A stretch of DNA of 64,000 nucleotides, taken from Bugula neritina (taxonomy: Eukaryota > Animalia > Bryozoa). The stretch spans positions 34,992,080-35,056,079 of the forward strand of contig OZ037765.1 of the NCBI GenBank assembly GCA_964035545.1, read 5' to 3'. Both the position numbers and the translations under genes were made by a program. This document shows, in pieces, positions 1 through 64,000 of this stretch. The notes under the pieces are model-generated. The model was not told the DNA's origin and did no database searches. It saw only the letters and a program-made list of their open reading frames with translations. How positions within the stretch are numbered: the stretch's first letter is position 1; each line of letters opens with the position of its first letter.

Positions 1-2208
1 GCCTTCCTGCACTTGTGACAGCACAGCGCCAACATTTTGGTCACTGGCGTCCGTGTCTAGGATGTACTCCAGAGTGGGGTCTGGGTAGGCCAAGATGGGC
101 GCCATTAGTAGGCAGCCCTTGAGGCGGTCGAACGCTTCTTGTTCGACTGGGGTCCACTGCCACGTCACTCCCTTTGCGGTGAGCCGGTTTAACGGCTGGG
201 CTATGCCCGCAAAGTCTGGTACGTATTGCCTGTAATACCCTACCAGCCCCAAGAAAGCCCGGAGTCCGGTCAAATCTTGGGGGGTGACCCAGTCTTCTAC
301 TGCCCGTACCTTTTCGGGATCCGTTGCCACGCCGTTTCGACCGACAACGTGCCCCAGGTACTTGACCTCCGGCTGCAATAAAGCGCACTTGGAAGGTTTG
401 AGCTTAAGACCGGCACCTCGGAGTCTCTCGAAAACCTCCTGCAGACGACTGACATGTGTCTCGAAGTCTGGAGAGATTACGATGACATCATCGAGGTAGA
501 CCAGCAGTGTCTTCCAATGGAGTCCAATAAGGACTTGTTCCATCAGCCTCTGGAAGGTGGCTGGGGCGGAGGTTAACCCGAAAGGCAGCACCTTCCACTT
601 CCACAAACCGTCCCGTGTGATAAATGCCGCTTTCTCCTGGGCGTCGGGACTCAGAGGAACTTGCCAATAGCCGCTTAGCAAGTCTAACGTACTGAAGTAC
701 TTCCTGCCGGCCAGGGCGTCCAATGACTCGTCAATACGAGGTAGAGGGTAGGCGTCCTGTATGGTTACGCTATTGAGTTTGCGGTAGTCCACACAGAACC
801 GCCAACTGCCGTCTTTCTTCCGGACCAGTACGACTGGCGAGCTCCACGCACTATGGGCGGGCTCTATCAGTCCCCGGTCCAGAAGATCCCGTACTTGTCG
901 GCTAACCTCCTTCTCTTTCTCCGGCCCCAGCCTGCGTGTGGGCTGCCGGACAGGGACTGTCCCTGCAGTCAGCGGTATTTCGTGTCTGACAATTCCAGTC
1001 AGTCCCACGTCATGCTCTCCGCTGCTGAACACATCACCGTAGTCGCGTAGTAACTTAGCCATAGCTTGGCGTTCTCTGTTACTCGCGCAGCCGCCACTGG
1101 CTGTTTCATATAACTCCCGGAGATGTGTTGGGACTGCCCTTCGTCCCTGAATAGGGTGTCGAGGGAGTGCCTCTGTCGCATCACCCAGCGACGGGCCTAC
1201 GTCTCCCTCCTGAACAGAGTGAAAACGGCCCAGCATCGACCCAGCCGGGAGCTTGATAGGCTCGGTAAAGGGGTTGACGCACTGCACTAAGATCTCCCCT
1301 TGCTCAGTCAGCTGATTCAGACTGCTGGCAAGTTGGATCTTTTCGTGCGCGCCTTCAACCACCCCGAGTCCAGAGATCCGGCTACTATTCACCCTGCAGT
1401 GAATGGTAGCCCGGGAGCGGCCTGGTATGATACGGTTGCGTACCACTTGCACACCTCCCACTAAAGGGCGGCCGAACTTGTCGACGCAGGCGAGTTCCCG
1501 CCCGGACATCATCATTGCAGATCTGCTAAAATCGATGTGACATCCGTGCCGTTTAAGGAACGGCATCCCGAGGATAGCATCCTCCTTGAGCTGACTGACG
1601 ATGAACGTCTCTTGGATCGTTTGATCTCGGACTCGTCCCGTCAGCTCAATTATACCATAGAAGGGAAGGCACGACCCGTCAGCTAGGGTGCCGTATTCCC
1701 CTTCGTATGCTTCCATCTCGCCCCTGACCCTAGCACTGAGGGTGTCGAAGAGTTGGCGGCTTAAGAGGTTTGTGGTACAGCCCGAATCAATGAGGAAAGT
1801 AACAGCTTTGCCTTTCAGTTTACCGGGCAAGAAATAGCTGTTCCCATGGGGCTGCACCTGAACTCTCCCTTCAGGCCTTACTCTCGCAGGGAGTACCTCC
1901 CTCGCTTTGGGTCGCGAAGGAGGTCTCTTGGGGCGGTGGTAGGTAGGCCTCGGGGGTGCCGAGGCTAGATTCTCAGCTACCTTTGTGGGCTCCCATCCAG
2001 ATTCTTGGACTTGTAGCCCTGTGAATCTGTTGTGAAGGGGCATAGAAAAGGCAGCCGCGGGGCGAAGCCCCTTGTTGGTCCGTCGTGGCTGTTGCCACTG
2101 TTGGTTGCCAGTACGCGGTACCCGTCTGGGTGACCTGCGTTTCTTCTTCCCTGGGGGTTTCATCGTCGGCCCGCGGAAGGTGGGAACATCTGCGGGCCGC
2201 GGTAGTTT
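1..2208 (-). CDS. pol: Gypsy A pol (aspartic protease, RT, start of RNase H), partial, open to the window edge
   Basis: Hand-translated with no stop from 2208 to 1: FLIDSGCTTNLL (protease), WRFCVDYRKLN, DAYPLPRIDESLDAL, LPFGLTSAPATFQ, YLDD at 487-498, LDTDAS (RNase H). Missing from the ORF track because it has no stop inside the window. Confidence 0.93.
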
Positions 2209-3107
2209 AACCCCTGATTTAGGAAGGGACAGTATCGGCGGAAATGTCCTTGATTTCCGCACTCCCAGCAGAAAGTTTCTCCCTGTGGCGGCGCCGATGG
2301 CCGCATGGGCTCAGGGGCGGTACTCACTGGGTTTTGTGGTGTCAGTGTTGCTATCAGCTTGGCTAGCATGTCCGTCAGTTGAGTGACTTTTGATGCCGTC
2401 GCCAACTGGGACACGGCAGCCGCGGCGGGGGTTTCCTCCCCTTGTCCCGCGGCCGTGTCTGCGCGGTCTATCTCCACTTGGCGGGAGCTTCCGCGACTTT
2501 TATGCATTTGATTAGCTAGGAGGTAAGCTTCCCCCTCAGTCAGAGCATCTTCAACGGTGGTGACTCCCCTAGCTAGAAACTGATGGTGGAGACCCAGATC
2601 GTCGACAGATGCTATGAAAGCGTCGAGGGTATACCTCTCGCGGTTGACTGGGGGCAAGTCGCTGTACGCGATCTGTGCCAGCTTCATGACCGCGGCGGCA
2701 TGCTCCCGCAGCGGGGTGCGGGGATCACGCCGCAACCTCTGCAATCGGGCCCTGGCATCTGTAGCAGAGAGGCCAAAGCGGGCCCGCAGAGAAGCAAAGA
2801 TATTATCAATGTCTACGCCCAGCCCATAGGGCTTGGCTTTGTCCATCAATGCCATTCTAAGCTTCAGCAGGGCCACCCTAGGGGGCCACTGGGCGACGTC
2901 CATTACGTCGCTAAACTCTTGGATAAATTGTTCCACCTCCTCTTCACCCGTGAAGGTGGGCGCCTTTAACCGGTAACGGTCCTCAGCTAGTTCTCGCGGA
3001 ACCCTTCGCTCTTCCACTACATGGTTAACAGGCATTGTCTCTACAGCATTGTCTCTACGCTCACCTTCTATTGCCGGTGGTTGAGTTCCAGCATTCTCAG
3101 TCTCCAT
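2160..3107 (-). CDS. gag: Gypsy A gag, 315 aa, single CCHC knuckle
   Basis: APTFTGEEEVEQFIQEF capsid-like start; CWECGNQGHFRRYC zinc knuckle; lies directly downstream of the PBS. Confidence 0.9.
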   Translation of the reverse strand: METENAGTQPPAIEGERRDNAVETMPVNHVVEERRVPRELAEDRYRLKAPTFTGEEEVEQFIQEFSDVMDVAQWPPRVALLKLRMALMDKAKPYGLGVDIDNIFASLRARFGLSATDARARLQRLRRDPRTPLREHAAAVMKLAQIAYSDLPPVNRERYTLDAFIASVDDLGLHHQFLARGVTTVEDALTEGEAYLLANQMHKSRGSSRQVEIDRADTAAGQGEETPAAAAVSQLATASKVTQLTDMLAKLIATLTPQNPVSTAPEPMRPSAPPQGETFCWECGNQGHFRRYCPFLNQGLNYRGPQMFPPSAGRR

Positions 3108-3120
3108 CTTGGATGCACTA

Positions 3121-3137
3121 TCCCACTGCTGCCACCA
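3121..3137 (-). promoter_or_regulatory. Primer-binding site, tRNA-Leu type
   Basis: Minus strand TGGTGGCAGCAGTGGGA, 1 nt after the LTR end (..ATAACA); complementary to the ..TCCCAC(C/T)GCTGCCA-CCA end of tRNA-Leu(AAG/TAG). Confidence 0.85.
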
Positions 3138-3138
3138 C

Positions 3139-3485
3139 TGTTATAATTTTCAGATTTAGGGTTGATGTGCTATCCAGAGAGTCTATTTATTTGCTATAGA
3201 ACTGCACCAGGATAAGTCGAGTGAACGAGTATATTTTACACACAATTATACATTATAAAAACGATACATTATATTCAAACAAGTTACACATCTAATCTAT
3301 TTCACACTCTAGCTTCGACTGAGTTAACAGCGGGAAACTGTAATTGCTGATAACTATCAACTACGCTAATTGGCTAGTCCATTATTCCGGGTCAATTACG
3401 CGACCCTACATGTTGTGCTGCTGGTAGTTCCACGAACCACCACAGTATTACCGTGCCTATTTGCATCTAATTTACTAGTCTTACA
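3139..3485 (-). repeat. 5' LTR of Gypsy A (about 347 bp)
   Basis: Ends ..TAACA next to the PBS; AATAAA on minus at 3186-3191; outer boundary uncertain. Confidence 0.65.
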
Positions 3486-3524
3486 TTTATAGCAACTGTA
3501 ACGTATTTTGTGTAAAATGGTTAT

Positions 3525-3669
3525 TGTTGTGTTGTTTGACTCGCGATTATTCACCGCGAGACTCGTTGAGCTCGGGGATTTTCCTACTAGCTAGAATTGA
3601 AATAAATCACGATAATTATCAGCTTAGACTCAATCCAACTTTGTTGTACTCTTACGCACCAATCACACA
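3525..3669 (+). repeat. 5' LTR of element B
   Basis: Identical to 7921-8065 by base-by-base reading. Confidence 0.97.
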
Positions 3670-3693
3670 TGGTGGCAGCAGTTAAAACTAATA

Positions 3694-6600
3694 ATGGGCG
3701 ATGAAGAAGTTCAGCAACAAATAATTGTGCATAGGAATGCACCCAGAATCGAACCACCAGGTGAAATCGTTTTGAATTGTGAGCGTGAGCAAAACTTCAG
3801 AAGATTTAAAAGCCGGTGGCAGTCGTTTTACATTCTGTCTAGACTTTCGGAGGAAAGTGATGAGTACCAGAGAGCATTGCTATTATATACAATTGGTGAT
3901 GATGCATGCCGAGTGGTAGAGTCAAGTCACAAATATCAAAATGATAAGAGTCTAGCAGCGATAATAGACATTTTGGAGCAATACTGTGTAGGAGAACGAA
4001 ATATAGTGCACGAACGTTATAAATTTAATACAAGGTGTCAATTACAAGGAGAGAATTTTGATGCTTTTTACTCAGAATTACGTACGCTAGCAGATAAATG
4101 TGGATTTAATTACCGACCTGCCACTGATGAGGCACCAGCACCATTTGATGAGATGCTGAGAGATCGAATTGTTCTAGGAATTAGAGATGACTCTCTTAGA
4201 AAGAAATTGATTTCTCAAGGTAACACTTTAACACTAGACCAGGCAGTACGTATTTGTAGGAGCAGTGAAGTCACTTCAACTGTGATGCAAAGTGTAACAA
4301 AAGGAGCAAGCTCAGGGTCTGTAGATGCTATAAGTAAAGCACAAAGCAGCTGCCCTAAATATAAGCAAAGCAAACCAAGTCATACACGCAAGCAGGGAGG
4401 TGCTGTTCAGCTGCCAGTTAACTCTCAGATGTACAAGCCTACAAACAGCCAGGATCATTGTAAAAGGTGCGGTAAGGAACCACATTCAAAAGCGGAATGC
4501 CCAGCTAAGGATGCTCAATGCAGGAAGTGCAAAAAAGTGGGCCACTTCCAGCGGCAATGCAGAAGTAGATCCATCCAGGAAGTGACCGAAGCAAGTAATG
4601 ACGATGGTATAATGTTCACAGGAGAGTTCAAAATAGAAAACCTAACAGTGGATGCTTGGAAAGCCGAAGTAGCTGTAAATGGTAACTGTACTACTTTCAA
4701 GCTCGATACAGGTGCAGATGGCACAGTAGTCAGTGACAAACTACCTTGGCTGTCTACTATTTCACTGCAAACTACAGGAGTCCGCTTATATGGACCTGGA
4801 GGAAAGCAACTCCAAGTCTTAGGAACTTTTGAGGCAGATCTTCAATATAAAAATCAGAAGTACAAGGAGACAGCCTACGTAATTCAAAATCAGTCAACCT
4901 CTCTACTCAGTAGAACTGCTTGTGAAAAGTTAGGACTGATAACATGCCAAGTAAAGCAGCAAGGGGAAATAACCAAAGACATCCACACAGGCTTCTCAAA
5001 GTTATTTAAAGGCCTTGGAGCACTCAAGGGATACTCATACAGAATATCACTAATTCCAGATTACCAGCCAACATGCATCTACACTCCAAGGAAAATTCCC
5101 ATTCCATTACGAGACAAAACTAAGAAAAAGCTAGATGAGATGGCGCAACAAGGAGTTATCTCTCCCGTAACAGAAGCTACAGAGTGGTGTAGTGGAATGG
5201 TTCCAGTCCTCAAACCATCAGGAGATGTACGCGTCTGTGTGGACCTGACTGGCCTGAATAAAGCAGTTAGAAGGGAAATCTATCCAATGCCAGCAGTCGA
5301 TGAAAGCATTGGACTGTTGGGGGCAAGTAAAATCTTCTCAAAGCTGGATGCCAATAGTGGGTTCTGGCAAATACACTTGGACAAGGAGTCAAGAAAACTG
5401 ACTACCTTCCTCACACCTTTTGGCCGGTTCTGTTTCAACAGACTTCCATTTGGCATATCTAGTGCACCGGAGATCTTTTCTCGAGCTATGTGCAGACTAC
5501 TAGGCGACATAGAGAATGTCATCTGCCACATGGACGATGTTCTAGTTCATGGTAAAGATGCAGAAAGCCACGATAAAACCTTAAAGCTGGTTTTAAGCAG
5601 ACTGGAAGAAGCAGGACTCACATTGAATGAAGACAAGTGTGAGATTGGCCAAGCTCAAGTGAAGTTTTTAGGCCACATTATAGATGCTAAAGGAGTCAGC
5701 CCTGACCCGGATAAAGTCGCATCAATACGTGACTTTCCAGCCCCTACCTGTAAGACAGAGTTGAGACGACTAAATGGTATGCTGAATCAGCTAGCTAAGT
5801 TTATCCCTCACCTGTCTGAAATCACAGCTCCCATGAGAGAGTTACTGAAAGAAAGTAAGGCTTGGACATGGAATCAACCTCAAGAGGAAGCTTTCCAAAA
5901 GGTAAAGCAAACACTGATGTCTGCTCAGGTCATAGCACACTATGATCCCAAGCTGAAAACAATTGTTGCCACTGATGCTAGCAACACTGGACTTGGAGCT
6001 GCTATGTTCCAAATACAAAAGGATGGGACAAGGAGGCCAGTATACTACGCATCAAGGTCTTTAACCTCAGTGGAACAGAATTACGCCGCAATAGAAAAGG
6101 AGGCATTGGCAATGGCTTGGGCATGCAACAAGCTAGATCAGTTTTTAAGAGGATTACCTTTCACTCTAGAAACTGACCACAAGCCCTTGGTTAGGCTTAT
6201 GGGTGTAAAAGACTTAGACCAAGTGCCAGCCAGGATTCTCCGATTGAGACTGCGGCTCATGAGGTATGCTCCAAAAATAGAGTATATCCCAGGGTCTCGC
6301 AACCACGTAGCAGATGCATTGTCGCGAGCACCCTCTGGTATACCATCTTGCATAGATGTGATGCTGGTTGAAGAGCTAGAAGCTAGCACTTCCATTATAC
6401 CTTTGATAGATCCGATGATCGAAGAAATCAAGGAGGCACAACAACTAGATGCCGTGTGCCAAGAGGTCCAGAACCTCATCATAAAAGGATGGCCTACATA
6501 TAAAACAGATGCCCACACAGCAGTACACCCTTACTGGGATGTCAAAGGACATTTGACACAATCTAAAGGCCTTCTCTTATATGATCAGCGGCTAGTCATC

Positions 6601-7746
6601 CCTAGCAACTTAAGACTAAAACTGCTTGACCGCATTCACCAGGCCCATCAAGGAATAGTAAAATGCCAGGCAAGAGCCAGAAGAGCTATCTGGTGGCCGG
6701 GAATGTCTAAACAAATAAAGGAAATGGTACAGGGGTGTCGACAGTGCAGAATTAACTCACCGACCCCGGTGGAGCCTCTGCAGCCATCCACCTTGCCATC
6801 TAAACCCTGGATAAAGTTAGGTGCAGACCTGTTCGACTTCCAGAAAAAGAACTATCTGTTAGTGGTCGATTATCATAGCAGATACATAGAAGTTAGGAGA
6901 TTAGACTCACTGTCGTCAGCATTCACTGTGGACAAAGTTAAATCCATCTTCTCAACTCATGGAATTCCCGAGGTAGTCATTTCTGACAATGGACCTCAGT
7001 TCAGCTCTAGGGAGTTCCAAGAATTTGCCAAGAGTTATGGTTTTCAACACGTGACCAGCTCTCCGAAATATCCAAAAGCCAATGGCGAAGCTGAGAGAGC
7101 GGTAGGAACAGTAAAGCGTCTGTGGAGCAAAACTACAGATCCATACCTAAGCCTATTAACCTATAGAGCTACCCCACTCGAAAACGGATTCACTCCTTCA
7201 GAACTTTTGATGAACAGGCTACTTCGAACTACTCTACCCTCCATGCCTGAAACCCGAGTGGTTCACAAGCCACCAAACATTGCTGAGAAGGAACAACACA
7301 TAAATCTAAGGACCATGAATAACTACAACCAACGGCACAAAGCCACTCTGTTGCCTGAACTTTCTCAAGGTTCACCCGTCTATGTCAGAGACACTAAGAA
7401 ACAGGGCACAGTTCTGGCAAGTGTAGCTCCACACTCATACACGGTTAAAACTGAAACAGGAGTTATACGCCGAAACAGAAGTGCGTTGGTAGATCTTCGG
7501 GAAGAGGACCCCGTGGTGCTTGAACTAAATGCTCCTCCGCCGGTTCCTATGGGTGCAGAGGTGCTTGGTCCAAAAGCTAACAAAAAAGCCAATCCATCAG
7601 GAACGCAGGCACCCGGAACATTGGTCGCAGAGGGCTCGGGTACGTCTTTAGCCCATACAGCCAGTCCAACGGTTCCGGGTAGGTTTTGTGCTCTATCCAG
7701 AGAGCGAAGATTGCCCCGGAGATTTGATGACTATGTGATGAATTAA
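3694..7746 (+). CDS. Gag-Pol polyprotein (2x CCHC, PR, RT, RNase H, IN), 1350 aa
   Basis: CKRCGKEPHSKAEC and CRKCKKVGHFQRQC knuckles; LDTGAD; HMDD; ATDAS; H-H-C-C zinc finger plus D(GADLF)/D(SDNGPQF)/E(NGEAER) integrase. Confidence 0.97.
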   Translation: MGDEEVQQQIIVHRNAPRIEPPGEIVLNCEREQNFRRFKSRWQSFYILSRLSEESDEYQRALLLYTIGDDACRVVESSHKYQNDKSLAAIIDILEQYCVGERNIVHERYKFNTRCQLQGENFDAFYSELRTLADKCGFNYRPATDEAPAPFDEMLRDRIVLGIRDDSLRKKLISQGNTLTLDQAVRICRSSEVTSTVMQSVTKGASSGSVDAISKAQSSCPKYKQSKPSHTRKQGGAVQLPVNSQMYKPTNSQDHCKRCGKEPHSKAECPAKDAQCRKCKKVGHFQRQCRSRSIQEVTEASNDDGIMFTGEFKIENLTVDAWKAEVAVNGNCTTFKLDTGADGTVVSDKLPWLSTISLQTTGVRLYGPGGKQLQVLGTFEADLQYKNQKYKETAYVIQNQSTSLLSRTACEKLGLITCQVKQQGEITKDIHTGFSKLFKGLGALKGYSYRISLIPDYQPTCIYTPRKIPIPLRDKTKKKLDEMAQQGVISPVTEATEWCSGMVPVLKPSGDVRVCVDLTGLNKAVRREIYPMPAVDESIGLLGASKIFSKLDANSGFWQIHLDKESRKLTTFLTPFGRFCFNRLPFGISSAPEIFSRAMCRLLGDIENVICHMDDVLVHGKDAESHDKTLKLVLSRLEEAGLTLNEDKCEIGQAQVKFLGHIIDAKGVSPDPDKVASIRDFPAPTCKTELRRLNGMLNQLAKFIPHLSEITAPMRELLKESKAWTWNQPQEEAFQKVKQTLMSAQVIAHYDPKLKTIVATDASNTGLGAAMFQIQKDGTRRPVYYASRSLTSVEQNYAAIEKEALAMAWACNKLDQFLRGLPFTLETDHKPLVRLMGVKDLDQVPARILRLRLRLMRYAPKIEYIPGSRNHVADALSRAPSGIPSCIDVMLVEELEASTSIIPLIDPMIEEIKEAQQLDAVCQEVQNLIIKGWPTYKTDAHTAVHPYWDVKGHLTQSKGLLLYDQRLVIPSNLRLKLLDRIHQAHQGIVKCQARARRAIWWPGMSKQIKEMVQGCRQCRINSPTPVEPLQPSTLPSKPWIKLGADLFDFQKKNYLLVVDYHSRYIEVRRLDSLSSAFTVDKVKSIFSTHGIPEVVISDNGPQFSSREFQEFAKSYGFQHVTSSPKYPKANGEAERAVGTVKRLWSKTTDPYLSLLTYRATPLENGFTPSELLMNRLLRTTLPSMPETRVVHKPPNIAEKEQHINLRTMNNYNQRHKATLLPELSQGSPVYVRDTKKQGTVLASVAPHSYTVKTETGVIRRNRSALVDLREEDPVVLELNAPPPVPMGAEVLGPKANKKANPSGTQAPGTLVAEGSGTSLAHTASPTVPGRFCALSRERRLPRRFDDYVMN

Positions 7747-7920
7747 CATCCAGACGATCTAACCACGGAGACACTCGTGCCTTCTATGGAACAATCATAA
7801 AAATACATATTGTCATGTTTTTTCTCACTATTGTTAACCTTCACTTACTATTGTCAATCTTAATTAATAGCATACGTGATTACATATAAATGTTTTTTGT
7901 AACCCACTTAGAAAGGGGGA

Positions 7921-8065
7921 TGTTGTGTTGTTTGACTCGCGATTATTCACCGCGAGACTCGTTGAGCTCGGGGATTTTCCTACTAGCTAGAATTGAAATA
8001 AATCACGATAATTATCAGCTTAGACTCAATCCAACTTTGTTGTACTCTTACGCACCAATCACACA
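7921..8065 (+). repeat. 3' LTR of element B
   Basis: Follows the PPT; followed by TSD GTTAT. Confidence 0.97.
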
Positions 8066-9527
8066 GTTATTGCAAGCATTATTCAATTCATATTCACATT
8101 GTAATCACAGCGAAGCTTAAACTTTATAGCTTTGTATTTACGTGCATGACTAAGTTTTAATTTTTTTAAAAATTTTATATGTATTGAAAATATGTTTAAA
8201 AACTTTACCAATAAACAAAACTAAAAAAATGGACACATAATATATAAAAAAAAATAAAATCACAAAAGTGGCAAAATTTTTCCTTTATAACTCATATAAA
8301 CTTGCGGTACCATTAGCGACATAATGATTTTTCATGGTTTAAAGTCAACACTCTTAATATACCACACTGGCTAGGGTATAATATTATTGTTTAGCGAGCT
8401 AAGTAAATAACTTAAACTCTCGGTTCCGTTAGAACAAATGCAACATTATTAATTATTGGTTATATTATACTTCAAACTTATGGGATTACCCTTGTTATTA
8501 CTATGATCACTATTACTATTAGTATTACCTACTCTTCTAATTAGGCAACTAGTAGCAATTATTTAATATAAAAATACTAAATACTGGAACAATTTTAGTG
8601 TGTGTATTGGTACGAGAGCATTTCAGTATGAGTATCAGTGGAATTACATTCGCGAGTCACTTGCTTTTACTTTTTAGGCTTGGGAAAATCAGAATGAGAA
8701 TGACATTGCAGTTGCTGTGATTGCAAAATCAGTGGGCGTATTCAGTGCCTTAGGCATAAAACTAAGACTATAAAGCAAACAAACATCAACACTTGATTTG
8801 ATATCATTACACTAGCTTGGAATTACGTATTCATATTGATATTATACAGAGATCAGCAAACTAGTTTTTCCTACCAGTACTGGTGCGTATACTATTTCAA
8901 TTGTTTACAGTTACTTATACTTATAGTTATTGTAAATAAGTAGAATATTATTCAGCATTACGCCAGCGACTACTGAAACCTAAAGTAGAAGAACAGTAGA
9001 CGTAGCTATTTTTGTGACACATGTCCAAATTGAGTTTGACAGCTAGGTTCGTGTTGTAATTGACTTTGTACTTCGATTTTCTTTTCTCAGCAACCGAAGT
9101 AAAAATTGCCTTTTTCTTGCAGTTTAAGTTGAATTATAACATTTGTATTTTACAGTTTTGTTTCTTAAAATTACACTCATTAGTCATTATCTAATCACTA
9201 AAAGTAGGTTTTTTGTGTGCCAATCCTGAATGTTTATTTTGATTGTTTGGCATAATGATGATACTTTGACTCATAGTCAAACTGAAACTGGGCTATGGTT
9301 TCACTTTTAGTTTTACTCAGTCTTTTCAGTTGAAAACTCTAAAGATTGTGTTTTGTAACAAAATCCACCATTCTGACTAGCACCATGATTGAGTATGACA
9401 CTTTATGAGTAGCTCTTGGTGTGACACTGACAGAAACCTCATTCTACAAGAAATATCTCCAGGTGCACTGTTGACTAGAGATGTTATATTGTTATTGTGA
9501 GCTATATTGGTTAGTACAGGTTCCACC

Positions 9528-11311
9528 ATGCCACTTTTGAAAGATGAAGTTAACGCCGAAGGGAGAATAGCTTACATAAGAAGCCATGTCTCTGAATCTC
9601 ACCCTGTTCTAGAGAAATTGAAAGAAGTAAGAAGGATGACTTCTAAATTCCTCGTCTAAAATTTGTTGCTAATTATTTTATGAAAGTAATTAATAATGAT
9701 TTGCTTTTCTAATTTCGTGTTTTAAAGAATTTCAAAGTCTGGAAAAACGTTAATTTATGATGGCCATTATTAGAGTTTAAACTAGTTTGTCAGCTAATGG
9801 TATTTGATGTACCAATTAAATTAATGGTTTTTATTGTTTTAGTTTGTCCTCATTTAATATTATATTAAATAGGGTGTGAAATATTGAAGGTATAGTATTA
9901 TAGGATCACTGTATCCACTTTACTTTAGATAACCGAAGGCCGAAGCAGGGCAGCCATGCTAAGTGATTACGAAAGCTCTGTGCTCCTCTCCAATATGCTC
10001 AAGTTTGCATGTGCTAAGAAGTGCATAGATGTAGGTAAGATAAAGCCTATTTATAGTTATAACTGACCTGACCTAACTGTTTATAGTGCAACAGATAATG
10101 AAACTGCCAGGTAATAATCCTCTTCAGTGTAGCACTGGTTATTAAAGACGGCCATGTTGGTTGGATTATTTACTACTGTATATGAAACTAAAATAGAAAA
10201 CATGGGAAGTCCCGTATTCAGATATAGAAGAATGGTGTACCACCTGATACTTTAGGTGTGTTTACTGGATACAGCAGTCTAGCCTGGGCACTCAGTATTC
10301 CTCAAGATGGTAAAGTTGTAGCCTGTGATATCTCAACTGAGTTTACAGATATTGGAAAACCATTCTGGAAGGAGGCGGGTGTAGACCATAAGATTGATCT
10401 GAGGATAGCACCTGCTGTTGAAACACTTCGTGAGTTCACCATTTTGCAATGTTATTGTAATGTTGCAGACAAAAGTTAAGTTTTTCTCATTCATCTCACT
10501 GATAGCTTTAAATTTATTGTATATTTTAATTTTTAACTCTTCCTAATTTGACTTCTTTTACTTAAACTAAATTATTTAGATTCAACTGGTGAAACTGCTG
10601 ATTTATGCACACCTGTTCGTGCTACATGTTCAATCAGTGAAGCTACTAGTTGGGCATGACTTTCTAACCACTACTTACTCATTCACTTCGATGACTCACT
10701 GACTGACAAACTGTAACTCACCAGTGGCTCATTAACTAGTAACTAGTAACTAAACAATTAACTGAGTATAACTATTTCACCTAGGACCATGTCACCATCA
10801 ACTGAGTAACTCTTACTTACAACTTACTGATCACTCTCTGACTCATGACTCACAAAGTAATGAGTCACTTATATCATACAAGATGACTCATTCCCTCACC
10901 ATTACAGAAGCTATGGTAGATGGCGGAGAGACGGGTACATATGACTTCATGTTTATTGATGCTGACAAGGAGAGTTATGATACGTATTATGAACAGGGAC
11001 TCCAACTGCTTCGTCAGGGGGGAATCATTGCTGTTGATAATGTGAGTTCAACTGTTATGAGAATTTTCAAGTACATACTGCTTTCAACAAGTTACGTGTG
11101 TTCCCTAATCTTAGTCGTGTTCTTCTATCTTCTTAGCATTTTGATATTCTGTTGGTAGAGTTTCTGGAAGGGGCGGTGTATGAAAGAGAGCGATATGTCT
11201 CCTTCCACACAAGCTATCCGTCAACTGAATGCTAAGATAAAGAAAGACCCTAGAGTAACGTCTGTCATGATAAATATTTCAGACGGAATATTCATTTGTC
11301 TCAAGAACTGA
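9528..11311 (+). CDS. COMTD1: O-methyltransferase copy 1 (COMTD1/CCoAOMT, Methyltransf_3 family), about 221 aa; exons 9528-9626, 9929-10034, 10256-10429, 10908-11041, 11159-11311
   Basis: GT-AG exons join in frame; [13 protein letters not shown] motif, VVACD, FIDADK and AVDN metal-binding motifs, DPRV...DG C-terminus; AATAAA at 11401. The symbol is family-level, not proven orthology. Confidence 0.88.
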
Positions 11312-13717
11312 TGTTGACTCAAACTTTATATTCACATTCCAGTCTAAAGAGTCAAAACAATTGATAACCTAGCTATGTTCTTAGCCTGTATTCCTGTCTG
11401 AATAAATTGCTACACACAACACAACTAAGCTGCCAGTCTGTCAGTTGGAAACCTATAAAACTTGTTGAGTTTGTAACTCCCAACTCAGCTACCACATCTT
11501 AAGATCTATTTACTCCATGTTTGTAGCCCCAACTCAGCTACCACATCTTAAGATCTATTTGCTCCATGCTTGTAGCCCCAACTCACCTTTTACTCATTTT
11601 GCAAAAACTAGTTCTGCTAGATTATCTAAGAGTTATCTCTCCTGAAGCTGCCTCTGCAGCATCTTGTAGACTGAGTAAGCTAGCTGCAGGTACTGCTGCT
11701 TTATAGAGTATCTGCTCTCATAAATAGCTTGTGAGCTGCACTGGCGGTATTATTCTACACACCATGCATGCTGGGAGTGTGTGGAGAGTGTCAAATAGAT
11801 AGTCCAGTGGGTGTAGCCAAGTGGGCGTAGCCCAGCAGATAAGATTATTTGGCATTCTTCTTTTCTATGCAGCTGTATATCTCAGCTATATAATACTACC
11901 TTATACAAATATATATACTATACAACTGTATATATAATACTACTAAATATATATAACATACAGCTGCATGCATATATACCCAGATTTGAGAATAATATAA
12001 ACAAACATGTTTAAATATCTTATCACATACTCACGTATATAGGTACATATAGGCACTGCTGCTATATTTTCCCAGAATGCCCTATTATATATGTATATAA
12101 AAACTAGCTTCTTTTATTTGTGACTATTTTCTGTGTCATATGATTATAGTTTATATAGACTTTCAATTACATCAATACATTCAATTTAATTTAATCTTAT
12201 TGGCTTTTTTTTCAATTTACACCATCAAAGAACTAATTGTTAACTACATTAGTTGTCATTAGATGCATTCTGTTTACAGGTATATAATATTACAGGACTG
12301 CATTTTCAGGTCATGGCCTTTTCTTGATTAATTTCACAACTACCCTTCTTGTTTGACAATATTATATTATCTCTCATGCATGATCAGTACATGATAATAA
12401 ACTATGAGCGAGCATAAAAAGAAACCTAAAATTGAAATTAAGTGATGAGTTGTTGACAGATATTTAAGAGTTGCATTACTTTTTTCTCTTCCACTTATTC
12501 AAAAGAGGTTTTAGAAGCAGCACAACTTTCAGGGTCAACAAAAGCCATGTTTGCATTGACATTGTTGTCCGAATCTACGGCTTCGCGAATGAATTGCACT
12601 GAATGGCTTCAAACTTTGTGCGGCTTCAAACGATTTATTTATATTTTTACGATAATGTTGTTATAAATTATCGTGACGGGCTCCCATCTGTCCACATCTA
12701 GTCAGTTGAGTACTCAGTCTCAACTTCACGCTTCACACTTCACAAACGGATGCAATGTTTTATATTAAATTTATAATCATAATGTTTCATTGGTCTGTCG
12801 GTTGACACCAGCTCTGATTACTCCCACTCATCTAAATCCTACTACTTATTCCATTTGCATATAAAGTCTGATATTAATATCCATGCTCATACCGGATTGA
12901 TATTCCTCACAGTTACACTTACTGTTGGTGTTAGCGTAGTGGTCCGGGTCATTCCTGATTCTACCACCACTGCTACTATTACTATTAGTATTAGTATTAC
13001 AGTACTAGTACTAGACCTAGTAGTAGTAGTTGTACTACTGCTACTACTAGTACTAGTATTGTTATTAAAATTAGCAGCTCTAGCGGCTACTGAATTAGTC
13101 AATTACCGTACTATTACTATAAGTATAAGTAACTGTAATTACTAACTTAAACTTGGTAACTTTAACTTGAAGTTATCAGTTTGAGTTACTGTTGAGGAGT
13201 GTTAGTGTTTAGAATTACTGAATTGACATTTATTGATTTAAATTAGTATATTTACTTCTAGTTCTACTATCTTACTAATACTAATACTAATAGTTATAAT
13301 AGTAGCAATACTAATAGTTATAGTATTACTTATTACCATTACTATTACTGTGTTAGTAATAGTTATACCTATACTTATAGTTATAGTATTAGTATATATA
13401 TTAATAGTAATAGTGATACAGTTAGTGTTACACTAATTTTAACTTTGATATCAATTACCACCATAATTTTTTTCCCTTTGCCTTTTGTAATACATCGTGT
13501 TAGTGCATATGAATAGAAATTGAGTAATAAAGTCAAAGTGTGATTCATAAACTACCCAGTAAATATTTTGTAAACTTTACTGCCGTTAACCTTTCACCTT
13601 ATTTTCTTTTAATTTACTGTCCTGTTATAAATGTGTGCTATGTCGTTGCTCATAATGAGGTGTAGAAAAACTAAGGTGTAAATTTGGTTTCTATTTAGTT
13701 GGCTGAGAAGCTGAATA

Positions 13718-16133
13718 ATGGCTTGTCCAAAGGATTATGGTACTGATGAGGAGAGGCGGGCTTACATTAATAGTCACATGACAGAACTACATCCTGTGAT
13801 GAAAAAACTGCGAGAAGTTTGTTTTAAATTATATAAATATTTGAAATAGTTATACCGGAAGGTATTTGCTCATTTAAAAATGCCATTTTATATTTCTGAG
13901 TGTTTGTAGCTGATGGAAACGCATCCTCGTGGCTTCCTGATTAGTAGCCCAAACACTGCTATGATTCTCTCCAATGTGCTGCAACTAGCTGGCGTCAAGA
14001 AGTGTATAGAAGTTGGTAAGCTCTCAAATATGTTTGATAATATATAGATTTTCCTGTGACCATAGTTAGAGTTTTGGGTACCTCAACTTAGCTACTGTTT
14101 AATCACACAATAAACTAGCTGAATATGGGAGCTTCTTTGAATGACAATATTTGTTGATTCTGAAGATGATTTGTAATTCAGTTGTGTCTGTGATCAGTGT
14201 GGCAAGTTCAGAGGTTATATTAAGGTCACGTTGCTGTTTATATGTCGATATTCCGCCCTGTATAGACAGCTCCTGTATTAAGGAGGCGTGAAATTAAGAG
14301 AACTTATAGACAATATGTGTTGTTAGCAATTCTTAAAAGATAGTTTTTATATGACTGTTGCCAATTGTTGAAACCGAAATTTATCTGAGAAATTTATTTG
14401 CTATCTTGTGAATAAGTTGCACTTTTGCTTGTGCTGTTGGAGTTATTACCCCTGTAGAGATGTACAGATCTTCTCTTAGCTGAGGTTCTTTGTGCTCCAC
14501 TTGTTCAATTACCAACACGGTGCTTCAGTGTCCCTCACTGAACTCAAACTACATCCTGCAGAAACTCAAACTACATCCTAGCAGACATAATACTGGGTAT
14601 ACTTGTGTCAATTGGTAGGTGTGTTTACTGGATACAGCAGTCTAGCCTGGGCACTCAGTATTCCTCAAGATGGTAAAGTTGTAGCCTGTGATATCTCAAC
14701 TGAGTTTACAGATATTGGAAAACCATTCTGGAAGGAGGCGGGTGTAGACCATAAGATTGACCTAAGGATAGCACCTGCTGTTGATACACTTCGTGAGTTT
14801 AGTCCACTGTCACTAGATGTCACTGTCACTAGATGTCACTGTCACTAGATGTCACTGTCACTAGATGTCACTGCCACTAGATGTCACTGCCACTAGATGT
14901 CACTGCCACTAGATGTCACTGCCACTAGATGTCACTGCCACTAGATGTCACTGCCACTAGATGTCACTGCCACTAGATGTCACTGCCACTAGATGTCACT
15001 GCCACTAGATGTCACTGTCACTAGATGTCACTGTCACTAGATGTCACTGTCACTAGATGTCACTGTCACTAGATGTCACTGCAGTAGATTTTATTGCTAG
15101 TGTAGTTAGCTATTAAAAGTGGAAGAGCATATAAATTGACCCATAGGTTGTGAGTCGAGTGTAGTCAGCTGATAGTTGTATTTTTATTTTATGGAGCCAA
15201 AGATAGACCAGCTTATTGTTAGTTTGGTTCACCGTAATATGTTTGAATTAATTTAATCTGAATGTTACACAGTCATGAAATTCTTTATGAGATGCATTGC
15301 AGGGTGTCAGGTAATAATGGCACAAATGGAAAAGTGGGTAAGAGTGGCACATTTTCAATATTTGGGGTTTAGGGGTGGGAGTTTTGAATGGGAGTTGGGG
15401 TTTGAGGGTTAGGGTTTGAGCAAATTTAATATCAGTGTGCCAATATCACCTACTTTTCCATTTCTGTCACTTTTACCTGTACCATTATTACCTGTGCCAT
15501 TATCTAAAAATTACAGACCCATATAGTTTTTTTATTTATTTACCTAGACTGTTTGTTAATGTAAAATATTAAACCTTTCAATGCGCTTTGCCTTTTGCTA
15601 ATTTTATTTATGCGCTACTAATCGGTTTCCATGGTTACAAGGAATGCCATACTATGTTATAGAATCACTGATAGATGCAGGTGAAAGTGGAACATTCGAC
15701 TTCGTATATGTTGATGGTGACAAGTTAAATGCTGACGTCATCTACGAGCTCTCGTTAAAATTACTGCGTACCAACGGCATCATAGCCTTTGATAATGTGA
15801 GTTTTTGAATCTGTTAAATCTGCAACAAGTTTCTTGGTAACTGGAGAAACTGATATAAACAATAATGCTTTCCTATGTTCTCACAAATGACTCATCAATA
15901 TATTCATTTATAAACCATTCTCTCTGACCTCTGACCTTGCAGCTGACTTCTCATCAGTGATATTCTGTGTTTAGAGTTTTATGCACGGATACCTGTTGAA
16001 GCCAGAGGAGGAAGATGAGAGGCAGGACGTGCCTGTCATCCGTAAACTCAACGTGAAGATACAACAAGACCCGAGAGTCACTGCAGTGATGTTGGACGTG
16101 GGCGACGGGGTCTATATGTGTAGGAAAAACTAG
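13718..16133 (+). CDS. COMTD1: O-methyltransferase copy 2, about 223 aa; exons 13718-13816, 13910-14015, 14619-14792, 15663-15796, 15975-16133
   Basis: Same exon sizes and phases as copy 1 (99/106/174/134); IEVGVFTGYS, YVDGDK, AFDN. Confidence 0.88.
14805..15081. repeat. 16-bp minisatellite CACTAGATGTCACTG(T/C), about 17 copies, OMT2 intron 3
   Basis: Starts about 12 nt after the splice donor. Confidence 0.95.
15302..15520. mobile_element. Small fold-back/MITE-like element with a G/T-rich telomere-like core
   Basis: Left arm AGGTAATAATGGCACA-AATGGAAAAGTGGGT is inverted at ACCTACTTTTCCATT..TGTACCATTATTACCTGTGCCATTAT; core GGGTTTAGGG..GAGGGTTAGGGTTT. No TSD resolved. Confidence 0.55.
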
Positions 16134-18734
16134 CTGCTTCCTGTGTGCACTGCTATTGGCTAACCTTTGACCTAGCTAGCAGGGGTTGTTACTTTTTACT
16201 CTGTTGAGCTGTTAGCTAAACGCACTTGCCACTGGCAGTCCTGTTCTCCACTTTCCATGTTGAAACTAGCAATTCTCGCCAATTTACTTTTGTTTACATT
16301 TAAATACAGAACAAAGGAGTTTTGCTTGTATTTTGTACTTTTTTGACAACAAATCGTATCCAATTTTTTTTTATTCTTTGGTAAACTACTTTGAATGTTT
16401 TAGCTAAAACTTTAATGAAAATAATCATTAATTGGTATTATGATATTCTACTAACTAGGTTTTATATTTTTGCCTAATAAAGATGAGTTAACACGATCAT
16501 CTGCCAATTACAATCAGCAATTTCAATTATTAAATGGCAATAAGTAACAAGCAATTAGCAATAAGTTACAGGCAATCAGCAATAAGCAACAGGTAACAAG
16601 TAACAAGCCATTGTTTTGTAGTTGATTTGAATTAGAAGTTATAAAAGCTAGTTGGTACATGAGCAATGTTTACTATTCTGCATTATGGATTCTACAACAT
16701 GCAAGTGGTATGCTTCATTTTATAAATTTTGGGATACAGTAAGACTGTAAGAAACAACTAACTGTTCCCAGGTATGTACATACAGGTTTCACATATAATC
16801 CAAAATCAGTAAAAAATAATTTTGCCAGTAGTTACTGTTATACAGCAAAGGTTAGGGGGCGCAAGCCCTTGTTACAAAATGATAAAATTATTATAATACC
16901 ACAGGAACAGTATCGGGCCATGGCAATAGTAAGCTGATCACAACTTGCAAAACAACAACAAAGCGAACTCGGGTGAACTCACGTACGCATGTGATTCATT
17001 TTGACTGGTTGTGTCTAGTTTTGGCGAGCACAATGCGAAGAGAAAACAGCTGCGGTTGTTTAGGCAGTGCTGAACTGGTACAAGATATGACAAAAGTGTT
17101 AAAAACTGCTACAGTAGGTCATTGTAGTAACATAGACATTATCATTTACTATATAGATTGTAATATTACAACTAAAAGATGCTACAAAATGAAAACTTAC
17201 TTTCAAGAACTCTAGCATCTAGAGTCTAAACTGAATACTGGCACAGCACTAGTTGCAACACGCGTGGGAAGCTAAATTAACGGAAGAATTAATAGACTAT
17301 CGCGTAAATTCCCAAGGCTATTGACCCTATTAGCCAATAAGAAAAACAAGAATCGCTTTAAGCAGCACAAAGTTCAGATCACTGAGCGCAGTGTTTCAGG
17401 AGGAGGTAGTTTTAAGTGTATATACACGCTGCGCCCGATGACTTCAATTTGTGCTCCTTTTGGCACTAAGCCTTTTTCTGTTGGAAATTCATTCCTATTG
17501 TTATTCCGATAAAAACGATGCGAAGGAACTTCAATGGATATTTTGAACTTGGTTAAACACGACTTCAACCTGCTAGTACTTTTTTAGTTCACACTGCTTT
17601 AAATTTATTGGAGAGAGCAACCTAATACTTAAAGTTAATACTAATAGTTATACTTATAGTAATACTAATTGAAATTCTAATACTAATAGTAATACTAGTA
17701 CTAATACTAATACTAATAGTAATACTAATAGTAAATGTAATACTAATATTTTCCCTTTATCCAGACATGTATTTTTTTATGCTATTTTGCTCATTTTTGA
17801 AAACTCACTAAATTATCTAGTAATACTCACTAAGTCTAATCACTAATGTCAATGATTATAAGCTGGTAGTGATATTAATAACTATAACTATAAGTATATA
17901 AATTCATAGACATAAAAAGTAACGTTAAACTAACTATTGAGCTTAATAACCGACTTAAAGTAACTGTAGTGTAAGTAACTTGGTTAAAATAACTGTAAGT
18001 AACTCAGTAATATATGCGCGCGAGACGGACGTGTTTTCTGAGCACTCTTGCCAACCTAAATATTTCAAAACCTTACACCTATCTTATCTATATTTATTAC
18101 CTATTTATATTACCTAGTACTACCTATGCTTATTTCCTTACTTACTTACTTTACTAACATTAACACAGAGAGTGACTGTGAGTTAAATTAAAGTTTTAAT
18201 AAAACTACGTTCGACGACTGGCAGTGACTGTTAGTTACTGAAACTGACTGCCAGATTGATCTAACAAATTTCTAGTGATTCTCATAAATAGATAACTAAA
18301 ATAATAATTGAAAATACGTTAGTATTAACTTCATACTACTGTAACAGAGGAAAAGACCGTGTGCGCGAGTGTTTGTAACTCTGTTTGAAAACACCATTAG
18401 TCACAGTCGAACTCATAATATCTGCAAATTGATGTCCAGAGCTCCGTAAGTTTTCACTGATTCAGCCAAGATCATACTGACAACCATATAACTATAAGAC
18501 ATTAGTGATTAAGTACACTCACCACCGCTTCCAGTTACTGTTAGTGTTAGTTAACTGCAAAGGTATTATTAATATTTAATTCGTATTATAAATTATTGGA
18601 TTGGAGTAACATTCATTCTGAAGTTAAAGCTTCATAGAAAATTACTATATTATATGAATATCTTTTTAAATTAATATTGTTACTGATAATCTACTAAACG
18701 AAAAAGCTTCAAAACAAATTGAACCGTGGTCAAC

Positions 18735-19766
18735 ATGGCCAAAAACATCCTTTATAGCGACAGAGGGAACGACAGTGTTTTTAGTGACGGGCAAGATAAG
18801 GGGCCCTCACAAACTTACCCCACTCGACTAAGTGTGAGTCAAAATAAGGCAACAATCCAAAAGAACCCCGAATCAAAGCAAAAATGTGTTACATGCCAAA
18901 ATGAAGAATGCACCATCTTGGTTGGCAGTGGAAAAAACCAAAAAAAGCAAAAAGCTGAATTTAAGTGGATTGAATGTGACCTCTGTGCATTATGGTTCCA
19001 TAGCACTTGTCAGGATCTCAAGGTTTCAGAGGCAACTGCTATTGTCAAACTGGCCAGCAAGGGAGTCAAATGGTATTGCTCAGGATGCCAAAAGGCTATA
19101 CAAGGCCAATCACCATCAATCATACCTCAAATGTCCAAACTTAGCTGCCTGCAGCAAATGGTGGAAAAACTGAATGAAAAGGTGGATGAATACCAACACC
19201 ATACCACCGAACAAGTTCAATACCTAAAAAAGTCCTGGGCCGAGACAGTAAAAAATGACCAACTGGCCAAAGATATGAAGCTCGCAGTGCAAGCTTCTAC
19301 TTCTACCAAAGCTCTACTGACTGCAGAACTTCAGAAAAAAGAGCTCGAAGAGCGTAAAAATAATGCCATTCTCTATGGTCTGAATGAACAAAAAACTGCA
19401 ATGGAAGATATTACCGAGCTGATAAAGAACTCCCTTTTTAAAAACTATGACAAACCACAAAAGGCATTCCGGCTTAGTCAAAAAGATGAAGGAAAAACCC
19501 GCCCTATCAAACTAACATTCAAGGACGAACAAGCAAAATGGAGCTTCCTCAAGAGAGTAAACCACCACTTGCGAGCTGATAAAATGTTTTGCAAACTAGA
19601 TGTTAACAAAGAGATACGAAATAGAGAATACCAGCTACGCGAGCAGATGCGCAAGCTGAAATCTGAAAATCAGGGTGAATATCGCATTAGAGACCTATCT
19701 ATCGAAAAGAAAAGTCCCTCGGGAAACTGGGAGAAAATGAATCCTGTCACAACAAACGGAAATTAA
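18735..19766 (+). CDS. LINE A ORF1 (PHD finger, coiled coil, RRM-like domain)
   Basis: CVTC..WIECDLC..WFHSTC..WYCSGC fits C4HC3; NAILYGLNE and RPIKLTF motifs are typical of LINE ORF1 RRM. Confidence 0.88.
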   Translation: MAKNILYSDRGNDSVFSDGQDKGPSQTYPTRLSVSQNKATIQKNPESKQKCVTCQNEECTILVGSGKNQKKQKAEFKWIECDLCALWFHSTCQDLKVSEATAIVKLASKGVKWYCSGCQKAIQGQSPSIIPQMSKLSCLQQMVEKLNEKVDEYQHHTTEQVQYLKKSWAETVKNDQLAKDMKLAVQASTSTKALLTAELQKKELEERKNNAILYGLNEQKTAMEDITELIKNSLFKNYDKPQKAFRLSQKDEGKTRPIKLTFKDEQAKWSFLKRVNHHLRADKMFCKLDVNKEIRNREYQLREQMRKLKSENQGEYRIRDLSIEKKSPSGNWEKMNPVTTNGN

Positions 19767-22519
19767 GCCTTTTTTATGCTAACACTAGATCAGCAAAAGG
19801 AAAAACCACTGAAATCACTGCCTTGACCAAAGACTTTGATATTATCTGTCTTACTGAGACCCATCTTGATGCCAACATATGTGACAGCTGCATTATAGAG
19901 ACCCCTGGTCTGGATTTCTTTAGACATGACAGGAACATCCATGGTGGTGGGGTCCTAGTCGCTACAAAAAGTTTTCTGCAGGCTAGTAGCATAAACATTG
20001 AGACATATGGCGAAGAAATGGTCATCATAAAACTTCCACCAAATCTTATTCTGTGCTGCTACTACAGAGCCCATGTATCACTTCTAAATATCAGTAAAAT
20101 TAATGATATCATTTCTTCCATCTTACAGAGCTATCGTCACTGCAGATTTGTACTAATAGGAGACTTTAATCTCCCTGGTATAGACTGGTCAGCAGGTATA
20201 GTAAGACCAAACGCCCATTATAAATCATCGCAACAACAATTTATTAACATACTCCATGAAAACTGTCTGACCCAGGTTATTGAAGAGCCAACACACACAT
20301 TCGGTAACACCCTAGACATTATCTGTACCAGTGACACCTCCATAATAGATTCTATAAATGTAATTAGGCCGGGGCTCAGTGATCATTACATCATCATAGC
20401 TAAACTACTAATTGAAAACCCACCTTCCCAAGATGTTATCCACAAAAATCATAAAGACATTCTCATCCATCGCAAAGCTGATGTCATTAAATTTAGAAAC
20501 TATATGAGCTATGCATGTGAAAAGCTTTCACAGATGGATAATGTCCAGCAGATGTGGGATACTTTCTCTGTCGCCTTCAAAGAAGCTATTGAAATATCTG
20601 TACCAAAAAAGACCATAAAAATAAGAAACAGTGGCCAACCACCTTGGTTTTCTAAAGAGGCTAAGAAACTTCATGACATGCAGATGTCATTATATAGAAA
20701 ATTCAAGAGAACAAACAACCCATACTTTTTGCAGAGATACCAACAGCAAAGAAGAAACAATAAAAAAGCCTTCAAGTTAATCAAGAAGGAATACATAGTG
20801 AACAAAGTCTGTAAGCCTCTGCTGAAAGGAAACAGCAAACCCTTTTACAAGCATCTGCGACACAAACGGAAGTGCCAACATCCACTTACAAGTATTAAAA
20901 TTAAAAACGGTAATATAACTACAGACAGTCTGGAATGCGCAGAAACTTTAAATAGCTATTTTCATAGCCAGTTCTGTGTTGATGAAGCCATTACTGATCT
21001 CCCCCTTCTCCCTACTAATTGCAGGACTCTTGAGATCAACCCTGAAGGAGTCAAGAAATTAATTCATGATCTGAAGAACAATAAATCTCCAGGACCTGAC
21101 CAGATACGAAAGTGTGAGCTTTTAATAGACCCTAATATAGTAGCTCAATGTCTTACATATGTCTTTCAGGCCTCAATAGACTCCGGAGTGCTCCCAGCAC
21201 AATGGAGAACTGCCAATGTGACACCAGTCCACAAAAAAGGTGCCAAAGACGAGCCATCAAACTATCGCCCAATCTCTCTCACCAGCATCCCTTGTAAAAT
21301 GTTAGAACACATTGTCCTACATTATCTAAACAAATTGCTTGACAGCATGCTCTACAACAGACAACATGGTTTCAGGAAAGGCTTAGGATGTGAAACTCAG
21401 CTTTGCGCTACCTACCACGACATAGCAAAATCTGTGGAACATGATCATGTTATTCATGGAGTAGTCCTTGATTTCCGTAAGGCGTTTGATAAGGTTCCCC
21501 ACACCCTACTCATGCAAAAAGTCCGTTGTATTGATGGCATTAACCCAACCATAGCAAATTGGATCCAAGGGTTCCTGACAAAAAGAAGTCAGAGAACTGC
21601 CATACGTGGTGTATTATCATCAGATCTCCCTGTCTCCTCGGGGGTGCCACAGGGTTCGGTACTAGGGCCAACCTTGTTTCTTATATACATAAATGACCTA
21701 CCACAAGTGATAACATGCAAAGTAAGTCTCTATGCCGATGACACCCTGATTTATGCTGCTGTGAATAGCAATGAGGACAAGCAGCTTTTTCAGACAAATA
21801 TAGATGCTCTACATAAGTGGTCCATGAAATGGAAAATGCCTTTTAACACGGAAAAGTGTGAGGTAATCGTCTTTAGCAAAGCCCCAAGGGCATATCCAGT
21901 GTTTGACCCCAGCTATGCACTTGGTGGAACTCCGCTCAAATGCAGACAGGAGATCAAATATCTTGGTATAATTCTGCAGTCCAACTTAAAATTTGAGCAA
22001 CATATTACATCTAAGATCAAAAGTGCCTCCAAGGTCCTAGGTTGCATAAAATACTCGCTTTATGAAGCCCCTGCCAATAGCAAACTACTCGCATACACCA
22101 GTCTCTGCCGACCAATTCTAGAATACGGCGATACTCTTTGGGACCCAGCGGATTCAGCTAATATTGATGCCTTAGAGCGTGTACAGTCCCAAGCAATCAG
22201 GTTCATTAACAATATCAAAGGAAGACAAGGCATCTCAGAAGCTCGAAACAAACTCGAACTACAACTTCTCAAAGACCGAAGAAAAACACATAGGTTGTCA
22301 CTGTTAATGAGAATCCTCTCAGATGAATCTAAACACCAAACCTTAGCCTCAGCTTATGATGAACTGACTAAAAATAAAAACAAGTACATTATGTATACGC
22401 GAGCTGCACAGAAAGGTGAGCCAACATCTATCTATGCTGCGAGCAAGGTCTATTTTAACAGTTTTCTCCCACGCAGTGTGAGAGATCTGAAGCTAAGGTC
22501 AACTAACACACAACAATAA
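19691..22519 (+). CDS. LINE A ORF2 (AP endonuclease + reverse transcriptase); frame opens at 19691 with no AUG before the endonuclease domain
   Basis: LSLFYANTRS, CLTETHL, GDFN, LDII, SDH (APE); YRPISLTS, DFRKAFD, GVPQGSVLGP, YADD (RT). Confidence 0.93.
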   Translation, partial: RPIYRKEKSLGKLGENESCHNKRKLSLFYANTRSAKGKTTEITALTKDFDIICLTETHLDANICDSCIIETPGLDFFRHDRNIHGGGVLVATKSFLQASSINIETYGEEMVIIKLPPNLILCCYYRAHVSLLNISKINDIISSILQSYRHCRFVLIGDFNLPGIDWSAGIVRPNAHYKSSQQQFINILHENCLTQVIEEPTHTFGNTLDIICTSDTSIIDSINVIRPGLSDHYIIIAKLLIENPPSQDVIHKNHKDILIHRKADVIKFRNYMSYACEKLSQMDNVQQMWDTFSVAFKEAIEISVPKKTIKIRNSGQPPWFSKEAKKLHDMQMSLYRKFKRTNNPYFLQRYQQQRRNNKKAFKLIKKEYIVNKVCKPLLKGNSKPFYKHLRHKRKCQHPLTSIKIKNGNITTDSLECAETLNSYFHSQFCVDEAITDLPLLPTNCRTLEINPEGVKKLIHDLKNNKSPGPDQIRKCELLIDPNIVAQCLTYVFQASIDSGVLPAQWRTANVTPVHKKGAKDEPSNYRPISLTSIPCKMLEHIVLHYLNKLLDSMLYNRQHGFRKGLGCETQLCATYHDIAKSVEHDHVIHGVVLDFRKAFDKVPHTLLMQKVRCIDGINPTIANWIQGFLTKRSQRTAIRGVLSSDLPVSSGVPQGSVLGPTLFLIYINDLPQVITCKVSLYADDTLIYAAVNSNEDKQLFQTNIDALHKWSMKWKMPFNTEKCEVIVFSKAPRAYPVFDPSYALGGTPLKCRQEIKYLGIILQSNLKFEQHITSKIKSASKVLGCIKYSLYEAPANSKLLAYTSLCRPILEYGDTLWDPADSANIDALERVQSQAIRFINNIKGRQGISEARNKLELQLLKDRRKTHRLSLLMRILSDESKHQTLASAYDELTKNKNKYIMYTRAAQKGEPTSIYAASKVYFNSFLPRSVRDLKLRSTNTQQ

Positions 22520-23348
22520 ACAGCTATATGCTGCTATACTAACTCATACTGACATTTATCACTAACCAAAGAGGCGCTCCACGTTTGCACCATAACGGTG
22601 ACATTGAGTGTTCTATCGTCTACGAGGTGAGTTACGAGGTGAGTTACCACGTCTCAGTCTGAGTCTGTTGACTGTTCAAGCTTAACTTCAGTCTTCGTCA
22701 TCATGTACTTGTGGTGCTAGTAGTAGTGTTACTGTTACTCATACTGGTAGTCTAAGTCACAATAATATTATTCATAGTCATAGTGTTCTAATTTTTACGA
22801 CGTGAGTTATGGACTTAGAGTCGTACTTACTTACAGTTACAACCACGGAGTTGAATCATGGTGATACTGATAATCAGTGTCACTATCATATTCATATTGA
22901 TATTGATATAATCCAATTATTTATTAATGTTATATTAATATAATTACATTCATAATGATACAGTTACACTAAGTCTGCTACTACTAAAGAGCGACTTACA
23001 GTTACACTAAGTCTGCTACTAGACAGTGACTTACAGTTACACTAAATCTGCTACTGTCTTATTTAATCAGAAAGAAAGATGTAGAAATTAAGAAGTATGG
23101 TATCATTACATAGTCCCTTTGAGTAGAAACATCAATAACCCAAATCTTTTAATGTTCTATTATATGGATTTTGGTTTGGATATTTGGTAAAATTGCGATA
23201 AAACGACTCCCTTTGATACATTTTTTATCTAGAGCACCAGCTTTCTGTTATTTCTCTGTTACTGCTTTACCTCAAAGTAGCAAAGTTTTATTTAGAAGGG
23301 GAGAAATTCCTTATAACTATGAATCAGCAGACTTGTAGTCCTAATGAA

Positions 23349-23457
23349 CTTTTACCTGCACTCAAATATATAACTGTGTATAAACTTTTACCTGCACTCA
23401 AATATATTACTGTGTATAAACTTTTACCTGCACTCAAATATATAACTGTGTATAAAC
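23349..23457. repeat. 36-bp unit, 3 copies
   Basis: AACTTTTACCTGCACTCAAATATATAACTGTGTATA repeated. Confidence 0.9.
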
Positions 23458-23536
23458 TCTTGTACACATCAAGTTATTGGTCCCGTATGATAGTCAATAT
23501 TATTAATGACTTGTTTACTGTTAGTCAGGGGAAAAC

Positions 23537-26097
23537 ATGGCTCCATCACGTGATAAAGTGAGTCTGGAGGAGAGGTACAACTATATAGATAGTCAGGTCT
23601 CTGAAATACATCCTGTGATGAAGAAGTTACGAGAGGTGTGGCCCCCCTCCGCCCTTACAGTGTTTTCTTGTTATGGTTTTGAAGTGTATAATTTTATACA
23701 AAGTTGATTATAAATAAATGAAATATTTATTGTAATAATTCATAGCCTGGTAGTGGCAAGTCACTTACATTTTTATAAGAAATATTTTGTTTTGTTGTAT
23801 ATATATCATACTATTACACGCTAATGTAATTATAGTAATGATATATATCATACTATTACATGTTACTATATTCTAACGATATATATCGTAGTATTACATA
23901 TTATGTTACAGGCTACAGAATCACACCCTAGAGGTCACATGATAAGCGCTGTCAGTAGCACAATGTTGCTGTCTAACATGATCCGGTTTGCTGGCGCAAA
24001 AAGGTGTCTAGAAATTGGTAAGCTGTCCTGTGTGCTGTATGGATTGTGGGACAAGGGTCATTAGGTTAAAGGTCAACTAAAGAAGGTCTTTGCAACTTTG
24101 GTATAAGCTGAAAAGTAAAGGCAATGGCTCTAGTTAAAGTGATAAAGCCATGTTAGTAAAGGAAAATAAATTGCTCTACCCTCAGGCATCTGACTGCTAC
24201 CCTCAGGCATCTGACTGCTTCCCTCAGGCATCTGGCTGTACATTTCTGCTCAACAGTAGAATGATTTCTATATGTATTTCCAAATAACTTCAAGCCATTA
24301 GTTCAGCTGTATCAGTGAGAATTGTAGCAACAGAATGTCTTCTGAATTATTCTAACAAGTGTTGTTGGAGTTATTACCCCTGTAGAGATGTACAGATCTT
24401 CTCTTGGTTGAGGTTCTTTGAGCTCCACTCGTTCAATTACCAACACGATGCTTCAGTGTCCCTCACTGAACTCAAACTACATCCTGCAGAAACTCAAACT
24501 ACATCCTAGCAGACATAATACTGGGTATACTTGTGTCAATTGGTAGGTGTGTTTACTGGATACAGCAGTCTAGCCTGGGCACTCAGTATTCCTCAAGATG
24601 GTAAAGTTGTAGCCTGTGATATCTCAACTGAGTTTACAGATATTGGAAAACCATTCTGGAAGGAGGCGGGTGTAGACCATAAGATTGACCTGAGGATAGC
24701 ACCTGCTCTCGATACACTTCGTGAGTTACTTGTATTGAATTCGGTGCTGCCGTTCCTATGGCCTAGTTTCAGTCAGTTAAACTTCCCTAGAAAATCACCT
24801 GCAATATGCTTCATTGTTACTTAGCTTGAGTTTATAACTTTTAGTTGAGCAGTTAGGAGGTTGCCCCTGTATTTCATATCCCATCAAGTTCTCATGCTAT
24901 AAAGTTTTAGAACTAGTGGCATCTTTACAGAAAGCTGACCAGTCAGTTCACTCAATCAGTTCAACTTGTGTGATATTCATTCATTTGCTACTCACAGTAG
25001 CCTGTGATATGCCTTTACTGATATTAAGTTGATGCTAAAACTATGTTATCAAATTTTCCAAAGGTGAAGGCCATATTGTTAACTTTTGCTCAACTATCCG
25101 CCATCATTATAAATTTGATTGCTTAAAGTTTTTCTTGTAATGACAAGGATTGTGGTATTGCAATTTCCTGGGTGACCTTAGAACAGTGTCTATAATTAGT
25201 TATTCTCCCATCATGTGATATGACTCATTCAGTCACATGATGTTATTCACAGGCAGGTACATTGTACATGGTGCCATTAATTTGTATGCCCGGTCTGTCG
25301 AGTTTGGTGTCGAGTTACAACATATGAACAACAAATTGTTATACTACTAGACCTTAGCCAAGCTGAAAATAGCATCTTTCCATGCAAATAATTTCACTAA
25401 TGTCTACTCTATTACAACTTATATTCCTATGATCTCTATGTTATAGAATCACTGATAGATGCAGGCGAAAGTGGAACATTCGACTTCATATACGTTGATG
25501 CTGACAAGTTAAATGCTGACGTCATCTACGAACTTTCCTTAAAACTAGTTCGTACCAACGGCATCATAGCTTTCGATAATGTGAGTTTTGTATTATAACA
25601 GGGACTGATAATTTACTTTATTTTAGTAGTTGCTCTACTCTGTAAATGTATAGTGGCATGTTTGTACTGCAGTAACCCATAAATTGCCTACTATACATAT
25701 AACTGACTATACTATATGCTATACTATGCATATAACTCACTATACTATATGCTATACTGTACATATAACTCACTATACTACATGCTATACTGTACATATA
25801 ACTGACTATACTATATGCTATATTATACATATAACTGACTATACTACATGCTATACTGTACATATAACTGACTATACTATATGCTATACTATACTATATA
25901 CTCTCTATACTATATGCTATACTATACATATATGACTGCAGGGATTCATGAAAGGTGAAATACTTCTATCAGAAGAGAATGAGAGAGCAGGGGTAGCAGC
26001 CATGAGGAAGCTGAATATGAAGATCAAACAAGACCCTAGAGTCAGCTCTGTCATGCTCAACATGGCTGACGGCACTTACGTCTGCATCAAGAACTAG
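23537..26097 (+). CDS. COMTD1: O-methyltransferase copy 3, about 222 aa; exons 23537-23635, 23912-24017, 24547-24720, 25447-25580, 25942-26097
   Basis: Same exon sizes and phases; LEIGVFTGYS, YVDADK, AFDN. Confidence 0.88.
25687..25932. repeat. 33-bp minisatellite, about 7 copies, OMT3 intron 4
   Basis: CTATACTGTACATATAACT(C/G)ACTATACTA(C/T)ATG units running up to the acceptor. Confidence 0.9.
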
Positions 26098-26569
26098 ATG
26101 TGTATACTGGCTTCCTATTGGCTAGTGATTGCTTACACCAGCCACTATTAGTCATACGTCTGCATCAAGAACTAGATGTGTATACTCACTTCCTATTGGC
26201 TAGTGATTGCTTACATAAAAGAAACCCTGCTAGCATAATAAGATTTTTAAAATTCCAGCAATATTTCTACCAGTTTTGTATCATTGCTATTAGATTTTAC
26301 ATGACATTTTCATTACATAGTTTAGCTTTTACTATTTCAGTGCCAGTCATGTTGATGTCTAAATACACTTTTGTGAAAGCCACCGTTTTATTTGGTTTTT
26401 GTAAAACACATAAAAAAATTAAAACTAAACAAAAATAATGTCATTCTAATGATTGTCTATAAAGCCTACAAACTGTGTATTAGCAACCTCTACCCTGGAG
26501 GGGGGGGGTCTGTAACCTCTACACTGGGGGGGGGTCTGTAACCTCTACCCTGGGGGGGGGGGGTAGTTG

Positions 26570-29500
26570 TCAGTCCACAGGGTCCAGCTCTGTCTCCAGT
26601 TTACCAGAGCTGGGAAGACTGGAGCCTGGTGCACTCTGACTCGACATGACATCTGATGTGACGGGTAAACTGTGACTGTGTGACTCCGTCACACTCTCCC
26701 CTCCGTCAGAATTGGAGTTGGAGGCAATGAAATTGGTCTGAAGTAGAGTAGGGGAGGCGTTGCCGCCCGCCTCACTCAGCATAGGAGACTGGGCTATGAC
26801 CGGGGACTTGTCAGGAGTGAAGTCTCGGGTGTCCTGGTCTGTCAGATTGGCTGTAAGAGAAAGGAGAGTATAGAGCAGTGTGCTGGCAATCTGCAGGGGA
26901 TATGAACCCCCTGGCTAAGGGGTGGATGATACAAGAGCTCAAACTACAAACAGCAGGCTGAACATCCTGTTACAAACTTGCTTGGAGTTTGAGTATAACG
27001 ATGGCTGCCGCAGGACCTGCTGACAGTGATGAACCTCTGCAGAGAGACGCAGAGCTTAACGTCTTCTTTCAAGAGATCTTAGCTAACAGGTCAACAGACT
27101 AGGCTGTGATACAAACAACTCCAAGGGTTGGCAATGAGGGAAACTGAGACAATACAATAAACACCATACAGTCAACTACAGTGAGAAGCTAAATATCATG
27201 TAAAGAGTTAGTAGAGTGCTGACCTGCAGACGTCATGCTATTGGTCAGTACTTTATTGTCACTGAGACAGCTGCTGCCACCTCCGCTGCCACCGTCTGAA
27301 GGAGTGAAGGGCCAGAACCTCTGGGCCTGTCTGATCTGAGGCTTACACTTGCGGGACTGAAACACGGCAACAGGATATAGATAGGAGGAGTTTACTGAGA
27401 CAGGATATAGATGGGAGGAGTTTACTGAGACAGGATATAGATAGGAGGAGTTTACTGAGACAGGATATAGATGGGAGGAGTTTACTGAGACAGGATATAG
27501 ATAGGAGGAGTTTACTGAGACAGGATATAGATGGGAGGAGTTTACTGAGACAGGATATAGATAGGAGGAGTTTACTGAGACAGGATATAGATGGGAGGAG
27601 TTTACTGAGACAGGATATAGATAGGAGGAGTTTACTGAGACAGGATATAGATGGGAGGAGTTTACTGAGACAGGATATAGATGGGAGGAGTTTACTGAGA
27701 CAGGATATAGATGGGAGGAGTTTACTGAGACAGGATATAGATAGGAGGAGTTTACTGAGACAGGATATAGATGGGAGGAGTTTACTGAGACAGGATATAG
27801 ATGGGAGGAGTTTACTGAGACAGGATATAGATGGGAGGAGTTTACTGAGACAGGATATAGATGGGAGGAGTTTACTGAGACAGGATATAGATAGGAGGAG
27901 TTTACTGAGACAGGATATAGATGGGAGGAGTTTAGTGAGACAGGATATAGATGGGAGGAGTTTAGTGAGACAGGATATAGATGGGAGGAGTTTAGTGAGA
28001 CAGGATATAAATGGGAGGAGTGGGTGGATATAGAAGTACTACACAGTGGTGGATATAGAAGTACTAGGTAGTGGTGGATACAGTACCTTAGACTGTTCTA
28101 GGGGGGAGCAGGACTCTAGCATGGGCTGCAGTATTCTACGTCTGGCGTTGATGAACCAGTTATTAACTTGGAGTATGGAAAGACTGGTCTGTTGAGAGAG
28201 AGATTTCTTCTCCTCCTCTGTAGGGTACGGGTGCTGCCAGAACAAAGGCAGCGTGAGACAGGCATGTCAGAAAAAGTAAACACAATACAAAAAGAACCAA
28301 ATATTGCTTGATTGTCAACTTCTGTAGAAAAACTGATTGCAAAACTACATTGGGTAGTACTAGTAGTAGTAGTAGTACTAGTAATAGTAGTACTAGTAGT
28401 AGTAGTAGTACTAGTAGTAGTAGTACTAGTAATAGTAGTACTAGTAATAGTAGTAGTAGTAGCAGTAGTAATAGTAGTAGTAGTAGCAGTAGTAATAGTA
28501 GTAGTAGTAGTAGTAGTAATAGTAGTAGTACTAGTAATAGTAGTACTAGTAGTAGTAGTAGTAATAGTAGTAGTACTAGTAATAGTAGTAGTACTAGTAG
28601 TAGTAGTACTAGTAATAGTAGTAGTAGTAGCAGTAGTAATAGTAGTAGTAGTAGCAGTAGTAATAGTAGTAGTAGTAGTAGTAGTAATAGTAGTAGTACT
28701 AGTAATAGTAGTACTAGTAGTAGTAGTAGTAATAGTAGTAGTACTAGTAATAGTAGTAGTACTAGTAATAGTAGTAGTACTAGTAGTAGTAGTACTAGTT
28801 GTAGTAGTAGCAGCAGCAGTACTAGTAGTAGTACTAGTAGTAGTAGTAGTAGTAGTACTAGTAATAGTAGTAGTAGTAGCAGCAGTACTAGTAGTAGTAG
28901 TAGTAGTAGTAATAGTAGTAGCAGTAGTAATAGTAGTAATAGTAGTCGTAGTAGTAGCAGTAGTAGTAGTAGTACCAGCAGCAGTATCAAAACAAAATAT
29001 TCCTATTTTCACAATGTATCTGCACAAAACAATATCAGATTAGTATCCATGTAAAAGGAAAACCAAACTGCCTAATCTGTCTTTAATTCAAGGGCTGCCA
29101 GCTACTAAAACACAGACTAATCTGGAAATAACACACACACATCTGTTGATTGGAGAAGTTAAAGTTACAAGGAGTTGTGAGCCCTCGTATCACTATGGTG
29201 ACTCACCACAACGTGTTTGAATAGCCAAGACTTCATAACTTCTGTGGCATGTTTAGGCAGGACACCTCTCTTAGATGTGACGGGGAGATAATCCCCTTTA
29301 CTTTCTGTATTCTCTAGGAATAGTATGTATACTGATATACTGTAGGATATACTGTAGGATATACTGTAGGATATACTGTAGGATATACTGTAGGATATAC
29401 TGTAGGATATACTGTAGGATATACTGTAGGATATACTGTATGACATAATATTACACTCACCTGTATGACAGAATATTACACTCACCTGTATGACAGAATA

Positions 29501-32110
29501 TTACACTCACCTGTATTGGATGTCATGTGGAGACTAGCAGACGAGCTGCCGATGTGAGAGAAAGGCGTTCTGCCGTGAACCATCACCTCCGCCCTCTCCG
29601 GCAGACTCATCTGCAACAGGAAACGCAGCACATTACAACTCGGAGACTAGCGGGTACTTGAAGTTATCTCCCCAACACTGCTACACGCTCTGCTACTCAC
29701 ACAGTGTTGGAGTGAATGTAATGTGTAATACAGTATACTACAATATAGTACAGTATAATACTGTATAATACTGTATAATACTGTATAATACTGTATAATG
29801 CTGTATAATGCTGTATAATACAGCATGATACTGGAATACAACCTTTGTGAAGCTGCTGTCCTGTGAAAAGTTAGTGCCAGTTCCAGAAGCAGTGACTGAT
29901 GAGTCGGAGAGAGGGGTGGGGACGGTGTCCATATCTGCAAGAGACAAGTGGCTGGTAACTGAGGCTACACAACTCAACAATACAAACAGAGAGCAGACAT
30001 ATACTCGGGCTACGAGATATTTGCAACTGAGGCTAGTTTTCTACTAGATATAGATAGCACGGCTTGGAGTTGTTTCCTCATGTTTATATTAAATAGCTAA
30101 AACAACACGTGTAGAGTTACTAGAGCAATATATCAACAGGTGTAGAGTTATTAGAGCAAGATATCAACACGTGTAGAGTTACTAGAGCAGTATATCAACA
30201 GGTGTAGAGTTACTAGAGAAAGATATCAACACGTGTAGAGTTAGGCTACTAGAGCAATATATCAACACGTGTAGAGTTACTAGAGCAGTATATCAACAGG
30301 TGTAGAGTTACTAGAGCAAGATATCAACACGTGTAGAGTTACTAGAGCAAGATATCAACATGTGTAGAGTTACTAGAGCAATATATGAACACGTGTCGAG
30401 TTACTAGAGCAGTATATCAACACGTGTAGAGTCACTAGAGCAATATATCAACAGGTGTAGAGTTACTAGAGTCAACACCCACCCAAGTCGTAGTCGTAGT
30501 CACTGTCAGAGTCGTCCCCCTTGAGCAGGATTTGACTGTTGAGTTTAGTTCTGATGGATGAGATGTAGCGAGAGCAGAAGTCCAGACAGAGTTCGTGAAC
30601 TTTCTCCAGTTCCAGCAGGTGTATCCTCAGCACCTGTATGGCCTTCACCATCTACAGTACAGTACACTACAGTACAGTGCAGTACAGTGCAGTACAGTAC
30701 AGTGCAGTACAGTACACTACAGTACAGTGCACTACAGTACAGTGCAGTACAGTGCAGTACAGTACAGTACACTACAGTACAGTGCAGTACAGTACAGTGA
30801 AGTACAGTACAGTGCAAAACAGTACAGTGCAGTGCAGTACAGTACAGTACAGTGAAGTACAGTGAAGTACACTACAGTACAGTACAGTGCAGTGCAGTGC
30901 AGTACAGTAGAGTGCAGTACAGTACAGTGCAGTGCAGTACAGTACACTACAGTACAGTGAAGTACAGTGCAGTACAGTGCAGTGCAGTGCAGTGCAGTGC
31001 AGTGCAGTACAGTGCAGTACAGTGAAGTACAGTGAAGTACACTACAGTACAGTACAGTGAAGTACAGTGAAGTACAGTGCAGTACAGTACAGTGCAGTAC
31101 AGTACAGTGCAGTACAGTACAGTGCAGTACAGTGCAGTGCAGTACAGTACACTACAGTACAGTACAGTGAAGTACAGTGAAGTACAGTGCAGTGCAGTAC
31201 AGTGCAGTACAGTGCAGTGCAGTACAGTGCAGTACAGTACAGTGAAGTACAGTGCAGTACAGTACAGTGCAGTACAGTGCAGTACAGTGCAGTACAGTAC
31301 ACTACAGTACAGTGCAGTACAGTGCAGTGCAGTACAGTACACTACAGTACAGTACAGTGAAGTACAGTGAAGTACAGTACAGTGCAGTGCAGTACAGTGC
31401 AGTGCAGTACAGTGCAGTACAGTACAGTACAGTGCAGTACAGTACAGTACAGTGCAGTACAGTGCAGTGCAGTGCAGTACAGTACAGTACACACCACCTC
31501 AATAGATTACACAGCAGCTAGCTCTATATCAGTCATACAGTATATACTACGAGTCATACAGTATATACTATAAGTCATACAGTATATAATGTGAGTCATA
31601 CATTATGAATGAGTCACATATAGTTTCATTAGACGAATTGGGAAGACGAATAACAATAGAAATCGTGGAAACCCAATATCAATGCTGGCGGAGCAAGCGA
31701 TGACTCATGATGGACACAGCAGACAGGTTAGTGGGCAGCCCTGTGAGCTTATAGGAAGGCGGGGGCGGAGGTGACATGTCTAAGTGATTTGGTGTTGAAA
31801 TGAATACAGTTAGTTTCATAATGAAGAGACTGGAGAGAAGATAACTTCACACGAGTATTTAATAGTCTCTCACCAGGTTGTCCAGCTCATCATTCCCAGA
31901 CACAAGGGAACCGGCAGCCGACTGGGAGCTCCAGCTGCTCTTCATTGCTGCCACAAACTCTGCCATCTGAGCATTGAAGACCCGGGTGGTGGTGACTTTG
32001 TCTATGTTGGCGGTGGCAGCTTCACACTTCTCAAACAGCATGGAGAGGAGAGGGAAGAGGGGGTGTCGCAGTATTTGCTGCTTCTCAAGGTCCCAATTGG
32101 CAGCAGCCAT
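26570..32110 (-). CDS. PKNOX1: TALE homeobox protein PKNOX/Prep, about 421 aa; exons 31874-32110, 30483-30651, 29843-29934, 29511-29610, 29207-29313, 28087-28233, 27224-27356, 26570-26850
   Basis: HPLFPLL..LFEKCE (HR1), [18 protein letters not shown] (HR2, PKNOX rather than MEIS type), [36 protein letters not shown] homeodomain, QRFWP; exon phases consistent. Confidence 0.92.
27371..28020. repeat. 30-bp minisatellite, about 21.7 copies, PKNOX intron 6
   Basis: CAGGATATAGAT(A/G)GGAGGAGTTTA(C/G)TGAGA. Confidence 0.97.
28354..28985. repeat. Degenerate (AGT)n microsatellite with ACT/AAT/AGC interruptions, PKNOX intron 5
   Basis: Direct reading; source of the poly-S/V/L/T ORFs. Confidence 0.97.
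29335..29514. repeat. 12-bp ATACTGTAGGAT (about 9 copies) plus a 25-bp donor-containing unit (3 copies), PKNOX intron 4
   Basis: Direct reading. Confidence 0.92.
30105..30470. repeat. 31-bp minisatellite, about 12 copies, PKNOX intron 2
   Basis: ACGTGTAGAGTTACTAGAGCAATATATCAAC variants. Confidence 0.95.
30652..31490. repeat. (CAGTR)n 5-bp satellite, PKNOX intron 1, abutting the acceptor
   Basis: CAGTA/CAGTG/AAGTA/CACTA units. Confidence 0.97.
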
Positions 32111-33309
32111 GTTTTGGGGAAGTCAGCTCATACGAGGAACAGAGTAGAGGGAGGGAGGAGTCATATTGCAACCTAAAATAGAGCAATATAATACACCTCC
32201 TATGTCTCCATCAGGTGCAACAGCATACCCCATATGACAGATACTCAATCATGGGAAATTCCAAATTTAAAACTTGCCTATTGATGAAAAGATTGAATGT
32301 TTCTTGCAACTAAATATTGTAATAAATTATTAGTATAGTCAGTATATAGTGCAGTAACTGTTTCATTATGCACAATGATAATCATTATCAAGTTCAACAA
32401 TGAATAATTAGTAATTCATGGAGACAAAATATTAGAAGGCTGATAAAATGGCTAGAACCAATAGTACAACTTGATTTTAGTTTTAAAACTATTGGATGTG
32501 GTCTATAATTAATTTGTCATCATCATTTGAAGTAAAAGTATCACATTATATGAGTATTAAAACTACTAATAATAAAGTTTATACCTTGAATAACTTAGTC
32601 TTAAGGCTTGCAAGTTAAATTTATTGTAAGCAATACTAAATTACTAGTAGCAATAGTAACACTAGTAATATTTGTATTACTATTACTAATACTAATAGTA
32701 ATACTATAACTAATACTATTACTATTAGTATTACTATTAGTAAATCTAATACTAATAGTAATACTAATACCCATCAGACTTAGTCATAACTAATAGTTAC
32801 TACTTACTAGTACTAGTAGTAGTAATAGTAATACTAATACTATTAGTAATAGTATTAGTATTAGCATTACCAGCTACTATTACTATTAGTAATGATTAAG
32901 TATAATAATAATGGGTATTACAATTACTATTACTGTATTACTATTAGTATTAGCATTATCAATAGATCTATTAATACTAATACTGATCAGTATTACTATT
33001 AAGTATTAGTATTACTAATACTGTAATAGTTATACTTATAGTTATAGTAATAGTAATAATAATATTTAATTTTATAGTTAAACTTGAAAGGTGAAGGTAA
33101 TCATAATCATAATGTAGATGTTTACATTTAATGATTTATGTATTATAACTTTGTATTTAATGCGAACATATTAGTTTCTATTTTATAAACGACGGATGAA
33201 ATAGAAGTAGTTGGCTAGTTTTTCAGTGAGTTTAGTCACATGCTTCAGTTTACATGTGAGCACATGTTTTTGCAGATTATCTGTAAGTTTGATGGACAGT
33301 TCTCTCATC

Positions 33310-33480
33310 AATAGACGCTGTCAGTCTTTTGCAAAATGGCGATTGCGAACCTAAAAACCACGCCCTGTCAACTTTTTAACCAATCATGCACATAAGACGA
33401 AGTAGACTAAACTTTCGCCGTAAAAAGAGAATAGTAAGGGGCGTGGCCTCAACAAGCAGTTGTAAAGATTGGACAAATGC
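33310..33480. promoter_or_regulatory. Probable bidirectional promoter core for PKNOX and TRAPPC4
   Basis: Between divergent genes: YY1-like AAAATGGCG 33333, GC/KLF boxes CCACGCCC 33358 and GGGGCGTGGC 33438, CCAAT 33380, ATTGG 33468, CTGTCA 33318 and 33365. Confidence 0.6.
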
Positions 33481-33667
33481 GTAATGAAAATAAGTTTATT
33501 AACTTTGGGATCAGCCTACCAGAAGGTCAAGGTTAAGACCAAATTTTCTCAACCGAGATAGATGGCATGTATATAAGTACCAGTATTGCCAAATGATATA
33601 AGTTGTAGAATTTTGTCTATGAATTTTAAAGTTTTAATTTTCGTTCATTTCCTGGGCTCGTAAATTG

Positions 33668-33707
<40 letters not shown>

Positions 33708-35062
33708 CATAGTATTGAGCTGTTTTAATTACAATAATTTTAAGTTAGTGCTATTACTATTAGTATTTATATAAATCGAAAATATATATCGAAACCCCCA
33801 AAATTTGATTTAAATAAAAAGTTCACGTCTAAGTTCCCGTTCTACGACTACTGGTACTACTAGTACTACGAGTACGTCTGGTCTACTACTACTACTACTA
33901 CTACTACTACTAATAGTACTACTACTACTAGTACTGTACTAGTACTGTACTAGTAGTACTACTATTGGTACTTCTACTTGTAGACTCTAGTTTTACTTCT
34001 ACTCATACTGGCACTGTCATAGTGATAGTAATACCTTACGGGCCTACTCATATTTCCACTGTTGTAGTAATAGTAAATGTAATACTAATATTAATACTTA
34101 TAATAAATGTAATATTAATAATAAGTTATGGGTCATTTTACTTAATTTAGTACACACTGGATATCTTCAGTTTTTGGCTATTTTTCACAATTTAGCTGGT
34201 AATGAACATGGTCTTTTGGCCAAAACTAGTAAAAAACCAATAAATACACCTGAATAATCAAAGTTCTTTTTAATTTTGCTTCATTTTCTAGGTTTTTTCC
34301 TAATTATTCAGCTAGTTTTAGTTACGGATCGTTACGGTTTTTTCGTAACGGTCTGCACATATAGAATATTAAGTGCATATGACAATGACCTGTGCTTTAA
34401 TGTTGGGGAATCCCCTTCCAGTCTTTTTTGTTATGCGTAGTTAAAACCAGCACATAAAAATAGCATGTATAGTAAATTTCAATTGATTTTGAGCAAACTT
34501 TATTGTTGGGTCATAAGTTGCTGGTGTGTACTAAATGAAGTAAACTGACTCTTATACTTTACTTGAAGGAATCTTTGGATATAATTAAAATTTTAATCAA
34601 ACTTGAAAGATTGTAGTGTTTCAAGTTTTTACTTATAAAACTATCAACTTCAATTACGTGAACGTCAACGTGTGAAGTTTTTTAATATTGTGTGCGTTTT
34701 GCATGCAATTAAAAAGTTTTTAAAGACATATTTTTGCAATCTTGTAAAGATTTTTACAAACTACGTTGTTACTATTAAGGTACAAGGCTAAAGTTTAAAT
34801 TTAATGAGTTACTGCTTTAATTTTTTTACCTAATCTCAATGTTTTTATCAGCTATCATCATGCCACTAAGTTTCCTATATCAATATTTAACAAAATTCAT
34901 TTGCAGTTGCTTTATATCTGATTATGTAGACCCAATACATGCTATTCACATATCATAATCATCCCATATTGTATTTGAATAGAGTAATGAAAATAGAATA
35001 AGCATCTGTGAAGTAAATTAACTCTGTTATTGAATGATTTTAGCTTGTGGACCGTCTGTTTG

Positions 35063-38000
35063 ATGGCTGTGTACTCGGTGTTTGTGGTGAGCAGAGGGGG
35101 CAGTCTAATATATGACATAGACTACAACGTGCCAAAGACCGGTGTAGAGAAGACATTTGGGTACCCACTGGACATCGTCCTCAAAGTGTTTGATGAGAAG
35201 TTGACTGTAGACTTTGGTGCTGGAGATGGAATCAAAAGTAGCATTTTGTGATTAACAAGTATTTTCTGTATATATAGTATACTTACTCTATACTGTATAT
35301 AGTATACTTAGTATACTGTATATAGTATACTTACTCTATACTGTATATAGTATACTTACTCTATACTGTATATAGTATACTTACTATATTGTATATAGTA
35401 TACTTACTCTATACTGTATATAGTATACTTACTCTATACTGTATATAGTATACTTAGTATACTGTATATAGTATACTTACTCTATACTGTATATAGTATA
35501 CTTACTCTATACTGTATATAGTATACTTACTATATTGTATATAGTATACTTACTATACTGTATATAGTATACTTACTCTATACTGTATATAGTATACTTA
35601 CTCTATACTGTATATAGTATACTTACTCTATACTGTATATAGTATACTTACTCTATACTGTATATAGTATACTTACTCTATACTGTATATAGTATACTTA
35701 CTCTATACTGTATATAGTATACTTACTCTATACTGTATATAGTATACTTACTATACTTACTATACTTACAGTCGGTCACTACTTACTCGCTGTCAATGGC
35801 CGACCTGTGCAGGGGACAGTGTTTGACGATGACAGAACTGATGTCAGAGAATTTCTCGGTCAGCAACAAAACTATCCAATCAGCTTGAAGTTTGGAAGAA
35901 TTAAGTTGACGGTGAACGAGAAAATAATGCTGGCTAGCATGTTTCACTCGTAAGTTGCGTTTGTAGATTCTTTTACTCAGAAGGTAGGAAATGTATTCAT
36001 TGTTGACATTGGGACAGCAAAGCAGTTATAACTGCCTGACTAGATTGTTTTCTTATTAATTCTGATGGCTCCTTCATGTGATACTAACAACAGAGTCCAA
36101 CTTATTATTATATTATAATATACTATACAGTACAATGACATCTCATCTCACTGTTTACTCTGTAGGCTGTTTACTCTGTTACTGTAGGCTGTTTGCGTTT
36201 GGTTGTCAGCTTTCTCCAGAGGAGAGGTCTTCTGGGATACAGATTCTGGAGGCTGACACATTCAAACTACACTGTAGACAGACTCTAACAGGTGCCCTTT
36301 ACTTGCACTATTTCTATGCTTACTTCTGCTTCCTATTTATACAGTGTTATGTAGATGTGATGTTTAGCAAGTTCAACAGGTGAGATGTTAGACTAGGTTC
36401 TCTTGTTGAGATGTTAGACTAGGTTCTCTTGTTGAGATGTTAGACTAGGTTCTCTTGTTGAGATGTTAGACTAGGTTCTCTTGTTGAGATGTTAGACTAG
36501 GTTCTCTTGTTGAGATGTTAGACTAGGTTCTCTTGTTGAGATGTTAGACTAGGTTCCCTTGTTGAGATGTTAGACTAGGTTCTCTTGTTGAGATGTTAGA
36601 CTAGGTTCTCTTGTTGAGATGTTAGACTAGGTTCCCTTGTTGAGATGTTAGACTAGGTTCTCTTGTTGAGATGTTAGACTAGGTTCTCTTGTTGAGATGT
36701 TAGACTAGGTTCTCTTGTTGAGATGTTAGACTAGGTTCCCTTGTTGAGATGTTAGACTAGGTTCCCTTGTTGAGATGTTAGACTAGGTTCTCTTGTTGAG
36801 ATGTTAGACTAGGTTCTCTTGTTGCAGGTATAAAGTTTATAGTCCTCACAGACCCAAGACTACCGTATGTTGAGGGTCTACTGAAGCGTCTCTATGAACT
36901 TTACTCAGACTACGCCTTGAAAAACCCGTATTATTCCATAGACATGCCAATAAGGTGAGAGTTATTAGAATATAGTATACTGTTATTAGAATATAGTAGG
37001 GGTAACGGGGGGGGGGGGGGGGGGCACAACGGGCCGAATTTTGCATTTGTTGCTCTCATTCGTCTGTTTTTCAAGTTACTAGTTCAATAATCTCTAGTCT
37101 TAATGCTACATCTGTTGTCTATTACAGGTACCAGTTTGTTATTTCTATCTCTTTCACAACTTTCAGAATAAGGAAATTTTCATGACGAAAGAATTGGCCC
37201 ATTGTGCCCCGGTACCGGGGTACAATGGGCCACTGGGTGGAACACAACAAATATATTGAAATTTTGCGTATTTGGTTATATCTGATCTTTATTTATTTAA
37301 TAATACAAATAAATAAAGATACTCTTTCAGATTTACAGCAAAATTCATGTTTTAGCTGTGAAGTTTGTGCCACTACGGATAGCAGAGGAAGGCAAAATCA
37401 AACGCACGTCACTCAGTTCTGCATTATTATTACTGTTTAAAACTAAAAATGTTTTGTGATTTTCACTGCAGAGCAACGTTTATTAAAAAAAACTTTACTA
37501 AAATGTACTACAAAATTCTGAGTGAACTTTTTTCAATGAACTGTAGCTAAGGTGCATGCATGGCTGAGATTTGTGACTGGAGTACGGAAGGGAGAGGGGG
37601 GAGCAAATTAGCAAATCACAATTTATTTCAGTCAAATGCATGTATATTCCTTCAATGGTGTAATATATAATGATTATCACGACTATCTACTAGTAGCAAC
37701 AGCAGAGTGTTTTGTATTATGTATAAAATGGCAAAGCTTTAACCTTACCAAATGTATGTATTAGGGGAGCTTCAACTTGTAGTTTTGTAGTCTTACCATA
37801 ATGTCTTTGATACTTTACAAAAAGGTCAGAAATGGCTATATTTATAAATTTTAGTAACAGTTCAACCAACTTTTTGGGGAAACAAACTAATAACAGTGAC
37901 CAGGGTGCAATAATCAGGTGGCCCATTGTGCCCCGGTCAGCGTGGCCCATTGTGCCCCGTGTGGCCAAATCGAAAATAAATGTGCCTCAAGGAAAATTTA

Positions 38001-38798
38001 TTCCAGTGTTTGCTGTTATACTAGTTAAGCATTGTAGAGACAAGCAATGGCAACAATATTAGTAAAATTTAGGCTTCTTGCCTTTGAGTGTAAAAAGTTA
38101 TAAGACTTCAACGACATCCTAAAAAATTTACAAAAAGTAGGTAAAAACAGTTTTTTACCCGCCTTTTCAACACGTATGTTCCGCAAGTGTTGAAACTACA
38201 GAGGCTGAATAATTATGTCAATATCTTTTTATGAAAAAAAATCACAACTCTAAGTCAATAAGTTCTCTGACAATTTGGCCGGCTTTTTGTACCCCTATGA
38301 CCGTTGTGCCGCCGTTACCCCTATACAGTTATTAGAATATAATATACATGTTATTAGAATATAGTATACAGTTATTAGAATATAGTATGCAGTTATTAGA
38401 ATATAATATACATGTTATTAGAATATAGTATACAGTTATTAGAATATAGTATGCAGTTATTAGAATATAATATACATGTTATTAGAATATAGTATACAGT
38501 TATTAGAATATAATATACATGTTATTAGAATATAGTATACAGTTATTAGAATATAGTATACAGTTATTAAAATATAGTATACAGTTATTAGAATATAGTA
38601 TACAGTTATTAGAATATAGTATACAGTTATTAGAATATAGTATACAGTTATTAGAATATAGTATACTGAATGTTAGAAAATAATATACATGTTGATTTAG
38701 ATTTTAGACAGACTCTTGCTTGCTGTTACAGATGTGACCTGTTTGACGAAAACCTGAAACTAAGTCTGGAGCAATACGAGAGAAGCTTGACCTCTTGA
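35063..38798 (+). CDS. TRAPPC4: Trafficking protein particle complex subunit 4 (synbindin/Trs23), about 216 aa; exons 35063-35237, 35772-35949, 36188-36291, 36828-36954, 38732-38798
   Basis: [79 protein letters not shown]. Confidence 0.95.
35267..35769. repeat. 23-25-bp minisatellite, about 20 copies, TRAPPC4 intron 1
   Basis: CTGTATATAGTATACTTACTCTATA; runs into the acceptor (TACTTACAG). Confidence 0.95.
36381..36823. repeat. 26-bp minisatellite, about 17 copies, TRAPPC4 intron 3
   Basis: TGAGATGTTAGACTAGGTTC(T/C)CTTGT; the last unit supplies the pyrimidine tract. Confidence 0.96.
36999..38321. mobile_element. Non-autonomous TIR DNA transposon (TA TSD, Tc1/mariner-pogo type), 1.32 kb, TRAPPC4 intron 4
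   Basis: TA|GGGGTAACG(G)nCACAACGG ... CCGTTGTGCCGCCGTTACCCC|TA; removing it restores one 21-bp repeat unit; no transposase ORF. Confidence 0.85.
38322..38670. repeat. 21-bp minisatellite GTTATTAGAATATAGTATACA, continuing from 36961-36998
   Basis: Array split by the DNA transposon. Confidence 0.95.
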
Positions 38799-39124
38799 CC
38801 TCACCCGCTTTTCTCAGAATTTTATTTAAATTTATATTTTATTATACATTATTGCGTTGCTTTATGTAAATACAGCATGAATAAAAAAGTATTGTTTTTA
38901 ATCAATTTAATTACATGTACATTATTGATAACGCATTACTAAAAGCATAGAAAGGAATGTCTTCCAATATCTTCAATACTGCACAGCCATGGCAAAGGTG
39001 CAAAGGTTTTCGTTCTCCTTGAGCTGTCATGAAAGTATATACATATACATACATATGGCTAACGTTATTACTGAATATATACAGAACTACAAATTCACAG
39101 CCCTTTCATGTCGGGATCATGACT

Positions 39125-42100
39125 TCATCTTCTGCGAGTCGATTTCTTTGGCGACCTTGACCTTTTAGACTGTGACCTGAAAACAGATATCAACAAAACT
39201 ATTATTAACTTTTATTAACTGATAAATTAATGAATAATTGTTCTAAACTCATTATATAGACAACTCAATATATGTTCTAAAAACAATTTGTATTCATGCT
39301 TGTAGTTGCATTTGTATATTTCGTGTGTCAAACCATCTCAAATGTCTGAAAACAGCAGCTCTAGCCACACCCACTGACTACAGCCCCACCCACCGACTAC
39401 AAAAAAAAATTTCATAATGGAATGGTTAAACAGCTAGAATCATTTGAGTGTGCATTGAAGTTTGACATACTGAAATATGTTTTACTTTTGAGACTTTCCT
39501 TTACATAAGCCAGCAATTTAGCTAAAAATAAAATTTATAAGAAAACTTATGTGAAAGAATTAGGCGACTGAGTGCTATGTAAAACCTGGCACAGCTCTAA
39601 AGAATTCATAACTGCTGAGAAATAGAAATGAACACCTGTAAACCATCAACTGGAACTGCATGTCAGAAACTTACTTTTTACTTGAGTCGTGGTCAGAATC
39701 TTCTGATGAACTTGAGCTGCTGCCTGAAGAGCTGCTGCTGCCACTTCCGTCTGAGTCGCCACTGTCACTTGACTCACTCGAAATTCGCCTATGAAACCAG
39801 CAATCTGACTAGTAATGTGTAACTAGTAAAGTGTATGTTAATGTATCTAGTAATGTGTAACTAGTAATGTGTATGTTAATGTATCTAGTAATGTGTAACT
39901 AGTAAAGTGTATGTTAATGTATCTAGTAATGCATGTCAATGTATCTAGTAATGTATAAGTTAATGTATCTAGTAAGGTGTTTATATTATCAGATATATTA
40001 TCATGAGATGACTTGGCAATATGTAACAAGTTTATACGCACTACATCTTCAACCAACCTATCTCCTTTCCGTGTAGATGAACTGGAGTCACTAGAACTCG
40101 AAGAGGAACTCGAACTCCGACTCGACCGTGACTTGTTTTCTGGTTTATGACTGCGAGTCTTGGATGCCGAGTCATGGTGGGGTGCCGAAGCTGGTGATTG
40201 GCTACTCACACGCCGCTGATGAGGTGGGGATTTAGAGGAAGATTTGAGAGTAACATTAACGCCCTGTTTAGAGTTGGTATATGACGAGGCAGAAATGTCT
40301 CTGTTTTCCTTATTTGACGGAGATGAGCCTTTCTTTCTGAATGCTTGTGAAGACGATTTTCTTGGAGGTGATCTAGAGTCTTTTCTAGATTTTCTTGGAG
40401 GTGATCTGGAGTCTTTTCTAGATTTTCTTGGAGGTGATCTGGAATCCTTTCTAGATTTTCTTGGAGGTGATCTAGAGTCTTTTCTAGATTTTCTTGGAGG
40501 TGATCTGGAATCCTTTCTAGATTTTCTTGGAGGAGATCTGGAATCCTTTCTAGATTTTCTTGGAGGTGATCCAGAGTCCTTTCTAGATTTTCTTGGAGGT
40601 GATCCAGAGTCCATTCTAGATTTTCTTGAAGGTGGTCTAGAGTCTTTTCTAGATTTTTCTGCAGGTGATCTCGAGTCCTTTCTAGATTTTCTTGGAGGTG
40701 ATCTAGAGTCTTTTCTAGATTTTTGTGCAGGTGATCTAGAGTCCATTCTAGATTTACGTGGAGGTGATCCAGAGTCCTTTCTAGATTTACATGGAGGTGA
40801 TCTAGAGTCTTTTCTAGATTTTCTTGGAGGCGATCTAGAGTCTTTTCTAGATTTTCTTAGAGGCGATCTAGAGTCCTTTCTAGATTTACGTGGAGGTGAT
40901 CCAGAGTCTTTTCTAGATTTTTGTGCAGGTGATCGAGAGTCTTTTCTAGATTTTCTTGGATGTGATCTAGAGTCCTTTCTAGATTTACGTGGAGGTGATC
41001 CAGAGTCCATTCTAGATTTTCGTGGAGGTGATCCAGAGTCCTTTTTAGATTTTTGTGGAGGTGATCTAGAAACTCTCCGCTTGTAATCTGGTGATGCCCG
41101 TCTCCTTGAAGAGACCACCTGCTGTTTTCGATCTCGAGAGCGGTGAGTAGAGGGACTGCCATCTCGGTGAGATTTTCTGGTTTCTTTTCTTGGTGATTCT
41201 GAGCCATCTTTGGTTTTAGCAGATCTCGAAGGACGTGGGGACTTTTCTTTCTTTAATTTTCTGTTTGGCGAGGGAGAAAAGGATGACCTTTGAGTGCGAC
41301 TTTTATCTTCCGTATTTTTATCTCGAGATGACCCGTTTTTCATTGTTCTAGCATTTCCATTTGATCTTCAAATAAACATATTGAATAAATGAGGTCATAC
41401 TAATGCGTCTAGTCAGAGGGCTGCTGATCCTCTAATCTCGGCAATAACAGACAGACGTACCTAGTTGGTTCTCTCTCCGTCCCAGAATCCTCTTCTTCTG
41501 AGTCACTTTCTGAACTGCTGGAACTGCTGGATTCGGTCTCACTGTAAACAAAACTATGTCAACAGCAACTGGCATAGAAATAAGAAATTGTTCAGACAGA
41601 AAAATGAGATGCTACAGACTGAGCTAATGAAGACTGCAAGGTACCAAAGTTATAACCAATTACAACATAAATACCTCTTCACTTTCCTTTTCCTTTTCTT
41701 CTTCTGTTTCTGCTCACTGTCCGAGTCACTCAAGACTAGACTGTAACAAGCAGAGCTTAATCTACATCTTGACATATTAGACACCTACCACACTGTACTA
41801 CCCAAATTGAAGCAGCACCTCTAACACTCTGCCCCCACATAGTAGTAACACTCTGCCCCTACATAGTAGTAACACTCTGCCCCTACATAGTAGTAACACT
41901 CTGCCCCTACATAGTAGTAACACTCTGCCCCTACATAGTAGTAACACTCTGCCCCTACATAGTAGTAACACATTAGGCTACCTGTAGACCAGTCGACATA
42001 CCTGTACTTGGTTTGAGCGGCGGCTTTAGCTTTAGCCTCCAACTCTTTGTGTTTCCTGTTAGGGTCCAAGGAGGACCCGTCTACGTAGAACTCACTGAGT

Positions 42101-45100
42101 CCAAAGGCATCTCTCAGCTTCACATTCTTCGCTCTGTTTGCTTCGGCGAGTTGGTGGGAGTCTTTAGTCCTATAAGCATATGTAAGCACAGTGTGATACT
42201 GCATCTATAAGCATATGTAAGCACAGTATGATACTGCATCTATAAGCATATGTAAGCACAGTGTGATACTGCATCTATAAGCACATGTAAGCACAGTGTG
42301 ATACTGCATCTATAAGCATATGTAAGCACAGTGTGATACTGCATCTATAAGCATATGTAAGCACAGTGTGATACTGCATCTATAAGCATATGTAAGCACA
42401 GTGTGATACTGCATCTATAAGCATATGTAAGCACAGTGTGATACTGCATCTACAGGACATCGCTATGCTGACCAGACTCATTTAATGACACAAACTAAAC
42501 TCACACTGGTCTACCAGCCTCGTCTAGAGTGGGTGTGGAGACAACTCCTGAGTCCTGCTCTTTCTCTAACAGCATCTTCCTGTAGAGAGAAACTTTCTCT
42601 TCAACCTCAGCCTCTTCATACCTGAAAGCAGATGGAATATACTAGAGTGTTAGAAGAGATATATAAGAAGAGATATATAAGAAGGGATATATAAGAAGGG
42701 ATATATAAGAAGGGATATATAAGAAGGGATATATAAGAAGAGATATATAAGAAGAGATATATAAGAAGGGATATATAAGAAGGGATATATAACAAGAGAT
42801 ATATAAGAAGGGATATATAAGAAGGGATATATAAGAAGAGATATATAAGAAGGGATATATAAGAAGAGATATATAAGAAGGGATATATAAGAAAAGATAT
42901 ATAAGAAGAGATATATAAGAAGAGATATGTAAGAAGGGATATATAAGAAGGGATATATAAGAAGGGATATATAAGAAGGGATATATAAGAAGGGATATAT
43001 AAGAAGGGATATATAAGAAGGGATATATAAGAAGGGATATATAAGAAGGGATATATAAGAAGGGATATATAAGAAGGGATATATAAGAAGGGATATATAA
43101 GAAGGGATATATAAGAAGGGATATATAAGAAGGGATATATAAGAAGGGATATATAAGAAGGGATATATAAGAAGAGATATATAAGAAGAGATATATAAGA
43201 AGGGATATCTAAGAAGGGATATATAAGAAGGGATATATAACAAGAGATATATAAGAAGAGATATATAAGAAGGGATATATAAGAAGGGATATATAAGAAG
43301 GGATATATAAGAAGGGATATATAAGAAGGGATATATAAGTAGAGATATATAAGAAGGGATATATAAGAAGGGATATATAAGAAGGGATATATAAGAAGGG
43401 ATATATAAGAAGAGATATATAAGAAGGGATATATAAGAAGAGATATATAAGAAGGGATATATAAGAAGGGATATATAAGAAGGGATATATAAGAAGGGAT
43501 ATATAAGAAGGGATATATAACAAGAGATATATAAGAAGGGATATATAAGAAGGGATATATAAGAAGGGATATATAAGAAGGGATATATAAGAAGAGATAT
43601 ATAAGAAGGGATATATAAGAAGAGATATATAAGAAGGGATATATAAGAAGAGATATATAAGAAGGGATATATAAGAAGGGATATATAAGAAGAGATATAT
43701 AAGAAGAGATATATAAGAAGGGATATATAAGAAGGGATATATAACAAGAGATATATAAGAAGGGATATATAAGAAGGGATATATAAGAAGGGATATATAA
43801 GAAGGGATATATCTAAGAAGAGATATATAAGAAGGGATATATAAGAAGGGATATATAAGAAGAGATATATAAGAAGGGATATATAAGAAGAGATATATAA
43901 GAAGATATATATAAGAAGGGATATATAAGAAGGGATATATAAGAAGAGATATATAAGAAGAGATATATAAGAAGGGATATATAAGAAGGGATATATAAGA
44001 AGGGATATATAAGAAGGGATATATAAGAAGAGATATATAAGAAGAGATATATAAGAAGGGATATATAAGAAGAGATATATAAGAAGGGATATATAAGAAG
44101 GGATATATAAGAAGGGATATATAAGAAGGGATATATAAGAAGAGATATATAAGAAGGGATATATAAGAAGGGATATATAAGAAGAGATATATAAGAAGAG
44201 ATATATAAGAAGGGATATATAAGAAGGGATATATAACAAGAGATATATAAGAAGGGATATATAAGAAGGGATATATAAGAAGGGATATATAAGAAGGGAT
44301 ATATAAGAAGGGATATATAAGAAGAGATATATAAGAAGAGATATATAAGAAGGGATATATAAGAAGAGATATATAAGAAGGGATATATAAGAAGGGATAT
44401 ATAAGAAGGGATATATAAGAAGGGATATATAAGAAGAGATATATAAGAAGGGATATATAAGAAGGGATATATAAGAAGAGATATATAAGAAGGGATATAT
44501 AAGAAGGGATATATAACAAGAGATATATAAGAAGAGATATATAAGAAGGGATATATAAGAAGAGATATATAAGAAGAGATATATAAGAAGGGATATATAA
44601 GAAGAGATATATAAGAAGGGATATATAAGAAGATATATATAAGAAGGGATATATTAGAAGAGATGTATAAGAAGAGATATATAAGAAGGGATATATAAGA
44701 AGGGATATATAAGAAAAGATATATAAGAAGAGATATATAAGAAGAGATATGTAAGAAGGGATATATAAGAAGGGATATATAAGAAGGGATATATAAGAAG
44801 GGATATATAAGAAGGGATATATAAGAAGAGATATATAAGAAGGGATATATAAGAAGGGATATATAAGAAGGGATATATAAGAAGGGATATATAAGAAGAG
44901 ATATATAAGAAGAGATATATAAGAAGGGATATCTAAGAAGGGATATATAAGAAGGGATATATAACAAGAGATATATAAGAAGAGATATATAAGAAGGGAT
45001 ATATAAGAAGGGATATATAAGAAGGGATATATAAGAAGGGATATATAAGAAGGGATATATAAGTAGAGATATATAAGAAGGGATATATAAGAAGGGATAT

Positions 45101-48100
45101 ATAAGAAGGGATATATAAGAAGGGATATATAAGAAGAGATATATAAGAAGGGATATATAAGAAGAGATATATAAGAAGGGATATATAAGAAGGGATATAT
45201 AAGAAGGGATATATAAGAAGGGATATATAAGAAGGGATATATAACAAGAGATATATAAGAAGGGATATATAAGAAGGGATATATAAGAAGGGATATATAA
45301 GAAGGGATATATAAGAAGAGATATATAAGAAGGGATATATAAGAAGAGATATATAAGAAGGGATATATAAGAAGGGATATATAAGAAGGGATATATAAGA
45401 AGGGATATATAAGAAGGGATATATAAGAAGGGATATATAAGAAGGGATATATAAGAAGAGATATATAAGAAGAGATATATAAGAAGGGATATCTAAGAAG
45501 GGATATATAAGAAGGGATATATAACAAGAGATATATAAGAAGAGATATATAAGAAGGGATATATAAGAAGGGATATATAAGAAGGGATATATAAGAAGGG
45601 ATATATAAGAAGAGATATATAAGAAGAGATATATAAGAAGAGATATATAAGAAGGGATATCTAAGAAGGGATATATAAGAAGGGATATATAACAAGAGAT
45701 ATATAAGAAGAGATATATAAGAAGGGATATATAAGAAGGGATATATAACAAGAGATATATAAGAAGGGATATATAAGAAGGGATATATAAGAAGGGATAT
45801 ATAAGAAGAGATATATAAGAAGAGATATATAAGAAGAGATATATAAGAAGGGATATATAAGAAGGGATATATAAGAAGGGATATATAAGAAGGGATATAT
45901 AAGTAGAGATATATAAGAAGGGATATATAAGAAGGGATATATAAGAAGGGATATATAAGAAGGGATATATAAGAAGAGATATATAAGAAGGGATATATAA
46001 GAAGAGATATATAAGAAGGGATATATAAGAAGGGATATATAAAAAGGGATATATAAGAAGGGATATATAAGAAGGGATATATAACAAGAGATATATAAGA
46101 AGGGATATATAAGAAGGGATATATAAGAAGGGATATATAAGTAGAGATATATAAGAAGAGATATATAAGAAGGGATATATAAGAAGAGATATATAAGAAG
46201 GGATATATAAGAAGGGATATATAAGAAGGGATATATAAGAAGGGATATATAAGAAGGGATATATAAGAAGGGATATATAAGAAGAGATATATAAGAAGAG
46301 ATATATAAGAAGGGATATCTAAGAAGGGATATATAAGAAGGGATATATAACAAGAGATATATAAGAAGATATATATAAGAAGGGATATATAAGAAGGGAT
46401 ATATAAGAAGGGATATATAAGAAGGGATATATAAGAAGAGATATATAAGAAGAGATATATAAGAAGAGATATATAAGAAGGGATATCTAAGAAGGGATAT
46501 ATAAGAAGGGATATATAACAAGAGATATATAAGAAGAGATATATAAGAAGGGATATATAAGAAGGGATATATAACAAGAGATATATAAGAAGGGATATAT
46601 AAGAAGGGATATATAAGAAGGGATATATAAGAAGAGATATATAAGAAGAGATATATAAGAAGAGATATATAAGAAGGGATATATAAGAAGGGATATATAA
46701 GAAGAGATATATAAGAAGGGATATATAAGAAGGGATATATTAGAAGGGATATATAAGAAGAGATATATAAGAAGGGATATATAAGAAGAGATATATAAGA
46801 AGAGATATATAAGAAGGGATATATTAGAAGGGATATATAAGAAGGGATATATAAGAAGGGATATATAAGAAGGGATATATAAGAAGAGATATATAAGAAG
46901 AGATATATAAGAAGGGATATATTAGAAGGGATATATAAGAAGGGATATATAAGAAGGGATATATAAGAAGGGATATATAAGAAGAGATATATAAGAAGGG
47001 ATATATAAGAAGGGATATATAAGAAGGGATATATAAGAAGGGATATATAAGAAGGGATATATAAGAAGGGATATATAAGAAGAGATATATAAGAAGAGAT
47101 ATATAAGAAGAGATATATAAGAAGAGATATATAAGAAGGGATATATTAGAAGGGATATATAAGAAGGGATATCTAAGAAGGGATATATAAGAAGGGATAT
47201 ATAACAAGAGATATATAAGAAGAGATATATAAGAAGGGATATATAAGAAGGGATATATAAGAAGGGATATATAAGAAGGGATATATAAGAAGAGATATAT
47301 AAGAAGAGATATATAAGAAGAGATATATAAGAAGAGATATATAAGAAGGGATATCTAAGAAGGGATATATAAGAAGGGATATATAACAAGAGATATATAA
47401 GAAGGGATATATAAGAAGGGATATATAAGAAGGGATATATAAGAAGGGATATATAAGAAGGGATATATAAGAAGGGATATATAAGAAGGGATATATAAGA
47501 AGGGATATATAAGAAGGGATATATAAGAAGGGATATATAAGAAGGGATATATAAGAAGGGATATATAAGAAGGGATATATAAGAAGGGATATGTAAGAAG
47601 AGATATGTAAGAAGAGATATATGTAAGAAGGGATATATAAGAAGGGATATATAAGAAGGGATATATAAGAAGGGATATATAAGAAGGGATATATAAGAAG
47701 GGATATATAAGAAGGGGTATATAAGAAGAGATATATAAGAAGGGATATATAAGAGGGGATATATAAGAAGGGATATATAACAAGAGATATATAAGAAGGG
47801 ATATATAAGAAGGGATATATAAGAAGGGATATATAAGAAGGGATATATCTAAGAAGGGATATATAAGAAGGGATATATAAGAAGGGATATATAAGAAGGG
47901 ATATATAAGAAGGGATATATAAGAAGGGATATATAAGAAGGGATATATAAGAAGGGATATATAAGAAGAGATATATAAGAAGGGATATATAAGAAGGGAT
48001 ATATTAGAAGGGATATATAAGAAGGGATATATAAGAAGGGATATATAAGAAGGGATATATAAGAAGGGATATATAAGAAGGGATATATAAGAAGAGATAT

Positions 48101-48840
48101 ATAAGAAGAGATATATAAGAAGAGATATATAAGAAGGGATATATAAGAAGGGATATATAAGAAGGGATATATAAGAAGGGATATATAAGAAGGGATATAT
48201 AAGAAGGGATATATAAGAAGAGATATATAAGAAGGGATATATAACAAGAGATATATAAGAAGGGATATATAAGAAGGGATATATAAGAAGGGATATATAA
48301 GAAGAGATATATAAGAAGAGATATATAAGAAGAGATATATAAGAAGAGATATATAAGAAGGGATAAATAAGAAGGGATATATAAGAAGGGATATATAAGA
48401 AGGGATATATAAGAAGAGATATATAAGAAGGGATATATAAGAAGGGATATATAAGACACACCCCTGTTCCTCCATCAACTCCTGCATCTCTAGACACTTC
48501 AGCTCTACTTTCCTTTTCCTTTCATGAATCATAATCTCAATGTTTGGCCCTTTGTTAATATTTTCGTCCAGCTTTTGGAGTTGTTCCTCTGTTTTGTAAG
48601 TCGTCTGAAAGAATTATAAATCTATATTTTATAATTAGAAACAAAAAATTCACCTGCCAAGTTTCTCACTTAGCAAATTTTTGAAAAACTTCTTTGAAAA
48701 CTTGAACACATGAAATAAAAATATTTAGCCTAAATAAATCTGACCTTGTCTTTGTGGTGACGAATGGCACCCAAGTTTCTCTGCACATACCCATTGGTTC
48801 CACTGCCCCTAGCAGTTTGCAGTCCAATACCGTTATACAT
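39125..48840 (-). CDS. SRRM2: SRRM2/SRm300 (cwf21 domain + Ser/Arg-rich IDR), about 714 aa; exons 48745-48840, 48462-48604, 42505-42621, 42002-42169, 41675-41740, 41461-41541, 40058-41365, 39675-39788, 39125-39176
   Basis: [72 protein letters not shown]; C-terminal exons are low complexity and less certain. Confidence 0.9.
40355..41075 (-). repeat. Coding 33-bp repeat, about 22 copies, encoding S(R/G)SPPRKSRKD
   Basis: In-frame within SRRM2 exon 7. Confidence 0.93.
41822..41970. repeat. 24-bp minisatellite, 6 copies, SRRM2 intron 4
   Basis: ACACTCTGCCCCTACATAGTAGTA. Confidence 0.95.
42170..42452. repeat. 35-bp minisatellite, 8 copies, SRRM2 intron 3; each unit ends in the acceptor
   Basis: CTATAAGCATATGTAAGCACAGTGTGATACTGCAT. 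Confidence 0.95.
42651..48455. repeat. 14-bp satellite AAGAAG(G/A)GATATAT, about 5.8 kb (about 415 units), filling SRRM2 intron 2
   Basis: Direct reading; the intron is 42622-48461. Confidence 0.99.
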
Positions 48841-49240
48841 AGTGGGTCACTGTCAAGTTAACAAAGCTCTACAAAACATCCAAAGTTTTAGATTTACTTA
48901 CAAGTATAAACTGTGATTAGGGTGAAAGTAAACTCCTTATATAGAAGTAATGCATTATGAAACTATACACCAGTTATAGATACAATTTAAAATATCTAGC
49001 AAAAAAGCTTCAAACAAAATGAAACAATTATTTTATTATGATCACCACTATCTAACGCCCAACTTTTGCTTTCTTTCTGTATTATTCATATATCTATTAA
49101 ATAAATAACAATAGCTAGTTACTGTGCTACATAATCTTCACATAGATATAACCATTCATTCATTTCCCTTAGAATACAAACAGCAATGCCACTGTGACCA
49201 ATGGTAGCTCTTAGAACTAATCTGAAGGTTTAGTTATACA

Positions 49241-49716
49241 AGGATATCATCCATACAGGGATATCATCTATATAGGGATATCATCTATAGAGGGATATCA
49301 TCTATATAGGGATACCATCTATAGAGGGATATCATCTATATAGGGATACCATCTATAGAGGGATATCATCTATATAGGGATACCATCTATAGAGGGATAT
49401 CATCTATACAGGGATATCATCTATATAGGGATATCATCTATAGAGGGATACAATCCATAGAGGGATATCATCTATACAGGGATATCATCTATACAGGGAT
49501 ATCATCTATATAGGGATATCATCTATAGAGGGATACAATCTATAGAGGGATATCATCTATATAGGGATACCATCTATAGAGGGATATCATCTATATAGGG
49601 ATATCATCCATATAGGGATATCATCTATATAGGGATATCATCTATAGAGGGATATCATCCATACAGGGATATCATCTAATTAGAGGGATATCATCTATAT
49701 AGGGATACCATCTATA
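49241..49716. repeat. 17-bp minisatellite AGGGATATCATCTATA(T/G/C), about 28 copies
   Basis: Direct reading; upstream of the SRRM2 start, probably in a 5' UTR intron. Confidence 0.95.
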
Positions 49717-51301
49717 TATGCATGTTATAGGGACAGGCGCATTGTTGAGTGGCTATAACTACAACCAAATGAGCTCCACCGACAACTATGAGTATCATCA
49801 TGACTAACTCTATCTTTGAGAATATGATCAAGTAATTAACTTAATGAGCACCAATAATAAATTGAAAATATCAGACCACTGCTTTCATGGCTTAAACTAA
49901 TTTGCAAGGTTTATAAAACTGAAAAAGTATTGCATATTTACAATATATGACTCTTAGTAAAAGAAGCAAAAACTGAGCAATGTATATTTAAATTTCAGTG
50001 ATTTCTATTAGTACTACGATGAGTTTGAAATTAAACTTTAATTCAAGATTTTAGGGTTAATCGATATTTATATCAATATAGTATATACACAATCACAATG
50101 ATGATAATTCTATTGCTATTACTATTCTTATTATTATTAATTATAATACCAATAGTTTTACTATTAGCAAAGGTAATACTTGATTAATACTAATGTTCAT
50201 TATTATAATAATACTAGTAGTCAACAAATATTATAATTACAGTAATACCTGATCAAAAGTTAAAAATTAAAGCAACACACTATATCTAATACTTATAATA
50301 ATACGTATACTACTTTTAAGCTTAATGTAATTATATTAACGATCAGATTAACAATCTTTTGTAGGTTGTAGGTTACTTTTTTATTTAACAAAACCAAAAT
50401 GAAAATATTATAATAGTTTTCTATCACAGACAATTAGATACTTGAATATTGGATCAAGTACAGGGCATTCTCACACTGCATTCATATCATAGACAAGCTA
50501 ACCAGGTCTGTTTCGAAGTGCAAATTATTTTTGAATATATATTTACTGACTACAGATGCATACATGTAAAGCATAATTAAAACTATGACACACCCCTTCT
50601 AGCCAACAGCAACAGGGTGGTTTGGTGTTAGACAGGTATACTTAATAATTATTTAGAGTAAAACTGACTGCCACACTGATACTATCAATGACCATTACTC
50701 TTATCTAAAATATACACATAGACATCATACGGTCATAATCAATTTAATGTATTTATTAAAATTATATTAACTATAATTATTAGTTATATAACTATCAAGC
50801 TGAAGCTTAACACTAACAGTAAAGTGTTTATTACTATAAGTATCAGTAAGAGTATGAGTATGGGGAAGTCTAATGAGAGTCAGGATGAGAGTTGGTCACC
50901 GTCTGAGCTTGAAAGTTAGTTATACTTATTGTTAGGTACTGTTAGGGTGAGTTTCGGTGAAAGACGCAGACTGACCTCAACATAAAAATGGAGAATTACT
51001 ACTAGAATTTCAATTAGTATGACACTGAAACTCAAACTCATGAAACAGAGTTAGTCACACTCACTGCCAGTCAGTGACTGTGAGACTGAGTGCGGCTGGC
51101 TGCTCGCTCACGCTTCAAAACTCCTTAATTTTTAAACACTCAAAACAAAATTCGATTCAATAAAACTCAAAGTAAAACTTCAACTTCAAGAGTTCAACTT
51201 GAACTTGAACTGAAAGTGAAAATGCAAATTCAAATCGAGTCGGAATTTCAATGTAAATTTCAGTGAAATTTTTATACTTATCAACTTATACTTATAAGTT
51301 A

Positions 51302-51589
51302 TACCAACATCAATTTCTGCATCCTCACAGACCTTTCAAAACAGTTTTCTCCCTCGAAGCATCAGAGATTTGAGGATACCACCTCATAATAGAAACTCAG
51401 CTTAGCTATGTGCTAAAACCCCTTTAAATTACAATTAAAATATCTAAACTTAGCTACATGCTAGAATAGATACATTTCAACACATGGTAAACCCAAACAA
51501 AAACAACATAAGAGGCACTCATAATTTTGCGCCCGTAGGTTTTAGCAGAGCGTTCTAATTTGTACGAGGTGAGTTACGAGGTGAGTTAC
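51302..51589 (+). mobile_element. 5'-truncated LINE C, relative of LINE A
   Basis: 51304-51405 encodes PTSISASSQTFQNSFLPRSIRDLR..* versus LINE A PTSIYAASKVYFNSFLPRSVRDLK; same (ACGAGGTGAGTT)2AC tail at 51564-51589. Confidence 0.9.
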
Positions 51590-52389
51590 TTATAGTTATA
51601 GTAAATGTAATAGTTTTTCAAATTGAAATGCAAACTAAAAGTAAAAGTAAAAGTGAAACTGTTGCGAACAAACATGATCAATTCATGACCAATATGAATT
51701 AGAATATCAATTAATATTATAATTATGATTATCGGTATGACTATCACTATGAGTATGAGTATGACTATGAGCATGACTGAGATTCAGATTGAGTATGAGT
51801 ATAAATCAAAATATGCCATAGAACAAAAAAACTCAATAGATACAACCTGAAAAAATAATCCCGTTTAATTTATTACCGATTAATAAATAATAAGTTATTT
51901 TACCATAAAAATAGAGATAACGTAGATATTTAAGTTTCAAGTAGTAAAATAAAGGCGATTTCGATACCAATCGTTTTTAACAATAACTGACAGAAGCAAG
52001 TTGAACGAGGGGTTTCCGGTGAATGAAGCGCCTTTGCGCATTTAGGAAATTTCAAGTTGTTATCCGATTCAAATCGCAATTGGGGAAGCAACACCCACGA
52101 AATCAAACTTACTTGTATACCACTGTAAAAATTATTTGTAGCCTAAAACCACTGTCTTCATAGGATAGCAATAGTTACCCTAATTTCACAGTTGAATAAG
52201 TTAACAGATGCCAAATTTGACCTAGGCCTAGAAACATTAGGTAAGTGCAGACAGTCACAGATAATTTCTTTGTTGCATCATATTACTGCTAATAATAATG
52301 ATTTATTTCCAACCTTAAATAACACATTTAAATCTATGAAATCCTCAACCCATAACACGAATACCCGTATTAACGCCTTCAATGCTATA

Positions 52390-52554
52390 GTCTGCGATTC
52401 GAGCCTGTACCTGCAGGGTTTCCTGTTGCGCACTGTCCGGGAGCTCGGTATGGGGGAGATAGTAGCGCATTTCTGAGCCTGGATAGATCCGAGGGACCTA
52501 CAATAACTCTCTCCTAGAAGTCTTGGGACTTAACCCAATCAAAATCAAATCAAA
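52390..52554 (+). mobile_element. Probable SINE fragment with a Nin/Deu-like central domain
   Basis: GC-rich block; B-box-like GATTCGAGCC; GTATGGGGGAG..TGGATAGATCCGAGGGACCTACA resembles my recollection of the Deu/Nin core; 3' hairpin AAGTC-TTGG-GACTT, then an (AATCA)-type tail. Confidence 0.5.
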
Positions 52555-52845
52555 CAGCATTCATATGCTTGTCTCCTCACCATTTATAAAGAGGCAGTCA
52601 CAAGAAGATTAACGGTGACGAACTGGTTTAATTTACTTTATTATTGTACATTATCACGTATTAGAATAAAACAGAAATCAACACTACTTGCAATGTATGT
52701 TCAATAAATAAGTTGCACATAAATTTATAGTTAAAAAATTAAAAATTCCAAGTTAAAACAAGAATGAGCAAATATAAATAGAGAAACTCCAAAGGCAACA
52801 TGGATTGTAGGAAGTAAAACGACTTAAATTATACAACTGGAAGAG

Positions 52846-55800
52846 TTAAGCTGTATCCTTCGACTTTCCTTTCTTTGAATACCACTCATCACTTTTATCT
52901 GCCTCCAGTGCCTAAGAGTATGATATAAGGTATAATATATACTATACAGTATAATATATACTATACAGTATAATATATACTATACAGTATAATATATACT
53001 ATACAGTATAATATATACTATACAGTATAATATATACTATACAATATAATATATACTATAGAGTATAATATAAACTACACGGTATAATATATACTATACA
53101 ATATAATATATACTATAGAGTATAATAAAAACTATACGGTATAATATATACTCTATACAGTATAATATATACTATACAGTATAATATATACTATACAGCA
53201 TACTATACAGTATAATATATACTATAAAGTATGATATGTACTATAAGGTATAATATATACTCTATACAGTATAATATATAATATACAGTATAATATATAC
53301 TTTACGGTATACTATACAGTATAATATATACTATACAGTATAATATATACTATACGGTATAGTATATACTATACAGTATAATACATACTATACGGTATAA
53401 TGTATACTATACACTATACAGTATAACATATACTATAATGATTCACCTGTTTGAGAAGCTCATCAGCTTTAGGGTCAAGTTGAGACAATTCCCGGAATGC
53501 TTTGTCTCCAACAAAACATATTTCATGGCCATCCTGTAACACCACAACACTAGATACATACATTTATGTAATGTATATACAGGTAAGTGTGCATACAGGT
53601 AAGTATACATAGGTAAGTATACAGGTAAATATACACAGGCAAGTGTTTGTACAGGTAAGTATACACAGGTAAGTGTAACACAGGTAAGTATACAGGTAAG
53701 TGTAACACAGGTAAGTATATACAGGTAAGTATATACAGGTAAGTATATACAGGTAAGTGTGCATACAGGTAAGTGTGCATACAGGTAAGTATACACAGGT
53801 AAGTGTAACACAGGTAAGTGTAACACAGGTAAGTATACAGGTAAGTGTAACACAAGTAAGTACACAGGTAAGTATAACACAAGTAAGTACACAGGTAAGT
53901 GTAACACAAGTAAGTACACAGGTAAGTGTAACACAAGTAAGTACACAGGTAAGCGTAACACAAGTAAGTACACAGGTAAGTGTAACACATACGGGATCTG
54001 ACAGAATGACGACCTCCACAGTGGACTTGCCCGGAGTGTCTAAACTGACTAACGGAGTGAGTATCTTATGACCCTTGACCTTCATAACTCTTTCTAGCTC
54101 TGCTAACTACAACACAGTGTATAGTAAGTATATATATTATATTATACTTAAAGCAAGTATGCACAGTAAGTATTTACACATATTATGGTAAGTATAGTAA
54201 ATACACACGTACCTCACTGCGGTCACAGGAAAAAGCTATCCGCCCGAACGCCTTTGCATGATCCACCTCCCCGTCTACCTTTACCAGCTCCAACTTGGCC
54301 TGCACTTTCAAACAACGAAATTGATAAACATACTGGAGTGACACCGGCTGGTAGAATAAATATGATACGCAACCAGCAGTATGTGTCGTGTGAAAGCTGT
54401 GTGGCTTGCGAAACACTGTGTGTCCAATAAGAAAGGGTTTTACATTATAACACATAGAGTAGGGTGAAATGTGAATATAAGCAGCGATTAATCCACTCGT
54501 CCAATCAGAGCTAAGTGAGCACTACTCAGCCAATCAGAGCTAAGTGAGCACTACACAGCCAATCAGAGCTAAGTGAGCACTACACAGCCAATCAGAGCTA
54601 AGTGAGCACTACGCAGCCAATCAGAGCTAAGTGAGCACTACACAGCCAATCAGAGCTAACTGAGCACTACACAGCCAATCAGAGCTAAGTGAGCACTACT
54701 CAGCCAATCAGAGCTAGAGCTGAGAAGGTGTACAATATACGTAATCATCAGGAGTTGTGCCCACCTGAGTGTCAGCATAACCTAAGAGCAAGCTGGTGTC
54801 TGTTTGGGCGTAGCACTTCATGCCCAGCAGAGTGACCCAGTAGTCATGTGACCTCTGTATATCTGAGACTGAGAGAGTCACCTTAACAACAGGATCACCT
54901 GTGGAACACACAGGTCAAGGTTAATATCACACAGGTCAAGGTTAATATCACACAAGATAAACTAAATGCTATAACCAATGCAACATAAAGGTAGAAGCTG
55001 TTCTGTAGAGACATGTCAAGGTAGTCTTTAGCAGTTCTACAGAAACTCTGAGAGATGCAGAATGTCCACATCATGTGCTGAATAATTTGGTACCTTTTAA
55101 AGAGCCTCACATCCCTTCATATTATATTGTATCAGCTTGCATTAGGATACTTTGTGTTGCTTCGTGTTGATTATGTAATAGATGAACAAACCTCAGCAGA
55201 ATTCTCTACATTTACTGGTCCCTCTAGTTAACTAGTAACTACTAGTTTACTAGAGTAACTAGTGACTACTAGTAGTTAACTAGAGTGACTAGTGACTACT
55301 AGTCACTCTAGTTAACTAGTAACTACTAGTAAACTGTAGTAAACTCTAGTAAACTACTAGTAAACTACTAACTACACAGAAAGGACACATACCCTCCTTG
55401 TTTTCACTCAGGATGTGGAAAGGATAACCCCCGGAATCTCTAACAGTGATCCCGGCAGCAGATTGAACGTGACCTTCGACCTCTGCTGCCCTAGCAGCAA
55501 TCTCTTTCCCCTTAATGGTGATGCCCTGTAAGGAGGAGCTGATCATATCACTATCTGTGTATCAGTTGGGGTATAGTACAGGTTATACAGTACTAGTATA
55601 GTAGAGGTTATACAGTACTAGTATAGTACGGGTTATACAGTACTAGTATAGTACGGGTTATACAGTACTAGTATAGTACGGGTTATACAGTATTAGTATA
55701 GTACAGGTTATACAGTACTAGTATGGTACGGGTTATACAGTACTAGTATAGTACAGGTTATACAGTACTAGTATAGTACAGGTTATACAGTATTAGTATA

Positions 55801-57463
55801 GTACGGGTTATACAGTACTAGTATAGTACGGGTTATACAGTACTAGTATAGTACGAGTTATACAGTACTAGTATATTACAGGTTATACAGTACTAATACG
55901 ACAATTAGCAGCGAAAATAAATTATAGATAAATATTAAAGTATTATATAAATTATATAAATATATTTATATTTATATAATACTTGAAACTAAAGTTAAAA
56001 TACTGTACATACCAACATACATGTAACCCATAAGTAGAATTTACCTGAAAGTCATTGCCGAGGGCATAACTCCCAATACCGTAATTATAAGTTAACTCAA
56101 CGACGAAGTGGTTATCTTCACTGCCATAGCCTATCATAGACTTGCTCCACCGCCCGTCATACGGTCTGCAAGATAACATATATATACCAGGTGGAGAAAG
56201 ACCGCAAATACTACTAGCAAGTCTTCAACGTCGGAGAAAAGTAACTGGAGTTATAAGTCAAGCTACTCTCTAAGTTCATGTATGAAGTAACATATTATAT
56301 GTTTGGTAGTAACCAATATACATACATAGATGACAATGTATATAATATGTAGATAGAGTTATATGTATAACCATGTACATACTCAACTCTCTATCACATG
56401 ATATACTGAACTCTATCACATGATATACTGAACTCTATCACATGATATACTGAACTCTATCACATGATATACTGAACTCTATCACATGATATACTGAACT
56501 CTATCACATGATATACTGAACTCTATCACATGATATACTGAACTCTATCACATGATATACTGAACTCTATGATATACTGAACTCTATCACATGATACACT
56601 GAACTCTATCACATGATATACTGAACTCTCTATCACATGATATACTGAACTCTATCACATGATATACTGAACTCTATCACATGATACACTGAACTCTATC
56701 ACATGATATACTGAACTCTATCACATGATATACTGAACAGCAATGAGACTGTGAATCTTACCCGTTGCATGAGGCCTTGCAACCCTCTTCAAACTCCTCG
56801 TGTCTCAAAACCTGAAACAATCAAGCGAATCTCTATGGCAACTGGTAAACAGTTAAGTGAATCTCTATAGCAACTAGTAAACAGTTAAGTGAATCTCTAT
56901 AGCAACTAGTAAACAGTTAAGTGAATCTCTATGGCAACTGGTAAACAGTTAAGTGAATCTCTATGGCAACTAGTAAGCAGATGAGCGAATCTCTATGGCA
57001 ACTGAAGAGATAAACTCTACACAATACTTGAATAAGCTGGTTTCTATAGTAACCGGTACACTAACAAGTACATTTTGAAGGCAGATTCCGCACTGAAGTT
57101 TAGTGAACAATCACATGAAAACTTGCATAAGTTTAATAGTTTAAGAGTGGAGCAGTTCAATAAAGTGTTTGGGCAACTCTAATAATAGAAACTATATTTG
57201 TATGTTATATTTATACACTATACACTAATATACATAATAATATACTAATATACATAATAATATACTAATATACATAATACTATACTAATATACATAATAA
57301 TATAATAATATCTATCATACAGTATTATAGACTGATGTAGATGATACACTAACACACTGATATACATACAAACCTCCATCCCGAGAACATTTTTGAAAAA
57401 ATCAACTGAGGCTTTCCGATTCCCAATCTTGAGAACAAAATGCAAAGCTCGGCGTGACGTCAT
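52846..57463 (-). CDS. GLOD4: Glyoxalase domain-containing protein 4, about 293 aa; exons 57374-57463, 56762-56811, 56045-56165, 55393-55525, 54765-54898, 54213-54299, 53993-54106, 53447-53533, 52846-52911
   Basis: [103 protein letters not shown]. Confidence 0.95.
52925..53437. repeat. 19-bp degenerate minisatellite TATAATATATACTATACAG, GLOD4 intron 8
   Basis: Direct reading. Confidence 0.92.
53577..53989. repeat. 12-16-bp repeat with core CAGGTAAGT, GLOD4 intron 7
   Basis: About 20 exact cores plus variants. Confidence 0.95.
54501..54716. repeat. 29-bp CCAAT-containing minisatellite, 8 copies, GLOD4 intron 5
   Basis: CCAATCAGAG at 54501, 54530, 54559, 54588, 54617, 54646, 54675 and 54704. 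Confidence 0.95.
55571..55895. repeat. 25-bp minisatellite, about 13 copies, GLOD4 intron 3
   Basis: GTAC(A/G)GGTTATACAGTACTAGTATA. Confidence 0.95.
56388..56738. repeat. 22-bp minisatellite, about 16 copies, GLOD4 intron 2
   Basis: CTCTATCACATGATATACTGAA. Confidence 0.95.
56827..57004. repeat. 32-bp minisatellite, about 5.5 copies, GLOD4 intron 1
   Basis: GAATCTCTAT(G/A)GCAACT(G/A)GTAAACAGTTAAGT. Confidence 0.92.
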
Positions 57464-58613
57464 GGTGACCTGAAATATTGGACAGTCTAAGCCACACCTC
57501 CACAAGCCCCACCCCCTCCCCACCAGTCACAATAACTACCTCATCAAATGTACAGATCTTTATTTAATAATTCAATAAGAGTTTTCTGGTATATAAATAA
57601 TATATAACATAATATTTAAAAGCTGCTTATACTGGTACTAATTAAACTCCTGATTGACCAAAATCTAATGCTAGCAGTTGTTCTATAAGGTTATAGTAAT
57701 TTATTATGCTAGTTATTGCTAATTATTATTGATAATTCATTTACAATCATACAGGAAACAAAAAGATGACTGAAATTTAGTAGCAGTAATAAAAGGAGGT
57801 ATAAAACTAACTTGGAGGTAAAATTGTTATTAATGATTACTTATAGTTATGCTGATGAACGATGGAAATAACATATTCATACTGATACCCATAGTGATAG
57901 TCATACTGATATTCATACTGATACCCATAGTGATAGTCATTAAGATGACTTATGTATTCATACTAATACTAATACTAAGTCATGAACATATCTTATAGTT
58001 AACTTATATACTAAGTCCCATAGTCATACTGATACTAATAGTCATGATTTACGGAAATGAGGCATATACTAATACTTAACTTACACTTATAGTCTACAAT
58101 ATACTTACAGAATTACTATTGCACTATTAGTATTACTATTAGATATTAATATTATACATATACTTATTCTTATACTCGCTTATACTTATAGTTATAGTCA
58201 TATAGACATACTCACTATTACTAATACTAATGCAGTATTACTATTAGTATTAGTATTAGTAATACTATTAGTAAATGTAATACCCAGAGTTAGTCTGATC
58301 TCATAGTCATAGTGATACTAATAGTGACAGATAGTGATACAGTGATACTGACAGTCAAACACAATCACTATCAGTCAATGTCAACAACTTCGAGAAGAAA
58401 ATGACTTATACTTATAGTTATAGTAGTTATACTTATAGTGATTTACTATTAGTATTAGTATTACTATTACTATTAGTATTATTATTAGTATTACTATTAC
58501 TATTAGTATTAGTATTATAGACTATAGTCAATCTCCTAAACTTAGAGATAATGACACTCACACTGAGTCTGATACTAACAGTAACATGTACTTATAGTTA
58601 TAGACTATAGACA

Positions 58614-59293
58614 TACTTGACTTACTTGACTTACTTGAAGATGCAATCACGTTAGACCACTAGATTAGTGTAAGCGACGTGCCTCGTTTGGTGAACAGAA
58701 TTATTAAATGTAGTTAATACTTTTATCGCATAAGTGCAGTTCTGTTTTAAGACTTTGGTGCCAGTACAGGGCCTTATGAGTCCTGTCTGTGAGCAACATT
58801 TGATGTTATTTTCATATCACGTATTGTTCTGGGTAGGAAGCTGGCATGAAATAGTGAGGTGTTAGTTCTAAAAGTGGTGGGCATGCCATTTGACTGGGAC
58901 CTGGTGGTAACTGATGTAGTGGGCTGATCGATGAGGTGTTCATACGACTTTGAGAGTGAAGGATGATATTCCTCTTTGGCCAGGATCCGCATCAAGAGAC
59001 TAAGTCGTAGGTCTTTGCGCCTGTTTTGCAGGGGGGTTAATCCAAGCCTAGATCTTGCCTCATCTGAGCCAACCCTGCCTTTAATACCTGCCACAAATCT
59101 CACAGCCTGCTCTTGCACTTGCTCAATATCTACTACAGCCTTCTTGGAGCTCGGGTCCCACACAGCAGCAGCATATTCTAGGTGAGGACGACACAGGGCT
59201 TTGTATGCTATTAACTTCGCCTTTTCTGGTGCCCAATACAGTGCCCTTTTAATCATCCCGAGTTGTCGTTTTGCTGTGAGTAATTTCTGCTGT
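58614..59293 (-). mobile_element. 5'-truncated LINE B (same clade as LINE A, different family)
   Basis: ORF 58774-59256 has KLIAYKALCRPHLEY..WDP, RLSLLMRIL and SFLPRTIRDMK, which align with the LINE A C-terminus; tail (TCAAGTAAG)2TCAAGTA at 58614-58638. Confidence 0.9.
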
Positions 59294-61826
59294 TATACTT
59301 AATTTTACTTTTACTTTTAGTTTTAGACTTGTACTTGTAGTTCAAGTTGTAGTTAATCACTTAAACTTAAAGTTAATGTTATTGTTATAGTTTAAGTTAC
59401 ACCTACCTATATAAATACTTAAAATAGTTATATATAGTTACACTTACTATACTTATAGTTATAGATTAAATAAAATACTTATATAATTATTAGTCTTAAT
59501 GACCTTTGAACGTTCACCTACTGTGTTATTATAATATTTTTTATAATTATTGGAATTATTTTGCAGGCAAAACATTAGTCATTCATGTTTTCACATGCCT
59601 TTTTGCACTTCTATCGAAATACACCCTCTTGCGCCAAAGAGAGTTTGGGTTTGTCCTTCCTTATAGTGGTTGAAGGCTAGTAAGCATTATTGATTGTTTA
59701 TAGCATCGTCATTGTGATGGCGCTTGCCAACAGAAAGCAGACGAGGCGAGTCTTTGAAAACTGATCATTGTAACAACGTCATCATTTTCAGCATCATCAG
59801 TAAAAAGTACTGTGAGTATTGAGGAATAATTTGTTGTGCTATCAAGTATCAATATCACCAACTAAGTTTTTTTTATACTGGGCTCTTTGACTTCAATTGA
59901 TATTATAATTATTATAAATTTGTTATTATAAATAAAAATATATTTATAATAAGGATAATTTATTAATTATTATTATTTAAATCGTACTTATACTTCTTTA
60001 CTTTTAGTTTTAGGTAATCGAAAGACTAGAACTAGAAGTTTAAGTTAAAGTTGAATGATTAATCTAAAAGTAAATGTAAATCTTATAAATTATAATATTA
60101 ATTATATCGTCATCTTCATCTTGGTAATTACTAATTACTATTAGTATAAGTATTAGTAATACTTATAGTTATACTAACAATCACAATGTCAATATAACTA
60201 TAAGTATAAGTAATAACTAATAGTAAAACTAAACTAATAAGTAATACTAATACTAATAGACATAGTAATACTGATACTGATAGTCATAGTGATACTGATA
60301 GCTATACTAATACAGTAATAGATTTAGTAATACTAATAGTAATACTACTACTAGTAGTACAGTAGCACTGGTACTACGTCTACCGTACTAGTACTAGTAG
60401 TACTGCTAGTAGTAGTAATAATACTACTAGTACTACTATTACATTAGTGTTACTATTAGTATTAGTTTAAACTTATAGTTAATCATATTGTTATACTAAT
60501 ACTTATACTATTAGTAATTGTATAAGTATTAGTATAACATTATGATTAACTATAACTCTATAAGTATAAACTAATGCTAATAGTAATAGTAATACTAGTA
60601 TCCATATTACTGTTATAATGTAACTACAATCATTATTGATCTAATAAGATTATACTAATTAGTATCCTAATAATCATCATATAAATTATAGGAGTAATAT
60701 TCAACTGTTACTTAGATTACAAGTTGTACTCAAACATACTGAGCCTGATGCTTATATAATAAAACTTGAAAGATATTATATTCATATTAATATGGTTGTA
60801 TATCTGTTATAGTAATTCTCATACCCGTGCCAGTTGTGGCACTATATTGTGACAATTAAATGTATAGCCATTCTCTCACTGATATTAGTACAACTAAAAG
60901 TCTCGACTGTTGTTATAAGTAACTTGGCACTGCTTTTTTAAGTCTTAAAGTTTGTAGTGCAAATTTTTTCCAATATATAGTTGTAGCTTACTAATTGTGG
61001 GCAAGGGTTACCACTCCCTTGTAGCCTGTGTGCTCTGCTAATCTCCATCACTTGTTGGGTTCGTGTCTAGTGGAAGTCCATTATTGCGTTAGGTTTGGGA
61101 AAGTTATAAACACTTAACAGTACTAACTCTTCATGAAAGGGAACCAATGCCAACTTAAAATCTGCAACTTTGTATCTGCCCTGCGTCTTTTGTTGGATTA
61201 CTGATTTAAAAGCTGTGGTGAACAAAGTTCCTTCTTAAACTTCTATAATTATGGCTGATGCAAAATTTGACCGGCAATATAAATGCAATTAATTCCCTAT
61301 TTCTATGAAGCTTACAAACACATTTCATAAGTATTGGGATAAATCTACTCAGCATACTTGAAACACACAGTGTTATTCTGTGACTAGACAGCAGGGTGGC
61401 TGTACTCTATTCAGAGATTACTGTAATATGCAATTAAGGTGCTATTCATGCTGCTTGGCCAGCAGGTGCTGTAAACACTTTGATGAAGGGGTTGCAAGAC
61501 TCCAATACCATCTAATAATTCTAGCTTGTATTCAATATACACTTAGCTAAGCTCAGTTTCACATCTTCAGCACTGCACAGGTGATATTTCTTCTCTAGCT
61601 CAAATAATACTGTAACAGGTTTGGAATATTGTATATATATTTATATTCAATCAATGTGAACATAACATCATCAATGTATAGTGTATGAGAGCTAACAAAA
61701 ATTTAATATTTGCAATATGAAAAGCATAATAAGCAAGGTGTGCCATGTGGTGTTCACACTACAGCTTTTGGTCTGCATTCACCACCTGTTACTCACAGCT
61801 GTCTCTCTATCTGTATTCGGTTGTTG

Positions 61827-62183
61827 AGTGTTAGTATATAGTGTTAGTATATATAGTATATAGTGTTAGTATATAGTGTTAGTATATATAGTATATAGTG
61901 TTTGTATATAGTGTTAGTGTACAATATATAGTTATATAGTGTTAGTATACAATATATAGTTATATACTGTTAGTATATAGTGTTAGTATATAGTGTTAGT
62001 ATATATAGTTACATAGTGTTAGTATATAGTGTTAGTATATATAGTATATAGTGTTAGTATATAGTGTTAGTATATATAGTTATATAGTGTTAGTATATAG
62101 TGTTAGTATATACATAGTTATGCAGTGTTAGTATATAGTGTTAGTATATACATAGTTATGCAGTGTTGGTATATACATAGTTA
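61827..62183. repeat. Degenerate AGTGTTAGTATAT-based repeat
   Basis: Direct reading. Confidence 0.9.
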
Positions 62184-62749
62184 AATACTACTAGTGCACA
62201 TACACTGCATTTCCATGAAGACAATGGATTCGTTTAGCATTCCTAGATTACATTGAAAGAAAACCGCAAGATTCTATGCAAATGCGCCAGCTGAATTAAA
62301 ATGTAAATCAATGTGGCCAACTTTGAGTTAGTGCTCATTCACTATGACAATTAAATCACCACATCTACCCCTAATTTTGCTAGATTAAATTCACTAAATA
62401 CACAAACTTTGATTCAATTTGTTTTAAATTGAAATAACTGAACCAGTGGAGGCATAAAGTGCTGTGTGACCAGTAAACCAAAGCTTGAGAGTAATTTAAA
62501 ATTTCAAAATGAAAATAACTGTCAATTTATTTTTAGCTTTGGCTTATAGAAAAGTTTTATAGATTTAAGATGATTGGTGATTATTCTAAATAATAGCAGC
62601 TAAGATAAATAAAATAATTTAAATAGTTGTTATGGAATGAACTGCACTTTAGCATAGAAAGGTTATAACTTATAACTATGTAAGTAGCAGCCACAAAGGG
62701 CTTTCTTTGATATAATGAAGGACCCATTTCCAACGTTAGCATAATGCAA

Positions 62750-63405
62750 TGTTATATATTGTTAGTATATAGTGTTAGTATAATATATATAGGTATGTGC
62801 TGTTAGTATATATAGTTATGTACTGTTAGTATATATAGTTATGTACTGTTAGTATATTATAGTGTTAGTATAATATATATAGGTATGTGCTGTTAGTATA
62901 TATAGTTATGTACTGTTAGTATATTATAGTGTTAGTATAATATATATAGGTATGTGCTGTTGGTATATATATAGTTATGTACTGTTAGTATATATAGTTA
63001 TGTACTGTTAGTATATTATAGTGTTAGTATAATATAATATATAGGTATGTGCTGTTAGTATATATATAGTTATATACTGTTAGTATATGTAGTTAAGTGC
63101 TGTTAGTATATACAGTTATGTACTGTTAGTATATATAGTTATGTACTGTTAGTATATTATAGTGTTAGTATAATATATATAGGTATGTGCTGTTAGTATA
63201 TATAGTTATGTACTGTTAGTATATATAGTTATGTACTGTTAGTATATTATAGTGTTAGTATAATATATATAGGTATGTGCTGTTAGTATATATAGTTATG
63301 TACTGTTAGTATATGTAGTTAAGTGCTGTTAGTATATACAGTTATGTACTGTTAGTATATACAGTTATATAGTTAGTAGATATGTAGTAATATAATGTTA
63401 GTATA
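62750..63405. repeat. Compound TGTTAGTATAT-based repeat with higher-order structure
   Basis: Direct reading; shares its core with 61827-62183. Confidence 0.9.
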
Positions 63406-64000
63406 CCTGCTTGGCTAAAAGATATTACTGAGTCATGATTAATTATTCTAGTAATCAGTTAATTAGGCTATTAGTTACCACTAGTAAGGCAGGATATGCT
63501 GAGCTGCATTCATACTGACTAGGCCATTAGATGCTCACAGCTAAACAGTGTATGACTTGCCTCACAAAAGCTGTAGTGTGAACTAGGCATGAGACAGGCA
63601 GTAGAAGAGTATATAATGTTATATTGTCACTGCAACAACTGTTAAGAATAGCTGTTCTGCTTAGCACACAGGACTTGTTTGAAAATAGTTAGAAACGCCA
63701 TTTCATGTTGGGAGAAATTCCGTTTAAGCAATCTCTGTTTTGATAAAATTATTATAGAGCAAGTCTGTTTTCACTCTGTGTAATATACTATTTACTTCAA
63801 AGGTACTTTATCATGAAATTTAGGAAAAAAGAAAAGTTTCCTTAGATGAGTAAAAGAGCATTCTAGTCTGGCTGGTACATTTCCACCAACTGGTTCTCCT
63901 GTTTTCTTGCAATAAGCAATACTGACTCGTCTAACTCTATCTTGTATCTGTGAGTGTGCAGATACAATATTATGGCTATTAAATTGTTAAAAGAAACATT

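Follow-up and report, generated by a model that had tools for sequence, protein, structure and literature searches.

AT-rich islands in the Bugula neritina genome carry a 6-bp lattice in which young duplications complement the joint base

hAT transposons prefer gene 5' ends and insert at targets with the consensus nTnnnnAn. The excision footprints of hAT elements (Ac/Ds, Tam3, hobo and Hermes) retain the target as a direct duplication, complement the base adjacent to the element, and contain a short palindrome at ends joined through a 1-nt overlap (PMC5873905, PMC5499845). hAT groups with 5-, 6- and 7-bp duplications have been described, and hAT6 falls in the lineage that includes the animal hAT families (PMC12730594). 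The islands described here share with these footprints the direct duplication, the complemented joint base, the palindrome centred on it and the 1-nt overlap joining. They also resemble hAT targets in having T and A one base in from the target ends and in being found at gene 5' ends. The step length differs: it is 6 bp here, and 8 bp, or 7 after a one-base overlap, in hAT footprints. Target duplications of the hAT6 and hAT7 groups would give the step length of the islands.

Other systems are similar in part. The footprint of Tc1/mariner elements (TA + C(A/T)G + TA) also holds a three-letter palindrome with an undetermined centre, which arises by pairing of two like overhangs, but it adds 5 bp and requires TA targets and element-derived letters; in the islands, the 3-bp repeat that flanks AsT (where s is C or G) is not enriched alone, and nothing is seen at lag 5. 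Compound or degenerate microsatellites are likewise made of short tandem units in AT-rich, indel-polymorphic DNA. However, slippage copies faithfully, whereas the new unit of an island differs by a complement at one fixed position. No description of a 6-bp lattice with complemented joints was found in the literature searched.

We analysed a window of 64,000 nucleotides from contig OZ037765.1 of the Bugula neritina assembly. The ten islands claimed in the original prediction (Table 1) occupy 9% of the window, at a GC content of 19-33%. By a lattice-density threshold, about 6% of a random 200-kb sample is island sequence, and 12 of 20 random 10-kb pieces contain islands. Island sequence matches thousands of contigs from the whole genome. 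The predicted location near gene 5' ends holds for three old O-methyltransferase paralogs, in each of which 0.3-1 kb separates the island end from the first conserved block downstream; elsewhere, promoter-like sequence is the only indication of such a location. One example is the core at 33120-33850, which carries CCAAT and GC-box-like words and has a putative promoter function. Short Logan contigs from other individuals differ from island 57830-58620 by a 6-bp insertion after 58341 and by a 3-bp (AGT) deletion at 58421. This island and that at 59290-59500 were probably continuous before a LINE insertion.

Table 1. Lattice islands and LINE copies in the window
Feature	Position	Strand	Context
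Lattice island	8450-8930		Precedes O-methyltransferase paralog A, whose recognisable exons begin at 9956, +
Lattice island	12700-13450		Upstream of O-methyltransferase paralog B; first conserved block 13748
Lattice island	17620-18300		GC-richer core near 18000-18050; directly upstream of full-length LINE
Lattice island	22650-23050		Begins at 3' tail of full-length LINE; upstream of O-methyltransferase paralog C, first conserved block 23567
Lattice island	32630-33120		Left side of promoter-like core 33120-33850
Lattice island	33850-34130		Right side of promoter-like core 33120-33850; contains period-3 (ACT/AGT)n stretch
Lattice island	50750-51800		Contains 5'-truncated LINE copy
Lattice island	57830-58620		Indels seen relative to contigs from other individuals
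Lattice island	59290-59500		Composed of ACTTnn/AGTTnn blocks
Lattice island	59980-60660		RNA-seq contigs cover 60866-61650, starting about 200 bp downstream
Full-length LINE	18726-22647	+	ORF1 with PHD finger; ORF2 with endonuclease and reverse transcriptase
5'-truncated copy of full-length LINE	51305-51589	+	Tail same as in full-length copy
3' fragment of related LINE	58640-59290	-	C-terminus of ORF2 45% identical to residues 742-893 of full-length copy

The islands were said to reuse the same words, and all ten forward and two reverse copies of ACTTATAGTTAT lie exactly where they had been placed. These 12 copies compare with 0.08 expected from shuffles, in agreement with the earlier estimate of below 0.1. 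The window also contains the four copies of TAGTAAATGTAATA and the three of ATAGTCATAGTG that had been listed, and for TATTCATATTGATAT the copy at 8828 is correct while the second starts at 22889, not 22888. The flanks of the 12 ACTTATAGTTAT copies have only about 3 bases in common, and the homologous flanks that would mark a dispersed repeat family (MITE or SINE) are absent beyond the word among these copies. Because the flanks are not shared, we regard the copies as recurrent words and not as copies of one element. Self-BLAST between islands gave low-complexity matches only.

The LINE 3' ends were also predicted to lie at islands, and three do adjoin them, at 22647, 51589 and ~58640 (minus strand). 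This adjacency would fit an origin of the islands from successive insertions of LINE or SINE tails alone, or from a single decaying repeat family or decaying (ACT)n, and the LINE tails include AGTTAC and AAGTAAGTC, which are similar to island words. However, the tail of the full-length LINE is (TACGAGGTGAGT)2.2, stopping at the island edge, and that of the related fragment, which adjoins its island at 58610-58638, is (GACTTACTT)3; both differ from the island words, and the 12-mer and 9-mer tail repeats are absent from the islands. The truncated LINE has ACTTATA(A)GTTATA on either side, a target duplication composed of island sequence, and thus inserted into an existing island. The LINEs entered islands already present, and the full-length LINE is a secondary insertion. 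In addition, the word copies lack the shared flanks expected from repeat-family decay, reverse-orientation tails would not yield a C/G swap with the spacer retained, and AsT lacks the period-3 excess expected from decay of (ACT)n. The target duplication and the tail sequences rule out tail-only insertion or repeat decay for this window, and the option of serial tail-only insertions, to which we assign hardly any probability, is dropped. The ORF at 3694-7746 is part of an LTR/gypsy element (3525-8065) and not of a LINE. The repeat families of the random sample are a tRNA-derived SINE, with duplications of 9-11 bp, and a foldback that has long TIRs and unclear ends.

ACT/AGT and TCA/TGA fall on a 6-bp lattice, and AsA and TsT do not. 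AsT pairs number 900, 752 and 654 at lags 6, 12 and 18 against a background of about 500, and TsA pairs are enriched too, making up a third of the lattice. AsA and TsT rise only marginally at lag 6, to 466 and 446 from a background of roughly 390-450. AsT pairs have no excess at lags 3 or 9, on which ground a period-3 origin was rejected. Phase coherence of the lattice extends over 2-3 units only. The proposed grammar, a hexamer repeated with a single C/G swap, was confirmed: C/G is the commonest lag-6 mismatch, though C and G are rare bases. Such mismatches number 61 in the window and 131 in the random 200-kb sample; lags 7-11 have 14-42. Of the window's 61 swaps, 41 are placed in AsT or TsA.

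Adjacent 6-bp units are true duplicates: identical spacers were seen in 36.5% of such pairs, where 6% would be expected. Among match runs at lag 6, those of exactly 5 bases occur at twice the expected frequency and have C/G-complement mismatches at their edges. The flipped joint letter is nearly always C or G (an excess of about 187, against 41 for A/T), and in 79% of cases it stands between complementary bases, compared with a baseline of 40%. The palindrome around this letter has an arm length of 1, the next pair out showing no excess. Double complement changes at the two joint positions are enriched (76 versus 32).

Three successive lattice points with identical spacers were taken as recent duplications, and the C/G letter of the centre was compared to those of its neighbours. 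Independence would give 25% homogeneous triples. In the window, 77 of 80 such triples lie inside the ten islands. In the random 200-kb sample only 17 of 174 triples are homogeneous (p = 6.5e-7), and among the 81 with like neighbours, 64 have a flipped centre letter (p = 1.4e-7). Two genome-wide counts gave 606/6387 (9.5%) and 2421/26174 (9.2%). A masking artefact was considered and rejected, as the result was unchanged when the mask of repeated 16-mers was dropped and period-3 arrays were removed. In triples with differing spacers the homogeneous fraction is back at 26-32%; neighbouring C/G letters are anticorrelated in young duplications only and random in older ones. Applied to periods 5, 9 and 10, the same test gave 52-75% homogeneous triples (periods 7 and 8 yielded eight and zero young triples, respectively). 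Because homogeneity is about 10% at period 6, against 25% for independence and 52-75% at other periods, the duplication step itself complements the joint base. Thus, slippage, random C/G flipping and a static code are all disfavoured as the main source of the islands. A slippage microsatellite in particular was rejected, as its young units should be identical.

Hexamer microsatellites followed by very fast C-to-G flipping near promoters, for example by a deaminase and then REV1 bypass, would explain why C/G dominates the lag-6 differences and why islands are found close to gene starts, regions of exposed single-stranded DNA. However, fewest flips are then expected in the youngest duplicates, with 25% homogeneous reached only at saturation, whereas the youngest are 10% homogeneous and, where the neighbours are alike, 79% flipped. 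Flips moreover need complementary neighbours, occurring in AsT and TsA but not in AsA or TsT; no deaminase context accounts for this requirement, and C-to-T changes among the lag-6 differences show no excess matching that of C/G. The intronic minisatellites are, as predicted, unlike the islands: transitions account for most of their variants (371 of 540), and AsT sites within them are largely stable and for the most part unflipped. We consider later flipping very unlikely, and a genome-wide context-specific C-to-G mutation was rejected on the evidence of these minisatellites.

A selected code would consist of ACT on either strand every 6 bp, bound by protein or shaping chromatin or RNA, with C or G giving motif orientation. 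It is consistent with the retention of A-s-T as spacers drift, with the islands at the 5' ends of the three old paralogs, and with phasing limited to palindromic trinucleotides. Nevertheless, selection acting on slippage products should leave identical letters in young duplicates, contrary to the low homogeneity seen at period 6, and the letters lose their pattern as units age, which suggests that the anticorrelation arises with the duplication and is probably not maintained. The short phase coherence also counts against a code. The islands of the old paralogs yield low-complexity matches only, with no collinear alignment. A static promoter-flanking code, one option of the original prediction, is disfavoured by this lack of alignment and by the restriction of the anticorrelation to young duplications, and we judge selection improbable as the source of the lattice.

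A sequence-writing mutational process, and not a repeat family or simple decay, is supported as the best fit to the fine structure. Such a process had been suggested from the start; among its proposed forms, templated repair insertions come close to what the young duplications show.

We propose, with a probability of about 0.45, that the islands are stacked excision scars of a putative hAT-type cut-and-paste transposon. In each event a 6-bp step would be duplicated and the joint letter (C or G) swapped for its complement, leaving the joint as a three-letter palindrome (A-C/G-T, less often T-C/G-A). As is known for hAT elements, insertion of the transposon would duplicate the target and, on exit, the transposase would close the flanking DNA into hairpins, whose opening would introduce the complement of the adjacent base and a short palindrome into the repaired joint. 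The target duplication length that we infer from the step follows from either of two best-fitting geometries: a 7-bp target, S-T-N-N-N-A-S, may be rejoined via one shared base, or a 6-bp target may retain both copies. Every scar would recreate the preferred target, and scars would therefore accumulate in presumably open chromatin beside gene starts.

Several features of hAT footprints are present in the islands. A direct target duplication remains (36.5% shared spacers and the 5-base lag-6 runs), the base adjacent to the predicted element is complemented at the joint (64/81 flipped), and the complemented base lies at the centre of a short palindrome (79% versus 40%). The canonical 8-bp duplication is absent, the period here being 6, and only hAT6 or hAT7 variants would fit this step. 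Period-7 and period-8 lattices, which 8-bp hATs should produce, are likewise absent. A 7-bp target predicts joints with both letters kept, which are not enriched, and TsA, at a third of the lattice, is not predicted by the hAT consensus. Unlike in hAT footprints, hardly any base other than C or G is flipped, and the hAT model thus needs a strict target preference. Finally, scars would be stacked by dozens per place and number roughly 10^5 genome-wide (extrapolated), far above any described accumulation of footprints; described hAT footprints are single events per locus.

hATs are present and recent in the Bugula neritina genome; their loci include C3:4214841, C3:17496141, C1:26548718, C3:5105155, C6:2561703 and C7:5033836. 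Three loci are identical across the compared ~2-kb portion of the element, and a hAT end sequence has 324 matches genome-wide. Of four target sequences that were read, three match S-T-NNNN-A-S; one copy is located in lattice sequence. The only hAT with both ends readable has an 8-bp duplication. TIR/TSD scans of 283 kb turned up no element with a duplication of 6 or 7 bp, and apart from the 8-bp hAT their hits were at chance level. A Tc1-like origin (3-bp target plus three element-derived letters) was rejected, as the 3-bp repeat flanking AsT is enriched only with full 5-base identity. So was a 5-bp target with one random C or G: the centre is C/G only with C/G flanks (22% with A/T flanks) and depends on those flanks.

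A scar signature for which these scans found no matching element might instead reflect a host process, in which a domesticated transposase or other nuclease breaks accessible DNA near promoters, leaving staggered or hairpin-capped ends, and repair writes the 6-bp steps. The tight association of islands with gene starts and their large scale (~6% of the sampled DNA) would suit this reading. However, a fixed-length direct duplication is the product of staggered strand transfer by an inserted element, and a break alone fails to explain the duplication and the complemented joint together. We therefore regard host-made breaks as a doubtful alternative to transposon scars.

It is conceivable, though rather unlikely in our estimation, that lineage-specific, self-reinforcing scar writing built about 6% of the genome beside nearly every gene start, and that the AT-rich lattice was co-opted as a promoter-flanking spacer of bryozoan genes. 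The writer may be a hairpin-forming nuclease kept by the host or a new hAT-like family whose target is 6-7 bp long. If this is true, the number of times that germline DNA was broken and repaired could be read at gene starts, which would preserve a fossil record of the sites and frequency of these cuts, and one repair signature would largely write the promoter-proximal DNA across an animal lineage. Transposon scars would be shown able to seed tandem repeats, and scars that recreate their own target would explain how a mutational process can mimic a regulatory code. For the Bugula neritina genome, the lattice provides a cheap marker for gene 5' ends.

The positions in the original prediction, which had ten AT-rich islands of the window (C1:34992080-35056079; assembly size 216 Mb) sharing a vocabulary of words, were all confirmed, with one word displaced by 1 base. 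The word ACTTATAGTTAT is over-represented as claimed, with 12 copies in the window versus 0.08 expected, and its genome-wide count of 3967 is ~25x the base-composition expectation (our own estimate). Its copies have only ~3 bases of flank in common, so the word was made repeatedly rather than copied from one element. Contigs matching the islands number in the thousands and come from all over the genome; they represent independent samples and not haplotypes, thus the vocabulary is real and abundant. Comparison of contigs revealed two indels, a 6-bp insertion after 58341 and a 3-bp deletion (AGT) at 58421. RNA-seq contigs span 60866-61650, directly downstream of the island at 59980-60660.

The predicted grammar, hexamers repeated with a C/G swap, is borne out: at lag 6, C/G is the most frequent mismatch, although C and G are rare bases (61 such mismatches in the window; a random 200-kb sample has 131; lags 7-11 give 14-42). 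Among the window's swaps, 41 of 61 have an A-s-T or T-s-A context (s being C or G). Pair correlation places AsT and TsA on a 6-bp lattice, with AsA and TsT rising only marginally. AsT pairs number 900 at lag 6, 752 at lag 12 and 654 at lag 18, versus ~500, with no excess at lag 3 or lag 9, and C-then-G order is favoured over G-then-C 1.5-1.7-fold. Islands called by a lattice-density threshold make up 5.7% of the random 200-kb sample, and 12 of 20 random 10-kb pieces contain them; a literature search found no paper describing such lattice islands. The islands are indeed unlike the intronic minisatellites of the window, where variants are mainly transitions (371/540) and most AsT sites do not flip.

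The units of many intronic minisatellites, and of the stretch at 30653-31491, often contain TACAG or CTGTA (one array is (TACAG) x about 168). Such words have the structure of a Tc1-type footprint (TA+CAG+TA), and the arrays may have been seeded by scars of another transposon class. A 5.8-kb array at 42652-48456 comprises 414 copies of the 14-mer AGAAGGGATATATA (95% matches); its GC skew is extreme, and TAACAAG occurs as a higher-order variant.

Adjacent lattice units have identical spacers in 36.5% of cases versus 6% expected, thus neighbouring units are true duplicates. We scored the three C/G letters of triples, i.e., three successive lattice points, joined by identical spacers (recent duplication); for the main count no mask was applied and period-3 arrays were taken out. 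The ten islands, covering 9% of the window, hold 77 of its 80 such triples. Homogeneous triples (CCC + GGG) account for 17/174, or 9.8%, where 25% is expected (p = 6.5e-7), and when the outer letters are alike the middle letter is their complement in 64 of 81 triples (p = 1.4e-7). The homogeneous fraction is 8/80 in the window alone and, genome-wide, 606/6387 for AsTTATAsTTATAsT and 2421/26174 for AsTAATAsTAATAsT; where spacers differ (older units) it is 26-32%, i.e., random. Control periods 5, 9 and 10 gave 52-75% homogeneous triples, matching the slippage prediction, and periods 7 and 8 almost no identical-spacer triples. The triple test, the other-period control and the genome-wide counts are new contributions of this analysis.

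Match runs at lag 6 that span exactly five bases occur at double the expected frequency, with C/G-complement mismatches at their flanks. The two bases next to a flipped letter are complements of each other in 79% of cases versus 40%, without excess complementarity beyond the immediate neighbours, and double complement changes at the two joint positions are enriched. Replication slippage predicts homogeneous triples, contrary to the ~10% seen, and a selected code working on slippage products is disfavoured likewise. Also excluded are flipping after duplication, under which the youngest units should carry the fewest flips and the letters be random at best, and a random junction letter, which predicts no dependence on flanking letters. 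Plain duplication from a C...G seed can never yield CGC, yet CGC + GCG make up one third of all triples.

LINE 3' ends were predicted to lie at islands, and all three LINEs adjoin them (chance ~7e-4, by our own arithmetic on the predicted coordinates). Tail-only LINE insertion had been proposed as the origin of the islands; the tails differ from the words of the islands, and duplicated island sequence lies on both sides of the truncated copy. The LINEs thus inserted into islands rather than creating them.

Transposable elements in the window and in sampled genome pieces (L numbers)
Feature	Position	Strand	Details
Full-length LINE	18726-22647		tail (TACGAGGTGAGT)n
Truncated LINE copy	about 51305-51589		tail (TACGAGGTGAGT)n, same as full-length LINE
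3' end of related LINE	58640-59290	minus	tail (GACTTACTT)n
LTR/gypsy retrotransposon	3525-8065		145-bp LTRs, 3525-3669 and 7921-8065, 100% identical
tRNA-derived SINE copies	L007:2576-2774, L007:9363-9582, L012:182-411, L012:2789-2999, L018:8620-8822		~200 bp
Long-TIR foldback family	L008:3878-4468, L012:7379-7799, L014:270-375		about 420-590 bp; ends only approximate

The pol frame of the LTR/gypsy element is open over 1350 aa and includes domains for reverse transcriptase, RNase H and integrase. Given this open frame and the identical LTRs, the element probably inserted very recently, and it may have been mistaken for a LINE in the original prediction. The tRNA-derived SINE has LINE-type target duplications of 9-11 bp; one copy adjoins an island, and five copies per 200 kb imply several thousand genome-wide. 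The foldback copy in L008 also adjoins an island. Long (TA)n tracts flank perfect palindromes of ~190 bp on either side (L007:7058-7250, with 96-bp arms, and L016:about 865-1035; a related piece is L014:1-169). Either the palindromes are foldback elements targeting (TA)n, or the tracts were built by repeated TA-duplicating insertion and excision.

Three O-methyltransferase paralogs each retain an island, whose end lies 0.3-1 kb upstream of the first conserved block. The proposal of a promoter-flanking code is disfavoured, as the islands of these old paralogs match only at low complexity, with no collinear alignment. One exon is 98% identical across the three genes (10253-10436, 14616-14799 and 24544-24727) and the others only 65-72%, which points to exon-limited gene conversion.

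The lattice resembles hAT-type excision scars, in which a direct duplication has a joint complementary to the flanking base, inside a short palindrome. Groups of hATs with 5-, 6- and 7-bp target duplications have been described (PMC12730594). In this genome hATs are present and young: three loci (C1:30462367, C3:28905230 and C5:1593917; 563-aa open frame; end ...CCCCAACCCTG) show no difference across the ~2 kb of element that was compared. The end has 324 genome-wide matches, mostly without a partner end nearby. Three of the four hAT targets read fit S-T-NNNN-A-S (the lattice unit, S-T-NNN-A(-S), is one base shorter), and one hAT copy is located in lattice DNA. A 7-bp duplication rejoined via one shared base would generate all triple classes but CCC and GGG, as observed, and each scar would recreate the target, making sites self-reinforcing.

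Scans of 283 kb turned up no element whose target duplication is 6 or 7 bp long; the sole hAT with both ends read has an 8-bp duplication, and 8-bp hATs left no period-7 or period-8 lattice. The flipped base is almost exclusively C/G, for which the transposon version needs a strict target preference. Joints retaining both letters are not enriched, and T-s-A, one third of the lattice, is without explanation in the hAT-excision model. For these reasons we hold only tentatively, at somewhat under even odds, that the islands are transposon-made excision scars. The wider claim, that they are stacked cut-and-repair duplications, is likely (probability about 0.7).
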